A DNA stretch of 64,000 bases from an uncultured Gammaproteobacteria bacterium. Its GTDB lineage: Bacteria; Patescibacteriota; Microgenomatia; Levybacterales; UBA12049. Position 1 is the first letter of the stretch. Every line of letters begins with the position of its first letter. The notes beneath the pieces were generated by a model, which had not been told where the DNA came from, made no database searches, and worked only from the letters and a program-made list of their open reading frames with translations. The stretch spans positions 2,591 to 66,590 of the forward strand of contig CAZEJU010000006.1 of NCBI GenBank assembly GCA_964512695.1, read 5' to 3'. Positions 1 to 64,000 of the stretch are shown here, piece after piece. Both the position numbers and the translations under genes were made by a program.

Positions 1-912
1 AGAATTGCTAAAGAAGAAGGAATTCAACAGATATGGGATTTAAGTCATTTCGATTATCCGGATCATCTTGACCCATTTTCTGATTTTTTTGTTTCTTCAT
101 ATGGTGAATATGCGAAAAGAGCTTTAGAAACAATACGAAAATATCAGGCAGGAACTATATTTATAGTACCGGTTTGTGAGCCCTCCTTCCACGCTTGGAT
201 GTGTGACAATGGTTTATGGGCGCCATATCAGAAGGGAAAAGGTACAGAGCTAAAAAAGCAGTGGGTGAGAGCGGCTATTAACGCTATGGATGCTATATGG
301 TCTATTGATTTTGATGTACAGTTTATTCATGCAGATCCTTATATGTACAGGCAACCTCTGAGAGTACGAAATAAAAGAGAACAGGACTTTTGTGATGATT
401 TTAATAATAATGTTAAATACCATTCATGGGATATGATTTGTGGTAAAGCCAACCCAGAGTTAGGTGGAAATCCAAAATATTTAAACTTTATAGGCATTAA
501 CTATTACTTTTATAATCAACAGATGGTCGGGATTAACGCAGATGGAACTTTCACATTTAAATCACTCTCAATTGATCATAAAAAACGATTACCATTACAT
601 GTCATTATTAGAAAGCTTGTTGATAGGTATAAAACGAATATTGTGATAAGCGAGACTGGAAGTTATAGAGAGAGAAGACCAGTTTGGTGGAATTATATTC
701 TAACAGAAATTACTGAGGTAACTTCCCGACGACTACCACTCTATGGGGTATGCGCATATCCCATACTGGATATTAGAAAAGGTGCAGGATTTATCGTACC
801 CAAGTCTGGTTTATGGGATTTCGATCAAGATACTTTGACGTATGAACGTATGCCTCATGAGCCGACATTCAAAGTTCTAGAAGAGTATTTTTCAAAAAGC
901 AGACCGGCATAA
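1..912 (+). CDS. Glycoside hydrolase family 1-like beta-glycosidase, C-terminal part (5' end lies outside the window)
   Basis: Frame 1 is open from base 1 (RIAKEEGIQQIWDLSHFDYPDHL...) and runs in-frame into the 199..912 track ORF. GH1-type motifs are present: an acid/base region IVPVCEPSFHAW (NEP-like), FIGINYYF, and a nucleophile region IVISETGS (ITENG-like). Stop at 910-912. Confidence 0.5.
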   Translation, partial: RIAKEEGIQQIWDLSHFDYPDHLDPFSDFFVSSYGEYAKRALETIRKYQAGTIFIVPVCEPSFHAWMCDNGLWAPYQKGKGTELKKQWVRAAINAMDAIWSIDFDVQFIHADPYMYRQPLRVRNKREQDFCDDFNNNVKYHSWDMICGKANPELGGNPKYLNFIGINYYFYNQQMVGINADGTFTFKSLSIDHKKRLPLHVIIRKLVDRYKTNIVISETGSYRERRPVWWNYILTEITEVTSRRLPLYGVCAYPILDIRKGAGFIVPKSGLWDFDQDTLTYERMPHEPTFKVLEEYFSKSRPA

Positions 913-920
913 ATCCAGCA

Positions 921-1931
921 TTATTCATTTGTGGCAATAGATGAATAAGAAGTTTGCATTATTTGTGTGTCGAAAACTGCAATACCATATCTCCAGGCGT
1001 TATACGAATTTGTATATGATCGTGCCTGATAAAAAAGTTGAAGTCTTCCTTCGTGAATAATTGCTGTCGCATGTCCATTTTCACCACTCTCCCAAGAATC
1101 TTTTGTAGGTTCAAGAACAGGCCCTAATGAATAATAGGGCCCCATAACATTGTTAGCAATTGAGAAGAATACGCGCTGTCTCGTTCCGCGAGGACCTTCT
1201 GGTAAGAAACAAACAGCGTTTAAAAGAATCTGTCCATTCGGCAGTTGGACTAATTGTGAGCCTTCTAAACCCCATTCATAATCTGGGTGATCATGCTGGT
1301 TATGGTGAGAGACTTCTTGATGAGTTAATATAGTGCCTAATACTTCCCATGGACCATACCATGAATTACTTTTACTTTTAGCGATATAAAGGTCTGGTCT
1401 AGCTACGCGCGGAGCCCCAGAAAATGTTATAAACCTTTCACCATTAATAATGGCAGGATGAGGATCGTATATACATGCTTGATTTGTTCCTTGTTGTGAA
1501 CGGAGTACAGTACCCAGGTTATTAAATCTATGTCCGTCTGAAGAAATCAAATGTTCTACTGTTCCGTCTAAGGCCATAAAATCTGTTTGCACGAACATGT
1601 GAAACATTTGTTCTGTTTCATCGTAAATCATTCCTGGCGCTGCTACATGATCACCCTGTAGAGCAATTTTCGCAGGCTCTTCTTCTTTCCAAGGGCCATT
1701 TAAAGAAGGTGAGGTAGCGTGAAGAATTTTCCATTTTTCTACAGCACTACTGCCACCTGATCCATATAAATGCCAGAGTTTACCATCGAACACTGGACAC
1801 GGATCTTTCGTGTCTTGGTAAGAAGGAGTAGGAATGAGTGGGCCTGTCCGAAGAGCAGGGTTTTTTAAGAATGAGGAAAAATTTACCTCTCTATATGATG
1901 GAGCTGCTTGGTAATAATTGTTATCTTTCAT
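921..1931 (-). CDS. Beta-propeller glycoside hydrolase/phosphorylase-like protein (GH43/GH117/GH130-like)
   Basis: The track ORF 921..1994 starts at a TTG; the first ATG (MKDNNYYQ) is at 1931. Repeated blade-like motifs are present: DPCPVFDGKLWHLYGSG, DPHPAIINGERFITFSG and FFSIANNVMGPYYSLGPV. It lies tail-to-tail with the GH1-like gene, which suggests a carbohydrate utilisation pair. The family assignment is tentative. Confidence 0.4.
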   Translation of the reverse strand: MKDNNYYQAAPSYREVNFSSFLKNPALRTGPLIPTPSYQDTKDPCPVFDGKLWHLYGSGGSSAVEKWKILHATSPSLNGPWKEEEPAKIALQGDHVAAPGMIYDETEQMFHMFVQTDFMALDGTVEHLISSDGHRFNNLGTVLRSQQGTNQACIYDPHPAIINGERFITFSGAPRVARPDLYIAKSKSNSWYGPWEVLGTILTHQEVSHHNQHDHPDYEWGLEGSQLVQLPNGQILLNAVCFLPEGPRGTRQRVFFSIANNVMGPYYSLGPVLEPTKDSWESGENGHATAIIHEGRLQLFYQARSYTNSYNAWRYGIAVFDTQIMQTSYSSIATNE

Positions 1932-2086
1932 GGGCAGGTAATTTGTAAGTATTCTGTAAGTAGAAGTTATACAAAATGAAAAATAAAATGTCAAACACGA
2001 CAGGTCAATACGCGTTTAGATTGCTAAAGTAATATAAAATAGTAAATATTCTTAATCTTTTAAACGTGATAACAGTAGTTTATTAG

Positions 2087-3052
2087 TTATGCCGATAGCT
2101 TTTTATGAAGCATATGTTTCAGATGATCTATACTCTTGGGATTATAAATAGAGCAGGGTATGACTTCTAATCCTTTATTTTGAAAGATTTTTGATTTTTG
2201 TTTTAAGATACTTTCATCAACGAGATCGACTTTTGTAAATATAATTAATTCTTTTTTGCTCAATAAATCTGAGCTATATCCACTAAATTCATTTCTAATA
2301 ATTGTGTACGTTTTTTCTATATCAGGATCTGTACTATCAATACAATGGAGTAACATTTTCGTTTTTTCTATATGTTTTAAAAATGTTATTCCTAATCCTT
2401 TTCCTTTTGAAGCTCCTTCTATGAGGCCGGGTATGTCAGCAAGAGCGTAATTTTCCATCATTCCGATATTTGGTTCGAGTGTCGTAAAAGGATAGTTTCC
2501 TATTTTAGGGTGAGCATTTGTTAAAGCAGCAAGTAGACTACTCTTGCCAGCATTTGGTAAACCGATAAGACCGATATCCGCAATTATTTTTAATTCAAGA
2601 TGAAGTGTTTTTTCCTCTCCAGGTGTTCCATCTTCAGCATATGCCGGGGTTTGGTTAGTAGCAGATTTAAATTCATTATTCCCTCTTCCACCTTTTCCAC
2701 CTTTTGCTATGAGAATAGATGTACTTGTATTGTTTATTTCATATACTTTTCCAGTCTCAATCTCAGTAATAATAGTTCCTATAGGTACAAATATCGTTTT
2801 ATCCTCAGCGTTTTTTCCAAACAGATTTTTCTTTTTTCCGCTAATTCCATCATCCGCAGTGATTTTCTTTTTAAATCGAAATTCTCTCAAATCGGTTAGA
2901 TGAGTTGAGCCATGAAAATAAATACTACCACCGTTGCCGCCATTACCACCATCCGGACCGCCTTTTGGTTGATGAGAGTTCCTTAGGAAAGATACAGCAC
3001 CATTGCCACCATTTCCAGCTTTTACTATAAGCGTAACATTATCTATAAGCAT
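2087..3052 (-). CDS. obg: GTPase Obg/CgtA
   Basis: The N-terminal Obg fold has Gly-rich repeats (MLIDNVTLIVKAGNGGNGAVSF...GGPDGGNGGNGGSIYF). The G-domain has G1 GLPNAGKSSLL, G2 YPFTTLEP and DIPGLIEGA. Confidence 0.9.
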   Translation of the reverse strand: MLIDNVTLIVKAGNGGNGAVSFLRNSHQPKGGPDGGNGGNGGSIYFHGSTHLTDLREFRFKKKITADDGISGKKKNLFGKNAEDKTIFVPIGTIITEIETGKVYEINNTSTSILIAKGGKGGRGNNEFKSATNQTPAYAEDGTPGEEKTLHLELKIIADIGLIGLPNAGKSSLLAALTNAHPKIGNYPFTTLEPNIGMMENYALADIPGLIEGASKGKGLGITFLKHIEKTKMLLHCIDSTDPDIEKTYTIIRNEFSGYSSDLLSKKELIIFTKVDLVDESILKQKSKIFQNKGLEVIPCSIYNPKSIDHLKHMLHKKLSA

Positions 3053-3216
3053 ACTTGCATTGTACCATGTTTCGCCTATGAGTACGCTTTTGTATATAGC
3101 GGGTAGGTGTAGTGTTTGCAGAATCCCAAGAGATTTCTTGCCTAATTCTTAGCTTCAAAGTGGCAATTGCTACTTTTATACTCTGCTTTGTAGTATAAAC
3201 TTGCTATAATTCGAAT
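3053..3216. promoter_or_regulatory. Divergent promoter region; both flanking genes have an extended -10 (TGnTAnAAT) ending 6 nt before the ATG, suggesting candidate leaderless mRNAs
   Basis: Plus strand: TGCTATAAT at 3202-3210, spacer tcgaat, then ATG at 3217. Minus strand: TGGTACAAT (revcomp of 3059-3067), spacer gcaagt, then ATG of obg (revcomp 3050-3052). No Shine-Dalgarno is present in either case. Confidence 0.4.
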
Positions 3217-4137
3217 ATGAAAGTATTAGCTACAAAAGGGTGGGATGAATATGAGCTTATCGATTCAGGAGAAGGGTGTCGTTTAGAACGATTCGGTAAC
3301 TATAGACTATCTCGCCCTGATCCTGAGGCTATTTGGCGAAAAAAACTACCTCATACTGAATGGGAAAAAGCAGATGCTTCTTTTAGAAAAGAAGTTGATG
3401 GGAAAGAAAAGTGGATTCAAAAGCATTCTTTACCCGACCGATGGAAGATGAGGTATAAAGAACTTGCTTTTTGGGCAGAGTTATCACCTTTTAAACATAC
3501 TGGAGTTTTCCCGGAACAGATAGTGCAGTGGGAGTGGATGGAGGAGAAAATTAAAAATCTCCCCCAAGAGGACTTGCTACAAAGCAGCGGCGAAAAGTCA
3601 AAAATCAAAAGTAATGAGAACACATTAAATATTCTTAACTTGTTCGCATACACTGGGATTGCAAGTTTAGTTTGCGCAAACGCAGGTGCGAAAGTTACCC
3701 ATGTAGATGCATCAAAACCCACTATTGGCTGGGCAAGAGAGAATCAAAAGTTATCAGGACTTGAAAAAAAACCAATACGCTGGATACTTGATGATGCTAT
3801 TAGATTTACTCAGAGAGAAATACGACGGGGAGTGCGTTATGACGGTATTATTATGGACCCACCTGTCTATGGACACGGCCCTCAAGGAGAAAAATGGGAT
3901 TTTAAAACGTCGTTTCCAATCTTGTTAGATTTGTGCAAGCAAGTATTATCCAGTGATCCATTGTTTATACTTATAAACGCATATGCAATTTCGTCCTCTG
4001 CTCTTATGTTAGAAAATGTATTAAAGGATATTACAAATGGGTTAGAAGGGACTATTGAAGTAGGGGAGTTAGCTCTGGAAGAAAAAGGATCAGGCCGGTT
4101 ATTATCTACAGGAATTTTCGGAAGATGGTCAAAATAA
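3217..4137 (+). CDS. Class I SAM-dependent (rRNA) methyltransferase, RlmI/YccW-like catalytic domain
   Basis: SAM-binding motif LNLFAYTGIASLVCANAGAKVTHVDAS and catalytic region GVRYDGIIMDPPVYGHG (DPP[FY]), as in RlmI/RlmK-type 5-methylcytosine methyltransferases. Confidence 0.65.
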   Translation: MKVLATKGWDEYELIDSGEGCRLERFGNYRLSRPDPEAIWRKKLPHTEWEKADASFRKEVDGKEKWIQKHSLPDRWKMRYKELAFWAELSPFKHTGVFPEQIVQWEWMEEKIKNLPQEDLLQSSGEKSKIKSNENTLNILNLFAYTGIASLVCANAGAKVTHVDASKPTIGWARENQKLSGLEKKPIRWILDDAIRFTQREIRRGVRYDGIIMDPPVYGHGPQGEKWDFKTSFPILLDLCKQVLSSDPLFILINAYAISSSALMLENVLKDITNGLEGTIEVGELALEEKGSGRLLSTGIFGRWSK

Positions 4138-4388
4138 TATGGTATAGTTTTCCGCAGTTTTTCCGGATATTCAAATATTTCAATCAGTAAGTGAAGTTGT
4201 TAAAAAATAAATGAGTGGTAAGAACTATAAGAGTAAGAACGGAAGTCAATATATGTTACAGTTATAAGTCCGCGGCCAAATTTGAAGACTTCGAAGCTAG
4301 AAAATATCTTGATACTAACTAATGTATCATCAATTATACCATAAAGAAACAGTCTTGTAAATAAAATCCCCTTGCTTATAATTTCTTC

Positions 4389-6212
4389 ATGGATGGGATA
4401 CAGAAAAACAAACTGCTTCAAGCTGCAAAGGTTCATCTTGCTAGAGTATCTGAACGAATACTAGAAACGAAAACAAGAATTGATACTTCTATTATGCAAT
4501 TGCGTAAGGAGTTAATTAAAGCTCGGGGAGAAGAGCGTGATACGAAAGAAGTGTTGTTATACCACCATTTAGACACACAGCGAAACATGGAACAACAATA
4601 TGCATCTCCTTATTTCATCCGTTGTGACGTTAAATTTGATGATGAATCAGAACAAAAAACTTTATATTTCGGTCGTTTTCCCTATACAGCTGAATCAATA
4701 TATTCTTGGGTAGCCCCTGCAGCAGTTATCCGATTTGATTCTCCGGGAAGATTCTCATATGAAATGCCTAATGGAGAAAAGAGAAGCGGAAGCTTATTAA
4801 GAAAAGATCAATTTATGATCGTAAATGGAAAGATTCTTTTCATGTCATTAGAATCGAAGGATATTCCTCGTGAATTAATATACCAAGAATACTTCTCACA
4901 GAAGAAAAAAGAATTTGTTTTAAAAGAAATTGTAGAACAAATGGAAAAGGCTCAAGATACCATTATTCGTTCTCACTATTTCGGGTCATTCCTTATTTCC
5001 GGTCCCGCAGGTTCTGGTAAAACAACGCTTGCGCTTCATAGAGCAGCTTTTCTTATCCAATCTCCTGACACAGCCTCTCTTTTCCCTGCGAAGCAAGTTA
5101 TTATTTTTGTTCATGATAATACCACAAAAGATTATTTTAGTTCGCTTTTACCCCAACTAGGAATTCATAAAGTGACTATATCAACATTTTACGAATGGGC
5201 GATGCATATTTTAGGATTATACGATAATGAATTCACATTTCGATTTGGTAGAACAGAGCAAGAGAAAGATGCATATGAATATGCAAAGAATAAAGCATTG
5301 AAATCTTTAATTGTTAAGAAAACAAAAAATGGCATCTATAAAACATTAGAAGATACTTACAAAAATTTTCTAACTGATGAACAGAAAAGATTATATGTTT
5401 TACAAAAACAAAAAGGATTAGTTGATCGTTTCGATCTAACTGTTCTCTTAAAACTAATGATTATGGAAAAAGGTCAGTTACTTGAGACTGTTGAGAAATT
5501 TGTAAAGCAGATGAATGGAAAGTACGTAAAGAAAGTTTTGCAACAGCCAGTGAAATATTCATTAATAATACTTGATGAAGCAGAAAATTATTTGATTGAA
5601 CAAATATACGTTATGAAAAGCACAATTGATCCAAAAACGAATGCTATGGTATACGTCGGAGATTTAGTGCAACGAACGTTACCTTTTACTATTTCTGACT
5701 GGCAAGAAGTGCATGAAACATTTACAGATGATCGAAAAATTATTTTACAGAAAGTGTATCGAAATTCATATGAAATACTCAAATATATCGCATCAGTTGG
5801 CTATCAAGTCAGTATTCCCGATAATGTAAAACATGGAAAGCCAGTAGAAGAATACATATTTGAAAATAAACAAGAAGAAATACAAAAAATTATTAATATG
5901 GTAGAAGAACAGAAGGAAGCAGTTATTGGTGTTTTAGCTAAATCAGAAGAATATCTGCATGATTTTCGAAAACAATTATCACAATATAAAAATATTCATG
6001 TTTTGACTATTAATGAAGCTCAAGGAGTTGAATTCAATACTGTATTTCTGGTTGGCCTTAACCGCCGGTCATTTAGTGGAGAACTTTTGCCAGAATATCT
6101 CAAAGCAGAAAGAAAGCGAGTAGATCGAGATCTTCTATATGTTGCTCTTACGCGTGCGATGAATGAATTATATATATTTGGTAGTGAAAAACTAAAGAGC
6201 ATTATTGAATAA
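4389..6212 (+). CDS. UvrD/Rep/HelD-family superfamily-1 DNA helicase (HelD-like)
   Basis: Walker A FLISGPAGSGKTTLALHRAAFL and a C-terminal UvrD motif (VLTINEAQGVEFNTVFLVG...LLYVALTRAMNELYIFG). The long N-terminal extension before the ATPase domain is typical of helicase IV/HelD. Confidence 0.7.
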   Translation: MDGIQKNKLLQAAKVHLARVSERILETKTRIDTSIMQLRKELIKARGEERDTKEVLLYHHLDTQRNMEQQYASPYFIRCDVKFDDESEQKTLYFGRFPYTAESIYSWVAPAAVIRFDSPGRFSYEMPNGEKRSGSLLRKDQFMIVNGKILFMSLESKDIPRELIYQEYFSQKKKEFVLKEIVEQMEKAQDTIIRSHYFGSFLISGPAGSGKTTLALHRAAFLIQSPDTASLFPAKQVIIFVHDNTTKDYFSSLLPQLGIHKVTISTFYEWAMHILGLYDNEFTFRFGRTEQEKDAYEYAKNKALKSLIVKKTKNGIYKTLEDTYKNFLTDEQKRLYVLQKQKGLVDRFDLTVLLKLMIMEKGQLLETVEKFVKQMNGKYVKKVLQQPVKYSLIILDEAENYLIEQIYVMKSTIDPKTNAMVYVGDLVQRTLPFTISDWQEVHETFTDDRKIILQKVYRNSYEILKYIASVGYQVSIPDNVKHGKPVEEYIFENKQEEIQKIINMVEEQKEAVIGVLAKSEEYLHDFRKQLSQYKNIHVLTINEAQGVEFNTVFLVGLNRRSFSGELLPEYLKAERKRVDRDLLYVALTRAMNELYIFGSEKLKSIIE

Positions 6213-6340
6213 AACTAAAGAAGTAAATATTTTAACCAATCATAAACACCGTTACATTTTATTATTTTTTATACTACCATTGGATTTCCTTTGCATTATC
6301 CTCAGCTGCATAAAAGTTTGGAATATTCTTATTCATAGGC

Positions 6341-6898
6341 CTATGCTGTTTTTGGTTCATCTAGTAAAACCCAATTGTTTGATACATGAGGTTCACTACA
6401 AAGATTACGATTAAAACAACATGGTCTTCTCATACCCTTATTAAGTTTATCAAGCATAACATCTATATGCTTTTGGCGTGTCTCAGGGGTTTTAACCGCA
6501 CGTATCCAACGAATCCAATCCCACCGAGCCATTGGTGTAATGTCGTTCCATAAGGCTTCAGCCTTTTGAGAAGTTGCTAAGGATTTTTTTACATCCTCAG
6601 GTACCTCCGGTTCTATCCATTCTTTCGTAGGTTGTAGTGAAACTTGTACGATATCGCCTGTTGTGGCATTCGCAAGTTCAAGCAACGTAGTATTAGGCCG
6701 AAACCAATGGCTTGGTTTTAATCCTGGTCCATACTTTCCATCTGGTTCAAGTAAGGCTTTAAAAGGAACGTTGTTAAGAGTTCCTGAAACCATTACCATA
6801 CCGCGTGAAGGAAGTTTCGCACTTGCGTCTTCAGGTAGCCTGAGAAGCGTCCATGAGTTAATGGTGATTAATGTAGTTTCAAATTTGATTACTGACAC
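6341..6898 (-). CDS. YdeI/OmpD-associated family protein (DUF1905 + bacteriocin-protection domain)
   Basis: C-terminal ARWDWIRWIRAVKTPETRQKHIDVMLDKLNKGMRRPCCF matches the YdeI/OmdA signature. The N-terminal beta region matches DUF1905. Confidence 0.55.
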   Translation of the reverse strand: MSVIKFETTLITINSWTLLRLPEDASAKLPSRGMVMVSGTLNNVPFKALLEPDGKYGPGLKPSHWFRPNTTLLELANATTGDIVQVSLQPTKEWIEPEVPEDVKKSLATSQKAEALWNDITPMARWDWIRWIRAVKTPETRQKHIDVMLDKLNKGMRRPCCFNRNLCSEPHVSNNWVLLDEPKTA

Positions 6899-6926
6899 GA
6901 AGATATTATATCAAAGAATATCGAAA

Positions 6927-7973
6927 TCAATTCCCATATGAAGGTGCTGCCTTAAAAATTACCCACTCAACTGGTCTATCTCTATCCGGCCTTACAGGTT
7001 GCAGATCGGGATACATATCAATAAAGTGTTCCCACCATGGCCTATTATTTTTATACCAATCTACAGTTTCCCCTAACCCCTCACGCAGGGAATAGTGAGG
7101 TTGCCAACCTAATTTCTGAATTTTTGTAGCATTAACAGCGTATCGCACATCATGACCTCTTCTATCTTCAACGTGTTCAATTACATCAGGTGCAAGACCT
7201 AGTCTGTCAACAATTCCTTTTACAATATCAATGTTAGCTGTTGTTTCTCCTGTACCTACACAATACCTCTCACCGGGACTTCCATGTTCCAGTACATGTC
7301 TTATTGCTCGTGCATGGTCAGTCACATACAACCATTCCCGAATTTGCTGTCCATCTCCGTAAACTGGCAGTGTATTTCCTTGAATGCCTCTCACAGTCAA
7401 TCTAGGTATAAGCTTTTCCGGCGCTTGATAAGGGCCGAAATTATTAACGCTATTTGTTATGGTGGCTTCCATACCGTATGTTGCAGTCCATGCTGTGGCG
7501 ATTGCTTCTCCCATGAGTTTTCCTGCCCCATAGGGGTTTCTTGGTGCTGAAGGAGATTCCTCATCAAAAGAACCAGCTATGGCATGCCCAAAAACTTCAT
7601 CTGTTGAAACATAATGTACACGATCCACGCCATTATGCCTGGCTGCTTCAAATACATTCAGTGTACCTACTCCGTTTATCGCTATAGCCTCTGTAGAATT
7701 TCTAATGCTTCTATCTACAGATGAAACTGCTGCTGTATGTACAACTGCATCTGGTCTCCCCATATTCCTTCGTAAGGAAGATAAATCACGTATATCTCCT
7801 TCAACAATTCGAAAATTTTGATTTCTACGTAACTCTGCTATTGTCGCAGGATTTGTCGTTTTGGGATCAAAGTTGTCAAAGCAGACAACCTTCCTCCCAT
7901 CGTTTAAAAATTCTCTACAAACTTGTGAACCCACAAAACCAGCTCCACCTGTTACAAATATTTCAGTTCTCAT
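6927..7973 (-). CDS. rmlB: dTDP-glucose 4,6-dehydratase-like NAD-dependent epimerase/dehydratase
   Basis: Rossmann motif VTGGAGFVGSQ, STDEVFG and a catalytic YxxxK (NPYGAGKLMGE). At 348 aa and immediately upstream of an rmlD-like gene on the same strand. Confidence 0.65.
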   Translation of the reverse strand: MRTEIFVTGGAGFVGSQVCREFLNDGRKVVCFDNFDPKTTNPATIAELRRNQNFRIVEGDIRDLSSLRRNMGRPDAVVHTAAVSSVDRSIRNSTEAIAINGVGTLNVFEAARHNGVDRVHYVSTDEVFGHAIAGSFDEESPSAPRNPYGAGKLMGEAIATAWTATYGMEATITNSVNNFGPYQAPEKLIPRLTVRGIQGNTLPVYGDGQQIREWLYVTDHARAIRHVLEHGSPGERYCVGTGETTANIDIVKGIVDRLGLAPDVIEHVEDRRGHDVRYAVNATKIQKLGWQPHYSLREGLGETVDWYKNNRPWWEHFIDMYPDLQPVRPDRDRPVEWVIFKAAPSYGN

Positions 7974-7974
7974 G

Positions 7975-8850
7975 TTATTTATATTTTTCTAAAGAATGTG
8001 CATTTCGATATGCTACTAACGCCTCTTGCCACGGGCGCATTGATTCGTAGACAGTAGTCATACCAGAATAAGCAGGACGACGAACTAGTGAAGGGAACAT
8101 ATCTGACGAAACCGGCTCAACTACTGCTGGTACGTTCCATGTAGATACTACTTTTTTAGCAACTTCAAATCTACTTACAACACCTTCATTTACGACATGG
8201 CGAGGTCCCTTTTTGTTTTGCTCTATTAAATCGAATATTCTGTTGACAACATCAAGCGTATATGTAGGCGACCCTTGTTTGTCTGTTACAGCTCGAATTA
8301 CATCCTTCCCTTGTGCGAGTTGGCGTAGAATAGCACCAACAAATTTAGTATCTTGCTGTGGACCTGGACCGAAAAGCCAACCAAGCCGAGCGATTAAAAC
8401 ATCGGGAACTAATTCCTTTGCTTCCCACTCTGCTACTAACTTAGTCATACCATACATATTTGTTGGAGTATGGGGTATATCTGTTTCATTATAGCCTTCA
8501 GCTTTTGGCGTACCGGGAAATACTGCGTCTGTTGAGATAAGCACGAAGCGAGCGCCGGATTCCTTGGCAAGCTGTGCCATATTCATCGTTCCTAATGTAT
8601 TAACTCTAAATGCTACTTCAGGTTTTGCATGTGCATATTCCCAATTTGTTACAGCAGCAGCGTGGATAATGACATCAGTTAATGGACCGTGTTGTTTCAA
8701 GTAAGTTCTACATTCCTCTAAATTAGTTATGTCAAATTCTGTAGAAGTCGGTGCTAGCAGGATATTAGGATTATACCTATTTTCTGTTACATTCCGAAAT
8801 TCAGTACCTAATGCACCTCTCCCACCAGTTAAAAGTATTTCTTTACTCAT
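7975..8850 (-). CDS. rmlD: dTDP-4-dehydrorhamnose reductase-like protein
   Basis: 291 aa with N-terminal ILLTGGRGALG and an RmlD-like substrate-binding C-terminal domain. It is separated from rmlB by 1 nt. Confidence 0.6.
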   Translation of the reverse strand: MSKEILLTGGRGALGTEFRNVTENRYNPNILLAPTSTEFDITNLEECRTYLKQHGPLTDVIIHAAAVTNWEYAHAKPEVAFRVNTLGTMNMAQLAKESGARFVLISTDAVFPGTPKAEGYNETDIPHTPTNMYGMTKLVAEWEAKELVPDVLIARLGWLFGPGPQQDTKFVGAILRQLAQGKDVIRAVTDKQGSPTYTLDVVNRIFDLIEQNKKGPRHVVNEGVVSRFEVAKKVVSTWNVPAVVEPVSSDMFPSLVRRPAYSGMTTVYESMRPWQEALVAYRNAHSLEKYK

Positions 8851-8930
8851 TTTTGTATCCCGTAGTATATAACATTTTATAAAAAATGTCTAGTTGAGTA
8901 TCTAATACATTTATACTATATAATAGTAAT

Positions 8931-9476
8931 GTGGACACACTAAAGATAATAAATTCGGAAAAAATATATCACAATAAACACGCTGATGTGATTGTCGATA
9001 CATTAGCATTCAAAGGTAAGCAGTGGGAGCAAGTATATATCCAGAAACCGTTTAAAGATGCAGTCGGTATACTTCCGATAGATGAAAAAGGTATATATTT
9101 AGTGAAACAATATAGACATCCTATAGGCGAGGACTTATGGCAGATAATTATGGGATCGTTAGAAAAGAACTATTCACCCTTACAAACAGCTCAAATAGAA
9201 TTAAAAGAAGAGGCAGGAATATATGCTGACAATCTTTCAGTGATTGGTGAAATATTTGCTGATCCTGGCATATCTTCTCAAAAAACAACAATTTTTTTAG
9301 CTGAAGGTTTGCACTTTACGACTCCAACTCCTTCATTCACAGAAATGAATATCGAATTAAAGCATTTCACATACAACCAGATAAATGACATGATAAAGAA
9401 TAACGATATTTCTTGCGGATATACATTAAGTGCGCTTCTACTCACTCATAAACACACGAAACTTTTGAAAGATTAA
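8931..9476 (+). CDS. NUDIX hydrolase (ADP-ribose pyrophosphatase-like)
   Basis: Nudix box GSLEKNYSPLQTAQIELKEEAGI (Gx5Ex7REuxEExGu pattern). Confidence 0.7.
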   Translation: MDTLKIINSEKIYHNKHADVIVDTLAFKGKQWEQVYIQKPFKDAVGILPIDEKGIYLVKQYRHPIGEDLWQIIMGSLEKNYSPLQTAQIELKEEAGIYADNLSVIGEIFADPGISSQKTTIFLAEGLHFTTPTPSFTEMNIELKHFTYNQINDMIKNNDISCGYTLSALLLTHKHTKLLKD

Positions 9477-9786
9477 GATTTGTATATATTAAATAGAGAG
9501 AAAAAATTATGTCCCAAATGCTGGATGGTTAACCGCCACCACCTTAAACGAACATTTCATTTCATAATAAATACGATTGTAATCTGATGTTTCTTTCTCT
9601 AGTAGTCTGTTGCTTCTATGGTGGCAAGAGAGACACCTAGAGAAATATCTTTTGTAATATAGTTCTGTGCCACTTATTCGTAGTTATATGTCTTACTGTT
9701 GCTTCTGATTTTTTAACCAACTTAAACATATACTAATTATACACAAGCTTCGAATGAGGGAAAGTTTTTATAGAATGTTTATTCAA

Positions 9787-10254
9787 CTACTCACTTAAAA
9801 CACTTAATGCCTTAAGAGCATAGTATTTAACACTTTCTCGAATATCACTTAACTGTTCTATTTCCATTTTAGTAAACCATTTACACTCATTACTTTGTTC
9901 TTTTTCTATTAACTGCTCAATCTTATCAGAATTGGCTTTGGCAAAATAAGTAAAGGTTACGTGTTCATGTATATCGTTAATTCTATGTCGGTTAACGAAA
10001 TAAGGTGGAATTAATTCATCATATCCTTCATAGTTTTTCTTATAAGTCTGCAGAGAATTGTCCAAAGTAACATCCAGTCCGACTTCTTCTTTTACTTCAC
10101 GAACTGCAGCTTGGTTTGGGTCCTCATCAAGTTCTATATGACCTCCAACACTCAGCCAGATTTTATATTTATCATGTTTTCTTAGGAGAACAGTATTTTT
10201 ATAAACAATGAATACTTCAACAGTGAAATCGACTTTTTCGTGGACATGCGGCAT
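9787..10254 (-). CDS. NUDIX hydrolase
   Basis: Nudix box GGHIELDEDPNQAAVREVKEEVGLDV. Confidence 0.75.
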   Translation of the reverse strand: MPHVHEKVDFTVEVFIVYKNTVLLRKHDKYKIWLSVGGHIELDEDPNQAAVREVKEEVGLDVTLDNSLQTYKKNYEGYDELIPPYFVNRHRINDIHEHVTFTYFAKANSDKIEQLIEKEQSNECKWFTKMEIEQLSDIRESVKYYALKALSVLSE

Positions 10255-10293
10255 AAATAAGCTATACCAAGTTATATATTAAATTAAAATATT

Positions 10294-10369
10294 TGGGGTG
10301 GCTGACGGGGATCGAACCCGCGACATTCAGGTCCACAACCTGACGCTCTACCACTGAGCTACAACCACC
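10294..10369 (-). tRNA. tRNA-His (anticodon GTG), with encoded G-1 and 3' CCA
   Basis: The reverse complement folds as a cloverleaf: GGTGGTTG/CAGCCAC acceptor with an extra 5' G pairing C73, anticodon loop TTGTGGA, T-loop GGTTCGATCC and terminal CCA. Confidence 0.85.
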
Positions 10370-10439
10370 AAATTTAGCTAATGGCTTTTGGCAAATAGCT
10401 AATAGTAAAAGTATATCACAGGACGAGGCTAGGGAGCAA

Positions 10440-10655
10440 TTATTTTTTCATAAACAGATTGACAATTATTGTGAGAATAATGCTTATTATTATTGAAGTT
10501 ACCCACGGAAAATAGAACGTAAAATTACCTTTTTTAATGAAAATATCACCCGGTAGTTTGGGTAATCCTGTTATCGACGATACGCTCAATACAACTACCC
10601 CACTGGCAATTAATAGTATACCTAGAAGAATGAGCAATTTAGCCATTTCATTCAT
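10440..10655 (-). CDS. DUF2905 family small membrane protein
   Basis: 71 aa with two TM segments flanking PGDIFIKKGNFTFYFP, the typical DUF2905 architecture. Confidence 0.55.
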   Translation of the reverse strand: MNEMAKLLILLGILLIASGVVVLSVSSITGLPKLPGDIFIKKGNFTFYFPWVTSIIISIILTIIVNLFMKK

Positions 10656-11322
10656 AAATGATTTCTCCTTCTAATACTTTTTTATCTCTTTTCGCAAAAA
10701 TCAATCCCATGATTAATCCAGTAAAAAAACCTCCTACATGTGCCCAGAAAGCTACTCCTCCTTCAGAACTTGCTAGTGATAATGATGTCGCTCCCGAAAA
10801 TATTTGAAGAATTAACCAGTATCCTAACATCAACGATGCATTAATGTTTGTCATCGAAATAAATCCGAAAAATATAACAAATGTTCTGATTTTGTGATTG
10901 GGAAAATAATAAAAGTAAGCACCCAATGCACCTGCTACAGCTCCTGATGCTCCGAGCATGGGTATATCTGAATTCGGCATGAAAAAATATTGCGCGAAGC
11001 CACCCGCAATACCTGAAAAGAGATAGAGAAAAAGATATGGCAGGTGACCTATCTGTCCTTCAACATTATCTCCAAAAATCCATAAAAACCACATATTCGA
11101 TATGATATGCAGCCAGTTTCCGTGAAGGAATATAGATGATATGAAAGGGAAAAGGGTAGATAGGTTTGAAAAGTCGATAGTCGATGGGACTAATGCGTAT
11201 TGTAAGGTAAAAGATTCAAAATCTATTAGTTGAAGATAAAAAACATAACTTGTGAGTGCAATTAACCCAAAGTTAATAAAAGGAAATTTTTTAGACGGCA
11301 CAGAATCACTAATAGGAAACAT
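10648..11322 (-). CDS. Rhomboid family intramembrane serine protease
   Basis: Polytopic membrane protein with a catalytic GASGAVAG (GxSG) and a downstream AHVGGFFTGL histidine motif. Confidence 0.8.
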   Translation of the reverse strand: MFPISDSVPSKKFPFINFGLIALTSYVFYLQLIDFESFTLQYALVPSTIDFSNLSTLFPFISSIFLHGNWLHIISNMWFLWIFGDNVEGQIGHLPYLFLYLFSGIAGGFAQYFFMPNSDIPMLGASGAVAGALGAYFYYFPNHKIRTFVIFFGFISMTNINASLMLGYWLILQIFSGATSLSLASSEGGVAFWAHVGGFFTGLIMGLIFAKRDKKVLEGEIIYE

Positions 11323-11450
11323 ACTAGTACACTAGATTCATGATTTAAGATTCATGATTCAAGTATGTAAGAGTATTGTAGCAGAACAGTTATACTTATT
11401 TAAATGTACAATGTTGACTGATAGAAATACTTGTGTTACGGTAGAGGAAG

Positions 11451-12605
11451 ATGGAAAATCAAGAGAAAAGTACTAATCGACTATCAATCCTTCTCAGGAA
11501 TAATAAAATAAAATTATTAGCTTTATTTTGTTTATTTCTCCTTTGCTTACTTATACTTATTCCATCTACTTTCAAAACCTCTCAAACAAAAAAAACGTCA
11601 GTCATTCCTACGACTAAACCTACTAGCGAGATTGAAACAATGCTTAAAGTTGAGCAAAGAACGAATAGTATGCTTGATTATATTAATACTCAGCGCCAGC
11701 CGAATGGATATTATCAATATCTTGCTCACTACGATGAGATTTGTAGAGAAGTAAACGGTAAAAAAGAATGCCCTTTCGCGGGAGGTAGAGTTTTTCCTTC
11801 AAGTAATGCATGGACAGCACTTGCTAATTTTTCCGGCTCTATAATTAATGATAATAAGACGTATCTGAATAAAGCCAAGGAAGATATTGAAAAGTTAGCA
11901 ATATATTGCAAAGACAAAATTGAGGATTGTCGCTTAGCACTTGTGCAACCTTTTTTAATTTATGATCAAACAAAACTCCATCTATATAAAGAATTTATTC
12001 TTACCCATGCAGAGACACTCTTAAGAGAATCGGATGTGCCTCTTGCTATGATCCAAGCAATAGAGAGTAGAGAACTTCTTTTTATCTATATTCTTACAGG
12101 AGAAGACCGGTATAGAGATGCTTCAATAAAACGATTAGAAAAAGCCAAAAACATTCTTGAAAACGGTACTTCATTATATGTAACCAAAGATGGATATATT
12201 TTTAAAAATAGCGCATGCTGGGTAACGCTTGCCCAAGCTTCATTTGGCCGCCTTCAAAAAGATCATCCTGAAGTTAAAGAAGCGGAAGCATTTTTAGAAA
12301 GTAATAATGTTTATGGAAATGCTGCTGGTCTTAGTCAAGCAATAGAACAACAACCATGTATAGATGCCTACTTCGAGTTAGCATTGGTTACAGGAAATGA
12401 AACACATGCACATACAGGAAAATATTTTCTCAATAATTTTATTTCTTCTTTCTGGGACAGTCCTGAGGCAAATAAAGTATGGGGTGAAGGAGGAACTGCA
12501 TCAGTATCAACGGTGTCCCAATCAGATATATTAAGAAAACATGTAAATATTACAGATTCAGCATATACTGTATATTTATTATATAGAGCGAAAACTAATC
12601 AATAA
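11451..12605 (+). CDS. Hypothetical membrane-anchored or secreted protein (N-terminal TM, helical repeat-rich body)
   Basis: A hydrophobic segment LLALFCLFLLCLLILIP follows a charged N-terminus. No recognisable catalytic motif. Confidence 0.45.
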   Translation: MENQEKSTNRLSILLRNNKIKLLALFCLFLLCLLILIPSTFKTSQTKKTSVIPTTKPTSEIETMLKVEQRTNSMLDYINTQRQPNGYYQYLAHYDEICREVNGKKECPFAGGRVFPSSNAWTALANFSGSIINDNKTYLNKAKEDIEKLAIYCKDKIEDCRLALVQPFLIYDQTKLHLYKEFILTHAETLLRESDVPLAMIQAIESRELLFIYILTGEDRYRDASIKRLEKAKNILENGTSLYVTKDGYIFKNSACWVTLAQASFGRLQKDHPEVKEAEAFLESNNVYGNAAGLSQAIEQQPCIDAYFELALVTGNETHAHTGKYFLNNFISSFWDSPEANKVWGEGGTASVSTVSQSDILRKHVNITDSAYTVYLLYRAKTNQ

Positions 12606-12607
12606 AA

Positions 12608-13534
12608 ATGAGTACTTTACGTAAAAAATTTCAGTTCTTTATTCTCATTGGATCACTGTTTTTTGTAATCGCAGGCCAATCACCTGTATCTGCATGGAAT
12701 GATGGCCCTGCTCCTTGCGGTGAATTATGCTGTGGTCCAAGCGGGGAGACTCGACAACCTGTTACCCCACAACCAGGTGAAACGTGTTGCGAAACGAGTG
12801 GAGATACTCTATGTCATTATGCATGCAGTAATCAATACTATAAATCTACGATTTGTGTAAAAACTTGTGTATATCCTACTTTACCTCCAGCACCTCCTTA
12901 TAATCCACCCCCTGAACCAGCTGCGTGTCCTTCATTTGCTCAAGGCCAAGATTGTGCTGGAATGAATGTAGCCGGTACAACTGATAGAGGGGATACCATA
13001 ACTGTTACAGCATTTTCTAAAGCACCTGTTTCCACAGAAAGTAATAGATTTAAAAGAACTACGACTTTTCAAGTTCAAAAAGACAATGTGAGAATGACAA
13101 GCTCAAATCCTATTGAAGTTGTACGTGTAAATGCATCAGAACTACCAACTGGATATACAGCTGATAATGCTGAATATTATAAGGCCTCTTGGTCATACAA
13201 AATTCCCGATATTGTTACAAGCGGTAGCAGATTTCGTATAAGCGTAAGTAATAGTTGTTCTGCGCTTTATGCACAATCGCCTAGCCAAACAACAGTTTCA
13301 TTAGAAAGTACAGTGAAAAACTATATTGTAGAAAAACAATTGAATTTTTCTAAACTATTAAGTCCGATTCTTGAAAGTAAGCTGTTTAATATTAAAGCAC
13401 ATGCACAATCCTCACAGAGTATGGGAGAAAACGCTTTACAGCTGATGCCGTTTTACCCTACTCCTACTACAACTCCAGCACTCAATCCTGCTATTGTTAC
13501 AGAGTGTGGTGCGGTATCCTTCATAGTGAACTAG
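12608..13534 (+). CDS. Secreted Cys- and Pro-rich protein of unknown function
   Basis: Signal-like N-terminus, then CGELCCGPSGE...CCETSGDTLCHYAC...CVKTCVYPTLPPAPPYNPPPEPAACP. Separated from the previous gene by 2 nt. Confidence 0.45.
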   Translation: MSTLRKKFQFFILIGSLFFVIAGQSPVSAWNDGPAPCGELCCGPSGETRQPVTPQPGETCCETSGDTLCHYACSNQYYKSTICVKTCVYPTLPPAPPYNPPPEPAACPSFAQGQDCAGMNVAGTTDRGDTITVTAFSKAPVSTESNRFKRTTTFQVQKDNVRMTSSNPIEVVRVNASELPTGYTADNAEYYKASWSYKIPDIVTSGSRFRISVSNSCSALYAQSPSQTTVSLESTVKNYIVEKQLNFSKLLSPILESKLFNIKAHAQSSQSMGENALQLMPFYPTPTTTPALNPAIVTECGAVSFIVN

Positions 13535-13615
13535 GGAAGCTGATTTAAGCACCTATACGTATTGTAAGAAATTTGTAGAGAAACAGTAAAAAGTGTTTAT
13601 TACCAAAAAAATTTA

Positions 13616-15277
13616 TTGCATTTAGTAAACAGGTATGTTACATATTTGAATAGCATGCATAAGCAAGTAGGATTCCTTCCTTGGCCACAATCAGTCATTT
13701 ATCAAATATATCCCCGGAGTTTTAAAGATACGAATAATGATGGTGTGGGTGACTTAAAAGGAGTTATAGAAAAGCTTGATTATTTCGTAGAACTAGGAAT
13801 AGATTCTTTATGGATATCTCCTTTTTATCCTTCCCCTATGAAAGATTTTGGATATGATATTTCGGATTACTGTAGTATTGATCCTATATTCGGAACACTT
13901 GATGATTTTGATGTATTACTTCAAGAGGCTCACAACCGTGAGATGAAAATAATGATTGATTATGTACCGAATCATACATCTGACCAACATCCCTGGTTTA
14001 AAGAGTCACGCTCCTCTAGGGATAACCCTAAACGAGATTGGTATATATGGAAAGATCCTAAGCCCGATGGTTCAGTACCAAATAACTGGTTAAGTATTTT
14101 TGGCGGTTCAGTATGGGAATTTGATAAAACGACAGGGCAATATTATCTTCATACTTTCTTAAAAGATCAACCAGATCTTAATTGGAGAAATCCAGATGTT
14201 ATAAAAGCTATGATGGATGTTATACGTTTTTGGATGAAAAGAGGAGTTGATGGATTACGGGTCGATGCGTTTATCATGCTATATAAAGATCTACAGTTTT
14301 TAGACGAACCTTATAAGCCAAAAGACCAATGGGATGAAAAACGAATGTATTATAACTTAGAACATATTTATACAGTAAACCATCCGGAGTTATCTCCTTT
14401 ACTTGATGTTTTCTGTGATGTTCTCGATGAATTTGGAGGGAAGTTTATGATAACTGAGACTTCTGGTCGTTTATTGACAATGGATCAGTTGATCACACTA
14501 TATAAAAAAAACAGAGAACATGCTCATGCGCCATTTAACTTTTACTTTATAAATTTACCTTGGGATGCAAAAACTTATAAAGAGTTTATAGATACGTATG
14601 ATGTTAAAGTAGGTAATGCTTCTATTCCTACCTACGTACTTGGTAATCATGATAAACCACGAGTCGCTAGCAGAATTGGCAAGGATGCTGCGAAAACAGC
14701 AGCAATGTTGCTTTTAACATTAAGAGGAATACCGACAATCTACTACGGTGAAGAGATAGGCATGGAAGATGCTGATATAAAACCTGAAGAAGCCAAAGAC
14801 CCGCATAGAACAGTCGTTCAGGGAGTTCTTGTGAGTAGAGACCCTGAAAGAACTCCTATGCAATGGAATGACAGGGGATTTGCAGGATTTTCAGAAAAAG
14901 CACCTTGGTTACCAATCAATGAAAATTTTAAAGAAGTAAATGTGGAAAATGAAAGAAAAGATTCACATTCAATGTTATCCCTTCACAAAGCTCTTCTCAC
15001 ATTACGGAAAAAACATGTACCTTTTACAAAAGGAAGTTATCAATCTTTACCAGAGAGTACAAATAAGGTTTTTGCATACTACCGAAAAACAGAAGATGAA
15101 ACTTTTCTTATTGTTTTAAATTTTACAGATTCACAATCGACAATAACATTACCTTCGTTAAAAGTTGAACCTTTGTTATCGACATATATGGATCAATCAT
15201 CAGGGGTTATAACCATCTTAAGTGAACTAACGCTCAGACCTCACGAAGGAATACTCTATAAACTAGCATCGAGTTAA
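13616..15277 (+). CDS. GH13 alpha-glucosidase (oligo-1,6-glucosidase / trehalose-6-P hydrolase type)
   Basis: Canonical GH13_31-like N-terminus: VIYQIYPRSFKDTNNDGVGDLKGVIEKLDYFVELGIDSLWISPFY, then DYVPNHTSDQHPWF and GVDGLRVDA. The first Met may be 13616 or the downstream MHKQ. Confidence 0.85.
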   Translation: MHLVNRYVTYLNSMHKQVGFLPWPQSVIYQIYPRSFKDTNNDGVGDLKGVIEKLDYFVELGIDSLWISPFYPSPMKDFGYDISDYCSIDPIFGTLDDFDVLLQEAHNREMKIMIDYVPNHTSDQHPWFKESRSSRDNPKRDWYIWKDPKPDGSVPNNWLSIFGGSVWEFDKTTGQYYLHTFLKDQPDLNWRNPDVIKAMMDVIRFWMKRGVDGLRVDAFIMLYKDLQFLDEPYKPKDQWDEKRMYYNLEHIYTVNHPELSPLLDVFCDVLDEFGGKFMITETSGRLLTMDQLITLYKKNREHAHAPFNFYFINLPWDAKTYKEFIDTYDVKVGNASIPTYVLGNHDKPRVASRIGKDAAKTAAMLLLTLRGIPTIYYGEEIGMEDADIKPEEAKDPHRTVVQGVLVSRDPERTPMQWNDRGFAGFSEKAPWLPINENFKEVNVENERKDSHSMLSLHKALLTLRKKHVPFTKGSYQSLPESTNKVFAYYRKTEDETFLIVLNFTDSQSTITLPSLKVEPLLSTYMDQSSGVITILSELTLRPHEGILYKLASS

Positions 15278-15424
15278 TACTTTTAGAATATTTATTTCAC
15301 TGGAAGAAGTGAACTAACTTCTCATGTTCTTACTTACTACTTATCGATATTTGTAACAGTTATCACACTTTATATGTAATCTAGTGATGAGGTATTTGAT
15401 TTTCTAGTAAAGGAGGTGAGTAGT

Positions 15425-15571
15425 ATGCCAAAGAAAAAAGGTCTTGGAGAAATGTTTGATGATACTCTTGAAACAATCGGTTTAAGTGATGATACTTCAT
15501 CGAAATCTAAAGATCGAAAAGGAGGTAAGACTAGTAAAGGTAAAAAAATAAAGAAATCTTCCAAAAAATAA
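15425..15571 (+). CDS. Small basic Lys-rich protein (48 aa), not in ORF track
   Basis: Strong RBS AAGGAGGTGAG lies 4 nt before the ATG. It encodes MPKKKGLGEMFDDTLETIGLSDDTSSKSKDRKGGKTSKGKKIKKSSKK and is followed by an intrinsic terminator. The antisense 89-aa track ORF 15370..15639 is therefore judged spurious. Confidence 0.5.
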   Translation: MPKKKGLGEMFDDTLETIGLSDDTSSKSKDRKGGKTSKGKKIKKSSKK

Positions 15572-15590
15572 AATATATTAGTTTCTATAA

Positions 15591-15618
15591 AAGGCTGTTT
15601 TATATCAGCCTTTTTTTT
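15591..15618 (+). terminator. Rho-independent terminator
   Basis: AAGGCTG ... CAGCCTT stem followed by T8. Confidence 0.6.
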
Positions 15619-15637
15619 GCTATAGTCTCTTCGGTAC

Positions 15638-16228
15638 ATGAAGAATAAAAGATTGGATACTATTTTAGATATTACTGTTAAATTATCCCAAATAAAAAGA
15701 AATGTACGGTATAGTCAGATATATTTTGAAAATGATGCGGAGCATTGTTATCAGTTAGCGCTAGCAGCATGGAGCGTAAATCATGAATATAACTTAGATC
15801 TTCATGACGAAAAACTTTTAAAGCTTGCTTTAGTACATGATATCATCGAAATATTCACTGGGGATTATGACGGGCACAGAAGTGAAGAGCTACAAAAGTT
15901 AAAACTAGAAAGAGATAAAGCAGCTCTTAAAGAATTTAAACGTGAATATAAACAGCTTAGTGTGTTAATTAAAGAAATAGAAGAGTATGAAAAAAAAGAA
16001 AGTTCAGAGAGCAAACTCATAAATATCCTCGATAAAGCTATTCCTATTCGTCATGTTCATAAAATAAACGATACATATTATAAAAAGAGAAAAATAACTT
16101 TAGAAAAATATGTTTCTTGGTTTTATAGTAAAGTCGCTTATGAACATTTACCTACAAAACTAAAAAATGTAGCAGATGATTTAATAGATGAAGTAATAAA
16201 AATTTATACCTCTTTGTTTTATACTTAA
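15638..16228 (+). CDS. HD domain phosphohydrolase (YfbR-like)
   Basis: HD motif LALVHDIIEIFTGDYD with an upstream His (AEHCYQLAL). Confidence 0.65.
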   Translation: MKNKRLDTILDITVKLSQIKRNVRYSQIYFENDAEHCYQLALAAWSVNHEYNLDLHDEKLLKLALVHDIIEIFTGDYDGHRSEELQKLKLERDKAALKEFKREYKQLSVLIKEIEEYEKKESSESKLINILDKAIPIRHVHKINDTYYKKRKITLEKYVSWFYSKVAYEHLPTKLKNVADDLIDEVIKIYTSLFYT

Positions 16229-16240
16229 TTTCCTGGACTA

Positions 16241-16567
16241 TTAAATATATCTTACTTGTTTATATGCTAATGCCGGTATGACTGCGATTAGCGCTACTAA
16301 AGCCGCCAAAAGAAAAGCTTGTGTTATTCCTATCTGATCAGAAACGAAACCGAGAATAAATAGTAAGAGGAGAAGCAAGCTCGTGGCGTAGCCATCATTA
16401 AAAATATGAAGTGTATTAAGCGTATTTAAAGCGTGTTTTATCTCAGAATCATAGTAGAATTGGTTGTCTTGAATAATTTCCCGTATTAACAGATCTGCTC
16501 TATTACACAATAAAAGCGTATAATATAAAATATAAGTTATGGTTTTATTAGCAATATCTATAATCAT
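16241..16567 (-). CDS. Hypothetical small membrane protein
   Basis: 108-aa ORF with two hydrophobic helices. Only weak support. Confidence 0.3.
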   Translation of the reverse strand: MIIDIANKTITYILYYTLLLCNRADLLIREIIQDNQFYYDSEIKHALNTLNTLHIFNDGYATSLLLLLLFILGFVSDQIGITQAFLLAALVALIAVIPALAYKQVRYI

Positions 16568-17690
16568 AGGATTAATTGCAACTACTTTGTTTATTTTGTC
16601 CTTTTTTCAATCGAACGAGTCAGTTTTCGTTTTTGGCTATGTAATTCCGCTGTGGTTTCAAGCACTAATAATCGCAACAGCCTTATTTATTTCATTTCTC
16701 CTTTTACGAATGAAATTCATTTTACTTTTGCTAGGAGGCATTTGGATTTATGGATGGTATTGGATTGTTACGAACACACTTGGCTATATCGGTATTGATT
16801 TTTCCTGGTACATAGATGCATTGTTAAGTATTTTTTTTATTATATTGAATACCTTAACAATTGGTTCTCATAAGACAGCTACATCGCAGCCTTCTCAAAT
16901 TATAAATAAGATTGCACCCGGTAACTCACTTGAGGATGATGTAGCAAAGGAAGTAGAAATAGAAGAACGTATTAAGGAGCGAACTAAAAATATTCTTGAA
17001 CATGTTCGAGATACAGATTTGCTTTATTTGGATGAAACATGGCTTGAAAATAAGTATTTACAACTTTTTGATGGTTTTGATATTATTTCGAAAACTACAG
17101 TTGAAAGTGATGTTAAAGCAAAAGTATCACTATTGGAAACGAACTCAAAAACAACTCGCGAATACGCACGTATTGAGACTGGTCTTATCGTAAAATATGA
17201 ACAAGTGTTAACGAAATTAGTAGCTACAAATAAAGTTCATGTTGGTATCGAGCTTCCTCTGGTAGTTCCTACTAATCCACAAAAAATCACAACTATGCTT
17301 CAAGACTTACATGAGTTTCTCAGTTTTGAAAAACCCAAAAGCCAGAAAAAAAGAAAAGCTTTGCTAGAAGTTGGCGTAGCGTTGAGGAGATTATATAATG
17401 TTAAACAGAGTCAATATATTATAATTGCTGATAGCTTCACAATTACTGAAGGTGATGAAAACTACACTTTGACGTATACTCATCCAGTCGCAAGGTATGA
17501 GGATATACCTATTGTAATAATGGGGGATTTGCCAAAATCATTAATCTTAGTAAATCATAAATCTTTATTCGCCCGAAGAGTTGGTAGTAGATTAAAACTT
17601 ACAGTACTAGGATTAGTTGTCGATAATACAGTGATGAAATCAAAAGAACAACCAGAGATTATTCTATCCATTAAGGCTGTTCAAATATAA
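16539..17690 (+). CDS. Hypothetical polytopic membrane protein with a cytoplasmic C-terminal domain
   Basis: Four N-terminal TM helices, then a roughly 250-aa soluble domain. No known motif. Confidence 0.45.
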   Translation: MVLLAISIIIGLIATTLFILSFFQSNESVFVFGYVIPLWFQALIIATALFISFLLLRMKFILLLLGGIWIYGWYWIVTNTLGYIGIDFSWYIDALLSIFFIILNTLTIGSHKTATSQPSQIINKIAPGNSLEDDVAKEVEIEERIKERTKNILEHVRDTDLLYLDETWLENKYLQLFDGFDIISKTTVESDVKAKVSLLETNSKTTREYARIETGLIVKYEQVLTKLVATNKVHVGIELPLVVPTNPQKITTMLQDLHEFLSFEKPKSQKKRKALLEVGVALRRLYNVKQSQYIIIADSFTITEGDENYTLTYTHPVARYEDIPIVIMGDLPKSLILVNHKSLFARRVGSRLKLTVLGLVVDNTVMKSKEQPEIILSIKAVQI

Positions 17691-17720
17691 TTTTAATACC
17701 ATTTATAAATCTTAGATCTT

Positions 17721-17750
17721 CAATGATGTAAGTGATGTAAATCACTTGCT
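17721..17750 (+). terminator. Hairpin terminator candidate
   Basis: AAGTGAT gtaa ATCACTT perfect 7-bp stem, followed by a T-rich tract GCTTTCTTTAT. Confidence 0.4.
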
Positions 17751-17788
17751 TTCTTTATAGTTATTCCAATACTATGGATATAGTAGAT

Positions 17789-17814
17789 AACTGACAGCAG
17801 TCTGCTGTACTGTT
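17789..17814. promoter_or_regulatory. Imperfect 26-bp palindrome about 17 bp upstream of the Nramp-related transporter start (candidate operator)
   Basis: AACTGACAGCAG t CTGCTGTACTGTT: the inner arms ACAGCAG/CTGCTGT pair perfectly and the outer arms AAC/GTT match. Confidence 0.3.
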
Positions 17815-17830
17815 TGCCATTAAGCTAGCT

Positions 17831-19237
17831 ATGAATTTTAAACCGTTTGAAAAAAAAGATTTCCCGAAACCACTCTCTCTCAAGGCACTCATCGGACCTA
17901 GTTTTATTATCCTCGGATTAGGGTTAGGAAGCGGAGAATTTATTCTCTGGCCATACTTAACTTCTAATTTCGGTATGGGGATTATATGGGGAGCTCTACT
18001 TGGTATAACATTTCAATTCTTTATGAATATGGAGATCGAACGCTATGCTCTTGTTCGCGGTGAGAGTGTTTTCATGGGATTAGCACGGAAAGTTCGGTTG
18101 ATTACGTTTTGGTTTTTACTTTCTACGTTTATTCCGTGGATCTGGCCAGGAATTGTTGCGTCATCAGGGACGTTAATAGGGCATGTTTTCGGAATTGAGA
18201 ATGTTTCACTTATTTCAGTTATGCTTCTTATTTGTATTGGTTTAATCCTCTCTTTAGGTCCTGTACTCTATAAAACAGTTGAAACCTTGGAAAAAGGACT
18301 TATTCTTCTTGGCGTTCCTACTATTTTTATATTAAGTATTTTCCTAGCGAAAATGAATCATTGGGTTGATATTTCAAAAGGAATTGTCGGTATTGGTAAT
18401 GGATATACATTTTTACCGGAAGGAATTTCTATAGCCTCATTTCTCGCAGCGTTTGCTTATGCCGGTGCGGGAGGAAATCTTAATTTAGCACAATCATTTT
18501 ATATCCGGGAAAAAGGTTATGGTATGGGTAAATATGCTGGAAAGATTACGTCACTACTTACCGGCAAAATTGAAAACGTTTCTCTTACGGGTACTACGTT
18601 CGATATGTCAAAAGAAAATCTACAGGCTTTTAAACAATGGTGGAAGAATATTAATATCGAACACTTCTTAATCTTCTGGCTCACAGGTTCGATTACCATT
18701 ATACTTCTTAGTCTTCTCGCCTATAGTACAGTGTATGGTCTTGAAGGAAACAAACAAGGAATAACATTTCTGATTACTGAGTCAAAAATTATCGGACACA
18801 TGCTATTTCCCGTCGCTGGAACTTTTTTCTTACTCGTTGGAGCTTTAACATTATTCGGAACGCAACTTACTGTATTTGACGCGACAAGCAGAATTATGGC
18901 TGAGAATACGGTGATAGCTTTATACCCCCAATTAAAGGAAAATCATTTAAGAAGATCCTATTATTGTATCCTTTGGCTACAGATTATCGCAGGAATTATT
19001 ATTTTTATGAATGGTTTCACTCAGCCACTTGAATTATTAACGCTTGCGGCAGTAATGAATGCCTTCGCGATGTTTGTTCATGTAGGGCTCACTCTCTGGC
19101 TTAATATGACCAGCCTAGAGAAAGAATTACGACCAAGTATCTTTAGAATTACAGCAATGGGATTAGGCTTTCTCTTTTATGGAGGATTTTCCCTTTATAC
19201 CATATATACAGAGGTAGTCAAATTCATGGGAAAATAG
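17831..19237 (+). CDS. Nramp-related (LeuT-fold) membrane transporter with non-canonical metal-site residues
   Basis: 468 aa with about 11 TM helices. TM1 region LIGPSFIILGLGLGSGEF aligns with the Nramp GPxFxxxxxYxDPGN motif, with DPGN replaced by GSGE. TM6 region AGAGGNLNLAQSFYI aligns with the Nramp MPHNLYLHS motif, with MPH replaced by GGN. Confidence 0.4.
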   Translation: MNFKPFEKKDFPKPLSLKALIGPSFIILGLGLGSGEFILWPYLTSNFGMGIIWGALLGITFQFFMNMEIERYALVRGESVFMGLARKVRLITFWFLLSTFIPWIWPGIVASSGTLIGHVFGIENVSLISVMLLICIGLILSLGPVLYKTVETLEKGLILLGVPTIFILSIFLAKMNHWVDISKGIVGIGNGYTFLPEGISIASFLAAFAYAGAGGNLNLAQSFYIREKGYGMGKYAGKITSLLTGKIENVSLTGTTFDMSKENLQAFKQWWKNINIEHFLIFWLTGSITIILLSLLAYSTVYGLEGNKQGITFLITESKIIGHMLFPVAGTFFLLVGALTLFGTQLTVFDATSRIMAENTVIALYPQLKENHLRRSYYCILWLQIIAGIIIFMNGFTQPLELLTLAAVMNAFAMFVHVGLTLWLNMTSLEKELRPSIFRITAMGLGFLFYGGFSLYTIYTEVVKFMGK

Positions 19238-19273
19238 GAGGTGTAATATCTGGAAATAGTTGAACACAGTAAA

Positions 19274-20056
19274 TTGCTTGATATATCAGGTAAAAGTGCA
19301 ATTGTAACAGGAGCAGTAGGCATAGGATATGGTATTGCATATCGCTTGGCCGAAGCTGGAGCTAGCGTCATGATCGCAAGCCGTAGTGAGGAAGAAGCTG
19401 CAGGGACTGCGGCAAAACTTACTGAGAAAGGATGGAAGGCAAAAGGATTACACACAGATGTATCGAATGAAATAGATGTAAAAAGAATGGTTGAGCAAAC
19501 AGTCAATACATTCGGATCAGTAGATATTTTAGTTAATAATGCCGGTATCTATCCCTCAACTCCTGTCAGCCAGATGACTTTAGAACAATTCAAAAAAGTT
19601 GTTGCAGTAAATCTTGAGGGAGTATTTTTATGTTCCAAATATACCTCAGAGCAAATGATTAAACAAGGAAAGGGTGGAAAGATTATCAATATTACGTCTA
19701 TTGATGCACTGCACCCTTCATCTATAGGTTTAGCTCATTATGATGCTTCAAAACATGGAGTCTGGGGTTTTACCAAAAATATTGCGCTTGAACTTGCTCC
19801 GCATGGAATTTGGGTCAATGCAATCGCACCTGGAGGAATTATTACACCAGGTGTTCAAAAGATACAACAGTCTATGCCAATCTCCAACGATGTAAATATG
19901 TCTGAGGTAATAAAAACATTCTTAAACAAAATTCCAATGCACAGGATGGGTGAACCTGATGAGATAGGAAAAGTTGCGCTATTTCTAGCATCAGATATGT
20001 CGTCTTATATAACAGGGACACAAATTGTCGTTGATGGAGGTGTATTACTCTCATAG
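19274..20056 (+). CDS. SDR family oxidoreductase (FabG-like)
   Basis: TGAVGIGYGIA cofactor motif, NNAGI, and a catalytic YDASKHG (YxxxK). Confidence 0.85.
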   Translation: MLDISGKSAIVTGAVGIGYGIAYRLAEAGASVMIASRSEEEAAGTAAKLTEKGWKAKGLHTDVSNEIDVKRMVEQTVNTFGSVDILVNNAGIYPSTPVSQMTLEQFKKVVAVNLEGVFLCSKYTSEQMIKQGKGGKIINITSIDALHPSSIGLAHYDASKHGVWGFTKNIALELAPHGIWVNAIAPGGIITPGVQKIQQSMPISNDVNMSEVIKTFLNKIPMHRMGEPDEIGKVALFLASDMSSYITGTQIVVDGGVLLS

Positions 20057-20417
20057 AGGGGTTATGATAAAAAATGTATTAGACCTTCTGGGATGGGGAA
20101 TAATTCTTTGGTTAATTGGTTATATATTAGGCATTATTCTTTTTTTCATTCTTCCTGTCTCACTAATTGGTTGGTTTATTATGCCAATAGGTTTACTAGT
20201 TACTACATGGGTATTACAGAAAAAAATAAAAAATAGATCTCTCACTTACTACCTTCTTCTTTCCCTGACATGGACAACAATTGCAATTCTGTTAGACTAT
20301 TTATTCCTCGTCAAACTTTTGAAACCAGAAGATGGGTATTATAAAACAGATGTGTACTTGTACTACTTATTTACCTTTACATTCCCACTAGGTATCGGTT
20401 GGCAGAAAAATAAATAA
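20025..20417 (+). CDS. Hypothetical membrane protein
   Basis: Three or four TM helices. The start is uncertain and could be the internal MIKNV. Confidence 0.35.
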   Translation: MSLMEVYYSHRGVMIKNVLDLLGWGIILWLIGYILGIILFFILPVSLIGWFIMPIGLLVTTWVLQKKIKNRSLTYYLLLSLTWTTIAILLDYLFLVKLLKPEDGYYKTDVYLYYLFTFTFPLGIGWQKNK

Positions 20418-20711
20418 ATTTGTACTTATAATTCACCACAACACGGTTCATAAAAGACATTTTTAAAGAGAATTTTTTAATCTTTTAAAAGTTTCATCTA
20501 CCTCAAGTTTATGTTATTTCTACTCTGTCTATAAGATCTTTAAGCTTTTCTAACATAAGAGGGAATGCGTGTAGTCTGCCTTTTGGTTGAGATGACCACG
20601 TTTTTTTACTGTTATTAATGCTGCATTGCATCGTTTTTGTAAATCTTCATCTAATCAGTAGGGAACATACTCATCATTATCTGAATTAATGGCTACATTC
20701 TTATACTATAA

Positions 20712-21617
20712 CTATTTGGTCTTTTGCAGTACATGCAGGTAATAGCAGGCAACACCTTTCTCGATTAATATAGGCATCAGTAATCCAGCAATAGAGTTCT
20801 TTACTAGATTGGAAGGTAAAAATACCTTGATAGTTTTTGTAACTATCTTGTGGCTAAAGAAGATCAACGCTTGCCTTTCAAACCGCTTAAGCGTAGGCAT
20901 TATTTGTTGTGAATAATCGTTTTTCTTTATAAGCTTAAGTCCAGATTCCTGTATTGTTTTGTTAAAAGCTTCAATATACTCAAAGCTATCTACTGCCATA
21001 GTTTTCTCTGTCAGCTTTTTAGCTATCGTTTCTTGATCGGATAATTGATCAATAGGCTTACGAACATAACCGTCAAATATAATAAATACACCACCTTTTC
21101 TTAACTTTTTCCGCACTTCTTTGAGTACAATATCTTTTCTATTACTATGACATAATGCCTCAATCACAAAAATAAGATCATATGAATCATTTTTATAATC
21201 TTCTAAATGGTGATAATCACCAAACCGTTGGCTGTAGTTCCGTATTTTTTGTGGCATAGGTTTTTTTGAAAGATCAATACCTTCAAATGATACAGACGGA
21301 TTATTTCTTGCAAGATAAATGCTATTCGATCCATTTCCACAACCAATCTCTAAAACCTTATTAGCTTTTAAGCTTTTAATATATTCCTGAATAATAACAA
21401 GATGCGTTAGAAGATCCTCGGGATAATAGCGATTACCTTTACTAATCCCCATATGCATGAATCCCTTTCTGTTATGGAAAAACAAATAGGCAAAATGATT
21501 TACAAGATAATAAGATAGTATTTCTTCTCTTTCCTGCTTCTCATTAATTATTTTTCCAATATCAAATGAAGAACCTATAACGGATAGATATGTATTAAGA
21601 TCGTTTTTTCTTTGCAT
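20712..21617 (-). CDS. Class I SAM-dependent methyltransferase
   Basis: Motif I VLEIGCGNGSNSIYLA and post-I acidic residues (FEGIDLS). Confidence 0.7.
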   Translation of the reverse strand: MQRKNDLNTYLSVIGSSFDIGKIINEKQEREEILSYYLVNHFAYLFFHNRKGFMHMGISKGNRYYPEDLLTHLVIIQEYIKSLKANKVLEIGCGNGSNSIYLARNNPSVSFEGIDLSKKPMPQKIRNYSQRFGDYHHLEDYKNDSYDLIFVIEALCHSNRKDIVLKEVRKKLRKGGVFIIFDGYVRKPIDQLSDQETIAKKLTEKTMAVDSFEYIEAFNKTIQESGLKLIKKNDYSQQIMPTLKRFERQALIFFSHKIVTKTIKVFLPSNLVKNSIAGLLMPILIEKGVACYYLHVLQKTK

Positions 21618-21946
21618 GACCTAGCATTTATTGTATCAAAGAAAGAGTTCAAAAAAGATATAATATAAGTATCATGCAAGGCAGACTATCAACGTATAAT
21701 ACCAGGTATTGAAAAATCGTGATCGAGCTAATGAACGAAGACTCTTTTTAATCAAGCAGTAACAGCAGAGTTAGATACATCCAGATAATCGTGTATTCTA
21801 GGCTTCGAAACAATAAAGACTTGATAGCAGTGAGAAAAAAAGGAGGACAGCTGATTCCTGAGAGGATTGATATTCACTTAAATCTATTACATACATTATT
21901 AAGGCAACTCTATACGCAGTAATTCGTGGGAAAATGTGATGAATTG

Positions 21947-22019
21947 TACGCCCGGAGGGAATCGAACCCCCAACCAAGTGATTAGAATTCACTTGCTCTA
22001 TCCGTTGAGCTACGGGCGC
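21947..22019 (-). tRNA. tRNA-Arg (anticodon TCT)
   Basis: Revcomp GCGCCCGTAGCTCAACGGATAGAGCAAGTGAATTCTAATCACTT...GGTTCGATTCCC...CGGGCGTA. The anticodon loop is ATTCTAA. No CCA is encoded. Confidence 0.8.
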
Positions 22020-22172
22020 AAGCTATCTGTAATAGAAGCCAAAAGAAACTATTGGATATTTTAGCAGTAAATTAGGATCAGTGCAATGAACCAAGACAAC
22101 AGGATAATCTCTGGCTAAACCAAATAGGAAAAATGGTGTAAAAGGTGTGCTTAAAATACACTGGTTTTTGAT

Positions 22173-23231
22173 ATGTTTTGCGTCGTTGACAAAGCTCAGG
22201 TGTTCTTTTATAGTGAAGGTATTATGCTTACAAAATTTCTTCACTATCTACTAAAAAACCAAATAATTTTTGCGCTTTTCATTATAGTTGTGGTGTGGTT
22301 TATGTTACAAATTAAATCAATAATTGCTTCTATATTCATCGCGTATATTATTATGGCTGCTCTTCTACCGCTGGTTGAATTTCTTATGAAGAAAGGCTTA
22401 CCTAAGATTGTTTCAGTTCTCATCGCATATACCAGCATTATGTTTATCGGTTTTCTCATAATCTTTCCTTTAATACCATTCTTTATCTCCCAAGTGCAAT
22501 CTCTCTTAATTGGTTTTCCTGTTTATGTCTATAAATCTGCTACTACACTGGGTTTGCCTATAGACACGGCAAGATTACAAACATACATCGCTCAGGAAAT
22601 TGATATCATAGGAGCAAATGCATTTAGCGTCACAAAGCAAGTTTTCGGAGGCTTATTCTCATTATTAACCATTCTTATCGTTAGTTTTTATTTATTGCTT
22701 AATCATGAGTCTTTTAAATTGTGGATCGCGAAAGTATTTCACGTTGATGATAGAGAAAAAGTCTATCAAATTTTAAAAAACGTGGATAATAAGCTCGGTG
22801 CATGGCTTCGAGGACAGTTATTGCTTTGTTATATTATTTGTATTTTAACATGGTTAGCTCTCACAATTATTAATATGCCATACGCATTACCACTTGCTCT
22901 CATAGCAGGTATTCTCGAAGCGTTTCCGACAATCGGTCCTATTCTCTCTGCAATTCCTGCAGTTATTGTAGCTTTAACGATTTCACCCACAACAGCTCTT
23001 ATAGTTATTTTGGTTTATACGATTATTCAGTTATTAGAAAATAACGTTATCGTACCAAAAGTTATGGAGCAAGCAGTAGGTCTTAATCCGATTGTTATCA
23101 TTATTGCAGTTTCGACAGGATCGACGTTAATGGGGATAACCGGAGCCTTATTATCTATTCCCTTTATATCTTTCTTAGTAGTTCTTTTTAATAGTATTCG
23201 TAATTCGAAGATTTCTACTTTACGCCGATAA
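22173..23231 (+). CDS. AI-2E family transporter (PerM/YhhT, UPF0118)
   Basis: 8-TM protein with the family-typical region IAGILEAFPTIGPILSAIPAVIVAL. The start may be the internal MLTKF. Confidence 0.7.
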   Translation: MFCVVDKAQVFFYSEGIMLTKFLHYLLKNQIIFALFIIVVVWFMLQIKSIIASIFIAYIIMAALLPLVEFLMKKGLPKIVSVLIAYTSIMFIGFLIIFPLIPFFISQVQSLLIGFPVYVYKSATTLGLPIDTARLQTYIAQEIDIIGANAFSVTKQVFGGLFSLLTILIVSFYLLLNHESFKLWIAKVFHVDDREKVYQILKNVDNKLGAWLRGQLLLCYIICILTWLALTIINMPYALPLALIAGILEAFPTIGPILSAIPAVIVALTISPTTALIVILVYTIIQLLENNVIVPKVMEQAVGLNPIVIIIAVSTGSTLMGITGALLSIPFISFLVVLFNSIRNSKISTLRR

Positions 23232-23802
23232 CAAGCGTCCAAGGTGTCGGCTTCTTAACTGCCACAATGCGAAGGTACTTCTCAACAAATTTTTTAAATT
23301 TTTTTGTTGACCAGTGTTGGATATGTTCTGGATGATCACCAAATTTACGAATATTTTTACCTCGTAGAAATCTTTGTATTGAAAATAAGGGTTCATTTGG
23401 CACTGAAAGAACAATATGTTTTTTCGACACTCTAATAAGTTCTTGTAAGGCTTTTTCAGGATTTTCGAGATGTTCAAGAACTTCACTACAAATAACAATA
23501 TCGAAGGAGTTGTCTTTATATGGCAGCTTATAAATGTTTCCCTTTCTTAACGTGAGATGGGGATGAAGTTTTTTACCTATTTCAATAGCAGTTTCAAGTG
23601 TATCTACTCCTTCTAAGTGTTTGCCTATATTTTCTTTTCGTAAACGCTGCAGCGTAAACCCTTCACCACAGCCTACGTCGAGAATACGTGTAGCATGTAA
23701 GTTTTTTATTGCTTTAATTAACGTTTTATTAAATCTGTTAAGAAATATTTTCCCAATGGGATTTTTCGTAGTGTGTTTTTCAAAATTGGACGTTTTTTCC
23801 AT
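23215..23802 (-). CDS. Class I SAM-dependent methyltransferase (Methyltransf_11-like)
   Basis: Motif I ILDVGCGEGFTLQRL and motif II FDIVICSEVLEHL. Confidence 0.7.
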   Translation of the reverse strand: MEKTSNFEKHTTKNPIGKIFLNRFNKTLIKAIKNLHATRILDVGCGEGFTLQRLRKENIGKHLEGVDTLETAIEIGKKLHPHLTLRKGNIYKLPYKDNSFDIVICSEVLEHLENPEKALQELIRVSKKHIVLSVPNEPLFSIQRFLRGKNIRKFGDHPEHIQHWSTKKFKKFVEKYLRIVAVKKPTPWTLVIGVK

Positions 23803-23834
23803 AACATTTCAGGTAGGCATTATAAATGGATTCT

Positions 23835-23908
23835 TGGAGCGGGTGAAGGGAATCGAACCCTCGTATCAACTTTGGAAAAGTTGTGTTCTGCCATTGAACT
23901 ACACCCGC
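23835..23908 (-). tRNA. tRNA-Gly (anticodon TCC) with encoded CCA
   Basis: Revcomp GCGGGTGTAGTTCAATGGCAGAACACAACTTTTCCAAAGTTG...GGTTCGATTCCCTTCACCCGCTCCA. The anticodon loop is TTTCCAA. Confidence 0.85.
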
Positions 23909-24260
23909 GAGTACTACGACGAAATTTATTATTATCTACCCACGGCCACTATAGATTACTTTAGGGTTATGCGGTAGTTTATATGTTTAGAATTATAGCA
24001 AAGATGGTGCGGATAGGGGAAGACCCATGAAAAACCCGCCTTGGAAACGCATTTGTTTCAACTGGCGGGTTTATATTTTTCACTATGCCAAATCACATCA
24101 AAAATAGATACATCCGGCGTTTGTTTAAAAGTACAATAAAATTGTAATCCTGAGGTATAAGGATTTTAAACTTTTAAACAAAAAACGCCGGATTATGCAT
24201 GTATATTTCTCCCATGGGAGACGTGAGCCGGGAACTAGAAGCCCGGCTCACATACTCACG

Positions 24261-24359
24261 CTAGCGGAGCAGACCTCCCCACGCCGCTAGGAGAATGACG
24301 ATTACCGCCAGGACTGCGGTAATCGTGACGAAGAACTTAGGTGGGATATCTTGCTTCAA
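24261..24359 (-). CDS. 32-aa single-TM peptide (TTG start), translationally coupled downstream of the GC-rich gene; not in track
   Basis: RBS AAAGGAGG directly follows the TAG stop of the upstream gene, then a 6-nt spacer and TTG. It encodes LKQDIPPKFFVTITAVLAVIVILLAAWGGLLR. GC-rich codon usage matches the islet. It is followed by the GAGCCGGG/CCCGGCTC hairpin. Confidence 0.35.
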   Translation of the reverse strand: MKQDIPPKFFVTITAVLAVIVILLAAWGGLLR

Positions 24360-24379
24360 ACCATTCCTCCTTTTGTCTG

Positions 24380-25537
24380 CTACTCGCAGCCAGGGCTAAG
24401 CAGCAATCTGTCCCACCACGAGCAATCCGTGCGTTTAGGTTGCTCGCGAGTAGTGTAGATCTTGTATAGTCGGTAAACCGTATAGGTCACACCGGCTATG
24501 ACAACGATTCCAACTGCAGTTGCCGTAAGCCCTACTGCGTTTGCAGCAACAGCGGCCACTACATAGTGACCGGCATTTGTTACAAGGGTCTTTCCGATGG
24601 GTACCGCGATACGCACGGCCACGTACGTACCCGCGGTCAAACCGACAGCCGTAGCAGCCCCAACCTCAAACTCCTTTCCTTCAACATTCGTACCCAGTTT
24701 TTGGCCTATGTACAGGCCAAGTTCTTCTAGGGTAGAACGGGCATTTTTGTTAGCTGCATCGACGGCTTCTGTGCCACCACCCTGGGATCTGTAGTAGTCC
24801 GCAGGGTCGGGATACCTTTCCACTCCACTGAGTTCCGAGTGTGCGTGAAACCAAGGTAAGCTTCCCGGTCTATCGCACCTCATCCATCCCATTCTCGTTG
24901 CCTGCACAATTACTACCCCATCTCGCTTGTGGGTAGCTGTTATGCAACCAGTAGGAGGTTTGGGACTTTCAGGGGAATATCTGGGTGGCGCAAACCTCTG
25001 ACCACTGATGGAATCACCCATCAGTTTGCCTGTTACGTTATCGTAACAATTTCCTCTGTTCGGGTATTCTCCTTGAGGACACACCTCCCTGCAGTATCCC
25101 GTGCCTGATATGCTGGAACACTGGCGAAGGTGATAGGTATTAGGATCCCATCCCCACACTCCTCCGTTGGGGTGTGGGCTACCCACACTTGGTTGAGTGT
25201 TTGTAGTCGGACCTGTAGCTCGCAACCCACTCGTGGGTGGAGCTATATTTCCGGTACAATCCACACAAGGCCAGTCACGACCTTGGTCGTGTACCCAACT
25301 GTTCGTGCGACCTGTCGGGTCACAGACTACGTGCTGCTGGTACTTACCAGCCCGTGTAGTCTGGCCGTTGGGGACTATTTGACCACCTAGACTACTCGCA
25401 GAGCAGCCAGGCTGTCTTTGAACAGCTGGAGCTGCTTCAGTCAGACGAGGAAGTAATAGCAGGGGTTGAACGGCCAATATGCAGGCGATACATAGACTGA
25501 TAAGCCTAAATCGCCATTGTGTCGACTTGGTGAACAT
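24380..25537 (-). CDS. Cys-rich secreted/membrane-anchored protein of unknown function (GC-rich foreign-looking gene)
   Basis: Probable start is the ATG at 25537 (MFTKSTQWRFRLISLCIACILAV..., signal peptide) with RBS AAAGGAGGG; the track start at 25573 is a GTG. There are about 20 Cys in the mature part. The C-terminus has Ala/Val/Gly-rich TM helices (VGLTATAVGIVVIAGVTYTVYRLY). Confidence 0.5.
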   Translation of the reverse strand: MFTKSTQWRFRLISLCIACILAVQPLLLLPRLTEAAPAVQRQPGCSASSLGGQIVPNGQTTRAGKYQQHVVCDPTGRTNSWVHDQGRDWPCVDCTGNIAPPTSGLRATGPTTNTQPSVGSPHPNGGVWGWDPNTYHLRQCSSISGTGYCREVCPQGEYPNRGNCYDNVTGKLMGDSISGQRFAPPRYSPESPKPPTGCITATHKRDGVVIVQATRMGWMRCDRPGSLPWFHAHSELSGVERYPDPADYYRSQGGGTEAVDAANKNARSTLEELGLYIGQKLGTNVEGKEFEVGAATAVGLTAGTYVAVRIAVPIGKTLVTNAGHYVVAAVAANAVGLTATAVGIVVIAGVTYTVYRLYKIYTTREQPKRTDCSWWDRLLLSPGCE

Positions 25538-25565
25538 CGTCCCTCCTTTAGCGGGAGTATTTTTT

Positions 25566-25619
25566 GAGAACACCGCATATAAAGTGAATTTAGTATTTCA
25601 CCTTATACACGGCGTTCTC
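25566..25619. promoter_or_regulatory. 54-bp imperfect palindrome immediately upstream of the RBS of the GC-rich gene (candidate operator)
   Basis: GAGAACACCGCATATAAAGTGAA tttagtat TTCACCTTATACACGGCGTTCTC; 19 of 23 arm positions are complementary. Confidence 0.4.
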
Positions 25620-25743
25620 TTTTCATGCATGATTTGTCAAAGTTCTAAATACAGAATAATCTTAAGAATATATTATACTACTATGAATTAATAATTTATG
25701 TGATTTGTTATAATGAACGCTGGTTAATTATTTATCTATTTTT

Positions 25744-26697
25744 ATGAGGAAATCGAAAAAGAAACTCTTCCGAAGAGGAACAGAACAAAAATATCCTAAA
25801 ATAAAGCATATATACGCACAAACTAAAAAACCAAGGCGGATTCGGAAAGTAACATCTGCTTCACAACCTCATTTTCGCCCTGTGATTAGTATGCCATTTT
25901 TGTTTTTTTCGCTTCTACTTCTTGCAATAGCATCAGTGACTTTTATCCTTTACCAAATGAGAGTAACATTTGTACTTCCTTCTGTTGAAATACCCAAGAT
26001 CTCTTTTTTTATACCGAAGGTTACTCTTCCTACTATAACTTTCCCAGAAATCTCTACACCTAATGTAGAATTTACATTGCCTGCATTACCTGATTTCAGT
26101 CATAGTATTACTACCATTCGAGATTCTCTTTGGACAGTAGCAAATTTTACTATTCATGGTATACAAAGTATCTGGAATGCGAGCATTACATTTATAGTTC
26201 GCGCGTTACGCTACTTCGATCCTCGTCCGTTATTAATAACTATCTATTACGGAATTTTTACCAGTATTCCATATCTCGTTACCTATTCTATAAAATTTTT
26301 GGGGATGATAGATCCACTGCCCCTTTTTCGTATAACCTTAGAATTTGAAATATCCTTCCTGTATATACTTGGTATGTTACTTATAGAACTTCTACAACTA
26401 ACATATGCCGGACTTATTATACTTTTTGAAATTACCTTGGCAGTGAGTCAAGCGATATTTGTTTTTTTAAACTCAGTATATAATGCATTAAAATCGGTTG
26501 TGTATAGTATATATTTGCCATTAAGCAAATTTTTTAGTGTATTGTATGGTTATACATCCCACGGGATAAAAACAATAGTTGAGTATGTAATGTTTTTTGT
26601 TATGATTGTAATAAATGCTATAGAGCCTTCTATAGAACTATTTAAATTTACCTTTAAGAATGCTGGTGAGTTTATGAAAGCAGTAAGTGGTTCGTAA
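25744..26697 (+). CDS. Hypothetical polytopic membrane protein with a Lys/Arg-rich N-terminus
   Basis: Basic N-terminus (MRKSKKKLFRRGTEQKYPKIKH...KKPRRIRK), then multiple TM helices. No known motif. Confidence 0.4.
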   Translation: MRKSKKKLFRRGTEQKYPKIKHIYAQTKKPRRIRKVTSASQPHFRPVISMPFLFFSLLLLAIASVTFILYQMRVTFVLPSVEIPKISFFIPKVTLPTITFPEISTPNVEFTLPALPDFSHSITTIRDSLWTVANFTIHGIQSIWNASITFIVRALRYFDPRPLLITIYYGIFTSIPYLVTYSIKFLGMIDPLPLFRITLEFEISFLYILGMLLIELLQLTYAGLIILFEITLAVSQAIFVFLNSVYNALKSVVYSIYLPLSKFFSVLYGYTSHGIKTIVEYVMFFVMIVINAIEPSIELFKFTFKNAGEFMKAVSGS

Positions 26698-26712
26698 TTT
26701 AGTGTATGTTTA

Positions 26713-27738
26713 TTACTGTATTTTTTCTATAAAGCTTCTATGAACTTCTGGTAGATCAAGCGATAAAGCTTCCTCTTTCGTTACCCATCTATATTCGGTA
26801 TGCTCCCAACTTAGTTGTACGTCTTCAGTAATAGTTTTGGCTATAAATCCAATCATTACAATAAAGTCTTGGTTTACTTTTGTTATGGGAAAAGTTTGGA
26901 TATGAATAGGACGTACATCAGTTACACGTAATCCTGTTTCTTCCTTCACTTCTCTGTTTATAGCATCAGTAGGGTTTTCTCCAAATTCAATTGCTCCACC
27001 TGGAAAATCCCACCCTCCAGCTCTATCAATTTTATTGGAACGTTTAAGGATAAGAATCTTCCCGTCTGGATTTAGTATCACAGCCTTACCACCAATTTTT
27101 GCAAATACTTCCGGTTCGCTATATCCATCAATAAACGTAGCTTCTGGAAACAGCCGAACTATCCCATGCTTATCCTTACCTGAGAGATAACCATGATATT
27201 GCTCAAGTTTCGGTAATTTAATTCCCATATCTAACGGTGAGAACAGGATATTCGTTTGATATTTTTTGGCGAAAATTCTTTGTTTATACGAACATTTTTC
27301 AATATCTCCCGATATGATAATGAACGGTTTATCTTCTACCTGTTCATAGACTTTTTCTTCAAAAACTTCAATGTTTTTTATTAATATCACACGTTCATTT
27401 ATATCCGGTAGTGACTGGACTGTATACACAAAGCTTTCGTGGTCACCACTTTCAATGAAGATGATTTGTTTTTTATCGGCATCATGTGGAAGTTGAGAGT
27501 TTTTAATGATCAGAGGAGCAGTCATATTTGTAAGTTCTAGAAAGGTATCTCGCGCCATGTGATAAGCACTGAAGAATAGTACTTTTACACTATGACGATA
27601 CATATCAGCGAGAAGATTTACCGTAAAATAAGAAGCACCAGACTTATCAACTCCATGGATAAGGCAGGGTAGATCTGAAAGCCGAATCTGAAGTTTAGAT
27701 TTATCCAGGAGAAGCGTATTCATGAATAGATTATACAT
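26713..27738 (-). CDS. Two-domain protein: N-terminal uncharacterised domain (about 190 aa, degenerate P-loop-like) fused to a C-terminal NUDIX hydrolase
   Basis: C-terminal Nudix box GGAIEFGENPTDAINREVKEETGLRV. The N-terminal domain has GVDKSGASYF (Walker-A-like but non-canonical) and IIFIESGD (Walker-B-like). Confidence 0.55.
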   Translation of the reverse strand: MYNLFMNTLLLDKSKLQIRLSDLPCLIHGVDKSGASYFTVNLLADMYRHSVKVLFFSAYHMARDTFLELTNMTAPLIIKNSQLPHDADKKQIIFIESGDHESFVYTVQSLPDINERVILIKNIEVFEEKVYEQVEDKPFIIISGDIEKCSYKQRIFAKKYQTNILFSPLDMGIKLPKLEQYHGYLSGKDKHGIVRLFPEATFIDGYSEPEVFAKIGGKAVILNPDGKILILKRSNKIDRAGGWDFPGGAIEFGENPTDAINREVKEETGLRVTDVRPIHIQTFPITKVNQDFIVMIGFIAKTITEDVQLSWEHTEYRWVTKEEALSLDLPEVHRSFIEKIQ

Positions 27739-27830
27739 GACGTTTATTTATAAAAGAAATCCAGTTATATAAGAAGGAAGAATTTTTAAGAATTATTTGT
27801 ATAAGCTAGATTGAAATTATTTATGGAAGA

Positions 27831-28475
27831 TTATAGACCAACTGAGTTCGCACCATATTCCGCTTGTTCCTGTGTAAATTTCTCATAGACCAATTGCTGA
27901 ATCAACCCATCTCGGGAAAATCCTTGCAAATCCATATAAGATTTTGCTTTTTGTGCAGCTTCTTCATTCCAGTTAGCCCCTGAATGGTCAGCTCCATATT
28001 CAGCATCAGCTCGAGAGAATTGTTCATACTCTAGTTGTGCTACAAGTCCATCTCGGGAAAATCCAGAGTAACTTATATAAGATTTTGCTTTTCTGACAGC
28101 ATTCTTTTGACTTACTGTTTCACCAGCAGATTGTTTGTTTTGAGTAGGTGTATTTGTTGCTTTTATAGGAGCAACCGTAGCTTGTTGGTTGGATTGTATA
28201 GTTGGCTCAAGCTGGGTGGTGGGTTGATTTTCTTAAGATACTGTTGGTGTAGGATTTTGTGATGCTGTATTAGTGGTAGTCGATTCAGGAGAAGACGCAA
28301 CCATATAAACAAAGAATGCAAATACTGCTGTAACTATCCATTTGGCTGTTTTATTCCACGTAGCGTGCTTCCACATCAGATAAAGACCTACCGGAAAAAA
28401 GAGTAGAAGAAAAAGAATAATACCGCCTGTAGTTTGATACCATTTCTTAGTTTCCATTTTCCGGATTATAAACAA
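27831..28475 (-). pseudogene. Ltp-family (phage TP-J34 Ltp-like superinfection-exclusion) membrane protein gene interrupted by an in-frame TAA
   Basis: The track ORF 28233..28475 (two TM helices plus a Ser/Thr linker) ends with TAA at 28233-28235. The same frame continues without any start codon for 133 codons. That downstream part encodes two Ltp repeats (KAKSYISYSGFSRDGLVAQLEYEQFSRADAEYGADHSGANWNEEA and KAKSYMDLQGFSRDGLIQQLVYEKFTQEQAEYGANSV) before TAA at 27831-27833. Confidence 0.55.
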
Positions 28476-28619
28476 TTTTCACAATAAATACAATAAATGG
28501 TAATTTTTTCAGTAAATGAGGCGGAAAAGTGCCTAAATTAGACAGATTTGTCCAGCAGATACCATAAGAGATTTGCAGTTTTGAAGAGATTTACTCATTT
28601 ATAGAGATAAGTTATCTAG

Positions 28620-28693
28620 TCGGGGACAGAGGACTTGAACCTCCGACCTCACGGTCCCAAACCGCGCGCTCTAGCCAACTGAGCTAGTCCCCG
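28620..28693 (-). tRNA. tRNA-Pro (anticodon TGG)
   Basis: Revcomp CGGGGACTAGCTCAGTTGGCTAGAGCGCGCGGTTTGGGACCGTG...GGTTCAAGTCCTCTGTCCCCGA. The anticodon loop is TTTGGGA. Confidence 0.8.
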
Positions 28694-28697
28694 AGAG

Positions 28698-28781
28698 TAC
28701 CGCGAGAGAGAGTCGAACTCTCATGTCCTTTACGGACGAGGGCTCTTAAGGCCCTTGTGTCTACCATTCCACCACCGCGGC
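28698..28781 (-). tRNA. tRNA-Leu (anticodon TAA), type II with a long variable arm
   Basis: Revcomp GCCGCGGTGGTGGAATGGTAGACACAAGGGCCTTAAGAGCCCT + variable arm CGTCCGTAAAGGACAT + GAGAGTTCGACTCTCTCTCGCGGTA. Confidence 0.8.
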
Positions 28782-28953
28782 GTGTAATGCGTTTACAGAA
28801 CAAAACGCATACATAATTGTACTCGAATTGTGTCTTTTATTCAACCGAAGTTCCTACAGTAGCCGATAAACGCCAGCTTACCTGCTCGAATACATCCAAA
28901 GCTTCATGGGTTAATGAGCGTAGTTAAAAAGATAAGCAGTATCGACCTTAAGT

Positions 28954-29919
28954 TTATAAAAGTGATTGTGGAGGTTCTTTGCCTAATACTTTTAATGAAT
29001 AGTTAAGAAGTTGTTTCATTTCTTCTCTACGGTTAGGACTATTGAGTAAAACGCCTATTAATTTTACTCCATCTTTTTCATAGTATGTTACTAAACACAT
29101 GCCAGCTTCGGGGGTAAAACCAGTTTTTACACCTTTAACTCCTGGATAGGAAGAAATAAGATTCGTTTCATTTGTAAGCTCGAATGCCTTATGTGTAGCA
29201 TTTGCTGGAATAGTGTATTGATACGTTGACACGACTGTTTTAAACAAAGGAAAGTTTTCTAATGCGTATTTCGTCATTACTAGCAGATCGTATGATGTAG
29301 TATACTGTTCACCATCTCCCTGGAGACCTGAAGGGTTTGAAAATCGGGTATTATAAAGACCGAGAACTCTCGCTTTATTATGCATAGCCGCTATAAACTC
29401 ATACCGCCCTGCTATGAAATTATGTGCGAAGACTTCCGCTGCGTCATTACCAGAATTAAGCATCAGTCCATAGAGAAGTTCTTCTTTATTTACTATCTCT
29501 CCTGCTTCTAGACCCATACTGTCTTCACCGACGAGATCTTCTTCATGTACCGTATACACTTCAGGCATTCCTTTATCTTCAAGTGCGATAATAGCTGTCA
29601 TTATTTTCGTTAAAGATGCCATAGGTAGTTTTTCTTTAGGATTTTTTTCAAATAGTACTTTATTATTAGTGAGATCATAGACCAACGCAGACTTTGCTTG
29701 GATTTCTGGGACATCATTAGTAGCTGCTAATATTTCCCCAATAGGTTCCCAAACATCCAGAAGCGTTACTTGTTTATTATTCTCAACTGATAAAAAATCA
29801 GGTAGAGGAGACATAAAAGCAGCTGGTAATTCTTCGAAAGGGCGGTATATATAAAAAATAAGAAACGAAGCTATACCGAGAAGCAACACTGTCATCGAAT
29901 ATGCAAACCAGAATCTCAT
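28954..29919 (-). CDS. dacA: D-alanyl-D-alanine carboxypeptidase (PBP5/6-type, peptidase S11)
   Basis: SxxK (ASLTK), SGN (LNSGNDAAE) and KTG (KGVKTGFT) motifs are present, with an N-terminal membrane/signal segment. Confidence 0.8.
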   Translation of the reverse strand: MRFWFAYSMTVLLLGIASFLIFYIYRPFEELPAAFMSPLPDFLSVENNKQVTLLDVWEPIGEILAATNDVPEIQAKSALVYDLTNNKVLFEKNPKEKLPMASLTKIMTAIIALEDKGMPEVYTVHEEDLVGEDSMGLEAGEIVNKEELLYGLMLNSGNDAAEVFAHNFIAGRYEFIAAMHNKARVLGLYNTRFSNPSGLQGDGEQYTTSYDLLVMTKYALENFPLFKTVVSTYQYTIPANATHKAFELTNETNLISSYPGVKGVKTGFTPEAGMCLVTYYEKDGVKLIGVLLNSPNRREEMKQLLNYSLKVLGKEPPQSLL

Positions 29920-29968
29920 ACAGTAGTATCATAACAAATAAGTATATGATGAGTGCTATACTACATAT

Positions 29969-30796
29969 ATGTTGAGCTTAAAAGTACTATCTCTTAATAT
30001 CATGGGTATTCCTTTTAACGCAGATAATATATGGGGAACGCTTTTCAATTCGTCACTTCCTTTACGACATAATAAAACAGCCCAGGCAATTTCGGCACTT
30101 GACCCTGATATTATTTGTTTACAAGAAGTTTTGACATATTATCAAATCCGTATCTTTAAAAAGCTTTTACCAAGCCATCCGTATACTTCGTTTCAGAATT
30201 CAGTTATAGGTCCGAAAGGAGGATTAGTGGTTTTTTCTAAGTTACCTCTTATAAAGCAAGGCTTTGTCGAATTTAAAAAAAATGGAACTTTTAGGAATAA
30301 ATCATTTATTTGGAAGTTATTAAAAAATGGCATATTGATTACAAAACTCGTCAATCATCCTGTTATTCTACTGAATACGCATTTAACAGCGAATTTTGAC
30401 TGGGATTGGAGTTTGAGTAATCGATTTGTTCCTTACCTTACTTCACAATTACAACAAATGAAGCGAACTCTAGAAGTATATAGTGATAAAAATATTGTTC
30501 TATCAGTTGGAGATTTTAATATGGACAGGAATACAGAGATCTATAAAAATTTTTTAAAAGAAAATGCAGTGACTGATATTTTCGCTGACGTAGATTATAC
30601 TTCGATGCATGAGTTCTACGCTCAGCCCGGAAAAGAACCTCCCATTACTGACTACATATTTCTTTCGAAAGAAAGATATCGTGTGAGTGTTAAAGAAAAA
30701 AATGTAGTATTTAAAGATAAGGTAACTGAAGGAAAAAAAGAGTTTTATTTATCAGACCATACAGGACTCTTTGTTACAGTCGAATGTAATTTATGA
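29969..30796 (+). CDS. Endonuclease/exonuclease/phosphatase (EEP) family protein
   Basis: N-terminal DIICLQEV and C-terminal LSDHTGLFV catalytic motifs. Confidence 0.65.
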   Translation: MLSLKVLSLNIMGIPFNADNIWGTLFNSSLPLRHNKTAQAISALDPDIICLQEVLTYYQIRIFKKLLPSHPYTSFQNSVIGPKGGLVVFSKLPLIKQGFVEFKKNGTFRNKSFIWKLLKNGILITKLVNHPVILLNTHLTANFDWDWSLSNRFVPYLTSQLQQMKRTLEVYSDKNIVLSVGDFNMDRNTEIYKNFLKENAVTDIFADVDYTSMHEFYAQPGKEPPITDYIFLSKERYRVSVKEKNVVFKDKVTEGKKEFYLSDHTGLFVTVECNL

Positions 30797-31566
30797 CGAT
30801 AATCCAAACAGTCATTCTAGCAATTATTGAAGGTATTACGGAATTTCTTCCGGTATCTTCGACTGGTCATCTTACGTTAACAGCACATGCTTTAGGTATC
30901 GAACAGACTTCCTTCGTTAAAAGTTTTGAGATTTTTATTCAACTAGGTGCTATTTTAGCAATTGTTTTCCTTTATTGGAAAACATTACTTCAGAAAAAGG
31001 AAATTTGGTTGCGTATAATTTGCGCCTTTATTCCTACAGGTATTCTCGGTTTAATTTTATATAAGGTAATTAAGACATATTTGATAGGGAACGAGTGGGT
31101 AACCATAGTCTCACTTTTTATAGGAGGTGTACTTCTGATTCTTATTGAGCTTAAACATAAAAAGAAGGTTTTTAAAAACCAAGAAATTACAGATATATCC
31201 TATAAACAAGCTTTTTTTATAGGTGTATTTCAATCTGTTTCTATGATTCCAGGAGTCTCCCGAGCAGCTGCAACTATACTAGGAGGACAATTATTAGGAG
31301 CTTCCAGGAAAACAGCAGTAGAGTTTTCATTTCTCTTAGCTCTACCGACTATGACAGCTGCTACAGTCTTAGATTTAAAAGAAAGTATGTTATCGTTTAC
31401 TGCTGATGAATTTTTTCTTCTGGGTCTAGGTTTTATGGTTTCGTGCGTAGTAGCTATTATAACTGTAAAATTTTTCTTAAATTTGATAAAAACGAACACG
31501 TTTATACCTTTCGGAATCTATAGAATTTTTATAGCTGTTCTTTACTGGTTTATTATGCTTCGTTAA
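30793..31566 (+). CDS. uppP: Undecaprenyl-diphosphate phosphatase
   Basis: BacA/UppP signature IEGITEFLPVSSTGHL and a second PGxSRSGxT-like region IPGVSRAAATILGG. It overlaps the upstream gene by 4 nt. Confidence 0.9.
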   Translation: MTIIQTVILAIIEGITEFLPVSSTGHLTLTAHALGIEQTSFVKSFEIFIQLGAILAIVFLYWKTLLQKKEIWLRIICAFIPTGILGLILYKVIKTYLIGNEWVTIVSLFIGGVLLILIELKHKKKVFKNQEITDISYKQAFFIGVFQSVSMIPGVSRAAATILGGQLLGASRKTAVEFSFLLALPTMTAATVLDLKESMLSFTADEFFLLGLGFMVSCVVAIITVKFFLNLIKTNTFIPFGIYRIFIAVLYWFIMLR

Positions 31567-31792
31567 GTTTGTGAAAATATTTATATCTTCATTTTAGGCC
31601 GTAAAATCAATCTAAACTGGGTTAGCAAATTCAGTTAAAGTGTGAAAAGTTTTTTGACCACTTTAGTATATAGTTTGCATCTTTTAATCATATTGACGAG
31701 TTTGTATGAAGCAGTTAGTATGTTATCTAATCACAGTGTATATATAAAAGTATTACTCAGTTATATCTGCCCAGTAACAGAGTAGTATAAAT

Positions 31793-32055
31793 CATCCGAT
31801 CTACGGGATGGAAAGTTTTTTTTCGCAATATTTTATGATGTTTTTTTCGTGGTTAAAAGGATGTTATAAAACTTGTATGAAAGCAATTGTTTCACCAGTT
31901 TCTCTGGGAAATTTCAGCGGTCCTATAAGTTCAGAAGTGATTTTCTAAGTTATACAAATTTTATTATGATTTTCTGCCCAAAAAATCAAAGAAACTACTG
32001 TATTTATAAAACATTACCTTTCATATCCGAATAGTACGGTATGGAAGGTTTTTTT
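31793..32055. repeat. Pair of about 31-nt direct repeats (hairpin + T-run) in the 530-bp leader of the sipW operon
   Basis: CATCCGATCTACGGGATGGAAAGTTTTTTTT at 31793-31823 and CATATCCGAATAGTACGGTATGGAAGGTTTTTTT at 32022-32055. Confidence 0.4.
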
Positions 32056-32098
32056 GTAGTTAGGGATGATTTTACAAAAAGAAGGGGGGTGAAAAAAA

Positions 32099-32671
32099 AT
32101 GATAAATAGAAGAATCGCAATAAGTAGTATGTCTATTCTCGCAGCGCTGTCTCTTATGACTGGCGCAACCTTCGCGTACTTTTCAAGCTCTGCAACAAGT
32201 ACTAACAATACTTTTTCTTCGGGAACGTTGGTGTTAGCACTTACTGACACTACTGAAACAGATATGGCAGCAGTTCAGGCATCATTTGGAGCTACTAACA
32301 TGGCACCTGGGACATGTACTGGAGATCAAGTTTTAACATTAGATAATATCGGAACAGTAGTTGCAAATCATTTAGAAATAGCTGCATCTAATACAGATAG
32401 TGCAATGGCTGGTAAATTAAGAATTAAAAAATTTATGTTTGACGGAACTGACTTACTAAACGGAATAATAGGCACTACGGCCGGTGATCCAGCGTTGAAA
32501 GATCTTAGCGATCTTGCGACAGCAGGATATGATGATATCGGTATGTCCGATCTCAATGACCATACTATAACAATGGATGTTTGTCTAGATGAATCAGCAC
32601 CTGATAGTTTACAAGGGTCAACAAACACTTTGAATTTAACGTTTGCCCTTAATCAACATGTTAGTCAGTAG
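32099..32671 (+). CDS. SipW-cognate secreted protein, TasA/camelysin-like
   Basis: Strong RBS AAGGGGGGTGA. The N-terminus has a hydrophobic core ending TGATFAYFSSSATSTNNTF, the SipW-type cognate signal motif (AYFSD-like). Located upstream of sipW. Confidence 0.6.
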   Translation: MINRRIAISSMSILAALSLMTGATFAYFSSSATSTNNTFSSGTLVLALTDTTETDMAAVQASFGATNMAPGTCTGDQVLTLDNIGTVVANHLEIAASNTDSAMAGKLRIKKFMFDGTDLLNGIIGTTAGDPALKDLSDLATAGYDDIGMSDLNDHTITMDVCLDESAPDSLQGSTNTLNLTFALNQHVSQ

Positions 32672-32762
32672 GTAGTAGTTATTTTGTCTTGCGAGTGGGG
32701 AGTGAAGCCCAACACACTCCCCACTACAAGCGGAAAAGATAGTAGATTTAAGATTTAAAAAT

Positions 32763-33341
32763 ATGAAAAACTTTCGTTCATTTTTTAATACATTCTTTAC
32801 AACCAAAATAAAAAAAATAGTATCGATTTCTCTCCAATCGATACTATTCGTTCTGCTTCTCCTAACAGTAGCGACATTCGTTTCATCGCGAACACCACTT
32901 TTCGGACAATTCCGTTCTATGGTTGTACTTACTGGAAGTATGGAACCTGTTCTTCCTGTCGGCAGTATCGTATATATCACGAAACAAATTGCTTATGATA
33001 ATAAAGATGTCATTACTTTTCAGAATAATGCAGGTCAGAATGTGACCCACAGAATTGTAGATATAGCATTCACGGATGAGGGGACTGTTTATACCACAAA
33101 AGGAGATGCCAACGAGAGAGCTGATACTGCTTTAGTACCCAACGCGAATGTTACAGGTAAAGTTTTCTTTACACTTCCATTTATAGGTAAAGTTATTAAC
33201 TTTCTTAACCGTCCAGAAGGATTTATCAGTTTAGTCATCGTTCCTACGTTTTTCTTAATCGTTATAGAGTTATGGAATATTAAAAAAGAACTTGAGAAAC
33301 ACATAGAGAAGAAATTAATGGATAGATTGCAAATCAATTAA
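32763..33341 (+). CDS. sipW: Signal peptidase I, SipW-type (S26B, archaeal/ER-like)
   Basis: N-terminal TM, then VVLTGSMEPVLPVGSIVYI (SGSMEP catalytic Ser motif), a conserved HRIV region and a C-terminal TM. Confidence 0.75.
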   Translation: MKNFRSFFNTFFTTKIKKIVSISLQSILFVLLLLTVATFVSSRTPLFGQFRSMVVLTGSMEPVLPVGSIVYITKQIAYDNKDVITFQNNAGQNVTHRIVDIAFTDEGTVYTTKGDANERADTALVPNANVTGKVFFTLPFIGKVINFLNRPEGFISLVIVPTFFLIVIELWNIKKELEKHIEKKLMDRLQIN

Positions 33342-33368
33342 TTATCTTCTCAGAGGCTGTTTTACACT

Positions 33369-34061
33369 ATGAAAAGAGTAAACATATTTTCAGCGATAGC
33401 AACTGCAGTAGTATTAGGTTTTGGATCATATACTACTACTTTTGCTCTCTTTAGTAATTCCGCAAGTTCTACCATGAATACTTTCGCAGCAGCCGCTGTC
33501 TTCCCATCCCTTACTCCGACAAGTGAGGAAGTAAACCTTACACCTAGTCCAACTGTCGCGAAAACCCCAACAGAAAATATCATATCTCCTGGAGATATTG
33601 TAATTAATGAAGTGTTTATTCACAATGGAGATAATAATGAATGGGTAGAACTTTTTAATAAAACAGACTCTCCTATTAATGTTTCAGACTGGGCTATTAC
33701 TGATAATGCACACGCCGATAACTTTCCTGATGTACCACCAATTCCAGCGAACGGTTATGCAGTTATAGTCGCAAGTGGCAGCGCTGTAATTCCTTCTATT
33801 CCTGGATCCGCAATCGTAATAGAGTTAAGTAATGATATCGGGAATAATCTTTCTTCTAGTTCAGATCGACTGAGCATAGCTGCTCCAAATGTCGGAATCG
33901 TTGACTCTATGAATTATGGGGCAGATACTAGTTTTTTTAATCCGTCCATCTCTAGTCCCAGTGCGGGGCAATCTATGAGCAGAAATCCTAATGGTATAGA
34001 CACAAATACAGCAGCTGACTGGATATTTGATAGTTCACCAACTATTGGTGGAGCAAACTAA
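33369..34061 (+). CDS. SipW-cognate secreted protein with a lamin-tail domain (LTD)
   Basis: N-terminal signal with TFALFSNSASSTMNTF (SipW-type motif). The LTD signature is INEVFIHNGDNNEWVELFNKTDSPINVSDWAITDN. Confidence 0.6.
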   Translation: MKRVNIFSAIATAVVLGFGSYTTTFALFSNSASSTMNTFAAAAVFPSLTPTSEEVNLTPSPTVAKTPTENIISPGDIVINEVFIHNGDNNEWVELFNKTDSPINVSDWAITDNAHADNFPDVPPIPANGYAVIVASGSAVIPSIPGSAIVIELSNDIGNNLSSSSDRLSIAAPNVGIVDSMNYGADTSFFNPSISSPSAGQSMSRNPNGIDTNTAADWIFDSSPTIGGAN

Positions 34062-34065
34062 CATT

Positions 34066-35013
34066 ATGAAAAAAATACACATTACATTTTTAAAAGTACT
34101 GTCAGTTGTTGTAATTGTTGGCATATGTATTACCCAATTTGAATCCTTTACAGATTTCTTCAGACCTAAAACGGCGTATGCGGTTGGAGATTTAAGTGTA
34201 GATTGGGGTGGAGGAATCGACATCGATATACCGTTATTTGACGTAAGTAATATGATCCCTGGTGATATAGAGTCACGAATCGTTATCGTAAAAAACAATG
34301 CTCCATCATCCCGTCCCGTAGGGGTCAGAAGTAAAAACATTAATAATATTGATACTCTATCAGATGTGCTAACAGTTGTTATAGAAAAAAATGGTACAGC
34401 TATATATGGCACGGGTAGTTCTACAGGAACGAAAACACTGACAAATTTTTTCACTGAAAGCAGTACCATTGATGGTTTACTTTTAAGCCATCAATCGCCT
34501 AGTTCTACAACGCTTTATGAATTTTTTGTTAGTTTTGATGCATTAGCAGGTAATGAATACCAAAATAAAAAGCTTACATTCGATCTCGAAATTGGTATAT
34601 CCATCCCTGTACCGCTGGCATGTCAACATATCGACTTCGGCTTAGCTACACCACTCTTCGGTACTAAAAAAAGTGACAGTATAACTGGTACAGCAGGTAA
34701 TGATCTCATTTACGTATTCGAAGGTGGAGATAAGGTAGATGGAAAAGGTGGAAATGACTGTATAGTGGGCGGAATCGGAGGCGACGAACTAATAGGTGGA
34801 AATGGACATGATGTAATTTTGGGAGAAGAAGGCGGGGACTCACTGGTAGGTGGTGCGGGAAATGACATGGTACTAGGAGGTAATGGAAGCGATACGATGA
34901 GAGGAGATGCAGGAAATGACACAATTATCGGGGAAAATGGTTCAGATGATGCTAGAGGAGGAGTAGGGACAGATAGCTGTGATGCTGAAGCAGAGACACA
35001 ATGTGAGCTGTAA
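34066..35013 (+). CDS. Secreted protein with C-terminal RTX-type (GGxGxD) calcium-binding nonapeptide repeats
   Basis: Probable start is MKKIHITF at 34066, just after the upstream stop; the track start at 34027 overlaps. Signal/TM, then a beta-rich domain, then about 8 repeats: GTAGNDLIYVFEGGDKVDGKGGNDCIVGGIGGDELIGGNGHDVILGEEGGDSLVGGAGNDMVLGGNGSDTMRGDAGNDTIIGENGSDDARGG. Confidence 0.6.
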   Translation: MKKIHITFLKVLSVVVIVGICITQFESFTDFFRPKTAYAVGDLSVDWGGGIDIDIPLFDVSNMIPGDIESRIVIVKNNAPSSRPVGVRSKNINNIDTLSDVLTVVIEKNGTAIYGTGSSTGTKTLTNFFTESSTIDGLLLSHQSPSSTTLYEFFVSFDALAGNEYQNKKLTFDLEIGISIPVPLACQHIDFGLATPLFGTKKSDSITGTAGNDLIYVFEGGDKVDGKGGNDCIVGGIGGDELIGGNGHDVILGEEGGDSLVGGAGNDMVLGGNGSDTMRGDAGNDTIIGENGSDDARGGVGTDSCDAEAETQCEL

Positions 35014-35039
35014 ATATGAAATATGAAATATGAGGTATG
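35012..35039. repeat. Heptanucleotide micro-tandem repeat (AAATATG)x3 + AGGTATG
   Basis: A direct read of the sequence immediately after the RTX gene stop. Confidence 0.5.
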
Positions 35040-35247
35040 AATGAAAAAACAATGAAGTCGTAAGTGTTTTAAAGGTGTCTGTTAAAACTTTGCAAGTTCA
35101 AACATCTCTTAGTTAATAACTCATAGAAAATAGTTCATAACTTTAGTGATTTGATCATGGTATATAGATAGAAGTGCTCTAAATACCGTGAACTTACTAC
35201 TAAAATATTACCCGGAAGGTAATAGGAAGAAAGGAGGTGAATAGAAC

Positions 35248-35850
35248 ATGTTAGTTAAAAAATTAACAACAGGATTGGTTACAGCTGGTTTAGTAATGTC
35301 TGCATTTATTCCTGCGGCATCTGCTGATACAGATGTAACAGTCCAAGGAAATGGTGCAAATTCAGATTCAAAGGTTAAGGTCGATAATAGTAATGTCAAT
35401 GCCGTAGAACAAAAAAGTGTTACGAATGCAATGACAGTCGTCGAAGTAAACCAAAACACTGGTGGAAATACTGCCAATAATAATACAGGCAGTGCCGATG
35501 TCGATGTTACTAGCGGCCATGCTACGGCTACCGTTGTGACTTCTGTCACAGGTGGTAATAACCATGCTACATCTAACGGTTGTGGTTGTCCAGAAGGTGA
35601 TACTACAGTTACCGTTAAGAATAATGGAGCGAATTCAGACAATAAAGTTAAAGTAAATAACAGTAATGTTAACGTTTCTTCACAGAAATCAAAGACAAAT
35701 GCTGTAACAGTTGTCTCGCTCAAGCAAAAAACCGGTAAAAATAAAGCAAACGCAAATACAGGAGGAGGCAGTAAAACTGTCACATCCGGAAATGCGACAG
35801 CTGCAGTTTCTACAACTGTAACCGGAGGTTCAAATACATTAAATCCTTAA
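35248..35850 (+). CDS. Secreted tandem-repeat protein (2 x about 75-aa Asn/Gly/Thr-rich module); paralogue of 50506..55298 proteins
   Basis: RBS GAAAGGAGGTGA, Sec signal with an ASA cleavage site. Repeats: VTVQGNGANSDSKVKVDNSNVNAVEQKS.TNA.TVV...NTGGNTANNNTG...VTSG.ATA and VTVKNNGANSDNKVKVNNSNVNVSSQKS.TNAVTVV...KTGKNKANANTGGG...VTSGNATA. A CGCPEGD linker joins the repeats. Confidence 0.6.
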   Translation: MLVKKLTTGLVTAGLVMSAFIPAASADTDVTVQGNGANSDSKVKVDNSNVNAVEQKSVTNAMTVVEVNQNTGGNTANNNTGSADVDVTSGHATATVVTSVTGGNNHATSNGCGCPEGDTTVTVKNNGANSDNKVKVNNSNVNVSSQKSKTNAVTVVSLKQKTGKNKANANTGGGSKTVTSGNATAAVSTTVTGGSNTLNP

Positions 35851-35870
35851 TTACAAAGGACTTGTATTAA

Positions 35871-35907
35871 AAAAAACCCTGCCCGCATCCTGCGACAGGG
35901 TTTTTTT
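35871..35907. terminator. Bidirectional intrinsic terminator
   Basis: A6-CCCTGCCCGC atcct GCGACAGGG-T7. Confidence 0.6.
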
Positions 35908-35995
35908 ATGGCCGTAAAGGCTGAGCTTTCTTTTTAAAAAATAGTATGGTATTCTCTAACTAGAATTTTCTCGCTGTTTATAAAAAAACTAACAT

Positions 35996-36496
35996 ATGGA
36001 TTTCTCTCTACTAAATACAGTTCGATTTTCATTACTTTTAATTGTTACTTTTCTTATCTCAAGCACTTCTTTAGCATATGCTTCATCTAAGACTGAGGTA
36101 AACGTGTCAACAAATACAGGTAATAATACAGTTAATGGCCAAACAGTTGAGTCAAAGTCTGAAACCAGAATCATAATCAATGGAAAAGAGTATGTGAACG
36201 ACAATACTGGAAAATCATATGATATTGTGGAGGAAAATAATGAAGGTCGGATAGAAGTTCACGTCAATAGTAACAAATCAGATACAAAAACTCAGATAAA
36301 AAGTAATCAAGGTTCTACCACAACAGTAACCGTAACACCCAAGCCGACAAAGACAACAGAGGTCAAAAGCTCAATGACAAAGAAATCTGATCAAAAAGAG
36401 GAAATGAAGGCTGAAAAGAAAAGTATATTAGATTCGATAAAAGCCCAACTTGATGCATTCTTCTCATCAATTACCTCATTCTTCTCAAAAAAATAA
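35996..36496 (+). CDS. Hypothetical secreted protein (signal peptide; Asn/Thr/Lys-rich)
   Basis: Signal with an AYA cleavage site. Contains NTGNNTVNGQTVES, reminiscent of the repeat family. Confidence 0.4.
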   Translation: MDFSLLNTVRFSLLLIVTFLISSTSLAYASSKTEVNVSTNTGNNTVNGQTVESKSETRIIINGKEYVNDNTGKSYDIVEENNEGRIEVHVNSNKSDTKTQIKSNQGSTTTVTVTPKPTKTTEVKSSMTKKSDQKEEMKAEKKSILDSIKAQLDAFFSSITSFFSKK

Positions 36497-37042
36497 TTCG
36501 TTTTCTTTAAGAATACCCACTACAACAAACCTATGACTGTCAAGAAAGCCAGTACAGGTATACAACGTTATTCTTTTATCCTGAGACTGTTTTAATACAG
36601 AAACCTGATCAGGGGTTACTGTAGCTGTATAATGAACATCAAATTTATATTTTTTATTATCTTCACTCGTAATTATTATTTCCTCTCCTATTTTAATTTT
36701 AGGAAGCTTACCTAATAAGTTCGGCCAATTATGACCATAAAGGATACTATTACCAGTCTCTCCTGGAACAGGGGAATGAATGAGATAAGAGACACCTTCT
36801 GTAGTTGCCTCCCACTCATTATTGATGATTTTTGATTGAATAATAGGTAGTACTATCTTAAGAGATGGAATTTCAATAGATGTGGGATTTGCTATTTTTT
36901 TAGAAGTTAAATTTGCTGTAACTTGGTGTGAATCTGCAAATGATATTCTGGTTGGTTTCGTTCTTTCAATAAACCCATAGCCTGCAAAAATATAGCAGTA
37001 TATTCCGAATATAATAAGGAATAGAGAAATTATTTTTCTCAT
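36485..37042 (-). CDS. Sortase family transpeptidase
   Basis: N-terminal TM, a conserved His region (ILYGHNWPN) and a TLxTC-type catalytic Cys motif (ITLYTCTG). Confidence 0.65.
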   Translation of the reverse strand: MRKIISLFLIIFGIYCYIFAGYGFIERTKPTRISFADSHQVTANLTSKKIANPTSIEIPSLKIVLPIIQSKIINNEWEATTEGVSYLIHSPVPGETGNSILYGHNWPNLLGKLPKIKIGEEIIITSEDNKKYKFDVHYTATVTPDQVSVLKQSQDKRITLYTCTGFLDSHRFVVVGILKENELFF

Positions 37043-37050
37043 AAGGGAGT

Positions 37051-37659
37051 TTATTTTCGATTCCAGCGAAGAAGAAAACCAGCAATGAATGAAACAGTTC
37101 CGATAACTATTAAGCTATATAAGAAACTAATATTACCCGTATTAGCTAAGCTTAGAACTGATTGAAGAGGATTTGTAGAACCAACATTATTTGATGAGCT
37201 GTTGGAACTAGAATTATTCTGACTTGGTGTAGGAGTTACTGTTGATTTACATGAGTAATCACGGTTTTTAGCAACATAAGGTCGAGGATCAAGACCCCAA
37301 GCACTACCATCAGCTATATAAATCCATCCTTCATTTTTTAAAACTTTAATCTCTTCTTCTGTATAATTGGAAGCTTTAAGCCAATTTGTCTGAACTCCAT
37401 TTCCGTTTTCTGGACAGAAACATTGCATTACTTGATCATTACCAGATAACTGATAGACTGTATCACTTCCACGTTTTTCTTCGTATTGGCCAGGAACACC
37501 ATGTGTACCAGTTGCATAATGAGATTTTACTGTTCCTTGCGGATTGACACAGGAAGGAAATGTAGGAGTTGAAGTCGCTTCAGCCGCAGGCGTAGCTGTC
37601 GCAAAGAAAACAACATGTAAAACAAAAGCAATGAGAATAGTAGCGTACTTTGGACTCAT
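37051..37659 (-). CDS. Sortase-substrate surface protein with a non-canonical LANTG sorting signal
   Basis: Signal peptide. C-terminal LANTG + hydrophobic helix ISFLYSLIVIGTVSFIAGFLL + basic tail RWNRK. Immediately upstream of the sortase on the same strand. Confidence 0.5.
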   Translation of the reverse strand: MSPKYATILIAFVLHVVFFATATPAAEATSTPTFPSCVNPQGTVKSHYATGTHGVPGQYEEKRGSDTVYQLSGNDQVMQCFCPENGNGVQTNWLKASNYTEEEIKVLKNEGWIYIADGSAWGLDPRPYVAKNRDYSCKSTVTPTPSQNNSSSNSSSNNVGSTNPLQSVLSLANTGNISFLYSLIVIGTVSFIAGFLLRWNRK

Positions 37660-37713
37660 AATATATATTTATAGGATTATAACTTATATCCTATAAAAAT
37701 GCAAGAGGTAACA

Positions 37714-38994
37714 TTATAAGTTGAAAGGGGAGGTAAAGAGTCTAATCAGCCTGGCAAACAATGATCTATTTTTGTTTTCAGGGTTAGTACCATCATTTTC
37801 TAACGTTATTGTTTGCAATTTTTGAGTATTGTCAATTACAACAGTTTTTTTATTATAACCTGGTGCTTTAACCTCTATAGTTTGTGAAGAGAGAAGGTAG
37901 GGGATTTGAAATGTACCGTTCTTGGCTGGATTATAGGTTTTTTTATTCACTGTAATAACAGCATCTGTAATTGGGAAATTTTCATTATCCACTATTTTTC
38001 CTTTTATTATCTGATGAGAGTAAAAGTTTTTAAGAACTTCTGCACCTTTACGAGGAACCCCATTTGCTGCCCATAGAGCTGTACTACCTCCGACATTCAC
38101 CCAATAATTTATACCAATTACTTCCGTTGTCGTTGAAAGCTTAGCAAATGTTTCTGCTAGCCAGATTGCTTGTTGTTCTTCGGTCATGTTTCCATGAATA
38201 TCTGGTATAGGCGCTCCCATTTCTCCTAATACGACTTTTCCAGCTCCTCGTTTCGCGTATTCTTTAATATCCTCAATTAGTTTGTCTGGTGAACCGACAT
38301 AATGGTCTATAGTAATAACACCATCTAAAGCTTTTACCATAGCTTTATCCATAACTAAACGAGCAACATCTCCATTCATAGAGTAATAATTTGCTATAAC
38401 ATCTTTCTTAATCTGTTTAAATGCTGCTTTTGTAATTTTATATTCGTTAATTAAGAACTGCCTGAACTTATAAACATCGCCATATCTAGGATCTCCTGGA
38501 CCACCGTTTTCACATTCTGGACATGAAGTAAAGATATCCCCATCTTCAAAGAGTTCTGGATTATTTAGAATAAATTGCTCGATTTTTTGTGTATGTTCTG
38601 CTTCTGTGACTTTGCCATACCCAAACCAACCCTCCCAACCAGACAAATTACCTCGAAACCAAACGCTTAAGCCATATTTTCGTGCAGTCGATACCCAACG
38701 TTTCATAAATGGAATAAATTCTTCATCATAAGGTGTCGAAATTGAAACGTGAGACGCTCCTAAATATGCAATCTGGCTTACTTGTTTTTCAATAACAGCA
38801 TCAAATGATGTATCTGAAAGTTTCTCACGAGCTACATCTCTTGAGTATTTCATGGTATCTACTGCACGGACTGGAATAGGATGTACTGCATCAGACATAG
38901 TGGCATATACTTGAACATAAAAAATTATGCTTATTACAGCAAATAAGATAAAGATTACTATTTGTCTTTTCATAAAATATTTCATACGTATCAT
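37714..38994 (-). CDS. Putative membrane-anchored glycoside hydrolase (TIM-barrel, clan GH-A-like); last gene of the polysaccharide operon
   Basis: N-terminal TM. Candidate nucleophile region VVLGEMGAP and upstream FTSCPECENGG (candidate acid/base). The family is not assignable by eye. Confidence 0.3.
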   Translation of the reverse strand: MIRMKYFMKRQIVIFILFAVISIIFYVQVYATMSDAVHPIPVRAVDTMKYSRDVAREKLSDTSFDAVIEKQVSQIAYLGASHVSISTPYDEEFIPFMKRWVSTARKYGLSVWFRGNLSGWEGWFGYGKVTEAEHTQKIEQFILNNPELFEDGDIFTSCPECENGGPGDPRYGDVYKFRQFLINEYKITKAAFKQIKKDVIANYYSMNGDVARLVMDKAMVKALDGVITIDHYVGSPDKLIEDIKEYAKRGAGKVVLGEMGAPIPDIHGNMTEEQQAIWLAETFAKLSTTTEVIGINYWVNVGGSTALWAANGVPRKGAEVLKNFYSHQIIKGKIVDNENFPITDAVITVNKKTYNPAKNGTFQIPYLLSSQTIEVKAPGYNKKTVVIDNTQKLQTITLENDGTNPENKNRSLFARLIRLFTSPFNL

Positions 38995-40610
38995 TATAAT
39001 CTACCGAGGGTTGGTTTTGTGACGAGGTCTTTTACATAAGCATTTTTTAACTGATATATGTCTGCAAATGGATAGGATTCTACCAACTCATATTTTTCTA
39101 AATGACCTGACTGTTTAACAAGTTTAAATGTCATATCATTGTTGTCATTGGTACGCATAATGATCCAACGCGCCCATACATCTGGTCGAGCTATAGCTTT
39201 ATCCCAGTACTTACCAGTTCCTTCATGAATGAATCTAGCCATAGGAAGCCCAGAAGAGAAAATAATAGCATCATGAGAAGCAGCAGATATTAAAACAAAA
39301 CCTTCTTTTTTCTCAGCATTCTCTCGTAACCAACCACTTACCTCTGTAACGTTTTTTCCTGAAGCTCCATATCTGGCATCATCAAGTGTTACTGCATCAT
39401 TACTTATATGAGAGATAATAACGACAAAAGATAAAAGTCCCAGGAGAACAGGTCGAATCGCAGTTGCTCTATGGAAAAGATATCCCACAAATATCGCGAT
39501 TGATGGCATCATTAAGATTCCATACCGAATATTAAACCATGAATTACCTGATAAACCTTGAATGAAAAGTACTGAATGTCCTAAGAATAAGGCAATAACA
39601 TTAAACATAAAAGGAGAAAGCAGTGCTAACGCTGCGTATCGTAAGCGCATAGGAATTTTCTTATCTAACCAGAGAAGACCTCCCCCTATAACACCTAAGA
39701 GCATAAGGAAAGTCCCAGAATTATAATTAACAGCATACGTATAATACTGCAATGACAATACCAAGTTACTTTTTGTTATTAAGTTTCCTGCAGATTCTAA
39801 TTGTTTCTGTTGAGCGCGTGCTGAATAAGGTCCAAATGCGAAATATAAAGGATCTTTAAAGATTAGCAAGTTCCAGACAAACCATAAAAGTATTCCAAAG
39901 CTTGCCATAGTACAGAAAAAGATAGCAACACCTTTTGCAGTTTTAAAGCCGTACTTTCTAAGGACAAATAAGACAACCATGCCAAAACTGAATAAGAAAA
40001 GAAACCACCCATCATAACGGATAAGAGTTGAAAGCATAATCCAAAAAGAAGCCATAATAAGAGAGAGAATTTTTTCATCTTTAAACCACATTAATAGCTC
40101 ATATACACCGATAGTCATAGTAGCCATCAGAAGTAATTCAGTCATAGCTGTAGATTGAAGGTAAAGTACGTTTAAGTTAGTAGCAAAAACTAACATACCC
40201 ACTGTACTTCCTAAAAGCCCTACACCTAATCTCCGTAAAAACAGAAAGATAATAACACTTACTGCTAAATAAGAAGACATAGATTGAATTGCCCCGCTTA
40301 GACCAGAATGCCACATGAAGTTACTCCAGATAGTTGGGACCATAAGTAAATGGGGAAGAGGTAACCATACACTTCCAAGTTGCGCAAATCCAGGTTTTAA
40401 ACCCTCTACAACGCGTCTCCCGATATTAAGATGGGATCGAGCATCGTTATACGCAAGCCCCATGCCATTTAAGTAGAAAACCAGAAAAGACGCAACTGAG
40501 AAAATAGATAGTACCCAAAATAACATAAACAACAGTCTCTTTTCTTCAGCATTAGGATAGTATCGTAATTTTAGAACAGGTAAAAATATGCGTATATTTG
40601 GAAATTTCAT
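38994..40610 (-). CDS. Polytopic membrane protein, GT-C-like putative glycosyltransferase (ArnT/PMT-like)
   Basis: About 13 TM helices. The first extracytoplasmic loop carries an acidic motif, AYNDARSHLNIGRRV. Start and stop overlap the neighbouring genes. Confidence 0.3.
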   Translation of the reverse strand: MKFPNIRIFLPVLKLRYYPNAEEKRLLFMLFWVLSIFSVASFLVFYLNGMGLAYNDARSHLNIGRRVVEGLKPGFAQLGSVWLPLPHLLMVPTIWSNFMWHSGLSGAIQSMSSYLAVSVIIFLFLRRLGVGLLGSTVGMLVFATNLNVLYLQSTAMTELLLMATMTIGVYELLMWFKDEKILSLIMASFWIMLSTLIRYDGWFLFLFSFGMVVLFVLRKYGFKTAKGVAIFFCTMASFGILLWFVWNLLIFKDPLYFAFGPYSARAQQKQLESAGNLITKSNLVLSLQYYTYAVNYNSGTFLMLLGVIGGGLLWLDKKIPMRLRYAALALLSPFMFNVIALFLGHSVLFIQGLSGNSWFNIRYGILMMPSIAIFVGYLFHRATAIRPVLLGLLSFVVIISHISNDAVTLDDARYGASGKNVTEVSGWLRENAEKKEGFVLISAASHDAIIFSSGLPMARFIHEGTGKYWDKAIARPDVWARWIIMRTNDNNDMTFKLVKQSGHLEKYELVESYPFADIYQLKNAYVKDLVTKPTLGRL

Positions 40611-40615
40611 AGTTT

Positions 40616-42142
40616 TTATGTACGTCTCCTTTCATAAAGAACATGGAATGCATACATTGTTATACTCGTCAAAATAATGCACGCAGCTATTAGAAATACG
40701 TAAGAATATGCAGACCAGCTGTTTTTTAAGAAAAGATTATAAATTAGCGAGCTGACCATATTATCGTCTACAAGCTGTAAATTATATTCATATGTATATG
40801 GAATAGGCTTCATAAGACTCATTGCTTCTTGTTTTGGAGGGATTGCAGCAGTTGTTACGACACCGAGAACATTTACAAAAACACTATACACAAAAGAAAC
40901 AAAGAAAAATAATGTAAAAATTACATTTTTATAGAATCTTTGAATAGCAATACTGGTCATAACTGCTAGTATGGCTGCAGACGGAATAAGATATCGTGGC
41001 CCAAATGCCCACCCCCCCCATGGATCACCGAACATCGAATAAAGAATAATATTTACACCCACTAATGATAAGAGTACGTTTATAAAAGTTACGTTTCGTT
41101 TTTTATTATATAAGATGATAAATCCCAGAATTCCAAAAAGTATTACCGGACTATAATATAACCAGGCTCTCTCGTTGCTTAAGAGTAAAACATTCATACC
41201 TTGTACCTGCAGCCGCGATTGGAAAGGAAATAAAGATTTTTTATCTTTCGCTCCACTTGCTATAGTTGAGGTCGAAGTTTGCTTTTTCCCAAATACCTGT
41301 TGGTAATCAGTACGTCCAATTGTTTGCCCAGTCTTTAAAAGAGAACCTGTAGTGGTTTTATTGTACCAAGCAAAAAGCGACATAAAAGGTAATACTCCAA
41401 TAACTATTGTGAGAATGGAAGTTCTACATGTTATGAGGAATGACTGTCTTACTTTTTCCAGTGAAAAGTGTTTTATGACTATGTAGGAAGCAATTGGAAA
41501 TAAAAGTATTATATTAGGAATGTCAACAAGAATAGCGAATCCCAGAATACATCCAAACAAGACATTTTTAACTATAGTTCTTTCTCCGATGGCATTTCGC
41601 AAGGCTAGAAGAATAAGCAATGTGGTTACATGATGTTGCGTGTATGTATTAGCGTAAGTTAATGCATTTGTTGCAAAAAGAAAAATAAGACCTCCAATAT
41701 ATGCTGTATATTTATTTGCTCCCAGTGACCTACTAATTGACGTTATAAGAAACATATTAGCTAAAGCTATCAAGGTTATCGAAAAAAAGGTAAAGAGCTG
41801 CGGCATAGAGAGAAATCTGCCAAAAAAATAAAAAGGAATACCTATAAGCGATACACCCGGTGTGAAAATAGTGTAAAATCTTTTTTTATAATAAACCAAA
41901 TCCGGTGAGGCGAATTTTGCTTGCTGGTTCGTAAAGGATAAAGAATGATTTTCCACTATAGCTTCGGTGAGCGCGTATCGGGAGGTACTGTTAGAAGCTT
42001 CATACGGTCCACCAACGTTCGTCGCTTTTTCTTTCTGGTAGGCAATAGGATTCCCTTTATCACCTTTTACAGTAAGTAAAAGAATAAGCAGTGGAATTAT
42101 AACCATACAGATTTTTGTTAAGAATTGGAATAGTCTTTTCAT
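40616..42142 (-). CDS. Polytopic membrane protein, GT-C-like putative glycosyltransferase
   Basis: About 12 TM helices with an N-terminal loop RYALTEAIVENHSL. Operon context. Confidence 0.3.
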   Translation of the reverse strand: MKRLFQFLTKICMVIIPLLILLLTVKGDKGNPIAYQKEKATNVGGPYEASNSTSRYALTEAIVENHSLSFTNQQAKFASPDLVYYKKRFYTIFTPGVSLIGIPFYFFGRFLSMPQLFTFFSITLIALANMFLITSISRSLGANKYTAYIGGLIFLFATNALTYANTYTQHHVTTLLILLALRNAIGERTIVKNVLFGCILGFAILVDIPNIILLFPIASYIVIKHFSLEKVRQSFLITCRTSILTIVIGVLPFMSLFAWYNKTTTGSLLKTGQTIGRTDYQQVFGKKQTSTSTIASGAKDKKSLFPFQSRLQVQGMNVLLLSNERAWLYYSPVILFGILGFIILYNKKRNVTFINVLLSLVGVNIILYSMFGDPWGGWAFGPRYLIPSAAILAVMTSIAIQRFYKNVIFTLFFFVSFVYSVFVNVLGVVTTAAIPPKQEAMSLMKPIPYTYEYNLQLVDDNMVSSLIYNLFLKNSWSAYSYVFLIAACIILTSITMYAFHVLYERRRT

Positions 42143-42154
42143 ATCTTATAATAA

Positions 42155-44359
42155 TTAACTGTGAACCTTTGTATTATATATGATAGGCCTATAATTTTCA
42201 ACTAAACGTGCAGCGTATACTGGTAAATAGCTACCAAATGTAGCTAAAATAGATCTAGATCTATTATAAATAGTTAAAACTTCTCTTTTAACATCGTCTG
42301 TTAGACCGACTAAATATCTTTCACTGCGGGCATACTGCTCATGTCTTAAAGACACCATTGCAAGAAGCTGAATTGTGTAATAGATTGATAGACGGATAAA
42401 GGCCTCTTTATCACGATTCGTGAGTTTTCTTTCTTTAATAAGCACTTTAATGCCTTCTATACCTATTTTTCCATACCAAAATCTGGCAATATAAGCCAAG
42501 TCGGTATTTTTTTCCGCTAAAACCATAATTTCAGAATCTAGGATACTTATGTTTTTTTTATCGATCAGTATATTTTTTTCATGTAAATCACGATGTGAGA
42601 CAACATACTCTTTTTTTATAAAAAGCGATGAAAAAATTAATTTATAGAATTCAATACTGTTAGTGAATATTGCGTGCGCCAGCGAAGGTTTTTTTATAAA
42701 AGCTAAAAGTGCATATAAAGGAAATGTATATGCCATACTATTTGACTTTCTTACCGCTAATATTTTTTTATCATCATCACTTAATTTCTTGTTTAAAATT
42801 GTAAGTCCTTTTAAACAGGCTGATAAAACTGATATCTGCGTTTTGGTGGGTTGTGTTGTAAGCATCTTACCTTCTCTATACTCCGATAAAAGTGAAAGTT
42901 CATTTGCTGATGTATGAAAGCCGATTACTTTAGGAAAATTGATTGTATACTGCTGAACTCGAATTTTATGTATTTTTTTTAACATTGATAATATTCGCCA
43001 TACGTTATATGTTTGTATGTACTCTAATGTTTTTCCTTGATAGGGTATTTGCCGAATGATAACTTTTTCTTTAGCATCATTCATATATAATCTGGTTCTA
43101 TGCACTAAATTTGATGAGGGAGATTTTAGTTCTTTTAAAAAACTAAATCCACTTACTGGAGAATAGGTAACTTTTTTATGGAGTTTTTTATAAAAGAAGG
43201 ATAACAACTTACCGTTTAGCGAATCAAGTAAGGCAAAATTGTCATTTACATTATCTTTTTTGTTATTTTCAACAATTCCGTGAAAGAATGTTAAGTATTG
43301 TTCTGTAATGCTATCCCAAGAATACCTTTTAGCAACTTTCTTATATGCCGCAATATTTGCTTTTAGTTTTCCTTTCTCTGCGGTTTTTAACAATATTTTT
43401 GCATACTCATTAAAGTTAAAAGGAACAGCTTTTTCTATGCCTGTATTTCTCGTCCACTCAAGGCCTTTTATATTAAAACTTACCACAGGAACTCCGCTTG
43501 CTAACGCTTCGAGTGTAAATAATGAAAAACCTTCATATCGTGATGGTAAAGCTACAACAGCAGCATGTTTAAGAAGCGAACGCTTCTTATTATCATATGC
43601 AGGGCCTACTAAAGAGACTTTCCCTTCTAGACCTAACTGATGGATCATATCTTCTATACGTTTTTTATCTGGTCCATGTCCTGCTATAACTAGCGGATAC
43701 ATAGTCTTACTGGAAATTTTTTTGTACGCATGAAGTAATATATCTATACCTTTCTGGCTTATGTCTAATCTTCCTAAAAATAATATGTACTTTCTCTTTG
43801 CAGGTTGATTTGTAAAATATTCATCGCCTACTCCTTCATGAATTACTGTAGTTTTAGTATGAGAGTTTAGTTCAGTTATTTTTTTAGCAGCAGAGTTTGT
43901 GCTTGCAATAAAATATTTGTAGAGTCGTGACCCATATTTCTCAACTTTATCGAAGGGTAAATGGTAAATATTGGCAAATCTATTTGCTTCAAAAGATGTA
44001 GATTTTCCAACTACTGGAATTCTTGTAAAGAGAGGAGAACATAGTGTCGAGATGGGTGCAGTAAAACACTCGATGATAATGTCAGCCTGAAGTCTTCTGA
44101 CAATAAAGGGCAGCGAAAAGATATACGCAATGTTATTCAATCTGATATTTTTTGTTCCAACTCCTATATGTCTATAATAAATTCCTTTCTCAAACCTATC
44201 TTTATATCCTGGATATCGAGAACTGATAACGGTGACTTTATGTCCTTTCTTTATCATTCGCGATGCCACTTCATATGTAGAACGTGCTTGCCCAGCACCT
44301 AAAAAAGGATTTTTAATATCATCAAAGTCAAGAAAAATTATATGTAATGATTCTTTCAT
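42155..44359 (-). CDS. Bifunctional GT4 glycosyltransferase / APH-ChoK-like kinase fusion protein
   Basis: The N-terminal half is GT4: the C-terminal subdomain has EGFSLFTLEALASGVPVV (EX7E). The C-terminal half has a kinase-like catalytic loop VVSHRDLHEKNILI (HxDxxxxN) and a DSE (DFG-like) motif. Confidence 0.55.
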   Translation of the reverse strand: MKESLHIIFLDFDDIKNPFLGAGQARSTYEVASRMIKKGHKVTVISSRYPGYKDRFEKGIYYRHIGVGTKNIRLNNIAYIFSLPFIVRRLQADIIIECFTAPISTLCSPLFTRIPVVGKSTSFEANRFANIYHLPFDKVEKYGSRLYKYFIASTNSAAKKITELNSHTKTTVIHEGVGDEYFTNQPAKRKYILFLGRLDISQKGIDILLHAYKKISSKTMYPLVIAGHGPDKKRIEDMIHQLGLEGKVSLVGPAYDNKKRSLLKHAAVVALPSRYEGFSLFTLEALASGVPVVSFNIKGLEWTRNTGIEKAVPFNFNEYAKILLKTAEKGKLKANIAAYKKVAKRYSWDSITEQYLTFFHGIVENNKKDNVNDNFALLDSLNGKLLSFFYKKLHKKVTYSPVSGFSFLKELKSPSSNLVHRTRLYMNDAKEKVIIRQIPYQGKTLEYIQTYNVWRILSMLKKIHKIRVQQYTINFPKVIGFHTSANELSLLSEYREGKMLTTQPTKTQISVLSACLKGLTILNKKLSDDDKKILAVRKSNSMAYTFPLYALLAFIKKPSLAHAIFTNSIEFYKLIFSSLFIKKEYVVSHRDLHEKNILIDKKNISILDSEIMVLAEKNTDLAYIARFWYGKIGIEGIKVLIKERKLTNRDKEAFIRLSIYYTIQLLAMVSLRHEQYARSERYLVGLTDDVKREVLTIYNRSRSILATFGSYLPVYAARLVENYRPIIYNTKVHS

Positions 44360-47300
44360 ATATTTATAGTTTCCTCTTGAGCTAGAAATATATCTCCGTA
44401 TCGTGGGAAATCCGCCTGTTTCGGTAGTACACCTTGTATAATCGAATCAAGAGCTTCTGCACTTTTCTCCCATGTAAATCTTTTAGACCAAACAGTAGAC
44501 TTAGTGGACAACTTCTGTAATAGTTTTTTATCTTCTATGGTTACCAGCATTGCAGTACAGAACGCTTCAACGTTTCCACACTCAATAAGAAGACCCGTTT
44601 CCTTATCGACAACTGAATCTTTTAGTCCATTAACGCGCGATGCAATAACCGGCGTTCCGCTAGAATTAGCTTCGATAACTGTTATACCCCATCCTTCAAC
44701 TTGTGAAGGCTGTATCATAACCCAACTTTCCGCTAGTAATTGTGCTTTAAGGTCGTTAGATACTTTTCCGTAAAATATAACATTTCTTTCTATTTTTAGC
44801 TGTTGTGCTAATTGTTGTAAAGAATGAAGACTTTCACCTTCACCAACAATTCTAAGTACCGCAGTTTTATGGGTACGCAGAACTTTCGCAAATGCTTTAA
44901 TTGCAATATCAATATTTTTATGTGGTTTTAAACGACCTAAATAAATGAATGATGGATACCTCGTTTTTTTTCTCGGTTTAAATACTGTTGCATCAATTCC
45001 GTTGTAAACAATTTCAATATTTTCTGGGTGGGAAAAACCCAGATCTATAATAGACTTTTTAGAAGATTCAGAAACTGTTATCACAGGTTTATTTCTATAT
45101 GCATACGGCATAAGTTTCGATTCCATGATTGCTACAAGCTTCGCAACAGGATAGATGAGATATTTCCTAAACACTTCTTGATGAACATGATGAATTATTA
45201 AGAAAATAGGTTTACGAACGTAGAAGGGGGAAAAAAATGGAATGCCGTTCTCACAGTCTATGACAACATCCGTCTTTTTTCTTAAAAAGAAAACATAGTA
45301 TATAACTGCCCAAATATATACAGTATAAGCTCCTCCTCGTCGGATAATACGAACTCCATCAATAATTTCGTTTCTAGGAGACTTCTTATCATTTCCACAA
45401 AATACTGTTACATCTTTTCCTTGAGTCACCCACCTTTTTGCGATTTCATGTATATATACTTCAGCGCCTCCTGACCATTTATGTCTTGTATCTCGCCAGT
45501 TTAAGAATAGAATAGCCTGTTTCTTATCAGTATTATCTTCGGTAACAATCTGATTTTCTTTACTAATAAGTGCTCCTAAAGCTTTTTCAAATGCAATAAC
45601 AGTTTTGTTATTTCTGTGGAGAAATAACATAACAAGTAAATGAAATTGCCCAAGTGCTGCCATCGTATATACAAAATCTAAAAGAGTGGCATGTCTGAAT
45701 GTAATCAGTGTTATTTGTACGAATGATAACAACACCACAGTAGCGGGGAATGTATATATATTTTTAGCCAAATAATAAGAGACAATAGTTTTAGAGATGG
45801 TAAAACAGAACATACCGAAAGAGAATGCAAATACATAGGGTAGTATATAGGATGCTTTTTCGCCAAATAATAGGGGTAACGAAATGCTTCCAAGAATCCC
45901 GAAAGCAATAAATCCAATCCCGCTCACTACGCCAGTACTAATCACTGAGTAATAAAAGAGAAGCTCTGTATTTTTATTTTTTCCTTCTAACTTACTAACA
46001 AATGGAATTACAAATTGAGTTGTTAGACCACCTAAGAAGAAAATCATCTTTCCACATAAAGAAAGTAATGCATATTTTCCTGCTTCTTCCGGGGCTAAGA
46101 AATGATTCGCAAGTAAGATATCAACACTCATGAACGTAACATTGGCAATACTTGCTAATATAGAAGCTGAAAAAAACTTACTTGGAAATGCTAAAGCTTC
46201 GGTGGAAACAGTACTTTTTATAAGTTTTATAAAACGAGGTATAAAAAATGCCGAAGAAACATATGCTAATACGAATGCTAAAGGTATAGCTATATATACA
46301 TAATTCTCATATCCAGAATAAATTAAAATTACACTTAAAATTACTTTATAGAAAGGTTCGATAAGAATTGCGCCAGCTAAGTTAATAAATAGTAACTTAC
46401 CAGATAGATAGCCTCTATCCACTGAAAACCTAAAACCAACGAGCCAAACTAAAGAAAAGAACACAAATGGAAGTATGGACTGTGTTTTAAAAAGCGACTG
46501 TAATGTCGGAGATATTATTAACCAAACTGTTGCACTTACAAGCGAAACTAGAACAACTTGATTTCTCATGAAGCCCCAGAAGGCAGCTGCAGTTTGTTTG
46601 TTATATCGACTTTCAGACAGTGCAGTTTTATGACTTATAGCTGCTTGTAAAGAAGAAAAGGGAACACTTGCAAGATATGCTAAGCTTGCGACAAGACTTA
46701 TAATACTAATTGTCTCTAATGAAATAGTAGGTATTCTATAAATTATAATGTTATAAACTAAATTCATTATATGTGCGCCTGTAACTGCCATCATTAAGAT
46801 TGAGCTTGTAATAATGTTTCTTTTATATGGCGTAAGCATTTTTATTACATTAGAAAGTATGTTAAATTGGAGAGAAAAAGATTTTCTTACAGGCTTAACT
46901 ATTGGTGTCTCGACTTCTATCTGAATAGCAGGAATAATCGCTTTCTTTTTCTTTTGTAGATGCAATCCGTGAATTGTTTTCTCCCAGTAATGAGGTTTAA
47001 AGATAAGCTGGTATAATGCAACCCATCCTGCAATACTTACCATTAACCAATATATAGGTATAAAAAGAGCTGAGTAAATTAAGTCCCACTGTTTTCTCTT
47101 CGCACATCCGATCATGTAGTAATATAAAAAGAGGAAATTACCAAATACGAGAGAGATTGCGCCCAGGTAAAAAGCAGGAGCTATATAAACGAGTTCTAAA
47201 GTTGGTCCGACAATAGAATATAAAGCAAAATAGGAAATAGTAGCAAGCCACAAGAAAGGATTGAGGAAAATAAACGTTAATTTACTTCCGATTGTCAATT

Positions 47301-49113
47301 GAAAAAGAAATGCATGGATTCCTTTACTCTTTCCAAATGACCAGATATCTCGCATGTGGACAAGATAAGACTGAAGGTAACCTTTTATCCACCGTGAACG
47401 CTGACGAATCCAGTTACGAGGGTTACTGTTAGCTTCTTCTAATGTTACTGAATCAATAATGGCTGTTTTATATCCTTCTTTAAATAACCGAATACCTAAA
47501 TCAGCATCTTCTGTAACGTTAAATGTATCCCATCCTTGCAGTTTTCTCAGGTATGATGTTCTAAAATGATTACTTGTTCCACCAAGAGGAATATTCGTAT
47601 TAATTGATTGTAATCCTGGTAATATGAGGTCAAACCATAAAGAGTATTCTGCAGAGAAGAATTTCGTTAACCAGTTCTGATGAGGATTATAATAATTAAG
47701 TTTTGCCTGTAAACAGATGGTTTTTTCAGATTGTTTTAAAAATCCAATATATGCTTTTTTAAGTTGTAATGGATCTGGTATATCTTCTGCGTCATAAATA
47801 ACTATATATTCACCCTTCGCAATGTTTAGACCATAGTTACAAGCCTTTGGCTTAGTCTTTGGTTGCGACAAAGGGACTATTACGGGTCTAACAAAAAATG
47901 GTAGCCTCATTTTCTTTATTTCCGCAATTGTGTCGGTATCGTCCTCTTCAAGCAATAAAATAACATCCAGTTTACGCTTCGGCCATTCTAATTTTTCAAT
48001 TGCATTTAAAAACTGTGGGAGAATTGCTGCTTCTTTATATAAAGGGCAGAGAATTGAATAAATGGGTAATTCATCATCCGGGATGAGATTAACCTCACGA
48101 TCATCAATATTTATCTCAGGATTATTCCGTAAGCTTCGCATGATAACGTATAGATTGAAGAGAACATCAATAAAATAAACTACGCTTATAATGGTGATAG
48201 CAGTTCTAGCAGTAGTTAATGGCCACAAAAAACTACTTGTCACGAAGAAAGCTATAAGAAGGAAAATAATAAAAAGCTGAGATCGTACGAATGTCTGTAA
48301 AGCTGTTTTGTGATAGGGGAGGCTCGTGTGGGTAATATATCTATTTTTCTTATACCCAATGCCAGCACCGATCATAGAATCTTTTCTCATAGCTGGAATA
48401 CTGATGGGTTTCATGCGCGTAAGTTTAACGAGTAACGCATTTGAACCTATTTCCAACACTTGTTTTAAGTAATGAACTTTAGAAGATCCATTTTCCCTCG
48501 GAGCAAATGCTATATCATAATTAACAATTTTATACCCGGCTTCTCTTGCTCTATAGAGAAACTCTAAATCAAATGTCCATGGAGAACGTGGAATTGCTCT
48601 TAAAGCTAAAAATACATCTTTTCTGAAAACTTTTAGACCTGATTGAACATCAGTACGTAATCCGAAAAGTGCTGTTCCAAAAAGCGATCGAAAGCCTCTA
48701 CTTAATACTCTCCGTAACTTGGATGCCTGAAACTTCTTTCTGTTTGCTACGACGATATCACCTTTCTCAAGCATGTGAATCATACCTGGAATTGCCGATG
48801 GGGGATATTGTAAATCACCATCAATCATAACCAGAACATCACCGTGGGCTTTATGAAACCCTTCAAGAAGAGAATATGATTTACCAGGTTTGCCTAGTTT
48901 TTTATAAACAAAAACCTGTGGTGATGTTTTAGATTGTTTATTTAAATATTCAAAAGTGCCGTCTGTAGACATATCATCCATATAAACAAGTTCAAACGGC
49001 ACACGCATTGCTTTTAACTCTGCCAGCAGAAGCTTGTTCAGGGTTTTTACATTGCCAATTTCGTTGAAAACAGGAATAATGACGCTTATTTTTTTGAAAT
49101 TATTTTTTTTCAT
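44356..49113 (-). CDS. 1585-aa multidomain polysaccharide synthase: GT2 + processive GT2 (QxxRW) + polytopic membrane (flippase/MOP-like?) + GT4
   Basis: aa 1-230 is GT2 (SVIIPVFNE...DDMSTDGT...VMIDGDLQYPP). aa 340-600 is a second GT2 (YDAEDIPDPLQL, QRSRWIKGY). aa 600-1150 has more than 12 TM helices (AGKYALLSL region). The C-terminus is GT4 (FLNWRDTRHKWSGGAEVY...VEGWGITVIEANSSGTPVIAS). Confidence 0.65.
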   Translation of the reverse strand: MKKNNFKKISVIIPVFNEIGNVKTLNKLLLAELKAMRVPFELVYMDDMSTDGTFEYLNKQSKTSPQVFVYKKLGKPGKSYSLLEGFHKAHGDVLVMIDGDLQYPPSAIPGMIHMLEKGDIVVANRKKFQASKLRRVLSRGFRSLFGTALFGLRTDVQSGLKVFRKDVFLALRAIPRSPWTFDLEFLYRAREAGYKIVNYDIAFAPRENGSSKVHYLKQVLEIGSNALLVKLTRMKPISIPAMRKDSMIGAGIGYKKNRYITHTSLPYHKTALQTFVRSQLFIIFLLIAFFVTSSFLWPLTTARTAITIISVVYFIDVLFNLYVIMRSLRNNPEINIDDREVNLIPDDELPIYSILCPLYKEAAILPQFLNAIEKLEWPKRKLDVILLLEEDDTDTIAEIKKMRLPFFVRPVIVPLSQPKTKPKACNYGLNIAKGEYIVIYDAEDIPDPLQLKKAYIGFLKQSEKTICLQAKLNYYNPHQNWLTKFFSAEYSLWFDLILPGLQSINTNIPLGGTSNHFRTSYLRKLQGWDTFNVTEDADLGIRLFKEGYKTAIIDSVTLEEANSNPRNWIRQRSRWIKGYLQSYLVHMRDIWSFGKSKGIHAFLFQLTIGSKLTFIFLNPFLWLATISYFALYSIVGPTLELVYIAPAFYLGAISLVFGNFLFLYYYMIGCAKRKQWDLIYSALFIPIYWLMVSIAGWVALYQLIFKPHYWEKTIHGLHLQKKKKAIIPAIQIEVETPIVKPVRKSFSLQFNILSNVIKMLTPYKRNIITSSILMMAVTGAHIMNLVYNIIIYRIPTISLETISIISLVASLAYLASVPFSSLQAAISHKTALSESRYNKQTAAAFWGFMRNQVVLVSLVSATVWLIISPTLQSLFKTQSILPFVFFSLVWLVGFRFSVDRGYLSGKLLFINLAGAILIEPFYKVILSVILIYSGYENYVYIAIPLAFVLAYVSSAFFIPRFIKLIKSTVSTEALAFPSKFFSASILASIANVTFMSVDILLANHFLAPEEAGKYALLSLCGKMIFFLGGLTTQFVIPFVSKLEGKNKNTELLFYYSVISTGVVSGIGFIAFGILGSISLPLLFGEKASYILPYVFAFSFGMFCFTISKTIVSYYLAKNIYTFPATVVLLSFVQITLITFRHATLLDFVYTMAALGQFHLLVMLFLHRNNKTVIAFEKALGALISKENQIVTEDNTDKKQAILFLNWRDTRHKWSGGAEVYIHEIAKRWVTQGKDVTVFCGNDKKSPRNEIIDGVRIIRRGGAYTVYIWAVIYYVFFLRKKTDVVIDCENGIPFFSPFYVRKPIFLIIHHVHQEVFRKYLIYPVAKLVAIMESKLMPYAYRNKPVITVSESSKKSIIDLGFSHPENIEIVYNGIDATVFKPRKKTRYPSFIYLGRLKPHKNIDIAIKAFAKVLRTHKTAVLRIVGEGESLHSLQQLAQQLKIERNVIFYGKVSNDLKAQLLAESWVMIQPSQVEGWGITVIEANSSGTPVIASRVNGLKDSVVDKETGLLIECGNVEAFCTAMLVTIEDKKLLQKLSTKSTVWSKRFTWEKSAEALDSIIQGVLPKQADFPRYGDIFLAQEETINI

Positions 49114-49116
49114 AAT

Positions 49117-49332
49117 TTATGAATTTGAATATAAATTCGAATGGTTTTTTCTAACTTTATGTTCGCGGATAAACTTTTCTAAGGAAGATTTCTGAATACG
49201 GTAATGACCACCAAATTCGATGGCTTCGAGTTTATGTTCTTTAATATACTTATATACTGTAAGAACACTTAATTTGAGGAATTGTGAGACTTCCTGCACC
49301 GTATACAATATTTCGCTTTCTATATTGTTCAT
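49117..49332 (-). CDS. Excisionase/Xis-family HTH DNA-binding protein (MerR-like HTH_17)
   Basis: YTVQEVSQFLKLSVLTVYKYIKEHKLEAIEFGGHYRI matches the excisionase-family HTH signature. Its stop is 3 nt before the start of the giant GT gene. Confidence 0.6.
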   Translation of the reverse strand: MNNIESEILYTVQEVSQFLKLSVLTVYKYIKEHKLEAIEFGGHYRIQKSSLEKFIREHKVRKNHSNLYSNS

Positions 49333-49858
49333 AAAAGTACCGGGCAGGTATTCTATTCATGCTACTTTACACAAAAAACACATCCTATAGAAGATGAGTT
49401 TAAGATTTCTTTATATAGCATATATAGGCTTATACTGTCAAGCTTTAACTATAATTTGGTTATAGTAAGTTATACTAACTTAACTATTCTATTAGTTATT
49501 TATACTCTTTTCTGTACGTAAACTTACAAATTGATACAGTGTTACTTATTGACAAGATAAGATTATTTTCTCACTATATATGTATACGAATTTTTTAATT
49601 TAAATACTTCGAATTAATGCTAAGTTAATTTTTATAAATGTGAACATATGAGGAATGTTCTCATTCGAATAGATTCGTACAAGAGGGGGTGATGATATGG
49701 CAGTAAATAAAAAAACACAAAAAGCTCAACCTAAGAAGATACACCATAAAGTTGCAAATCATTTGGAGAAACCCGTTAGTACATTATTCGGATATACGAT
49801 CATACTTATGTTCTTAGTTGCAACGCTTGTAATTCTCGCAACCTATTTTTAGTTGAAT

Positions 49859-50421
49859 TTATTCTTGTTTGGCAAAAATAAGCAATCGTTTTAAAGATGT
49901 ACCTATTGGTGTACATGTTTGTACGATTAATTGATCTTTATCTAAATTTTCCAAAAATTCGGTTTCGTTAGGCCAAACTTCTTTTTTATCAAAAACAAGA
50001 AAACGATAGTCTTTTTTCTTATATCTTAGAAAAATTATGTCGTTTTTTTGTAATTCTCCTAATCGAAAGAAGATTGTGTTATACCTAGATATCTCCCAAG
50101 GCGAACCAGATGAATGAGCAAACAAATATATCGTACCTCTAGTTCCGGGTAAAGCACTCCCTTTTGCATGTGCAACTCCTTTTTTTAAAGCTTCATTATA
50201 TATTTTCTCATTCCATGGATCGACTTTTTCCACTATAGGAGCATATGCATGAATTTTTGGAATGGCAATCGTAGTACCTTCAGATATGGCTGGTTTGACA
50301 GGCTGGGTTAAGGGGGGAAATATGTATATTTTTATAATTGGATAAAATGTGTAAAGAAGTCCAACTATCGATACTATAATTAAAAAATTGCTGAAATAAT
50401 AAAGAATTTTCGGATTTTTCA
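49859..50421 (-). CDS. Sortase family transpeptidase
   Basis: The track ORF extends to a TTG at 50464; the first ATG (MKNPKILYYF) is at 50421. N-terminal TM, a His region (LFAHSSGSPW) and catalytic LIVQTCTP (TLxTC). Confidence 0.65.
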
Positions 50422-50462
50422 TGAACTTGGGAATGATTCTACAGAAAAGCAGGAAAATTAGC

Positions 50463-50492
50463 AAAAAAAACCCCGCTTGTGGCGGGGTTTTT
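50463..50492. terminator. Bidirectional intrinsic terminator between the LPATG gene and the sortase gene
   Basis: A8-CCCCGC ttgt GGCGGGG-T5. Confidence 0.6.
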
Positions 50493-50505
50493 GCTACAAC
50501 AGAAC

Positions 50506-51654
50506 TTATACTGTTGCTGGTGATCTTCCAGATCGCAGTCTTAATGTCACACCCAGAAAAAACATTGCAATATTTCCGATGAGAAATAGTAAGAGGTTAT
50601 AGTTTCCAGTTGCGGGTAAAATCTTCTGGATTGATGTTCCAAGCACATCTCCACCTTTACCATTACTCGAAGATTTCGATTCTGAAGGTTTGGAGTCAGA
50701 AGTTGACGGAGGCGTAGTGGGTTGCACACCACCGGTAGGAGGTTTTTGCTCTTCTGGCTTTTCCTCACAGCACGTTACTTTTGCGATATTTACATTTATT
50801 GGTCCATTTACAACTTTTGCAAAATAGAAAATATCGCCAGTTTCTATTGTTACATTCGATTTTGTGTTGTTATTTGCTATGTTATTTCCAGTATCTAAAA
50901 TCCAAAGAATATCATTTATAATATTTGCAGTATTATTAACTGTTATATCATTATTTACATTATGAGTAATTGAAGCATTATTTTGCGAAGCAGAACCATT
51001 TCCTTTAATCGAAATAGCATAATTTTTATTAGTATTTAATGTAGACTCTTGATAGTTTATATTTAATGGACCGTTTGTAATTTTCTCTACGACAGTAATG
51101 TTTCCTGTTTTTATATAAACATTTCCGCTGGAATTACTGCTTCCTGTATTTCCGCCAGTGTTAGCTATTCCACGAATTGTATTCGTTATAGAAAGTGTGT
51201 TTGTACCAGTACTTACTGAGGATTGTGTTCCATTAAGAGTAATACTATTATCTGAGTCCGTGCCATTATTAGTGATTGTTGTAGAAGTTTGTCCCACCTC
51301 GCAGCATCCTGCAGTAACTATGTTAGCGTTTCCTGTATTTGTAACGTCGGTGGTGATATCTACGTCACCAGTGTCTACTCGCGAGTCGCCACCTGTCGTA
51401 TCTGAAACCGAGTTACCTCCAGTTGTACCAGAGATAGTAAAATTGTTTGAAGTATCCTGAGTATTCGATTGTGAACTTTCATTTACTTGCGTGGACGATG
51501 ATTGAATATCATTAGTAGAATTACTACCATTCCCTGCTATAACTACTTCATTTGCCAGAGCTAATCTGGAACTTGAAATAAGTATGAACATTACTATAAA
51601 GCCTCGATATATCATCTGATAGAATTTTTTATGAAAAAACATTTTTGTAAACAT
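50506..51654 (-). CDS. LPATG-anchored tandem-repeat surface protein (repeat family paralogue)
   Basis: Signal peptide. Repeat modules (AGCCEVGQTSTTITNNGTDSDNSITLNGTQSSVSTGTNTLSITNTIRGIANTGGNTGSSNSSGNVYIKTGNITV and similar). Ser/Pro/Thr-rich stalk. C-terminal LPATG + TM + RLRSGRS. Confidence 0.6.
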   Translation of the reverse strand: MFTKMFFHKKFYQMIYRGFIVMFILISSSRLALANEVVIAGNGSNSTNDIQSSSTQVNESSQSNTQDTSNNFTISGTTGGNSVSDTTGGDSRVDTGDVDITTDVTNTGNANIVTAGCCEVGQTSTTITNNGTDSDNSITLNGTQSSVSTGTNTLSITNTIRGIANTGGNTGSSNSSGNVYIKTGNITVVEKITNGPLNINYQESTLNTNKNYAISIKGNGSASQNNASITHNVNNDITVNNTANIINDILWILDTGNNIANNNTKSNVTIETGDIFYFAKVVNGPINVNIAKVTCCEEKPEEQKPPTGGVQPTTPPSTSDSKPSESKSSSNGKGGDVLGTSIQKILPATGNYNLLLFLIGNIAMFFLGVTLRLRSGRSPATV

Positions 51655-51706
51655 ATAAAATAACTGGCAGAAAGTCAGTAATGCTACTTACAAGAGGCAG
51701 GGATAT

Positions 51707-54046
51707 TTATTTTCGAAATTTTGGTAATAATATTCTCTTAGTGGCGAAGAAACCTATAAATGGTAGTAGTAAGAGCAGCCATGCCAGATTTATTCGTACT
51801 TTTGTTTTTGTATCTGTTTCTCCAAGTACTGCACTAGCGACAACTGCCTTTTTCTTTACTGTAGGATTTGTTTTAGCTTTGGCTGCTAATACTGCATTAC
51901 TGCTACCACTAGCTTGAGTATTATGCGTTGTTTGTTTATTAGCAACTGCATACGCTTGAATTGGGGTGGGTTGCTGTGTAGGTGTTACTTGAGTTTTTGC
52001 TGTATTTTTTGTTGTTTTCTGACTATTGTTGCTATTTGACTCATTACTATTTGATGGACCACCTATAGCTTGTTGAGTTTGCTTTTTCTCTTCTTGTTTT
52101 TGGCCAGGTGATACGAAATCACCCATCCAGTTACCAAACACATTTACTACTGTCACAAATAGCTTTCCACTACCAACTATATTATTATTCACGAAGTTTA
52201 CTAAATTAGCTACGATTTTCGCATCGCCTGTTTTGATTTGTGAATTTCCACCTGTATTATCATTTGTCTGGTTACCACCTGTATTTGCGCTTAGTTGAAG
52301 TGTATTGTTTACATTAGCATCATTATTCTGGATCGTTGTGTTTGTATTGGATTGATCGACAGAGGATGTATTATTCGAACCAGAGCCGTTGCCGTTATTT
52401 GATGCTGTTATATATCCGTTTTGATCTACATTAAATTCAGTTCCTTGTGATCCTGCGAAGTTTGCTCCTTCAGGCGCACCTAGAATCTTACCAATCCAAT
52501 TACCTGCTTCATTAACAATTACTAACCACATATTACCACCCACCAGATTCGTATTAGCGACATTAAGAACATTAGCATCCACGTATGTATCTCCTGTTGT
52601 TACTGACGAGTCACCGCCTGTGTTTCTACTTGCATCATTATTTCCTGTTTGTGCGTCAAAAACGAGTGTATTGGTTAGATCAGCATCATTATTTTGGAAC
52701 GTATTTGATGAATTTTCTACATTCACATCACTTGTATTAGTTGACCCTGAACCGTTATTTTTATTTGCTACATTTGTTTGTGAACCGCAGCAAGAGTTCA
52801 TAGCAGATTCTGGGAAAAGAATATCTCCTATGAGATCACCAAATATATTAACAACTGCATAAACTACATCTCCAGCTATATTATTGTTCGCGAACGTTAA
52901 AGCATTTGCAGAGACATTTGCATCTCCTGTAGTGATGTTTGAATCTCCACCCGTGTTCCTACTTGCTTCATTGTTACCTGAGTCAGCACTAAGAATAAGT
53001 TCACTTCCGATAGTAGCATCATTATTTTGGAATGTAACATTATTATTTTTAGTTTGTAAGTCTGCGTCATTTACAGAATTACTACCATTACCTGTATTTG
53101 CAACACTTGTATCTCCAGTACCGCAACCTGAAACACAGTTAGCCGCGAAATCCAGTAAAATATCTCCTACGTGATCATCGGCGATATTAAATTCGGAAAC
53201 CATAACTCCATCCACGTTTGTGTTTACAGCTGTAATAACTGTTCCAGTTACATTTGCATCACCTGTTTTTATAGAAGAATCACCTACATTATCAGATGTT
53301 GTATTTGCACCAGATACAGCATCTTGTACAAGTTTCGTATTTACATTTGCTGTATTCACTTGATTGGTTGTTGAGTTGTTTCCAATCGTTGCGGAACCAT
53401 TGTTGTTTGATTGCGTTCCATTACCACTATTTATAATACTTGCTCCTTGGCCTGATCCTGTAGGAGAAGCTGATGCATTTTGATTTCCTATTGTTGCGAC
53501 AGTAGCTGTGCTTGTAGCATCTCCAGTTTTAACTTCAGATGTTCCAGTCTGCCCATTCTGTGCAGTACCAGCTGTAGCATTCGCAGTTGCGGGAGCAGTA
53601 GGCATAGGAATAACTGGTGTCGGAACTGCTGCAGCTTCAGCAAACGACTTTGCTTGCTTTAGCGCTTCACGATATTTTCGCGCAGCATTATCTACTTCAT
53701 CTGCATCTCCATCATAGTCATCATCACCATCGATATCTAAGTTATCATCATTATTTGTTTGGGCCGGAGTAGGGGAAACTGATTGCTGTGTCTCCTGGGT
53801 TGTTGACTGCGTGGAAGACTGGCTAACGCTCTGTTCACTTTGTGTTTGGTTACTTTGTTCATTTGAAACTGATTGCTCAGGTGTAGGAGACACAGCTTCT
53901 TCTGCAAAAGCATACGATCGTGATTGAACGAAAATTTGTATAACTATTAATAGTACTGCAATGTATTTTTTAATATTCATAGTAATCTTAACTTTCTCAA
54001 TAATTTTCTCTTGATATCGTGGGGTGTACGGAAGTGCTCGTATCAC
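51707..54046 (-). CDS. 779-aa secreted tandem-repeat surface protein (repeat family), C-terminal TM anchor
   Basis: Signal MNIKKYIAVLLIVIQIFVQSRSYAFA; an acidic DxD stretch (DDDNLDIDGDDDYDGDADEVD). At least 5 modules, each opening with a Cys pair (NCVSGCGTGDTSVANTGNGSNSVNDA, SCCGSQTNVANKNNGSGSTNTSDV, GCGTGDTS...) and ending TGDANV/TGDTYV. C-terminal hydrophobic helix + KRILLPKFRK. Confidence 0.55.
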   Translation of the reverse strand: MIRALPYTPRYQEKIIEKVKITMNIKKYIAVLLIVIQIFVQSRSYAFAEEAVSPTPEQSVSNEQSNQTQSEQSVSQSSTQSTTQETQQSVSPTPAQTNNDDNLDIDGDDDYDGDADEVDNAARKYREALKQAKSFAEAAAVPTPVIPMPTAPATANATAGTAQNGQTGTSEVKTGDATSTATVATIGNQNASASPTGSGQGASIINSGNGTQSNNNGSATIGNNSTTNQVNTANVNTKLVQDAVSGANTTSDNVGDSSIKTGDANVTGTVITAVNTNVDGVMVSEFNIADDHVGDILLDFAANCVSGCGTGDTSVANTGNGSNSVNDADLQTKNNNVTFQNNDATIGSELILSADSGNNEASRNTGGDSNITTGDANVSANALTFANNNIAGDVVYAVVNIFGDLIGDILFPESAMNSCCGSQTNVANKNNGSGSTNTSDVNVENSSNTFQNNDADLTNTLVFDAQTGNNDASRNTGGDSSVTTGDTYVDANVLNVANTNLVGGNMWLVIVNEAGNWIGKILGAPEGANFAGSQGTEFNVDQNGYITASNNGNGSGSNNTSSVDQSNTNTTIQNNDANVNNTLQLSANTGGNQTNDNTGGNSQIKTGDAKIVANLVNFVNNNIVGSGKLFVTVVNVFGNWMGDFVSPGQKQEEKKQTQQAIGGPSNSNESNSNNSQKTTKNTAKTQVTPTQQPTPIQAYAVANKQTTHNTQASGSSNAVLAAKAKTNPTVKKKAVVASAVLGETDTKTKVRINLAWLLLLLPFIGFFATKRILLPKFRK

Positions 54047-54062
54047 CCCACGACTTTCAAGA

Positions 54063-55298
54063 TTAGTTTGCTTGATGGCCAGTTAGCCATTCAAGAAGAT
54101 CTCCTAGATCGAATGTGAAATCCAAATCTAAGTCGAGATCATCACCATCCATGTCTTCGGCTGCGCCGTAGACATTCATGTTACCAGAATTAGTAGCTTT
54201 AACTCCTGCTTTCGCATTACCTGTCTCGACAGAAGGATCACTTCCATCCCAAGAGGTATTGTCGTCTGCATCGTTATCTCCGGTATCAAGATCGCCATCG
54301 ACATCGTTATCGAAGTCTGAGTCGTTATCTTGATCTACATCGAGATCTTCGTCGGTATCGACTGTGATTTCGCTGTCTGATTCTGTTCCATTACCTGAGA
54401 TTTTAGCTTCTAAATCTTCGAGGCAACCGCATGAATCAACATCTGCCCAGTTAAAGTTAGCCATGTTGTCAAGGATAACTGTTAAGTAAGCATAACCTGT
54501 GTCGACAGAAACTTCGCCACCTGTGTTGTCATCTGCATCGTTGTCTCCTGTTTCAGCATCGACATCGACATCATTGTCGAAGTCTGCATCATTATCTTGA
54601 TCTAAGTCAATATCATTATCGAAGTCGAGATCGACATCGTTGTCTGAATTTGATCCGTTACCAAGAATCATTGCGCTGACTGTACCACCTTCACCATTAC
54701 CTCCTCCAATCTTTGCAGAGTTGTAGTTAGCTTGGTTTGTGATACCTACTTTTACTGTACTGTCGCCTGTTTTAACTGAGACATCGCCACCGGTGTTATC
54801 ATCGGCGTCATTATCTCCAGTTTCAGCATCAACATCAACATCGTTATCGACATCTGCGTCGTTGTCTTGATCGACATCAACGTCATTATCGAAATCGAGC
54901 GTTGCATTGTTATCTGAGCCTGTTCCGTTTCCTGAAATTAAGACTTCAGAATCGTTTTGGCAACAAGATTCGACATCTGCCCAGTTGGAATTGAGTTTGT
55001 TCTCAATATCAACTAAAACAGTAGAGTCACCAGTTTTGACTTTTACGTCTCCACCAGTGTTGTCACTCGCACTGTTGTTACCTGTGTCAGCAGTGATGTT
55101 GATATCATTATCGACATCCGCATCATTATTCTGTGTTACATTAACATTGTGTGAGTAACTGACATCTGCATCGTTATCACTATTAGATCCGTTTCCAGAA
55201 ATTGTGATTGTTGCTGCTGATGCCATAGGTGCTAATGCGTTAAGTAAGACTGCTCCGGTCGCAATAGCTGTTGTTAATCTTTTTGAAAAATTTGTCAT
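54063..55298 (-). CDS. Secreted poly-acidic tandem-repeat protein (repeat family; Asp-rich DxD arrays, candidate Ca-binding)
   Basis: RBS AAGGGGGTGA. Signal peptide with an ASA site. Modules ISGNGSNSDNDADV...DNDADVDNDVDVDAETGDNDADDNTGGDVSVKTGDSTVKV are bracketed by CC/CGC motifs (VESCCQNDSEV, DSCGCLEDLEAKISGNGTESDSE). Confidence 0.55.
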   Translation of the reverse strand: MTNFSKRLTTAIATGAVLLNALAPMASAATITISGNGSNSDNDADVSYSHNVNVTQNNDADVDNDINITADTGNNSASDNTGGDVKVKTGDSTVLVDIENKLNSNWADVESCCQNDSEVLISGNGTGSDNNATLDFDNDVDVDQDNDADVDNDVDVDAETGDNDADDNTGGDVSVKTGDSTVKVGITNQANYNSAKIGGGNGEGGTVSAMILGNGSNSDNDVDLDFDNDIDLDQDNDADFDNDVDVDAETGDNDADDNTGGEVSVDTGYAYLTVILDNMANFNWADVDSCGCLEDLEAKISGNGTESDSEITVDTDEDLDVDQDNDSDFDNDVDGDLDTGDNDADDNTSWDGSDPSVETGNAKAGVKATNSGNMNVYGAAEDMDGDDLDLDLDFTFDLGDLLEWLTGHQAN

Positions 55299-55710
55299 TA
55301 ATTATTTCACCCCCTTTCTTGACTATGATCTCCCCCGACGTACATCGGGAGGCACTTCATTCTTCCGTTCTGTTTGGTAGGAAAGATTCCTGCCAAAATA
55401 AAACGGAAACCACTCACTTCAACCTACGTTAAAATGAATAGTTTCCGTTCTTTTGTTGGACAGTTTCGTTGACATAGTGATTGTGTTTAACGTCATACAC
55501 TATAATTTCTTTCTTTGTCTTTCTGTGTTAGAAAAATTACAAATAAAATAGGCTTACATTCCTCTTACATAAAACATCCACAAAAAAAGGCATTCTTACA
55601 TGGACCACGCTGTTGCGTGATTCGTATAAGAATGCCTCCGTGTGCGGTCAGCCCTTATTTAAAAATCTAGTAACTTTTTAAAATATAAATCAGCTAAACT
55701 TTTTTGTCAA
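55299..55710 (-). promoter_or_regulatory. Promoter plus about 370-nt structured leader (candidate attenuator/riboswitch or sRNA) upstream of the repeat-protein operon
   Basis: Minus-strand sigma70-like promoter: -35 TTGACA (revcomp 55705-55710), 17-nt spacer, -10 TATATT (revcomp 55682-55687). About 35 nt downstream is a 10-bp stem GGCATTCTTA/TAAGAATGCC (55589-55636) with an inner CACGC/GCGTG tetraloop hairpin, followed on the minus strand by T7. A second stem AACGGAAAC/GTTTCCGTT (55402-55449) is followed on the minus strand by TTATTTTGG. Confidence 0.4.
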
Positions 55711-55768
55711 GTATCAAATTACTACTTATCAATACTTACTACATACTAAATACATCAAATAGTATTAT

Positions 55769-56068
55769 TTATCTAGAAATAGATTTAGAAATACCTGATT
55801 TTCTCTTTGTCTGTTGCTTATTCACGATAGAAATAGGAGAAGTCTTTTTAATATTTCTTTCTGTTATTTGGACTACCTTAAAATCTTGTACTTGTATTTC
55901 TACACTTCCCCAACCCCGAATATTTTGAATAGCTTCTAAAACTTCTTGAACGAGGTTGTCTGATATTTTTTTTGTAGAATAATCCATATCTTTACGAGGG
56001 ACAGAGATTTCAGATGAACTAAAGGGAGCATCTGCATTTACCCTTGTCTCATCTGTCCAAAATGACAC
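55769..56068 (-). CDS. Small protein with a C-terminal DUF2292 (YezD-like) domain
   Basis: VLEAIQNIRGWGSVEIQVQDFKVVQITERNIKK matches the YezD/DUF2292 pattern (FGSVxIxVQDGKVVQIE). Confidence 0.4.
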   Translation of the reverse strand: MSFWTDETRVNADAPFSSSEISVPRKDMDYSTKKISDNLVQEVLEAIQNIRGWGSVEIQVQDFKVVQITERNIKKTSPISIVNKQQTKRKSGISKSISR

Positions 56069-56098
56069 CTTGATCTCTTTAAGTTTTAATACTGTGTA

Positions 56099-56869
56099 TT
56101 ACTTAAAGGTAAACTTTATATTTTCTTTTTTACCGTTTATCTCACCGACCTGGAGTGTGATTTCTTTATCAGAATCATCAATAGGAAGTCCAATTCTTGT
56201 GTATTTAGTTGAAATTGCTTGTATCTCTACTGGATCGTTATGGATCTCTGGAGCAAGCTTTTCAGCATTTTTACCAACAAGCACTCTAAAGTAATCACGA
56301 GAATTTATAGAAACTGGAAGGGTATAATCATTCGTAACTTTTAAATTAAAGATTAAAAATGTCCTACCTTTTACAGCTAATGCACGTTTACCCTTTACTA
56401 TAATTTCATCTCGAAGTTCAGCGTTTTCGATAAAAAATTTTAATCTGCTTACTTCTTTTCCATTTTGATCTTTGAGAGGAAATAAAAATTGTTTTTGAAT
56501 TGTGTATGCAGCAGTAGGTGCTTTTAGTTCTGTTCGAACATCTTCACCTGGAATAATCGTAGAACCAGCATTCGACTTTAAAGTATTACCAATAAAATAC
56601 ACTGCAATCACAACAAAAATAATTATAATAATTACTGGAATGAAAGGAGATTTGTTAAACGTTCTTTTTCCTGTGTGAATTACTCGAGATAAACCATGAT
56701 AACCATTATTGGTGTTTTCCATAGCTAATACATTAGCTTCTTCCAAAAAAATTTCTGCCACTTTATTCTTAAAGGATACAAATATACTTTTTAGATTAGG
56801 AGTTATGAGAAGCGTTCTCTGTCGAAGAGTTGTAACTGTTGCGTTAGGTAAAGAATATAATTTATTCAT
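56099..56869 (-). CDS. Hypothetical membrane-anchored protein (single TM; DUF4352-like extracytoplasmic beta domain)
   Basis: TM segment PFIPVIIIIIFVVIAVYFI, then a beta-rich domain (IFNLKVTNDYTLPVSINSRDYFRV). Confidence 0.35.
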   Translation of the reverse strand: MNKLYSLPNATVTTLRQRTLLITPNLKSIFVSFKNKVAEIFLEEANVLAMENTNNGYHGLSRVIHTGKRTFNKSPFIPVIIIIIFVVIAVYFIGNTLKSNAGSTIIPGEDVRTELKAPTAAYTIQKQFLFPLKDQNGKEVSRLKFFIENAELRDEIIVKGKRALAVKGRTFLIFNLKVTNDYTLPVSINSRDYFRVLVGKNAEKLAPEIHNDPVEIQAISTKYTRIGLPIDDSDKEITLQVGEINGKKENIKFTFK

Positions 56870-56961
56870 GGGGTACGAAACTGTGGGGCAGGGGTTTCAA
56901 AGTTGCTCAATATTATCACGGTAAAATTTGGTTGTCAATATATCTTATTACAGTAGGCCTA

Positions 56962-57648
56962 TTATTTTTGCGAAATGGGAATATTTGCTTTTAGTTCTTC
57001 CTTTGCAAGTTGTTTGTGTACACCATTTCCATTAGTTGAACCATTTAGCGAAGATACTCCCGCAATTCTATTTATTAAAGGAGCTGTCTCCCCCTCTACT
57101 TGTTTTTGAAGTGTTCTTTCGATATACGATGTATCTATTCTATTTAACATTCTTTGCAATTCAGGATCTTCTTTGTTTATTTTCAAATGTTCATGTATGT
57201 CGCGTAAAAGTTCTAGTGCTTTTGTTATTTCTTCTTCAGCAATAAGATTTACTTGTAAATTTACTTCTTGCCGTAAACTGTCAACTTGATATGAACGGTT
57301 TTGACTAAGAAGGACGAAAACAGAAAGCACTATCGCTTCTAAAGATACAATCATCGTTAATAGTCCAAAAGGAAAAGGATCGAATGGAACAACACCTGGG
57401 ATGAGTCCAATATTGATGCTTACCCATGAAATAAACCATATGACATGAACTACTAAAAAAGGGAAGCTTCCTGAAACTGTTGTAATTTCATCTGCAATTT
57501 TATCAGTATGACTTCTTCTCGCAAGGGCTTTTGCCATGAAGGAACGGAACGTTCTTCTTCTTCTGATTAATCGCTCGTGCGCAGATGGTCGAGTAGCTTG
57601 TTGCTTATCAGCCTGCCGGTCGTGAGTAATATTTTTTTGTTTTTTCAT
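56962..57648 (-). CDS. DUF1003 family membrane protein
   Basis: Two TM helices, then LSQNRSYQVDSLRQEVNLQVNLIAEEEITKAL, the DUF1003 signature region. Confidence 0.5.
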   Translation of the reverse strand: MKKQKNITHDRQADKQQATRPSAHERLIRRRRTFRSFMAKALARRSHTDKIADEITTVSGSFPFLVVHVIWFISWVSINIGLIPGVVPFDPFPFGLLTMIVSLEAIVLSVFVLLSQNRSYQVDSLRQEVNLQVNLIAEEEITKALELLRDIHEHLKINKEDPELQRMLNRIDTSYIERTLQKQVEGETAPLINRIAGVSSLNGSTNGNGVHKQLAKEELKANIPISQK

Positions 57649-57667
57649 GGCAGTTAAAAATGACTAT

Positions 57668-57997
57668 TTAAGTATGGGTACGGGGATAACGGAAATTAAA
57701 TCTATCTTTATAGCGAAGTCCTTGGATTATAGATCCTAAGGTTGCACCCTTCACGAAGATAAATTGAAAAAGGTGTTCATAAAGAAGGAAACTTGCTATA
57801 GCTAAGACAGAAATAAAAAACCAATGGTGAATATGAAGTGTTGTCTTCTTATAATGAATTCTTAAATTAGGAAGTATTTCAAGATTTTTAATTTTTATAT
57901 GCGGTAATTTATTTTTCTTTTTTTCAGGATGAGAAATGAGGAGGGCAAAGAAATACCCGGAAAAGAATGAAAACAAAAATGTTATAACACCTATCAT
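57668..57997 (-). CDS. Hypothetical small membrane protein
   Basis: Two TM helices. No motif. Confidence 0.3.
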   Translation of the reverse strand: MIGVITFLFSFFSGYFFALLISHPEKKKNKLPHIKIKNLEILPNLRIHYKKTTLHIHHWFFISVLAIASFLLYEHLFQFIFVKGATLGSIIQGLRYKDRFNFRYPRTHT

Positions 57998-58156
57998 ATT
58001 ATTACACCTTCCTTACAATATTTATCGTATGGAATTTTTTAAAAATTGTCAATAATAACTTCTATTTGGCGTATAACTTCTTACAATCCTTTGACGTATT
58101 CCATAATCAATTTATACATATCTCTTCTATAGTAACTGTATTGAAAGGAGGATACT

Positions 58157-58237
58157 ATGCCATACGTAATAGCTTGGCTTTTAGGTGTACCTTTAAGTCT
58201 TTTAATAGTATTTTGGTTACTCACACAAATATTTTAA
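58157..58237 (+). CDS. 26-aa hydrophobic membrane peptide with a strong RBS (not in track)
   Basis: GAAAGGAGGatactATG encodes MPYVIAWLLGVPLSLLIVFWLLTQIF and ends in TAA. It resembles KdpF/AcrZ-like regulatory peptides or type I toxin-like peptides. Confidence 0.45.
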   Translation: MPYVIAWLLGVPLSLLIVFWLLTQIF

Positions 58238-58268
58238 TCGAATAAAATAGAGGTTAGACTGGTTGGAG

Positions 58269-58742
58269 TTATTTAGAAGAACGAACGACAAGTTTTGCCG
58301 TGTTAATAATGTCTCTTATTTTCCCATCTTCACCTTCTATTTCATTCGCACCTGTTAACCTCTGGTATTCTTGCAGATAATCAGAAAGAGATTGTTGTAT
58401 CTCCTTTAGTTCTTCGCGTGTTGTTCTCATTTTTAATGCTACTTGCACTACCGCTGGTTGTGAAGCAATATTCTTTTTTGTTACCTGTAAATCTTTAGCT
58501 GCAACTTTTGCTTTCTCTGTATTCTCTCTAAATGTAGGATTATTTTGAAATGCATCATCATACATTTCTCTGTGTTTTTTTAATTCTGTTTTTAAACTAT
58601 CAAGCCGTGTAATTGATTTTTTAATCATTTCTTCAAGGCTAAGAAGAACAGTTGCTTGATTATCGTCCGATGCAGTTGCGGAACCTTCATCTAGTACTTC
58701 AGCATCTACAACTTCCTCAGATTGTACTTGTGTATCATCCAT
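58269..58742 (-). CDS. Hypothetical acidic coiled-coil protein (157 aa)
   Basis: Asp/Glu-rich N-terminus and heptad-like central region (LLSLEEMIKKSITRLDSLKTELKKHREMYDD). No enzymatic motif. It may be phage-like, but I cannot place it. Confidence 0.4.
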   Translation of the reverse strand: MDDTQVQSEEVVDAEVLDEGSATASDDNQATVLLSLEEMIKKSITRLDSLKTELKKHREMYDDAFQNNPTFRENTEKAKVAAKDLQVTKKNIASQPAVVQVALKMRTTREELKEIQQSLSDYLQEYQRLTGANEIEGEDGKIRDIINTAKLVVRSSK

Positions 58743-58923
58743 AACGTATTTACTATAATCAAAATAAACTCATGAAATCAAGAGGGAAAATACTTTTTAT
58801 TTTCCATTTTATCATTTAGCATTTTCAAGTGTAATTAAATATTTTTACATTGTTCATTTAAACCTAAAATGGTAAATGGAACATGGCAAATGAAAAATGT
58901 ATGGTATATAGTACTTAAATACA

Positions 58924-59556
58924 ATGAAAAAAGAAGAGAAGGTAACATTAATAATCGATCGGTTATCAAAAGTCTATCCTCATCCCAAATCAGCTCTCAA
59001 CTATACAACTCCTTTAGAATTGCTCATTGCCACGATTCTGTCTGCTCAAACAACTGATAAACTTGTTAACACCGTAACTCCTGCATTATTTACTAAATAT
59101 AAAACAGCTAGGGATTTCGCGACTGCTTCTGTAGAAGAGATAGACCATTTTATAAAGAAAGTAAACTTTCATAAAGGTAAAGCAAAAAACATAAAAGAAG
59201 CAGCTAGAATTATTAATGAAAAATATAATGGAGAAGTACCGCAAACGATGGAAGAGCTTGATGCCTTACCAGGAGTAGCTCGAAAAACTGCTAATGTCGT
59301 TTTAGGAGGTGCTTTCGGAAAAGCAGAGGGGATAGCAGTGGATACCCATGTAATGCGTCTTTCTAGAAAACTAAAATTAACAAATGCAACTGATCCTATA
59401 AAAGCTGAATTGGATCTTATGAAAATAGTACCCAAGGAAAAATGGATTTCTTTTTCTCATATGCTCATTCTGCATGGCCGCGATATCTGTACTGCCCGAT
59501 CCCATACGTGTGAGAACTGTCCTCTAGGAGATATCTGTCCAGATAAAAAGATTTAA
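58924..59556 (+). CDS. nth: Endonuclease III (DNA glycosylase/AP lyase)
   Basis: HhH-GPD region LPGVARKTANVVL and a C-terminal [4Fe-4S] cluster loop CTARSHTCENCPLGDIC. Confidence 0.85.
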   Translation: MKKEEKVTLIIDRLSKVYPHPKSALNYTTPLELLIATILSAQTTDKLVNTVTPALFTKYKTARDFATASVEEIDHFIKKVNFHKGKAKNIKEAARIINEKYNGEVPQTMEELDALPGVARKTANVVLGGAFGKAEGIAVDTHVMRLSRKLKLTNATDPIKAELDLMKIVPKEKWISFSHMLILHGRDICTARSHTCENCPLGDICPDKKI

Positions 59557-59577
59557 ACTAAACCAGCAAAAAAAGTA

Positions 59578-61137
59578 TTACTTGGCCATCTTTCTTTTAA
59601 CAGCTACTCTCATGAGATCCTCAAGTGCGCCTTTCGTACTTCCTAGTTTTGAAGCAATACTCATTGAGCGCACTATAATAGATCCATCTTCATATACTTC
59701 GTAGTTGTCATAAATAAAACTACCTGAGTAATGAACAGGCCATGTAAATTCAATATTATCATCAACAGAGTCAATATACTCTCCTGTTTTTACAGTGTCA
59801 TAAATCATCCTTGTAAACATTTCTGCCTCTAATGGATTCATCTTAAAGTGAATTTCTAGGACTCTATTTAATTGTCTTAATCCATCAAGATTTGGTTTAC
59901 CATCAGGTTGTCTCAGTCTTTGTAGTATCTTTTCGTATCTGTTTTTTCTCCGTTCTAAAGACTGTAGAGATGCATCTTCACGACTCCTACCTTCATGTTT
60001 TAAATCTTCTATCCATTTATCCAACTGGATTCTCGTAGGTTTTGAGCCGAAGGTTAGGTCGACCAACTGCTCACCAAATCTTCCGCTATATCCTTTACTC
60101 TCTACAAATTGTAATGTCTCACTTTTTAGTGCAGCCACAAAATTTCTATTGCTTTTATTTTTATGGTACAACTCAAATCGTTCTCGTAATCCTATATTTA
60201 GCTCCTCCTTATCACCCACATAATCTGTCAGTACTTGCATGGCATCAGTATAGCTAATACCATCAGGAAACCTAAGTGTAGCTCCTTCATGAAATGCAAT
60301 TTCTGAACCATCAGTAGCACGTCCATGGGCCATATCCATAGTAATGGTTACCTTTCTATTCGGGAGACGCTGAATAGTTAATTCTTCGATTCTTTTACGT
60401 TCTGCCGGATGAAAAAGGCTAAAAGTTACAGTATCAAGAATACCCATTTGCTTCATTAAATCCGCAACAGAAACTTCCTCTATATGTGCTAAAGATGTCA
60501 TTTCACCTCGAGGTAAATATGCTATATTTGTATGCCAATCAGCAACACTTTGTGCCCCACGCGCTCCACCCGTGGTCTTTCTCTCCTCTGAAGTTGCATG
60601 TCCGAACACTCCATAATGTCTTATTCGCATAAGTTCTTCTTTATCTGTAATACTTAGGGCTCTTTTAAGAATATTTACGCCACTCGCGACTTGCCTCTCT
60701 GCAGCACGGAAAAATTTTTCTCTTTCTTTTCCTGTCATTTGGGCTAATTTCGTTATATCTACTCTTTCTAAATCTTCACCCCAAACCCATGCTATAAGAT
60801 GTGCAGGAGCAATATCTCCTTTAAAAGGTAAATAGCAGTTCTCAATTCCACGTTCACGTTTAACTGCCTCAACTAAAGCTGTTCGACCTACTGTAGTTGT
60901 CGTATGAGGGGAAGGTGTTGACGTTAGGCCTGCTGCCCCGCCATTAAATTCTTCGACTCCTCCAAAACGTTGAGTCTGCAGATAAATGCTTCTGCTTTCA
61001 TTTGTACGTTCAGCCTCTGTTGGTAGCGGAATACGAACAACTGGAAGTCTCTTATCTCCTGTTTCCGATACAAGTAGCTGGACTCCATGGTTATAAATTG
61101 TGTCTGTGATTGAAGGGTTTTCTCCTTTTCTAGCCAT
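59578..61137 (-). CDS. Conserved-looking 519-aa soluble protein of unknown function
   Basis: Long intact ORF with somewhat higher GC than its neighbours. Contains HYGVFGHATSEERKTTGGARGAQSVADWH. No signal peptide or TM, and no motif I can assign to a family. Confidence 0.45.
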   Translation of the reverse strand: MARKGENPSITDTIYNHGVQLLVSETGDKRLPVVRIPLPTEAERTNESRSIYLQTQRFGGVEEFNGGAAGLTSTPSPHTTTTVGRTALVEAVKRERGIENCYLPFKGDIAPAHLIAWVWGEDLERVDITKLAQMTGKEREKFFRAAERQVASGVNILKRALSITDKEELMRIRHYGVFGHATSEERKTTGGARGAQSVADWHTNIAYLPRGEMTSLAHIEEVSVADLMKQMGILDTVTFSLFHPAERKRIEELTIQRLPNRKVTITMDMAHGRATDGSEIAFHEGATLRFPDGISYTDAMQVLTDYVGDKEELNIGLRERFELYHKNKSNRNFVAALKSETLQFVESKGYSGRFGEQLVDLTFGSKPTRIQLDKWIEDLKHEGRSREDASLQSLERRKNRYEKILQRLRQPDGKPNLDGLRQLNRVLEIHFKMNPLEAEMFTRMIYDTVKTGEYIDSVDDNIEFTWPVHYSGSFIYDNYEVYEDGSIIVRSMSIASKLGSTKGALEDLMRVAVKRKMAK

Positions 61138-61224
61138 AAAGACCCTATATTATAGTAAATACTTGGCAAAATTACTATAGGTGTATTGTAGGGTTTATTT
61201 TTCCAATACTGATATAATTCACTT

Positions 61225-62430
61225 ATGGATATACCTCTAGCAGAACGGCTTCGCCCAAAAACTCTCGATGACTTTATAGGACAGGAACATCTCGTAGGGA
61301 AGGGAAGACCTATCCGTCGAATGATAGAAACGGGTAATGTCACGTCTATGATTCTATGGGGGCCACCTGGGGTAGGAAAAACTACACTTGCAGGAATTAT
61401 CGCTGAATCAGTAGATGCAAATTTCATATTTTTTTCAGCGGTAACCAGTGGAGTGGAGGATGTCCGAAGAGTAATCAAACAAGCAAAAGAACTAAAAGAA
61501 AAAGAAAATAAGCGAACGATACTGTTCGTGGATGAAATTCATCGTTTTAACAAATCCCAACAAGATGGTTTTCTGCCACATGTTGAGAATGGAACAATTA
61601 TTCTCATCGGAGCTACCACTGAAAACCCAGGATTTCGGGTAAATGCACCGTTGATTTCCCGCAGCCAGGTGTATGTTTTTTATGCACTCCATGAAGAGAA
61701 TCTTCAAAAAATCGCAGATAAAGCGACGAAGCAATATACAACGCACAAGTGGGATGATGATGCCATAAAGCATTTCATTAAATCTTCAAACGGTGACGGA
61801 AGAACATTAATAAATGCTATAGAATTAGCTGCTTCTATTAGCAAAAAAGTTACCCTGAAAGCTGCCGAAGAAGCTGTGCAACAAAAAGCAATTTTTTATG
61901 ATAAAAAAGGGGATTGGCATTATGATACAATTTCAGCTTTTATTAAATCGATGAGAGGAAACCAACCAGACGCGACGCTTCATTACCTCGCGCGTATGAT
62001 TAAAGCAGGTGAAGACCCACTATTTATCGCACGTCGAATGGTAATTTTCGCGGCTGAGGATATAGGAAATGCTCAACCAACTGCACTTGTACTTGCTACT
62101 TCTTGTATGCAAGCAGTTCACATGATAGGGATGCCTGAAGCTTCTTTAATTCTCTCTCAAACAGCAACCTATTTAGCTACATCTAAAAAATCTATTGCAT
62201 CGACTGTAGGCATATCGGAAGCGCTTAGTGATATAGATGAAGAAAATATAGAACCAGTTCCGCTTCATTTACGAAATGCAGCAAATAAAGTAATGAAACG
62301 CTTAGGCTATGGAAAGGGGCATGTCCGATATCCATGGCAGAGCGAAAGAGAAACAGGAGAAAAAACGAAACAGGAATACATGCCGAAGAATTTAGTTGGA
62401 AAGAAATATTATAAGAAAGACTGGGAATAA
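61225..62430 (+). CDS. rarA: Replication-associated recombination protein A (AAA+ ATPase MgsA/RarA)
   Basis: [19 protein letters not shown], Walker [12 protein letters not shown], Walker [15 protein letters not shown] and sensor GATTENP. The C-terminal MgsA helical domain is present. Confidence 0.9.
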
Positions 62431-62482
62431 ATACGAAAGACAGGCAAATGATTGCCTGTCTTAAGCGTATGAATTTCAGGGT

Positions 62483-62692
62483 TTATTCTTCAGGCTTATA
62501 TTCTTCATCTTCCAATTCTTCAATCGTCGTAATATCAGGAATGAACGTAATTTTCTCATCTATAATTACTGTTCCTTCACTTAAACCTCCTTTTTCTCCT
62601 CTAAAATCTTCATTATCAAGTCTATTTATATTCTCTTCAACACTATCGTTTTTTATATCTTCATGTTGCTTTTTATTTTTTCCCTTAGACAT
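62483..62692 (-). CDS. Small acidic protein (69 aa)
   Basis: Strong RBS GAGGAGGTGA 7 nt upstream of the ATG. Low-complexity Glu/Asp-rich sequence. Confidence 0.4.
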   Translation of the reverse strand: MSKGKNKKQHEDIKNDSVEENINRLDNEDFRGEKGGLSEGTVIIDEKITFIPDITTIEELEDEEYKPEE

Positions 62693-62973
62693 ATACTTAT
62701 CACCTCCTCAATCGTATTCCTGTTCTTAAATCGGGAATATATAACAGTTGATACTCTATTATTATCGAGTGAGAAAAAAGCGATAACGAAGTAAGAGCAG
62801 GGAAAGAATTCTTTAGATTGTCAAAATTGCAAAGTGACAAAGTTTCAGAGTTAAAACAGATACCACTTTGCCAGGTAGCAACTGGTAACCTGACTTCGCA
62901 TCTCTGCATCTTTGCAACTAGGAAACTCTGCAGCTTTCGGATGATATAATGTATACGCTATTAAATAGCAAAT

Positions 62974-64000
62974 ATGTTACAAAGTTTAAAAACTCTCTTT
63001 GGAAAAAAATATCAGCCTCTTAATACTATTAAAATATCTTCAAAAAAACTTTTAGATAATTACCAATACTTAACTTCACTTAATAGCAATATTCGAGTAG
63101 CACCTGTATTAAAAAGCAATGCATATGGTCACGGTATTACACTCATTGGAAAAGCGTTAGACAATGTAGGAACACCATTTTTCTGCGTAGATAGTATTTA
63201 TGAAGCATATGAATTGCTAAAGGCAGGGGTAAAAACAAAAATACTTATCATGGGTTATATAGATCCTGAAAACCTGAGAGTAAAAAAACTACCATTCTCC
63301 TATGCAGTATATTCAGAAGAACAACTGAAGATTATTAATGAATACCAACGTGGTGCAGGAGTTCATATTAAATTCGATTCGGGTATGCACAGACTTGGGG
63401 TACAATTAAATGATCTCCCAAGTTTTCTTGCATCTTTGAAACTATGCAAATTTGTAACTATAGAAGGTTTCATGTCCCATTTTGCAGAAAGCGAAAACCC
63501 TGATAGTGAACTGACAAAATTCCAATTAGAAAATATTAAAAAAGCGTTAAAACTTTTAAAAGAAGAATATATGCAACCGAAGTGGGTACATGTAGCAAAC
63601 TCTGCTGGTTTATTACATGAAAGCGAATTAAACATAGACAATCTCTCGAATATTGCCAGAACAGGCTTAGATCTTTATGGTATTGATCCTCGGCCAGACA
63701 AAAATGATCCAGAGTTACAACCTGTTCTCCAGCTTAGCTCGAAACTAGTGCAGATCAAGCGATTAAAAAAAGGTGATCGAGTAGGGTATAACGGAACTTT
63801 TACAGCTGCAAAAGAAATGTCCATGGCGGTACTACCCATGGGATATTATGATGGGATAGACAGAAGATTGTCGAATAAAGGAACTGTGATAATTGATGGA
63901 GTTAGTTGTCCCATTATCGGAAGAGTCAGTATGAATATAACTGCAATCGATGTTTCGAATGTTAATAGACCGTTTATTGGACAAGAAGTTATTATATTTT
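62974..64000 (+). CDS. alr: Alanine racemase (3' end beyond the window)
   Basis: The open frame from ATG 62974 runs to the window end. It has the PLP-lysine motif RVAPVLKSNAYGHG and conserved downstream regions (GYYDGIDRRLSN, GRVSMN). It is not in the track because there is no stop within the window. Confidence 0.85.
   Translation, partial: MLQSLKTLFGKKYQPLNTIKISSKKLLDNYQYLTSLNSNIRVAPVLKSNAYGHGITLIGKALDNVGTPFFCVDSIYEAYELLKAGVKTKILIMGYIDPENLRVKKLPFSYAVYSEEQLKIINEYQRGAGVHIKFDSGMHRLGVQLNDLPSFLASLKLCKFVTIEGFMSHFAESENPDSELTKFQLENIKKALKLLKEEYMQPKWVHVANSAGLLHESELNIDNLSNIARTGLDLYGIDPRPDKNDPELQPVLQLSSKLVQIKRLKKGDRVGYNGTFTAAKEMSMAVLPMGYYDGIDRRLSNKGTVIIDGVSCPIIGRVSMNITAIDVSNVNRPFIGQEVIIF

What the first reader, a model, noticed from the sequence alone, without database searches (positions are those of the whole stretch)
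35248..55298. Paralogous family of Cys-bracketed Asn/Gly/Thr-rich tandem-repeat surface proteins (four genes)
Four ORFs share a roughly 60-75-aa module: (CC/CGC)-x-ISGNG-SNSDN-...-N-...-Q-NNDA-...-TG(G)N-A-(D)NTGG-...-V-TGDA-V. They are 35248..35850, 50506..51654, 51707..54046 and 54063..55298. Variants include an LPATG-anchored form, a 779-aa giant with a DxD acidic block, and a poly-Asp form that looks Ca-binding. The conserved Cys pair at module boundaries suggests disulfide-stapled beta-solenoid or beta-helix units. I cannot match the module to a named repeat family from memory, so it may be undescribed.
Basis: partly seen in the sequence, partly recalled or inferred. Interest (0 to 1): 0.6.

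Follow-up and report, generated by a model that had tools for sequence, protein, structure and literature searches.

The report
Unnamed giant-rung β-repeat surface proteins
Four neighbouring genes of an ultra-small (candidate phyla radiation, CPR) bacterium encode a large, conserved and unnamed family of secreted surface proteins, built from an 88-residue all-β repeat that probably stacks into an unusually wide, flat β-solenoid anchored to the cell by a dedicated sortase.

Summary
Exactly four ORFs (A 35248-35850, B 50506-51654, C 51707-54046, D 54063-55298) carry 2, 3, 4.5 and 4 copies of one module, well beyond compositional chance. Corrections: the module is about 88 aa (about 110 in C), not 60-75. 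The Cys pair closes alternate modules only and does not bracket each one. C probably starts at 53980. The module matches nothing in Pfam, NCBIfam or PDB sequences. It defines a family of at least 3,174 clusters at 50% identity, found only in CPR bacteria where the source organism is named, and always annotated "hypothetical". D-C-B-sortase is a conserved operon in 14-15 of 17 related genomes. B carries LPxTG, C a C-terminal membrane helix, D an acidic amphipathic tail, and A is the minimal form. A Parcubacteria genome has the same three-protein set without the cysteines. A confident AlphaFold model of D (pLDDT 83, pTM 0.75) has no structural analogue (TM below 0.1). Covariation over 1,300 modules indicates that each module is one long β-arch rung and that modules stack in register. 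Assembly into an anchored surface fibre or layer, and cation binding by D, are inferences. Disulfide stapling is untested.

The parts
54063..55298 (-). D: secreted 411-aa protein with a signal peptide and four modules (nt 54948-55214, 54684-54950, 54414-54680, 54138-54413). Cys pairs follow modules 1 and 3 (nt 54960-54965 and 54423-54431). It is 21% Asp and ends in a conserved acidic amphipathic tail, FDLGDLLEWL.
   Evidence: There are 571 or more orthologues at about 50% identity, all unnamed and without Pfam domains. AF2 gives pLDDT 83 and pTM 0.75. The tail is conserved. Net charge is -10 to -18 per module.
51707..54046 (-). C: large paralogue (779 aa from the GTG; probably 757 aa from the ATG at 53980). 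It has a signal peptide, a low-complexity and acidic N-terminal region, a half module (53444-53593), and four full modules with a hydrophobic insertion of about 25 aa (53111-53443, 52772-53110, 52499-52777, 52079-52411). Then come a Ser/Thr/Gln-rich stalk and a conserved 'INLAW' motif, TM helix and basic tail. It has no LPxTG.
   Evidence: The C-terminal motif is conserved in 15 orthologues. The 720-800-aa class is common among the best hits of the exhaustive search.
50506..51654 (-). B: 382-aa sortase substrate with a signal peptide and three modules (51286-51552, 51022-51288, 50752-51021). CC pairs follow modules 1 and 3. Then come a Pro/Ser-rich stalk, LPATG (50605-50619), a hydrophobic segment and LRLRSGRSP.
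   Evidence: LP[AVI]TG plus TM plus LRLRSGRSP is conserved in 13 orthologues.
49859..50464 (-). Dedicated sortase immediately downstream of B. The motif IVQTC holds the catalytic Cys.
   Evidence: Pfam Sortase PF04203, E = 1.7e-21. The best NCBIfam hits are class C/D but far below cut-off. A sortase follows the module genes in 15 of 17 related loci, directly after B in 14.
35248..35850 (+). A: minimal 200-aa paralogue with a signal peptide, module 1 (35329-35598), CGC (35581-35589) and module 2 (35602-35847). It has no anchor and no terminal extensions.
   Evidence: The roughly 200-aa two-module family has the Cys pair at least 90% conserved. An A-type gene lies on the opposite strand just past the sortase in 10 of the related loci. 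AF2 gives pLDDT 68.
55299..55768 (-). Operon leader. It holds a conserved promoter-like site (55710-55682, TTGACA-17-TATATT), the conserved box CUGACCGCACACGGAGGC running into a hairpin plus U-run (about 55649-55583), a second hairpin plus U-run (55447-55404), and a GGGGG ribosome-binding site.
   Evidence: The box is present in 17 of 18 loci, counting the window. The hairpin has 22 bp, six of them with compensatory changes. There is no Rfam match.
55769..56869 (-). Two conserved upstream neighbours: a 99-aa DUF2292 protein (55769-56068) and a 256-aa single-pass membrane protein of unknown family (56099-56869).
   Evidence: Homologues of the 256-aa protein lie upstream of D in all 17 loci, and homologues of the 99-aa protein in 7. 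A functional link is inferred from synteny only.
33369..35013 (+). Conserved neighbours of A: a lamin-tail-domain (LTD) secreted protein (33369-34061) and a secreted protein with C-terminal RTX repeats (34027-35013).
   Evidence: Pfam LTD at 4.7e-14 and HemolysinCabind at 1.3e-18. An RTX homologue lies beside A in L002, L008, L011, L014 and L016, with an LTD homologue beyond it in L002, L011 and L016.

Best explanation
**What it is**
The four genes encode members of a CPR-specific, so far unnamed family of secreted cell-envelope proteins. They are built from 2 to 5 tandem copies of an all-β module of about 88 residues.

**Most likely fold**
- Each module forms one very long β-arch 'rung'.
- A continuous strand of about 33 residues (module positions 12-44) packs face to face against positions 57-81, the linker and the first strand of the next module.
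- Successive modules stack in parallel and in register.
- The result is a flat, two-sheet β-solenoid with a coil of about 88 residues. Small hydrophobic residues and Asn/Gln ladders face inward. Asp, Asn, Thr and Lys face outward.

**Most likely role**
- The operon D-C-B-sortase supplies a wall-anchored member (B, LPATG, attached by the adjacent sortase), a membrane-anchored member (C, C-terminal TM helix) and a free, highly acidic member (D). A is a minimal two-rung member encoded nearby.
- A and B have no capping elements at their open β-edges.
- The proteins therefore most likely co-assemble by edge-to-edge β-stacking into an anchored surface fibre or layer of the ultra-small cell.
- The dense carboxylate faces of D would bind divalent cations or a partner surface.

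**Shown versus inferred**
- Shown: family, module, anchoring signals, operon conservation, absence of known homologues or structural analogues, and the intra-module packing pattern.
- Inferred: in-register stacking (moderate support), co-assembly, cation binding, and any role for the Cys pairs.
For: **Module and paralogy**

**No named family or solved relative**

**Family size and taxonomy**
- 3,174 representatives at E <= 1e-3 and 790 at E <= 1e-30.
- Every named source organism is a CPR bacterium, and every product is 'hypothetical'.

**Conserved operon and type-specific C-termini**
- Synteny across 17 loci.
- Type-specific C-termini.
- The same three-protein set in a Parcubacteria genome: an acidic four-module protein, a one-module LPAAG-anchored protein, and a nine-module protein with the insertion.

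**Other attachment domains in distant members**
Distant members fuse the array to PG_binding_1, DUF11, fn3 or dockerin domains, which are other surface-attachment devices.

**Predicted structure**
- The D model has pLDDT 83 and pTM 0.75. All four modules have identical strand boundaries of 6, 33, 4 and 18 residues.
- The top Foldseek hits are all parallel β-helices or solenoids (antifreeze β-helix, pectate lyases, SufD, CsgA, FapC), but with TM 0.04-0.08.

**Covariation**
- Direct-coupling analysis (DCA) on 1,300 modules shows a long anti-diagonal pairing positions 24-49 with 81-57.
- The coupling is restricted to one side-chain face. Each residue couples about equally to j and j+2, which indicates interdigitation.
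- β1 pairs with positions 14-16 at exactly the register expected if the c-strand, linker and next β1 form one side of a closed coil.
- In 138 D orthologues, core positions covary with the same position of the adjacent module more than with the module two away (23 of 31 positions, p = 2e-4). Outward positions show the reverse (Mann-Whitney p = 9e-5). The signal is at offset 0 only.
- Linker position 86 couples to positions 19 and 23 of the next module.

**Plausibility of extracellular disulfides**
Sortase is near-ubiquitous in Microgenomates, and MdbA-like and VKOR disulfide-forming proteins are enriched in CPR (PMC6744442).
Against: - I could not inspect the model coordinates. The stacking geometry is inferred from DSSP strings, the nature of the Foldseek hits and covariation.
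- AlphaFold is known to favour solenoids for repeats.
- Same-position covariation between repeats is confounded by concerted evolution. Only the inward/outward contrast argues for physical contact.
- A cluster of couplings between the GNGS loop (positions 8-11) and the DNTGG turn (51-57) does not fit a flat coil. I attribute it to subfamily or co-loss effects, but that is not proven.
- There is no expression, localisation or assembly evidence.
- A plank only four rungs thick and about 110 Å wide is physically unusual.
- Only B has a sortase signal, and D carries a C-terminal helix that might cap the stack and prevent polymerisation.
Confidence: 0.5

Rival explanations
1. The fold is the same stacked long-rung β-solenoid, but there is no co-assembly. 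Each protein acts alone as a rigid, non-polymerising surface 'plank'. It would serve as an adhesin, a spacer or a cation-binding coat element, displayed by a sortase anchor (B), a membrane anchor (C) or non-covalent association (A, D).
For: - Distant members are single long polypeptides with 5-10 modules fused to their own attachment domains (PG_binding_1, dockerin, DUF11), as expected for stand-alone surface proteins.
- D has a conserved C-terminal helix that could cap the stack.
- C has an N-terminal half module and helix that could also act as a cap.
- No chaperone or nucleator-type accessory genes were recognised nearby.
Against: - A is only two rungs with no caps at either end, which is unlikely to be stable alone (AF2 confidence is lower).
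- The strict co-occurrence of three or four paralogues with distinct, conserved termini in one locus across Microgenomates and Parcubacteria suggests a multi-component structure.
Confidence: 0.25
2. The modules are not stacked in parallel. Each module is a long antiparallel β-hairpin or meander, and the protein is an elongated rod, a twisted sheet or a long narrow barrel.
For: - The DCA anti-diagonal (sum 105-108) is also what an H-bonded antiparallel hairpin gives.
- In a meander, both neighbours of a strand would map onto the same anti-diagonal of the module-collapsed map, which could explain the double line.
- Continuous DSSP strands of 33 and 18 residues are atypical of classical solenoids.
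- All structural superpositions fail, with rmsd above 40 Å.
Against: - Outward-facing cross-strand pairs show no coupling at all.
- Invariant inward-facing Gln and Asn (Q28, N30, N36, N72) are explained by ladders in a parallel stack but not in an antiparallel sheet.
- Every top Foldseek hit is a parallel β-helix. None is an antiparallel barrel, sandwich or single-layer sheet.
- Adjacent-module, same-position, core-specific covariation.
- pTM of 0.75 for four modules.
Confidence: 0.12
3. This is a classical Gram-positive-type covalent pilus. The paralogues are pilins polymerised by the adjacent pilus-specific (class C) sortase through LPxTG-to-lysine isopeptide bonds.
For: - An operon of three paralogous secreted proteins followed by a sortase resembles spaABC-srtA-type pilus loci.
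- The best NCBIfam model for the sortase is class C.
Against: - Only B has an LPxTG signal. C and D orthologues consistently lack one.
- There is no conserved lysine or pilin motif in the module alignment.
- There are no Cna-B, Ig-like or pilin HMM hits.
- The class C score is 56 bits against a cut-off of 160.
- The predicted strands are far too long for Ig-like pilin domains.
Confidence: 0.05
4. The repeats are low-complexity Asn/Gly/Thr-rich sequence without a defined structure, and the similarity is compositional.
For: The composition is strongly biased: N 12-15%, G about 10%, T 8-15%, and D 21% in D.
Against: - Scores are far above shuffles.
- The module has invariant columns.
- Orthologues are about 50% identical across CPR lineages.
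- There is strong, geometrically coherent covariation.
- The AF2 model is confident.
Confidence: 0.01

Closest known systems
Curli (CsgA major subunit and CsgB nucleator) and Pseudomonas FapC functional amyloids
   Same: - Secreted, Asn/Gln/Gly/Ser-rich tandem repeats.
- Each repeat is a β-arch rung, and the rungs stack in register into a two-sheet β-solenoid with polar ladders.
- Paralogous subunits with different roles are encoded together.
- CsgA and FapC structures are among the top (non-significant) Foldseek hits.
   Different: - The rung is about 88 residues, against about 19-23 in CsgA and about 35-45 in FapC.
- There is no Curlin_rpt or Fap HMM match and no sub-repeat inside the module.
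- TM-score is below 0.1.
- There are no CsgEFG or FapF-type secretion genes. Anchoring is by sortase or a TM helix in a monoderm-like CPR envelope.
- Polymerisation has not been shown.
Streptomyces chaplins (long sortase-anchored ChpA-C plus short secreted ChpD-H)
   Same: - A family of paralogues sharing one module.
- Longer members are wall-anchored through a sortase signal, and short members are secreted and carry a conserved Cys pair.
- Together they build a surface fibre layer.
   Different: - The chaplin domain is about 40 aa and hydrophobic, whereas this module is 88 aa and polar or acidic.
- There is no HMM match.
- The analogy rests on architecture only.
Sortase-assembled Gram-positive pili (SpaA/SpaB/SpaC type)
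   Same: A locus of three paralogous secreted proteins followed by a dedicated sortase, with one member carrying a canonical LPxTG, hydrophobic segment and basic tail.
   Different: - Only one of the paralogues has a sorting signal.
- There is no pilin motif or conserved Lys and there are no Ig-like or CnaB domains.
- The sortase class is unresolved.
Ca2+-dependent β-helical antifreeze/adhesin domain MpIBP RIV (PDB 3p4g) and other parallel β-helices
   Same: Repetitive β-solenoid with flat, regular arrays of Thr, Asn and Asp side chains. It is the best Foldseek hit for the D model (E = 0.04).
   Different: - TM-score is 0.04-0.05 and rmsd is above 40 Å, so the fold is not the same.
- There is no RTX or GGxGxD motif in the four proteins. 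The RTX hit is in the neighbouring gene 34027-35013 only.
Bacillus TasA/camelysin fibres
   Same: Secreted fibre-forming proteins of monoderm bacteria. A camelysin/TasA-like gene (32099-32671) lies in the same surface-protein neighbourhood.
   Different: The four proteins have no Peptidase_M73 match. TasA is a globular jelly-roll that polymerises by strand donation, not a tandem-repeat solenoid (established knowledge).

Membership tests
Curli subunits (Pfam PF07012 Curlin_rpt) | Match to the Curlin repeat HMM | tested here: not met
   No Curlin_rpt hit for any of the four proteins, even at E <= 1.
Curli subunits (Pfam PF07012 Curlin_rpt) | Tandem strand-loop-strand repeats of about 19-23 residues | tested here: not met
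   The repeat unit is 88-90 aa. Comparing the module profile with itself (hhalign) finds no internal sub-repeat.
Curli subunits (Pfam PF07012 Curlin_rpt) | Dedicated csgEFG-type secretion and assembly genes in the locus | tested here: not met
   Neighbours scanned with Pfam and NCBIfam are sortases, RTX, LTD, glycosyltransferases, DUF2292 and housekeeping genes. No Csg-like proteins were found.
Parallel two-sheet β-solenoid (architecture, not a sequence family) | Successive repeats stacked in parallel and in register, with β-arch rungs and inward side-chain ladders | tested here: inconclusive
   Support comes from AF2 strand periodicity and pTM 0.75, from exclusively β-helix-type Foldseek hits, from one-face interdigitated DCA couplings and coil-closure register, and from adjacent-module core covariation. 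Coordinates could not be inspected, and no superposition with a known solenoid succeeds (TM below 0.1).
Sortase-anchored (LPxTG) cell-wall proteins | C-terminal LPxTG, hydrophobic segment and basic tail, plus an N-terminal signal peptide | tested here: met
   B only: LPATG at residues 346-350, followed by NYNLLLFLIGNIAMFFLGVTL and RLRSGRS. The signal is conserved as LP[AVI]TG in 13 orthologues. A, C and D lack it.
Sortase-anchored (LPxTG) cell-wall proteins | A cognate sortase is encoded | tested here: met
   ORF 49859-50464 matches Pfam Sortase at E = 1.7e-21 and sits directly downstream of B. A sortase follows the module genes in 15 of 17 loci, directly after B in 14. Actual cleavage and attachment cannot be tested here.
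Sortase-polymerised Gram-positive pilins | All subunits carry sorting signals, and the major pilin has a pilin-motif lysine | tested here: not met
   C and D orthologues have no LPxTG. No conserved Lys column appears in the module or protein alignments.
Sortase-polymerised Gram-positive pilins | Ig-like, CnaA or CnaB pilin domains | tested here: not met
   There are no such Pfam or NCBIfam hits. The predicted strands of 33 and 18 residues are incompatible with Ig-like domains.
Sortase-polymerised Gram-positive pilins | Class C (pilus-specific) sortase | tested here: inconclusive
   The best NCBIfam model is class_C_sortase at 55.9 bits against a cut-off of 160. Class D scores 53.1 bits.
RTX / β-roll Ca2+-binding repeats (PF00353) | GGxGxDxUx nonapeptide repeats | tested here: not met
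   No HemolysinCabind hit in A-D. The hit (1.3e-18) belongs to the neighbouring ORF 34027-35013.
Right-handed parallel β-helix / ice-binding β-solenoids | Structural superposition on a solved member | tested here: not met
Chaplins (PF03777) and TasA/camelysin (PF12389) | HMM match to the family domain | tested here: not met
   No hit in A-D. PF12389 hits only the neighbour 32099-32671.

The most novel reading that the evidence does not exclude
CPR bacteria possess their own kind of surface polymer, a 'concatenated cross-β' fibre or sheet. Each 88-residue module would be a giant amyloid-like rung, and four specialised paralogues would stack edge to edge:
- a wall-anchored base (B);
- a membrane-anchored base (C);
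- a minimal uncapped propagating unit (A);
- an acidic, helix-capped terminal unit (D).

The structure would be optionally locked by Cys pairs at alternate rung junctions. It would form the envelope layer or attachment structure that these ultra-small episymbionts use to contact hosts or minerals. The rung would be three to four times longer than in any described β-solenoid.
Probability: 0.25. Interest if true: 0.8.

Novelty: new variant of a known kind. Interest (0 to 1): 0.62.

Why it matters
CPR/Patescibacteria make up a large share of bacterial diversity, live attached to other cells, and have envelopes about which almost nothing molecular is known beyond type IV pili.

This is a very large family (thousands of clusters at 50% identity). 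It is strongly conserved, carries no annotation, and sits in a conserved sortase operon in Microgenomates. The same three-protein set is present in one Parcubacteria genome.

If it forms the predicted wide, flat β-solenoid polymer, two things follow:
- It would be a new structural solution for bacterial surface fibres or layers, and a candidate for the surface layer seen on these cells by cryo-EM.
- It would extend the known range of β-solenoid geometry.

It also gives a concrete, expressible target. A is 175 residues once the signal peptide is removed, which makes it practical for structural work on organisms that cannot be cultured alone.

Tried and rejected
- **Curli-like sub-repeats.** I suspected the module might be four rungs of about 22 aa. 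Comparing the module profile with itself found no sub-repeat, so I rejected this.
- **Strongest DCA couplings.** The couplings 8-28, 28-77, 9-53 and 32-75 looked like contacts. They proved to be joint loss of motif residues in about 50 degenerate modules, so I did not use them as contacts.
- **GNGS loop to DNTGG turn couplings.** These pairs (10-51, 11-51, 10-53) do not fit the flat-coil model. They look like differences between A-type and D-type modules, but this remains unresolved.
- **PDB sequence search.** The module profile found only a chance ThreeFoil hit at E = 0.78.
- **Rfam on the operon leader.** Nothing matched.
- **Literature.** Searches on CPR or Microgenomates combined with sortase, LPXTG, amyloid, β-solenoid or AlphaFold found no description of the family.
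- **DUF11 and DUF7507 annotations.** In distant homologues these are separate C-terminal domains and do not overlap the module.
- **Covalent pilus and low-complexity readings.** Both rejected; see the rival explanations.
Full report

The four ORFs are present exactly as described: A 35248-35850 (+, 200 aa), B 50506-51654 (-, 382 aa), C 51707-54046 (-, 779 aa) and D 54063-55298 (-, 411 aa). The window has low GC (0.32-0.40).

All-against-all BLAST gives multiple staggered matches between every pair. The best scores are 74-170 bits, against 30-50 (maximum 63) for shuffled sequences of the same composition. Four of the six pairs remain significant with SEG masking and composition-based statistics. 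The similarity therefore goes beyond Asn/Gly/Thr/Asp richness.

Cutting the proteins into units and aligning 13 copies gives a module of about 88-90 aa. Its invariant positions are N9, G10, S13, G46, N48, G64 and N79. Its consensus is I-x-GNGS-x-SDN ... Q-x-NDA ... TG-x-N-x-A-x-DNTGGD-x-x-V-x-TGDA ... N-x-N ... CC/CGC. The period, however, is 88 aa and not 60-75. In C each unit is 110-120 aa because of a hydrophobic insertion (VVNxFGxWxGD).

A sensitive HMM scan of every reading frame of the window finds the module in these four ORFs only: 2 + 3 + 4.5 + 4 copies.

Every cysteine of the four proteins lies in a C-x(0-3)-C pair at the C-terminal end of a module, but only of some modules: A1; B1 and B3; C1 and C2; D1 and D3. 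'Cys-bracketed' therefore overstates it.

**2. What family is it?**

Pfam-A and NCBIfam give no hit above noise for any of the four. The same searches readily annotate the neighbours: two sortases, an RTX-repeat protein, a lamin-tail-domain protein and glycosyltransferases. A profile of the module finds nothing among PDB sequences.

An exhaustive HMMER search of 1.84 billion cluster representatives finds 3,174 proteins at E <= 1e-3, 2,199 at 1e-10 and 790 at 1e-30. Two size classes are common among the best hits: 400-440 aa with 4-5 modules (D-like) and 720-800 aa with 5 modules (C-like).

Word-indexed searches add about 40 two-module proteins of roughly 200 aa (A-like) and more than 570 D orthologues at about 50% identity. 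None has a Pfam domain. Every name given by a source is 'hypothetical protein', apart from one evidently spurious 'SNF2/RING' label.

The named source organisms are Levy-, Davies-, Woese- and Gottesmanbacteria, 'Microgenomates group', 'Patescibacteria group', Parcubacteria and Berkelbacteria. Several related MAGs are titled 'uncultured Gammaproteobacteria', yet they carry the same Microgenomates-type locus. The window is therefore from a Levybacteria-like member of the Microgenomates.

Literature searches found no description of these proteins. The closest relevant statements come from PMC6744442. It reports that sortase is nearly ubiquitous in Microgenomates, that 35 mostly hypothetical families are enriched there, and that MdbA-like oxidoreductase and VKOR, which form extracellular disulfides, are enriched in CPR.

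**3. Genomic context**

In 17 related genomic loci the order is: 256-aa membrane protein, (99-aa DUF2292 protein), D, C, B, sortase. D has 4 modules and typically 4 Cys. C has 4-5 modules. B has 3 modules and an LP[AVI]TG signal in 13 loci. The order is essentially invariant. In ten loci an A-type gene (2 modules) lies on the opposite strand just past the sortase. In five of these an RTX homologue sits beside it, and in three an LTD homologue lies beyond that.

In the window, this second block (LTD 33369-34061, RTX 34027-35013, A 35248-35850) is separated from the sortase (49859-50464) by about 14 kb. That stretch carries a small secreted protein, a second sortase with an LANTG substrate, and a glycosyltransferase/polytopic-membrane block. 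Two relatives also have the 1,585-aa multi-glycosyltransferase after the sortase.

Gaps within D-C-B-sortase are 16-82, 52 and 41 nt, which indicates an operon. Upstream of D there is a 470-nt leader with a conserved promoter-like site and conserved hairpins (see section 8).

Each protein type has its own conserved C-terminus:
- B ends in a Pro/Ser stalk, LPxTG, a hydrophobic segment and LRLRSGRSP.
- C ends in a Ser/Thr-rich stalk, an 'INLAW' motif, a TM helix and a basic tail. It has no LPxTG and matches no NCBIfam sorting-signal model.
- D ends in an acidic stretch and an amphipathic FDLGDLLDxL.
- A stops at the end of module 2.

A Parcubacteria contig repeats the three-protein set in a different order. 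It has an acidic four-module secreted protein with no cysteines, a one-module protein with a Pro/Thr stalk and LPAAG plus TM plus RRRNR, and a nine-module protein with the C-type insertion.

More distant members attach the module array to PG_binding_1, DUF11, fn3 or dockerin domains. These lie C-terminal to the modules and do not overlap them.

All of this points to an extracellular, envelope-attached structural role. It also shows that the set of acidic free, sortase-anchored and large forms is old within the CPR.

**4. Fold**

AlphaFold2 on A with 35 sequences gave a moderate model (pLDDT 68, pTM 0.47). D with 112 orthologues gave a confident one: pLDDT 83, pTM 0.75, and 220 residues at 90 or above.

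The D model is all-β. The same four strands recur in every module, with lengths 6, 33, 4 and 18 residues. The Cys-containing linker and the GNGS and DNTGG segments are the only loops.

I therefore tested the topology from sequences.

*Intra-module packing.* I extracted about 1,400 module instances from 365 proteins and ran mean-field direct-coupling analysis on 1,300 unique modules (effective number 1,125).
- The dominant physical signal is a long anti-diagonal linking positions 24-49 with 81-57. Examples are 34-74, 36-72, 38-68/70, 40-66/68, 42-66 and 49-57/59, with z of 3.6-6.7.
- It involves only the side-chain face that carries A, V, I, N and Q.
- Each residue couples about equally to two partners two residues apart.
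- The outward D/N/T/K face shows no coupling.
- The residue pairs show size compensation, for example I-A, V-V, V-L, F-A and L-G.
- This is the pattern of two strands packed face to face (a β-arch with interdigitated side chains), not of an H-bonded hairpin.

*Coil closure.* β1 (positions 3 and 5) couples to positions 14 and 16, a sum of about 20. That equals the main anti-diagonal (about 105) shifted by one module length (about 85). So the c-strand, the linker and the next module's β1 together form one continuous side, about 39 residues long. This side faces the long strand, which spans about 36-39 residues. That is the closure condition for a two-sided coil.

*Stacking between modules.* In 138 non-redundant D orthologues, same-position mutual information between modules is high everywhere, which fits concerted evolution. 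The two faces behave differently, however.
- Outward positions follow duplication history, with modules 1-3 and 2-4 highest.
- Inward core positions covary most between adjacent modules: 23 of 31 positions, Wilcoxon p = 2e-4.
- The inward/outward contrast has Mann-Whitney p = 9e-5, and the signal is confined to offset 0.
- Linker position 86 of module 2 couples to positions 19 and 23 of module 3, where the closure model puts it.

*Other points.* The invariant inward-facing Q28, N30, N36, N72, N75 and N77 are readily explained as Asn/Gln ladders. The module has no internal sub-repeat.

*Conclusion on the fold.* My best reading is a flat, two-sheet parallel β-solenoid in which each 88-residue module is one rung. 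From general β-strand geometry this would be roughly 11 nm wide and 0.48 nm per rung. By my recollection of the β-solenoid literature, which I did not check here, described coils are about 12-45 residues, so this one would be several times longer.

*Caveats.* These are AlphaFold's bias towards solenoids for repeats, the confounding of inter-repeat covariation by gene conversion, and an unexplained set of couplings between the GNGS loop and the DNTGG turn. I attribute that last set to subfamily effects. An antiparallel meander remains possible (about 12%).

**5. The cysteines and the aspartates**

The Cys pair is highly conserved by position within Microgenomates. It follows module 1 in 98% of A-type proteins and modules 1 and 3 in 93-96% of B and D, and it follows modules 2 or 4 in 0-7%. 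Its spacing varies (CC, CGC, CxxC, CCC, CCxC). The Parcubacteria D-like protein has no cysteine.

The cysteines are thus an add-on at alternate rung junctions and not a determinant of the fold. In a stack, the two pairs in one protein would be two rungs apart. They could form local C-x-C disulfides, inter-subunit disulfides or a metal site. This could not be tested here.

D modules carry a net charge of -10 to -18 each, and the Asp residues occupy the outward face of the long strands. Divalent-cation binding or electrostatic adhesion is a reasonable inference. There is no RTX motif and no experimental support.

**6. How it most likely works**

*Shown.* These are signal-peptide proteins with three different retention modes, encoded with a dedicated sortase in a conserved operon.

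*Inferred.* B is covalently attached to the wall. C is tethered to the membrane through a long stalk. A and D are released. The open β-edges of uncapped solenoids (A at both ends, B at its N-terminal end) let the paralogues stack edge to edge into an anchored ribbon or layer. D's C-terminal helix, and C's N-terminal half module and helix, may act as caps or terminal elements.

The closest functional analogies are curli (CsgA/CsgB) and the chaplins, which combine long sortase-anchored members with short secreted, Cys-containing members. Membership of those families was tested and is not met.

The main rival (about 25%) is that each protein is a stand-alone surface plank or adhesin with no co-assembly. 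A covalent sortase-built pilus is unlikely, because only B has a sorting signal and there is no pilin lysine or Ig-like domain.

**7. Novelty and score**

The family is real, very large, strongly conserved, found only in CPR bacteria where the source is named, and entirely unannotated. Its confidently predicted structure has no analogue in the PDB or BFVD.

The general kind is known: repetitive β-solenoid-type surface proteins with sortase anchoring. The rung size, the multi-paralogue operon and the restriction to CPR make it a new variant. I do not regard it as a categorically new system.

Interest is moderate to high (0.62). A specialist in CPR biology or β-solenoid and amyloid structure would want to see this expressed and imaged, but function and assembly remain inferred.

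**8. Side observations**

The leader of the operon contains a conserved promoter followed by the box CUGACCGCA(A/C)ACGGAGGC. The box forms the 5' arm of a hairpin followed by a U-run and is present in 17 of the 18 loci, counting the window. In 11 distant loci the hairpin is 22 bp, its lower ten pairs are invariant, and six upper pairs show compensatory changes. There is no Rfam match. It may be a 5' stabilising stem-loop, an attenuator or a small RNA.

Noticed in passing
window 55299-55768 (- strand); also L001-L017 upstream of the D orthologue: The operon leader is conserved. It has a promoter-like CTTGACAA-N17-TATAtT, then the box CUGACCGCA(A/C)ACGGAGGC forming the 5' arm of a long hairpin plus U-run. 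The box is present in 17 of 18 loci, counting the window. In 11 distant loci the hairpin is 22 bp, its lower 10 bp are invariant, and six upper pairs show compensatory changes. Close relatives have a second hairpin plus U-run (window 55447-55404). There is no Rfam match. It could be an attenuator, a 5' mRNA stabiliser or an sRNA.
   Followed up: partly
window 51707-51830 (C-terminus of C) and C orthologues in L001-L016: There is a conserved juxtamembrane motif '(K)x(I/L)NLAW' followed by a TM helix and a Lys/Arg-rich tail. This is the three-part layout of a sorting signal, but it matches no known one (no NCBIfam hit). It may be a plain anchor or an unrecognised sorting signal.
   Followed up: partly
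window 54063-54140 (C-terminus of D) and D orthologues: D has a conserved acidic amphipathic tail, FDLGDLL(D/E)xL, predicted helical at low confidence. It may be a solenoid cap or a docking peptide.
   Followed up: no
window 32099-35013: A run of secreted-protein genes lies next to A. It includes a camelysin/TasA-like protein (PF12389, 32099-32671), an unassigned 192-aa ORF, a lamin-tail-domain protein (33369-34061) and a protein with C-terminal RTX repeats (34027-35013). RTX homologues (five loci) and LTD homologues (three loci) lie beside A-type genes in other genomes.
   Followed up: partly
window 35996-37659: There is a second sortase (36485-37042, TLYTC motif). Next to it is a Cys-containing 202-aa protein ending in LANTG, a TM segment and RWNRK (37051-37659), which looks like a second sortase-substrate pair. 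A 166-aa secreted Asn/Thr/Lys-rich protein without the module lies at 35996-36496.
   Followed up: no
window 37714-49113: An 11-kb block on the minus strand lies between the operon's sortase and the A cluster. It includes a 1,585-aa fusion of GT2 and GT4 glycosyltransferase domains with a large polytopic membrane region, a 734-aa GT4 protein with a C-terminal extension that has no Pfam match, and two polytopic membrane proteins without Pfam hits. The 1,585-aa gene follows the sortase in L001 and L003 but not in the other loci that extend far enough past the sortase. Glycosylation of the Ser/Thr/Asn-rich surface proteins is conceivable but untested.
   Followed up: no
L018 7867-13552 (Parcubacteria contig JACQLU010000009.1): Three module proteins lie in a row: a four-module acidic protein without Cys, a one-module LPAAG-anchored protein, and a nine-module protein whose N-terminal region has repeated 'PYC...AQGC(F/Y)QG' Cys motifs. 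The module motif is the variant N-TGA(D/G)S-x-N in place of GNGS-x-SDN. No sortase lies within 10 kb.
   Followed up: partly
L003, L006-L009, L011, L013-L016 (record titles): These MAGs carry the Microgenomates-type D-C-B-sortase locus but are titled 'uncultured Gammaproteobacteria bacterium'. The taxonomic labels in the public records are probably placeholders or errors. One D orthologue (P0217) is named 'SNF2 domain/helicase domain/RING finger domain-containing protein', which is evidently spurious.
   Followed up: no
window 24001-26000: There is a local GC peak (0.467, against 0.32-0.40 elsewhere) around the ORF at 24380-25573 (-). It was not examined.
   Followed up: no

What the first reader, a model, noticed from the sequence alone, without database searches (positions are those of the whole stretch)
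37714..49332. Eleven-kb exopolysaccharide operon led by an Xis-type HTH gene and a 1585-aa all-in-one synthase
Six minus-strand genes with 0-13-nt gaps or 1-4-nt overlaps form one transcription unit:
- An excisionase-family HTH protein.
- A giant protein combining a DPM1-like GT2, a second processive GT2 with ED and QxxRW motifs (cellulose/chitin/hyaluronan-synthase type), a more than 12-TM segment and a C-terminal GT4.
- A GT4-kinase fusion.
- Two GT-C-like polytopic membrane proteins.
- A membrane-anchored GH-like enzyme.
Packing initiation, processive polymerisation, a putative export channel and decoration into one polypeptide is highly unusual. It suggests a novel synthase-dependent polysaccharide (possibly phosphorylated, given the kinase) pathway.
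Basis: partly seen in the sequence, partly recalled or inferred. Interest (0 to 1): 0.7.

Follow-up and report, generated by a model that had tools for sequence, protein, structure and literature searches.

The report
Fused surface-glycan assembly line in CPR bacteria
This is a real operon, conserved in ultra-small (CPR/Microgenomates) bacteria, whose 1585-residue protein fuses a cellulose-synthase-like polymerase to a lipid-linked-sugar maker, a flippase and a further sugar transferase; it probably builds a decorated cell-surface sugar polymer by a mix of two known routes that nobody has studied experimentally.

Summary
Six tightly packed minus-strand genes sit at 49332-37714, and the unit probably runs on through two more genes to 36485.

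**The giant protein.** It is not an assembly artefact. More than 120 full-length relatives (47-70% identity) come from independent assemblies, and other lineages encode the same modules as separate genes split at the domain borders. Its four modules are:
- a GtrB/DPM1/ArnC-type polyprenyl-phosphate sugar synthase;
- a BcsA/PgaC-like GT2 with invariant DAED, TED and QRSRW motifs;
- a roughly 12-helix block that is a Wzx/PST flippase rather than a synthase channel;
- a GT4.

**The partners.**
- The 508-aa protein is its distant paralogue.
- The kinase half has an APH/ChoK-like catalytic core.

**Cross-phylum link.** Actinobacterial relatives fuse an ArnC-like GT2, the GT-C domain and a GH5 domain into one protein, encoded next to a stand-alone copy of the synthase.

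**Best reading.** This is a hybrid pathway. A synthase-made β-glycan is glycosylated outside the membrane from lipid-phosphate-linked donors. A glycoside hydrolase, a sortase and a wall-anchored LAxTG protein are associated with it.

I rate this a new variant of known kinds; no experimental study turned up.

The parts
49117..49332 (-). 71-aa HTH_17 / excisionase-family DNA-binding protein. Probably a lineage-specific regulator of the operon.
   Evidence: Pfam HTH_17 1.3e-14; TIGR01764 'excise' 1.3e-13. It lies 3 nt upstream of the giant gene. It is present upstream in only a few closely related loci.
48109..49113 (-). Giant protein, residues 1-335. Module 1 is a GtrB/DPM1/ArnC-type polyprenyl-phosphate glycosyltransferase: a GT-A domain followed by two TM helices at 280-324.
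   Evidence: Pfam Glycos_transf_2 at residues 10-168. PDB matches: DPMS 5mlz 3.3e-17, ArnC 9bhc 2e-14, GtrB 5ekp 8e-12. NCBIfam PgfS 6.6e-22 and ArnC 5e-20. D46/D47 and D98-x-D100-L-Q-Y-P-P are invariant. TM prediction.
46939..48108 (-). Giant protein, residues 336-725. Module 2 is a membrane-embedded, processive-type GT2 (BcsA/PgaC-like), the invariant core of the whole system.
   Evidence: Glyco_tranf_2_3 and Glyco_trans_2_3. TIGR03030 CelA 6.4e-20 and PgaC_IcaA 3.8e-14, both below their curated cut-offs. BcsA 7lby/4hg6 2.5e-10. DAED, TED, QRSRW and WEKTxHG are invariant. Stand-alone homologues at 46-50% identity occur in Actinobacteria, Chloroflexi and Bacillota.
45544..46881 (-). Giant protein, residues 745-1190. 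Module 3 is a Wzx/PST-family (MOP superfamily) lipid-linked-glycan flippase with about 10-12 TM helices.
   Evidence: The window's own copy gives no Pfam hit. It aligns at 9e-62 (30% identity over 421 aa) to P0040 residues 755-1172. That stretch of P0040 hits PF13440 at 2.8e-14 (profile 2-293 of 293) and PF01943 at 1.3e-7. All 6 tested orthologues hit PF01943. The module occurs as a separate gene in L026, L043 and L054.
44359..45528 (-). Giant protein, residues 1196-1585. Module 4 is a cytoplasmic GT4 (GT-B fold, retaining) glycosyltransferase.
   Evidence: Glycos_transf_1 4e-41 and Glyco_transf_4 6e-15. PDB GT4 enzymes 2jjm, 3c4q (MshA-like), PimA/PimB, TarM. In split relatives it always travels with the PST module as a PST-GT4 unit.
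43250..44359 (-). 734-aa protein, N-terminal half: a second GT4 glycosyltransferase.
   Evidence: Glycos_transf_1 2e-27 and Glyco_transf_4 8e-13. A homologous stand-alone GT4 follows the giant gene in 23 of 40 loci.
42158..43222 (-). 734-aa protein, C-terminal half: a protein-kinase-like (APH/ChoK-type) domain of unknown substrate.
   Evidence: H210-x-D212-xxxx-N217 and D229-x-E231 are invariant in 7 homologues. Weak matches to APH(3') at about 1e-4 and to ePK, spectinomycin phosphotransferase and choline kinase at 1e-4 to 3e-3. The L083 orthologue has a precomputed faint APH hit. Elsewhere the domain is a separate gene, or fused to a polysaccharide deacetylase (L002), or fused to the 508-type GT-C (L039).
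40616..42142 (-). 508-aa polytopic membrane protein. It is a GT-C-type glycosyltransferase and a distant paralogue of the 538-aa protein. It co-occurs with the PST-GT4 modules.
   Evidence: hhalign against the 538-aa family: probability 94.9%, E 4e-8 over 311 columns. NCBIfam LA_3751/LA_3752 putative glycosyltransferase 1.4e-10. P80-D81 in the first outside loop is invariant. It is present in 44 of 52 loci with PST/GT4c against 2 of 30 without.
38994..40610 (-). 538-aa polytopic membrane protein: a GT-C-fold glycosyltransferase with a C-terminal extracytoplasmic alpha/beta domain. It is the conserved partner of the GT2 synthase module.
37714..38994 (-). 426-aa protein with an N-terminal membrane anchor, an extracytoplasmic clan GH-A (GH5-like) TIM barrel and a C-terminal CarboxypepD_reg-like beta-sandwich.
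37051..37659 (-). 202-aa secreted protein: signal peptide, a conserved ~100-aa domain with four invariant Cys, a Ser/Asn/Thr-rich linker, then an LAxTG sorting signal, TM helix and basic tail. It is a sortase substrate that travels with the locus.
   Evidence: Alignment of 16 homologues. It follows the GH gene in at least 15 of 40 loci, a count limited by the flank length. The order is the same in L083 and L084.
36485..37042 (-). 185-aa sortase; its class could not be assigned.
   Evidence: Pfam Sortase 2.5e-24. NCBIfam class C/D/F/E matches are all below their cut-offs. It lies 8 nt after the LAxTG gene, and the pairing is conserved.

Best explanation
The locus encodes a hybrid assembly line for a cell-surface glycan of a Microgenomates-type (CPR) bacterium. 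It has a core and an add-on set of modules.

**Core**
- Module 2 of the giant protein is a BcsA/PgaC-like membrane GT2. It polymerises a beta-linked glycan from a nucleotide sugar and extrudes it.
- Module 1 is GtrB/DPM1/ArnC-like. It charges polyprenyl phosphate with a sugar on the cytoplasmic face.
- After flipping, the 538-aa GT-C enzyme transfers that sugar to an acceptor outside the membrane. The acceptor is most likely the nascent glycan.
- The anchored GH-A hydrolase trims, releases or remodels the beta-glycan, as BcsZ and PslG do in other systems.

**Add-on modules found in Microgenomates**
- The Wzx/PST flippase module, its fused GT4, the next GT4 (here fused to a kinase-like domain), a variable cassette of sugar-modifying and GT genes in relatives, and the 508-aa GT-C.
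- These either flip the polyprenyl-P-monosaccharide, as proposed for GacK, or build a short polyprenyl-monophosphate-linked oligosaccharide on the module-1 product. That oligosaccharide would be flipped and transferred by the 508-aa GT-C, as in the Haloferax Agl pathway.
- No phosphoglycosyl transferase is present, so the lipid chemistry is monophosphate-based.

**Other genes**
- The LAxTG protein and sortase that follow are part of the conserved neighbourhood. They may anchor, bind or carry the glycan.
- The HTH protein is a local regulator.

**Shown versus inferred**
- Shown: the fold or family of each module, conserved catalytic motifs, conserved synteny, fusion and fission patterns.
- Inferred: the substrates, the acceptor, the order of steps, which cargo the flippase moves, and the kinase substrate.
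For: **Module identities**
-.
- The 508-aa protein is its paralogue.
- GH-A barrel with GH5-type catalytic residues.

**Rosetta-stone evidence**
- In Amnibacterium (L063) and Ca. Nephthysia (L065), the gene after a stand-alone module-2 homologue encodes one protein: ArnC-like GT2, then a 538-like membrane domain, then a GH5 domain. Pfam Cellulase is 1e-9, and the N-terminal domain's best PDB match is ArnC at 6e-16.
- L056 fuses the 538-like domain to GH5 (Pfam Cellulase 1e-13).
- Minimal two-gene units of the form [module 1 fused to module 2] followed by [538-like] occur in L040 and L043.

**Synteny**
- Of 40 loci with at least 9 kb downstream, 37 have the 508-type gene, 35 the 538-type and 29 the GH. 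The order is conserved in 27.
- The 508-type gene tracks the PST/GT4 modules: 44 of 52 loci with them against 2 of 30 without.

**Fission variants**
- Splits fall at the domain borders, which shows that the modules are autonomous units of one pathway.

**No phosphoglycosyl transferase**
- None is present among the Pfam-scanned ORFs of at least 120 aa between 26.7 and 62.4 kb of the window.
- None is present in the gene tables of L001, L002, L083 and L084.

**Precedents**
- GacI (GtrB-like), GacK (Wzx family) and GacL (GT-C): bioRxiv 10.1101/180810.
- Three-component systems: PMC11127046.
- Glycans assembled on dolichol monophosphate, flipped, and transferred by GT-C enzymes in Haloferax: PMC3871713.

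**Regulation in a relative**
- An actinobacterial module-2 homologue carries a c-di-GMP-binding MshEN domain, as exopolysaccharide synthases such as NfrB do.
Against: - No biochemical or genetic data exist for any member.
- The QxxRW motif set also occurs in non-processive GT21-type lipid glucosyltransferases, and homologues give weak Glyco_transf_21 hits. Polymerisation by module 2 is therefore inferred, not shown.
- I did not model the TM helices of module 2, so a translocation channel is not demonstrated.
- The window's own flippase block fails Pfam thresholds, and a 9-sequence profile of it finds no solved MOP structure.
- The acceptor of the GT-C enzymes could equally be a lipid, peptidoglycan or a protein.
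- Minimal units lack any recognisable flippase, so the cargo of the PST module is open.
- The GH domain of the window protein is not detectably homologous in sequence to the GH5 domain fused in other phyla. It is an analogous clan-A barrel, not a proven orthologue.
- The loci were collected through similarity to module 2 and have 10-kb flanks, so the co-occurrence counts are biased and truncated.
Confidence: 0.5

Rival explanations
1. Lipoglycan pathway, in the style of mycobacterial lipomannan/LAM or lipoteichoic-acid anchors. The GT4 enzymes, and possibly module 2 acting as a GT21-like lipid glycosyltransferase, build a glycolipid on the inner leaflet. The PST module flips it. The two GT-C enzymes then polymerise and branch a glycan on it outside, using the polyprenyl-P-sugar made by module 1. 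No synthase-extruded polymer is involved.
For: - The DPM1-like module plus GT4s (with PimA/PimB among their PDB matches) plus GT-C enzymes is the enzyme set of PIM/LM/LAM synthesis (established knowledge).
- Homologues give weak GT21 hits.
- L001 has an inositol-monophosphatase-family gene directly after the giant gene.
- Bactoprenol-GT plus flippase genes are required for a homopolysaccharide in L. johnsonii (PMC7117936).
Against: - Module 2's closest profiles are cellulose and PNAG synthases, not lipid GTs.
- It carries the full processive motif set and flanking TM helices.
- A secreted GH-A hydrolase, fused to the GT-C in other phyla, is typical of polysaccharide-synthase systems.
- A relative is fused to MshEN, which fits an exopolysaccharide synthase.
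Confidence: 0.2
2. Protein O-glycosylation system. Module 1 makes a polyprenyl-P-sugar. The PMT-like GT-C enzymes then O-glycosylate Ser/Thr-rich linkers of sortase-anchored surface proteins, such as the adjacent 202-aa LAxTG protein. This would resemble actinobacterial Pmt/Ppm1 or the streptococcal GtrB/GT-C systems.
For: - A fused homologue gives faint PMT/PMT_2 Pfam hits.
- The LAxTG protein has a Ser/Asn/Thr-rich linker, and it and a sortase follow the locus in many genomes.
- Module 1's second-best NCBIfam hit is PgfS, of the S. mutans adhesin-glycosylation system.
- Streptococcal Ser/Thr-rich disordered regions are O-glycosylated, in a paper that mentions GtrB 71 times; I read only its abstract (PMC11092751).
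Against: - It does not account for the processive GT2 core, the GH-A hydrolase, the GT4s or the variable sugar cassette.
- The linker of the LAxTG protein is not conserved; it is Gly-rich or made of DGRT repeats in some homologues.
- The GT2 plus GT-C pair occurs in other phyla without the LAxTG protein or sortase.
Confidence: 0.12
3. Classical Wzx/Wzy-dependent heteropolysaccharide locus. GT4 and GT2 enzymes build an undecaprenyl-diphosphate-linked repeat unit. The PST module flips it. One polytopic protein acts as the Wzy polymerase and the other as a ligase.
For: - A Wzx/PST-family module is present.
- Relatives carry a variable cassette of GTs and nucleotide-sugar-modifying genes (DegT, FdtA, methyltransferases, epimerases), as O-antigen and capsule loci do.
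Against: - No initiating phosphoglycosyl transferase (Bac_transf or Glycos_transf_4) appears in the scanned part of the window or in four related loci.
- No Wzz/PCP or LCP gene was seen.
- It leaves the GtrB-like and BcsA-like modules unexplained.
Confidence: 0.08

Closest known systems
Synthase-dependent exopolysaccharide systems (BcsA-BcsB-BcsZ cellulose, PgaC/IcaA PNAG, NfrB)
   Same: - Module 2 is a membrane GT2 with the D, DxD, TED and QxxRW motifs and flanking TM helices. Its best profile and PDB matches are CelA/BcsA and PgaC.
- A dedicated extracytoplasmic glycoside hydrolase is encoded in the operon, as BcsZ and PslG are.
- One relative has a c-di-GMP MshEN domain, like NfrB.
   Different: - All matches fall far below the families' curated cut-offs: CelA scores 70.7 bits against 699.1, and PgaC 52.5 against 422.3.
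- The window protein has no PilZ, BcsB, PgaD or other co-polymerase, and no c-di-GMP domain.
- The synthase is covalently fused to a lipid-P-sugar synthase, a flippase and a GT4.
- It is partnered with GT-C enzymes, which no characterised synthase system is.
Three-component extracytoplasmic glycosylation systems (GtrA/GtrB/GtrC; CsbB/GtcA/YfhO; GacI/GacK/GacL; PpgS/Rv3789/Rv3779)
   Same: - A GtrB/DPM1/ArnC-type GT2, a flippase and GT-C transferases are encoded together.
- As in GacK of group A Streptococcus, the flippase candidate belongs to the Wzx family rather than being GtrA-type.
   Different: - The components are fused into one polypeptide together with the putative backbone synthase.
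- There are two GT-C paralogues.
- Two GT4s and, in relatives, a variable GT cassette suggest a lipid-linked oligosaccharide rather than only a monosaccharide donor.
- The backbone would be synthase-made. Known decorated glycans have ABC- or Wzy-dependent backbones.
Haloferax volcanii Agl N-glycosylation pathway (AglJ/G/I/E, AglD, AglR/Agl15, AglS, AglB)
   Same: - In Haloferax the glycan is built on a polyprenol monophosphate, started by AglJ, extended by further GTs, flipped in a process involving AglR or Agl15, and delivered by the oligosaccharyltransferase AglB and the DolP-mannose mannosyltransferase AglS (PMC3871713). That AglJ is DPM1-like, AglR/Agl15 are Wzx-like and AglB/AglS are GT-C rests on my own knowledge of these proteins.
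- No phosphoglycosyl transferase is needed. This matches the gene content here.
- The C-terminal GT4 gives a below-threshold match to Agl16.
   Different: - That system is archaeal and uses dolichol.
- Its target is an S-layer protein Asn.
- It has no processive GT2, no GH and no fusions.
- The homology here is at superfamily level only.
Mycobacterial PIM/LM/LAM and arabinogalactan assembly (PimA/PimB GT4s, Ppm1, PimE/MptA/Emb/Aft GT-C enzymes)
   Different: There is no close sequence relationship. The mycobacterial pathways have no BcsA-like synthase, no Wzx-type module and no operon-encoded GH5-like enzyme.

Membership tests
Processive membrane-embedded GT2 synthases (BcsA/PgaC/HAS/chitin-synthase type) | GT-A domain with conserved D, DxD, (T)ED and Q(Q/R)xRW motifs | tested here: met
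   DAED441-444, TED534-536 and QRSRW571-575 are invariant in 40 homologues. Aligned to BcsA across these motifs.
Processive membrane-embedded GT2 synthases (BcsA/PgaC/HAS/chitin-synthase type) | Score above the curated threshold of a named synthase family (CelA, PgaC_IcaA, NodC) | tested here: not met
   CelA 70.7 bits against a cut-off of 699.1. PgaC_IcaA 52.5 bits against 422.3. This is a separate, unnamed subfamily.
Processive membrane-embedded GT2 synthases (BcsA/PgaC/HAS/chitin-synthase type) | TM helices forming a polymer-translocating channel next to the active site | tested here: inconclusive
   Hydropathy predicts 2 TM helices before the catalytic domain and at least 2-4 after it. An invariant WEKTxHG after the last helix resembles the WGTR / FxVTxK loops; that resemblance rests on my own knowledge. 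No structure model of this module was made.
Processive membrane-embedded GT2 synthases (BcsA/PgaC/HAS/chitin-synthase type) | Makes a polymer processively | not testable with these tools
   This needs an in-vitro assay or product analysis.
Polyprenyl-phosphate glycosyltransferases (GtrB / DPM1 / ArnC, GT2) | GT-A domain with the DxD in a DADLQxPP-type motif, homologous to DPMS, ArnC and GtrB, followed by C-terminal TM helices | tested here: met
   PDB: 5mlz 3.3e-17, 9bhc 2e-14, 5ekp 8e-12. The sequence is MIDGDLQYPP, with D98, D100, Q102 and Y103 invariant. TM helices at 280-298 and 306-324.
Wzx/PST flippases (MOP superfamily) | Direct significant match of the window sequence to Polysacc_synt or Polysacc_synt_3 | tested here: not met
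   No hit at E<=0.01. A 9-sequence profile finds no solved structure at E<=1.
Wzx/PST flippases (MOP superfamily) | Homology to proteins that do match the family profiles, plus about 12 TM helices | tested here: met
   The block aligns at 9e-62 to P0040 residues 755-1172. That stretch scores 53.5 bits (cut-off 23) on PF13440 over the whole profile. PF01943 is hit in 6 of 6 tested orthologues. About 10-12 TM helices are predicted in residues 770-1165.
GT-C fold glycosyltransferases | GT-C membrane fold | tested here: met
GT-C fold glycosyltransferases | Conserved acidic residue in the first extracytoplasmic loop | tested here: met
   D56 (YNDARSH) is invariant in 43 and in 52 homologues. D81 (PD) is invariant in the 508-aa family. 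The loop itself has low pLDDT.
GT-C fold glycosyltransferases | Membership of a named GT-C sequence family (PMT, PMT_2, YfhO, ArnT and so on) | tested here: not met
   No Pfam hit. No PDB sequence hit even with profiles. A fused homologue gives only faint PMT hits. The 508-aa protein matches LA_3751/LA_3752 below the cut-off.
GT-C fold glycosyltransferases | Uses a lipid-phosphate-linked sugar donor | not testable with these tools
   This is inferred from the fold and from fusion to an ArnC-like GT2 in L063 and L065.
Clan GH-A glycoside hydrolases (GH5-like) | (beta/alpha)8 barrel with Glu acid/base after strand 4 and Glu nucleophile after strand 7 | tested here: met
Clan GH-A glycoside hydrolases (GH5-like) | Sequence membership of GH5 (Pfam Cellulase) or another CAZy family | tested here: not met
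   No Pfam GH hit for the window protein. Glyco_hydro_cc is hit in only 3 of 23 homologues. hhalign to a GH5 domain fused in L056 is not significant.
Protein-kinase-like / APH-ChoK phosphotransferases | Catalytic loop HxDxxxxN and metal-binding DxE/DFG | tested here: met
   H210, D212, N217, D229 and E231 are invariant in 7 homologues.
Protein-kinase-like / APH-ChoK phosphotransferases | Match above threshold to APH, Choline_kinase or Pkinase | tested here: not met
   Only sub-threshold hits: APH(3') 22 bits against a cut-off of 205, and PDB hits at 1e-4 confined to the catalytic loop. The usual beta3 Lys position holds Arg in the window protein.
Wzx/Wzy-dependent polysaccharide loci | Initiating phosphoglycosyl transferase, Wzy polymerase and chain-length regulator in the locus | tested here: not met
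   None is present among the Pfam-scanned ORFs at 26.7-62.4 kb or in the gene tables of L001, L002, L083 and L084. The polytopic proteins are GT-C.
Excisionase / HTH_17 DNA-binding proteins | Match to HTH_17 / TIGR01764 above threshold | tested here: met
   54.6 bits against 27, and 51 bits against 28.8. No integrase or mobile-element context was seen, so a regulatory role is more likely than excision; that is an inference.

The most novel reading that the evidence does not exclude
The locus defines a fifth, hybrid route of bacterial polysaccharide assembly that is ancient in Terrabacteria and CPR. A BcsA-like synthase extrudes a backbone. GT-C enzymes elaborate that backbone outside the membrane from polyprenyl-monophosphate-linked mono- or oligosaccharides, with no phosphoglycosyl transferase involved. 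A Wzx-type module flips the monophosphate-linked cargo. In Microgenomates the product would be the main wall-associated glycopolymer, displayed with or on a dedicated sortase-anchored protein. It would stand in for teichoic-acid-like polymers in these reduced episymbionts.
Probability: 0.2. Interest if true: 0.8.

Novelty: new variant of a known kind. Interest (0 to 1): 0.55.

Why it matters
**For CPR biology.** CPR/Patescibacteria make up a large share of bacterial diversity and live attached to host cells, yet their envelope glycans are essentially unknown. This locus is one of the most conserved large gene sets in Microgenomates. The 538-aa GT-C is about 60% identical across the group. It is therefore a strong candidate for a core surface polymer involved in attachment, host recognition or phage defence.

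**For glycobiology.**
- The fusions physically link four enzyme classes that are normally studied in separate pathways.
- They predict that a synthase-made glycan can be decorated by a three-component GT-C system.
- They offer a natural case for the open question of which proteins flip polyprenyl-monophosphate sugars, because here a Wzx-type domain is covalently tied to the enzyme that makes such a lipid.

**For experiments.** The actinobacterial relatives, in cultivable genera such as Amnibacterium, Nocardioides and Paraconexibacter, make the core of the system testable in the laboratory.

Tried and rejected
1. **Assembly or frameshift fusion.** Rejected. There are more than 120 full-length homologues, and the closest relative, L083, has an identical gene order.
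2. **BcsA-like channel for the large TM block.** Rejected in favour of a Wzx/PST flippase.
5. **PDB profile search for the GH protein and hhalign to the GH5 domain fused in L056.** Not significant. Only the structure identified the clan GH-A barrel.
6. **PDB profile search for the flippase block.** No hit.
7. **The afdb50 fold library.** Unavailable.
8. **Sortase class.** It could not be assigned, so I dropped the idea that LAxTG implies a class E sortase.
9. **Promoter and terminator scans.** Not above shuffled background. The operon boundaries rest on spacing and synteny only.
10. **Literature searches for the CPR fusion or for a GT2 plus GT-C plus GH5 system.** Nothing relevant was returned. 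The library is incomplete, so this is weak evidence that the system is undescribed.
11. **The name or organism of the window's record.** Not obtained.

Full report
**1. The observation**

The six minus-strand ORFs are at exactly the stated coordinates. The junctions are a 3-nt gap, a 4-nt overlap, a 12-nt gap, a 5-nt gap and a 1-nt overlap. The region has the same low G+C (about 0.32-0.36) as the rest of the window.

Pfam and NCBIfam confirm most of the domain calls:
- An HTH_17/excisionase-family protein (1.3e-14).
- In the 1585-aa protein: an N-terminal Glycos_transf_2 domain (residues 10-168), a second GT2 of the Glyco_tranf_2_3 / Glyco_trans_2_3 type (352-645) and a C-terminal GT4 (1215-1538).
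- A GT4 in the N-terminal half of the 734-aa protein.

Hydropathy finds 14 TM segments in the giant protein: two at 280-324, at least two after the second GT2, and 10 in the 770-1165 block, where gaps in the spacing leave room for about 12. It finds eight in each of the 508- and 538-aa proteins, and a single N-terminal anchor in the 426-aa protein.

**2. Is the giant ORF real?**

Yes.
- A search of 5.8 billion proteins returned more than 120 full-length relatives. They are 1533-1645 aa long, 47-70% identical and co-linear, come from NCBI, JGI, ENA and Logan assemblies, and are named where named at all as Levybacteria, Curtissbacteria or Patescibacteria.
The four-module protein occurs in Woese-, Ames-, Davies-, Gottesman-, Levy-, Doudna- and Dojkabacteria.
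- The closest relative, L083 (70% identity), has exactly the window's gene order, including both flanking sortases.
- Other genomes encode the same modules as separate genes cut at the domain borders. The variants are:
  - GT2_1 | GT2_2-PST-GT4
  - GT2_1-GT2_2 | PST-GT4
  - versions without PST or without GT2_1
  - PST as a gene of its own

Several splits have ordinary operon junctions of a few nucleotides. The fusion is therefore a genuine, lineage-typical state of a modular system.

**3. What the four modules are**

*Module 1 (residues 1-335).* This is a polyprenyl-phosphate glycosyltransferase.
- Its best solved relatives are dolichol-phosphate mannose synthase (3.3e-17), ArnC (2e-14) and GtrB (8e-12).
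- The DxD sits in the family-typical MIDGDLQYPP context and is invariant.
- Two TM helices follow.

*Module 2 (residues 336-725).* This is a BcsA/PgaC-like GT2.
- CelA scores 6.4e-20 and PgaC 3.8e-14, both far below the curated cut-offs. BcsA structures score 2.5e-10, with the alignment running through the TED and QRSRW motifs.
- DAED, TED and QRSRW are invariant in 40 homologues.
- It is the most conserved part and the only universal one. Stand-alone homologues at 46-50% identity occur in Actinobacteria, Chloroflexi and Bacillota.
- One, from Paraconexibacter, carries an N-terminal MshEN c-di-GMP-binding domain. NfrB is a c-di-GMP-controlled exopolysaccharide synthase with such a domain (PMC8669469).

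*Module 3 (residues about 745-1190).* This gives no Pfam hit itself. Six of six tested orthologues hit Polysacc_synt, and two hit Polysacc_synt_3 above threshold over the entire profile (2.8e-14, 3e-11). The window's block aligns to precisely that stretch of P0040 at 9e-62. It is a Wzx/PST flippase module, not a synthase channel.

*Module 4.* This is an ordinary GT4.

**4. The partner genes**

*The two polytopic proteins.* The 508- and 538-aa proteins have no Pfam or PDB sequence relatives, even with profiles.
- An invariant Asp (D56, YNDARSH) sits in the first outside loop.
- The 508-aa family is a distant paralogue (hhalign probability 94.9%, E 4e-8, 311 columns), with an invariant PD in the equivalent loop.

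*The 426-aa protein.* It models with high confidence (pLDDT 90.8) as an N-terminal anchor helix, a (beta/alpha)8 barrel and a beta-sandwich.
- The invariant residues E162-N163, H231-Y232, E258 (in LGEFG) and W298 sit where GH5 enzymes have their signature residues. I assigned them by position.
- Its top hits act mostly on beta-glycans, which fits an inverting GT2 product. The slight excess of mannan-active hits is only a hint.

*The kinase half.* The C-terminal half of the 734-aa protein has an invariant HxDxxxxN catalytic loop and a DxE motif. Its matches to APH, ChoK and protein kinases are weak. This indicates a kinase-like fold of unknown substrate. In relatives it is a separate gene, or fused to a polysaccharide deacetylase (L002), or fused to the 508-type GT-C (L039).

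**5. Comparative genomics**

Among 40 loci with at least 9 kb downstream of the giant gene:

| Feature | Loci |
|---|---|
| 508-type GT-C | 37 |
| 538-type GT-C | 35 |
| GH protein | 29 |
| these three in the window's order | 27 |

- The spacer between the giant gene and the first GT-C varies from 0.1 to 9.3 kb. In relatives it holds GT2 and GT4 genes, aminotransferases, methyltransferases, epimerases and isomerases. The window has one of the shortest versions, with only the GT4-kinase gene.
- The GH gene is followed in many loci by a small secreted protein and then a sortase. That protein has four invariant Cys, a low-complexity linker and an LAxTG sorting signal. In the window these two genes follow with gaps of 54 and 8 nt, so the unit probably ends at 36485.
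- The HTH gene precedes the giant gene in only 5 of 69 loci in the automated count, plus L001 and L016 seen separately. All belong to the closest clade.

**6. Rosetta-stone links across phyla**

- In Amnibacterium (L063) and Ca. Nephthysia (L065), the gene right after a stand-alone module-2 homologue encodes a single 1100-aa protein. It consists of a GT2 whose best solved relative is ArnC (6e-16), a 538-like membrane domain and a GH5 domain (Pfam Cellulase 1e-9).
- L056 has a 538-like domain fused to GH5 (1e-13, with faint PMT hits).
- L040 and L043 have minimal units: [GT2_1-GT2_2] followed by a 538-like gene.
- Nine of 29 loci that have only the GT2 core carry a 538-type gene within 1.8 kb downstream.
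- By contrast, the 508-type GT-C tracks the PST/GT4 modules: 44 of 52 loci with them against 2 of 30 without.

This suggests an old core and a Microgenomates add-on.
- Core: synthase GT2, lipid-P-sugar synthase, 538-type GT-C and a GH-A hydrolase.
- Add-on: PST-GT4, a second GT4, the variable cassette, the kinase and the 508-type GT-C.

The counts are biased by how the loci were collected and by the 10-kb flanks.

**7. Mechanism**

GT-C enzymes use lipid-phosphate-linked donors (established knowledge). Module 1 is the only enzyme here that can make one, and it is fused to a GT-C in other phyla. No phosphoglycosyl transferase is encoded among the scanned ORFs at 26.7-62.4 kb of the window, nor in four related loci with gene tables. 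The lipid chemistry is therefore most likely monophosphate-based.

I propose the following:
- Module 2 extrudes a beta-glycan.
- Module 1 makes a polyprenyl-P-sugar.
- The PST module takes the place of the flippase. There is precedent in the Wzx-family protein GacK, proposed to move GlcNAc-P-undecaprenol for the GT-C enzyme GacL (bioRxiv 10.1101/180810).
- The GT-C enzymes glycosylate the polymer outside the membrane.
- The hydrolase trims or releases it.

The GT4s and the variable cassette raise a second possibility. An oligosaccharide could be built on the module-1 product, then flipped and transferred. This happens on dolichol monophosphate in the Haloferax Agl pathway (PMC3871713).

Which cargo is flipped, what the acceptor is and what the kinase phosphorylates are all inferred, not shown.

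Rivals, with my rough weights:
- a lipoglycan pathway of LM/LAM type (0.2);
- O-glycosylation of the sortase-anchored protein (0.12);
- a classical Wzx/Wzy locus (0.08).

**8. Novelty and score**

Each module belongs to a known superfamily, but none passes the curated threshold of a named family. The GT-C and GH proteins were unannotated 'hypothetical proteins' in every source.

Neither the combination of a synthase-type GT2 with a three-component GT-C system nor its fusion into one polypeptide with a Wzx module appears in any paper I could find. The library is incomplete, so this is weak evidence.

I rate it a new variant of known kinds, interest 0.55. It is a sound, conserved and experimentally untouched system with an informative fusion pattern, not a new principle demonstrated.

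Noticed in passing
window 49859-55298 (- strand): A second sortase (49859-50464) lies next to a 382-aa Asn/Thr/Gly/Ser-rich protein that ends in LPATG, a TM helix and a basic tail (50506-51654). Two large proteins without any Pfam match sit beside them (51707-54046, 779 aa; 54063-55298, 411 aa). L083 shows the same set upstream of the locus: a sortase, then no-Pfam genes of 381, 758 and 410 aa, matched by position and size only. This looks like a separate sortase-substrate (pilus- or adhesin-like) cluster.
   Followed up: partly
window 49697-49852 (+ strand): A 51-aa ORF with one hydrophobic helix and a strong GGGGGTGATGAT ribosome-binding stretch. It lies divergently in the 525-nt gap upstream of the HTH gene.
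   Followed up: no
window 28954-35013: Envelope-related neighbours: a PBP5-type DD-carboxypeptidase (28954-29919), BacA/UppP undecaprenyl-diphosphate phosphatase (30793-31566), a camelysin/TasA-like protein (32099-32671), a Lamin-tail-domain protein (33369-34061) and an RTX-repeat protein (34027-35013). BacA also lies near the locus in L001.
   Followed up: partly
window 24001-26000: G+C jumps to 0.467 against about 0.35 elsewhere, around a 397-aa ORF (24380-25573, - strand). I did not examine it.
   Followed up: no
L072:9062-11323 (Paraconexibacter sp. chromosome): The actinobacterial homologue of the synthase module carries an N-terminal MshEN c-di-GMP-binding domain (5.9e-30). This implies second-messenger control of this GT2 family outside CPR.
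   Followed up: partly
L003, L008, L010, L012 and others (titles): Many GTDB genome records that carry this typical CPR locus are titled 'uncultured Gammaproteobacteria', 'Bdellovibrionales' or 'Pseudomonadales'. These are probably mislabelled MAG records.
   Followed up: no
L043:1698-9443 and 9932-14083: One Saccharimonadales-labelled contig holds three copies of the system side by side: two minimal [GT2_1-GT2_2] + [538-like GT-C] pairs and one full four-module gene. This is evidence that the core unit has duplicated.
   Followed up: partly
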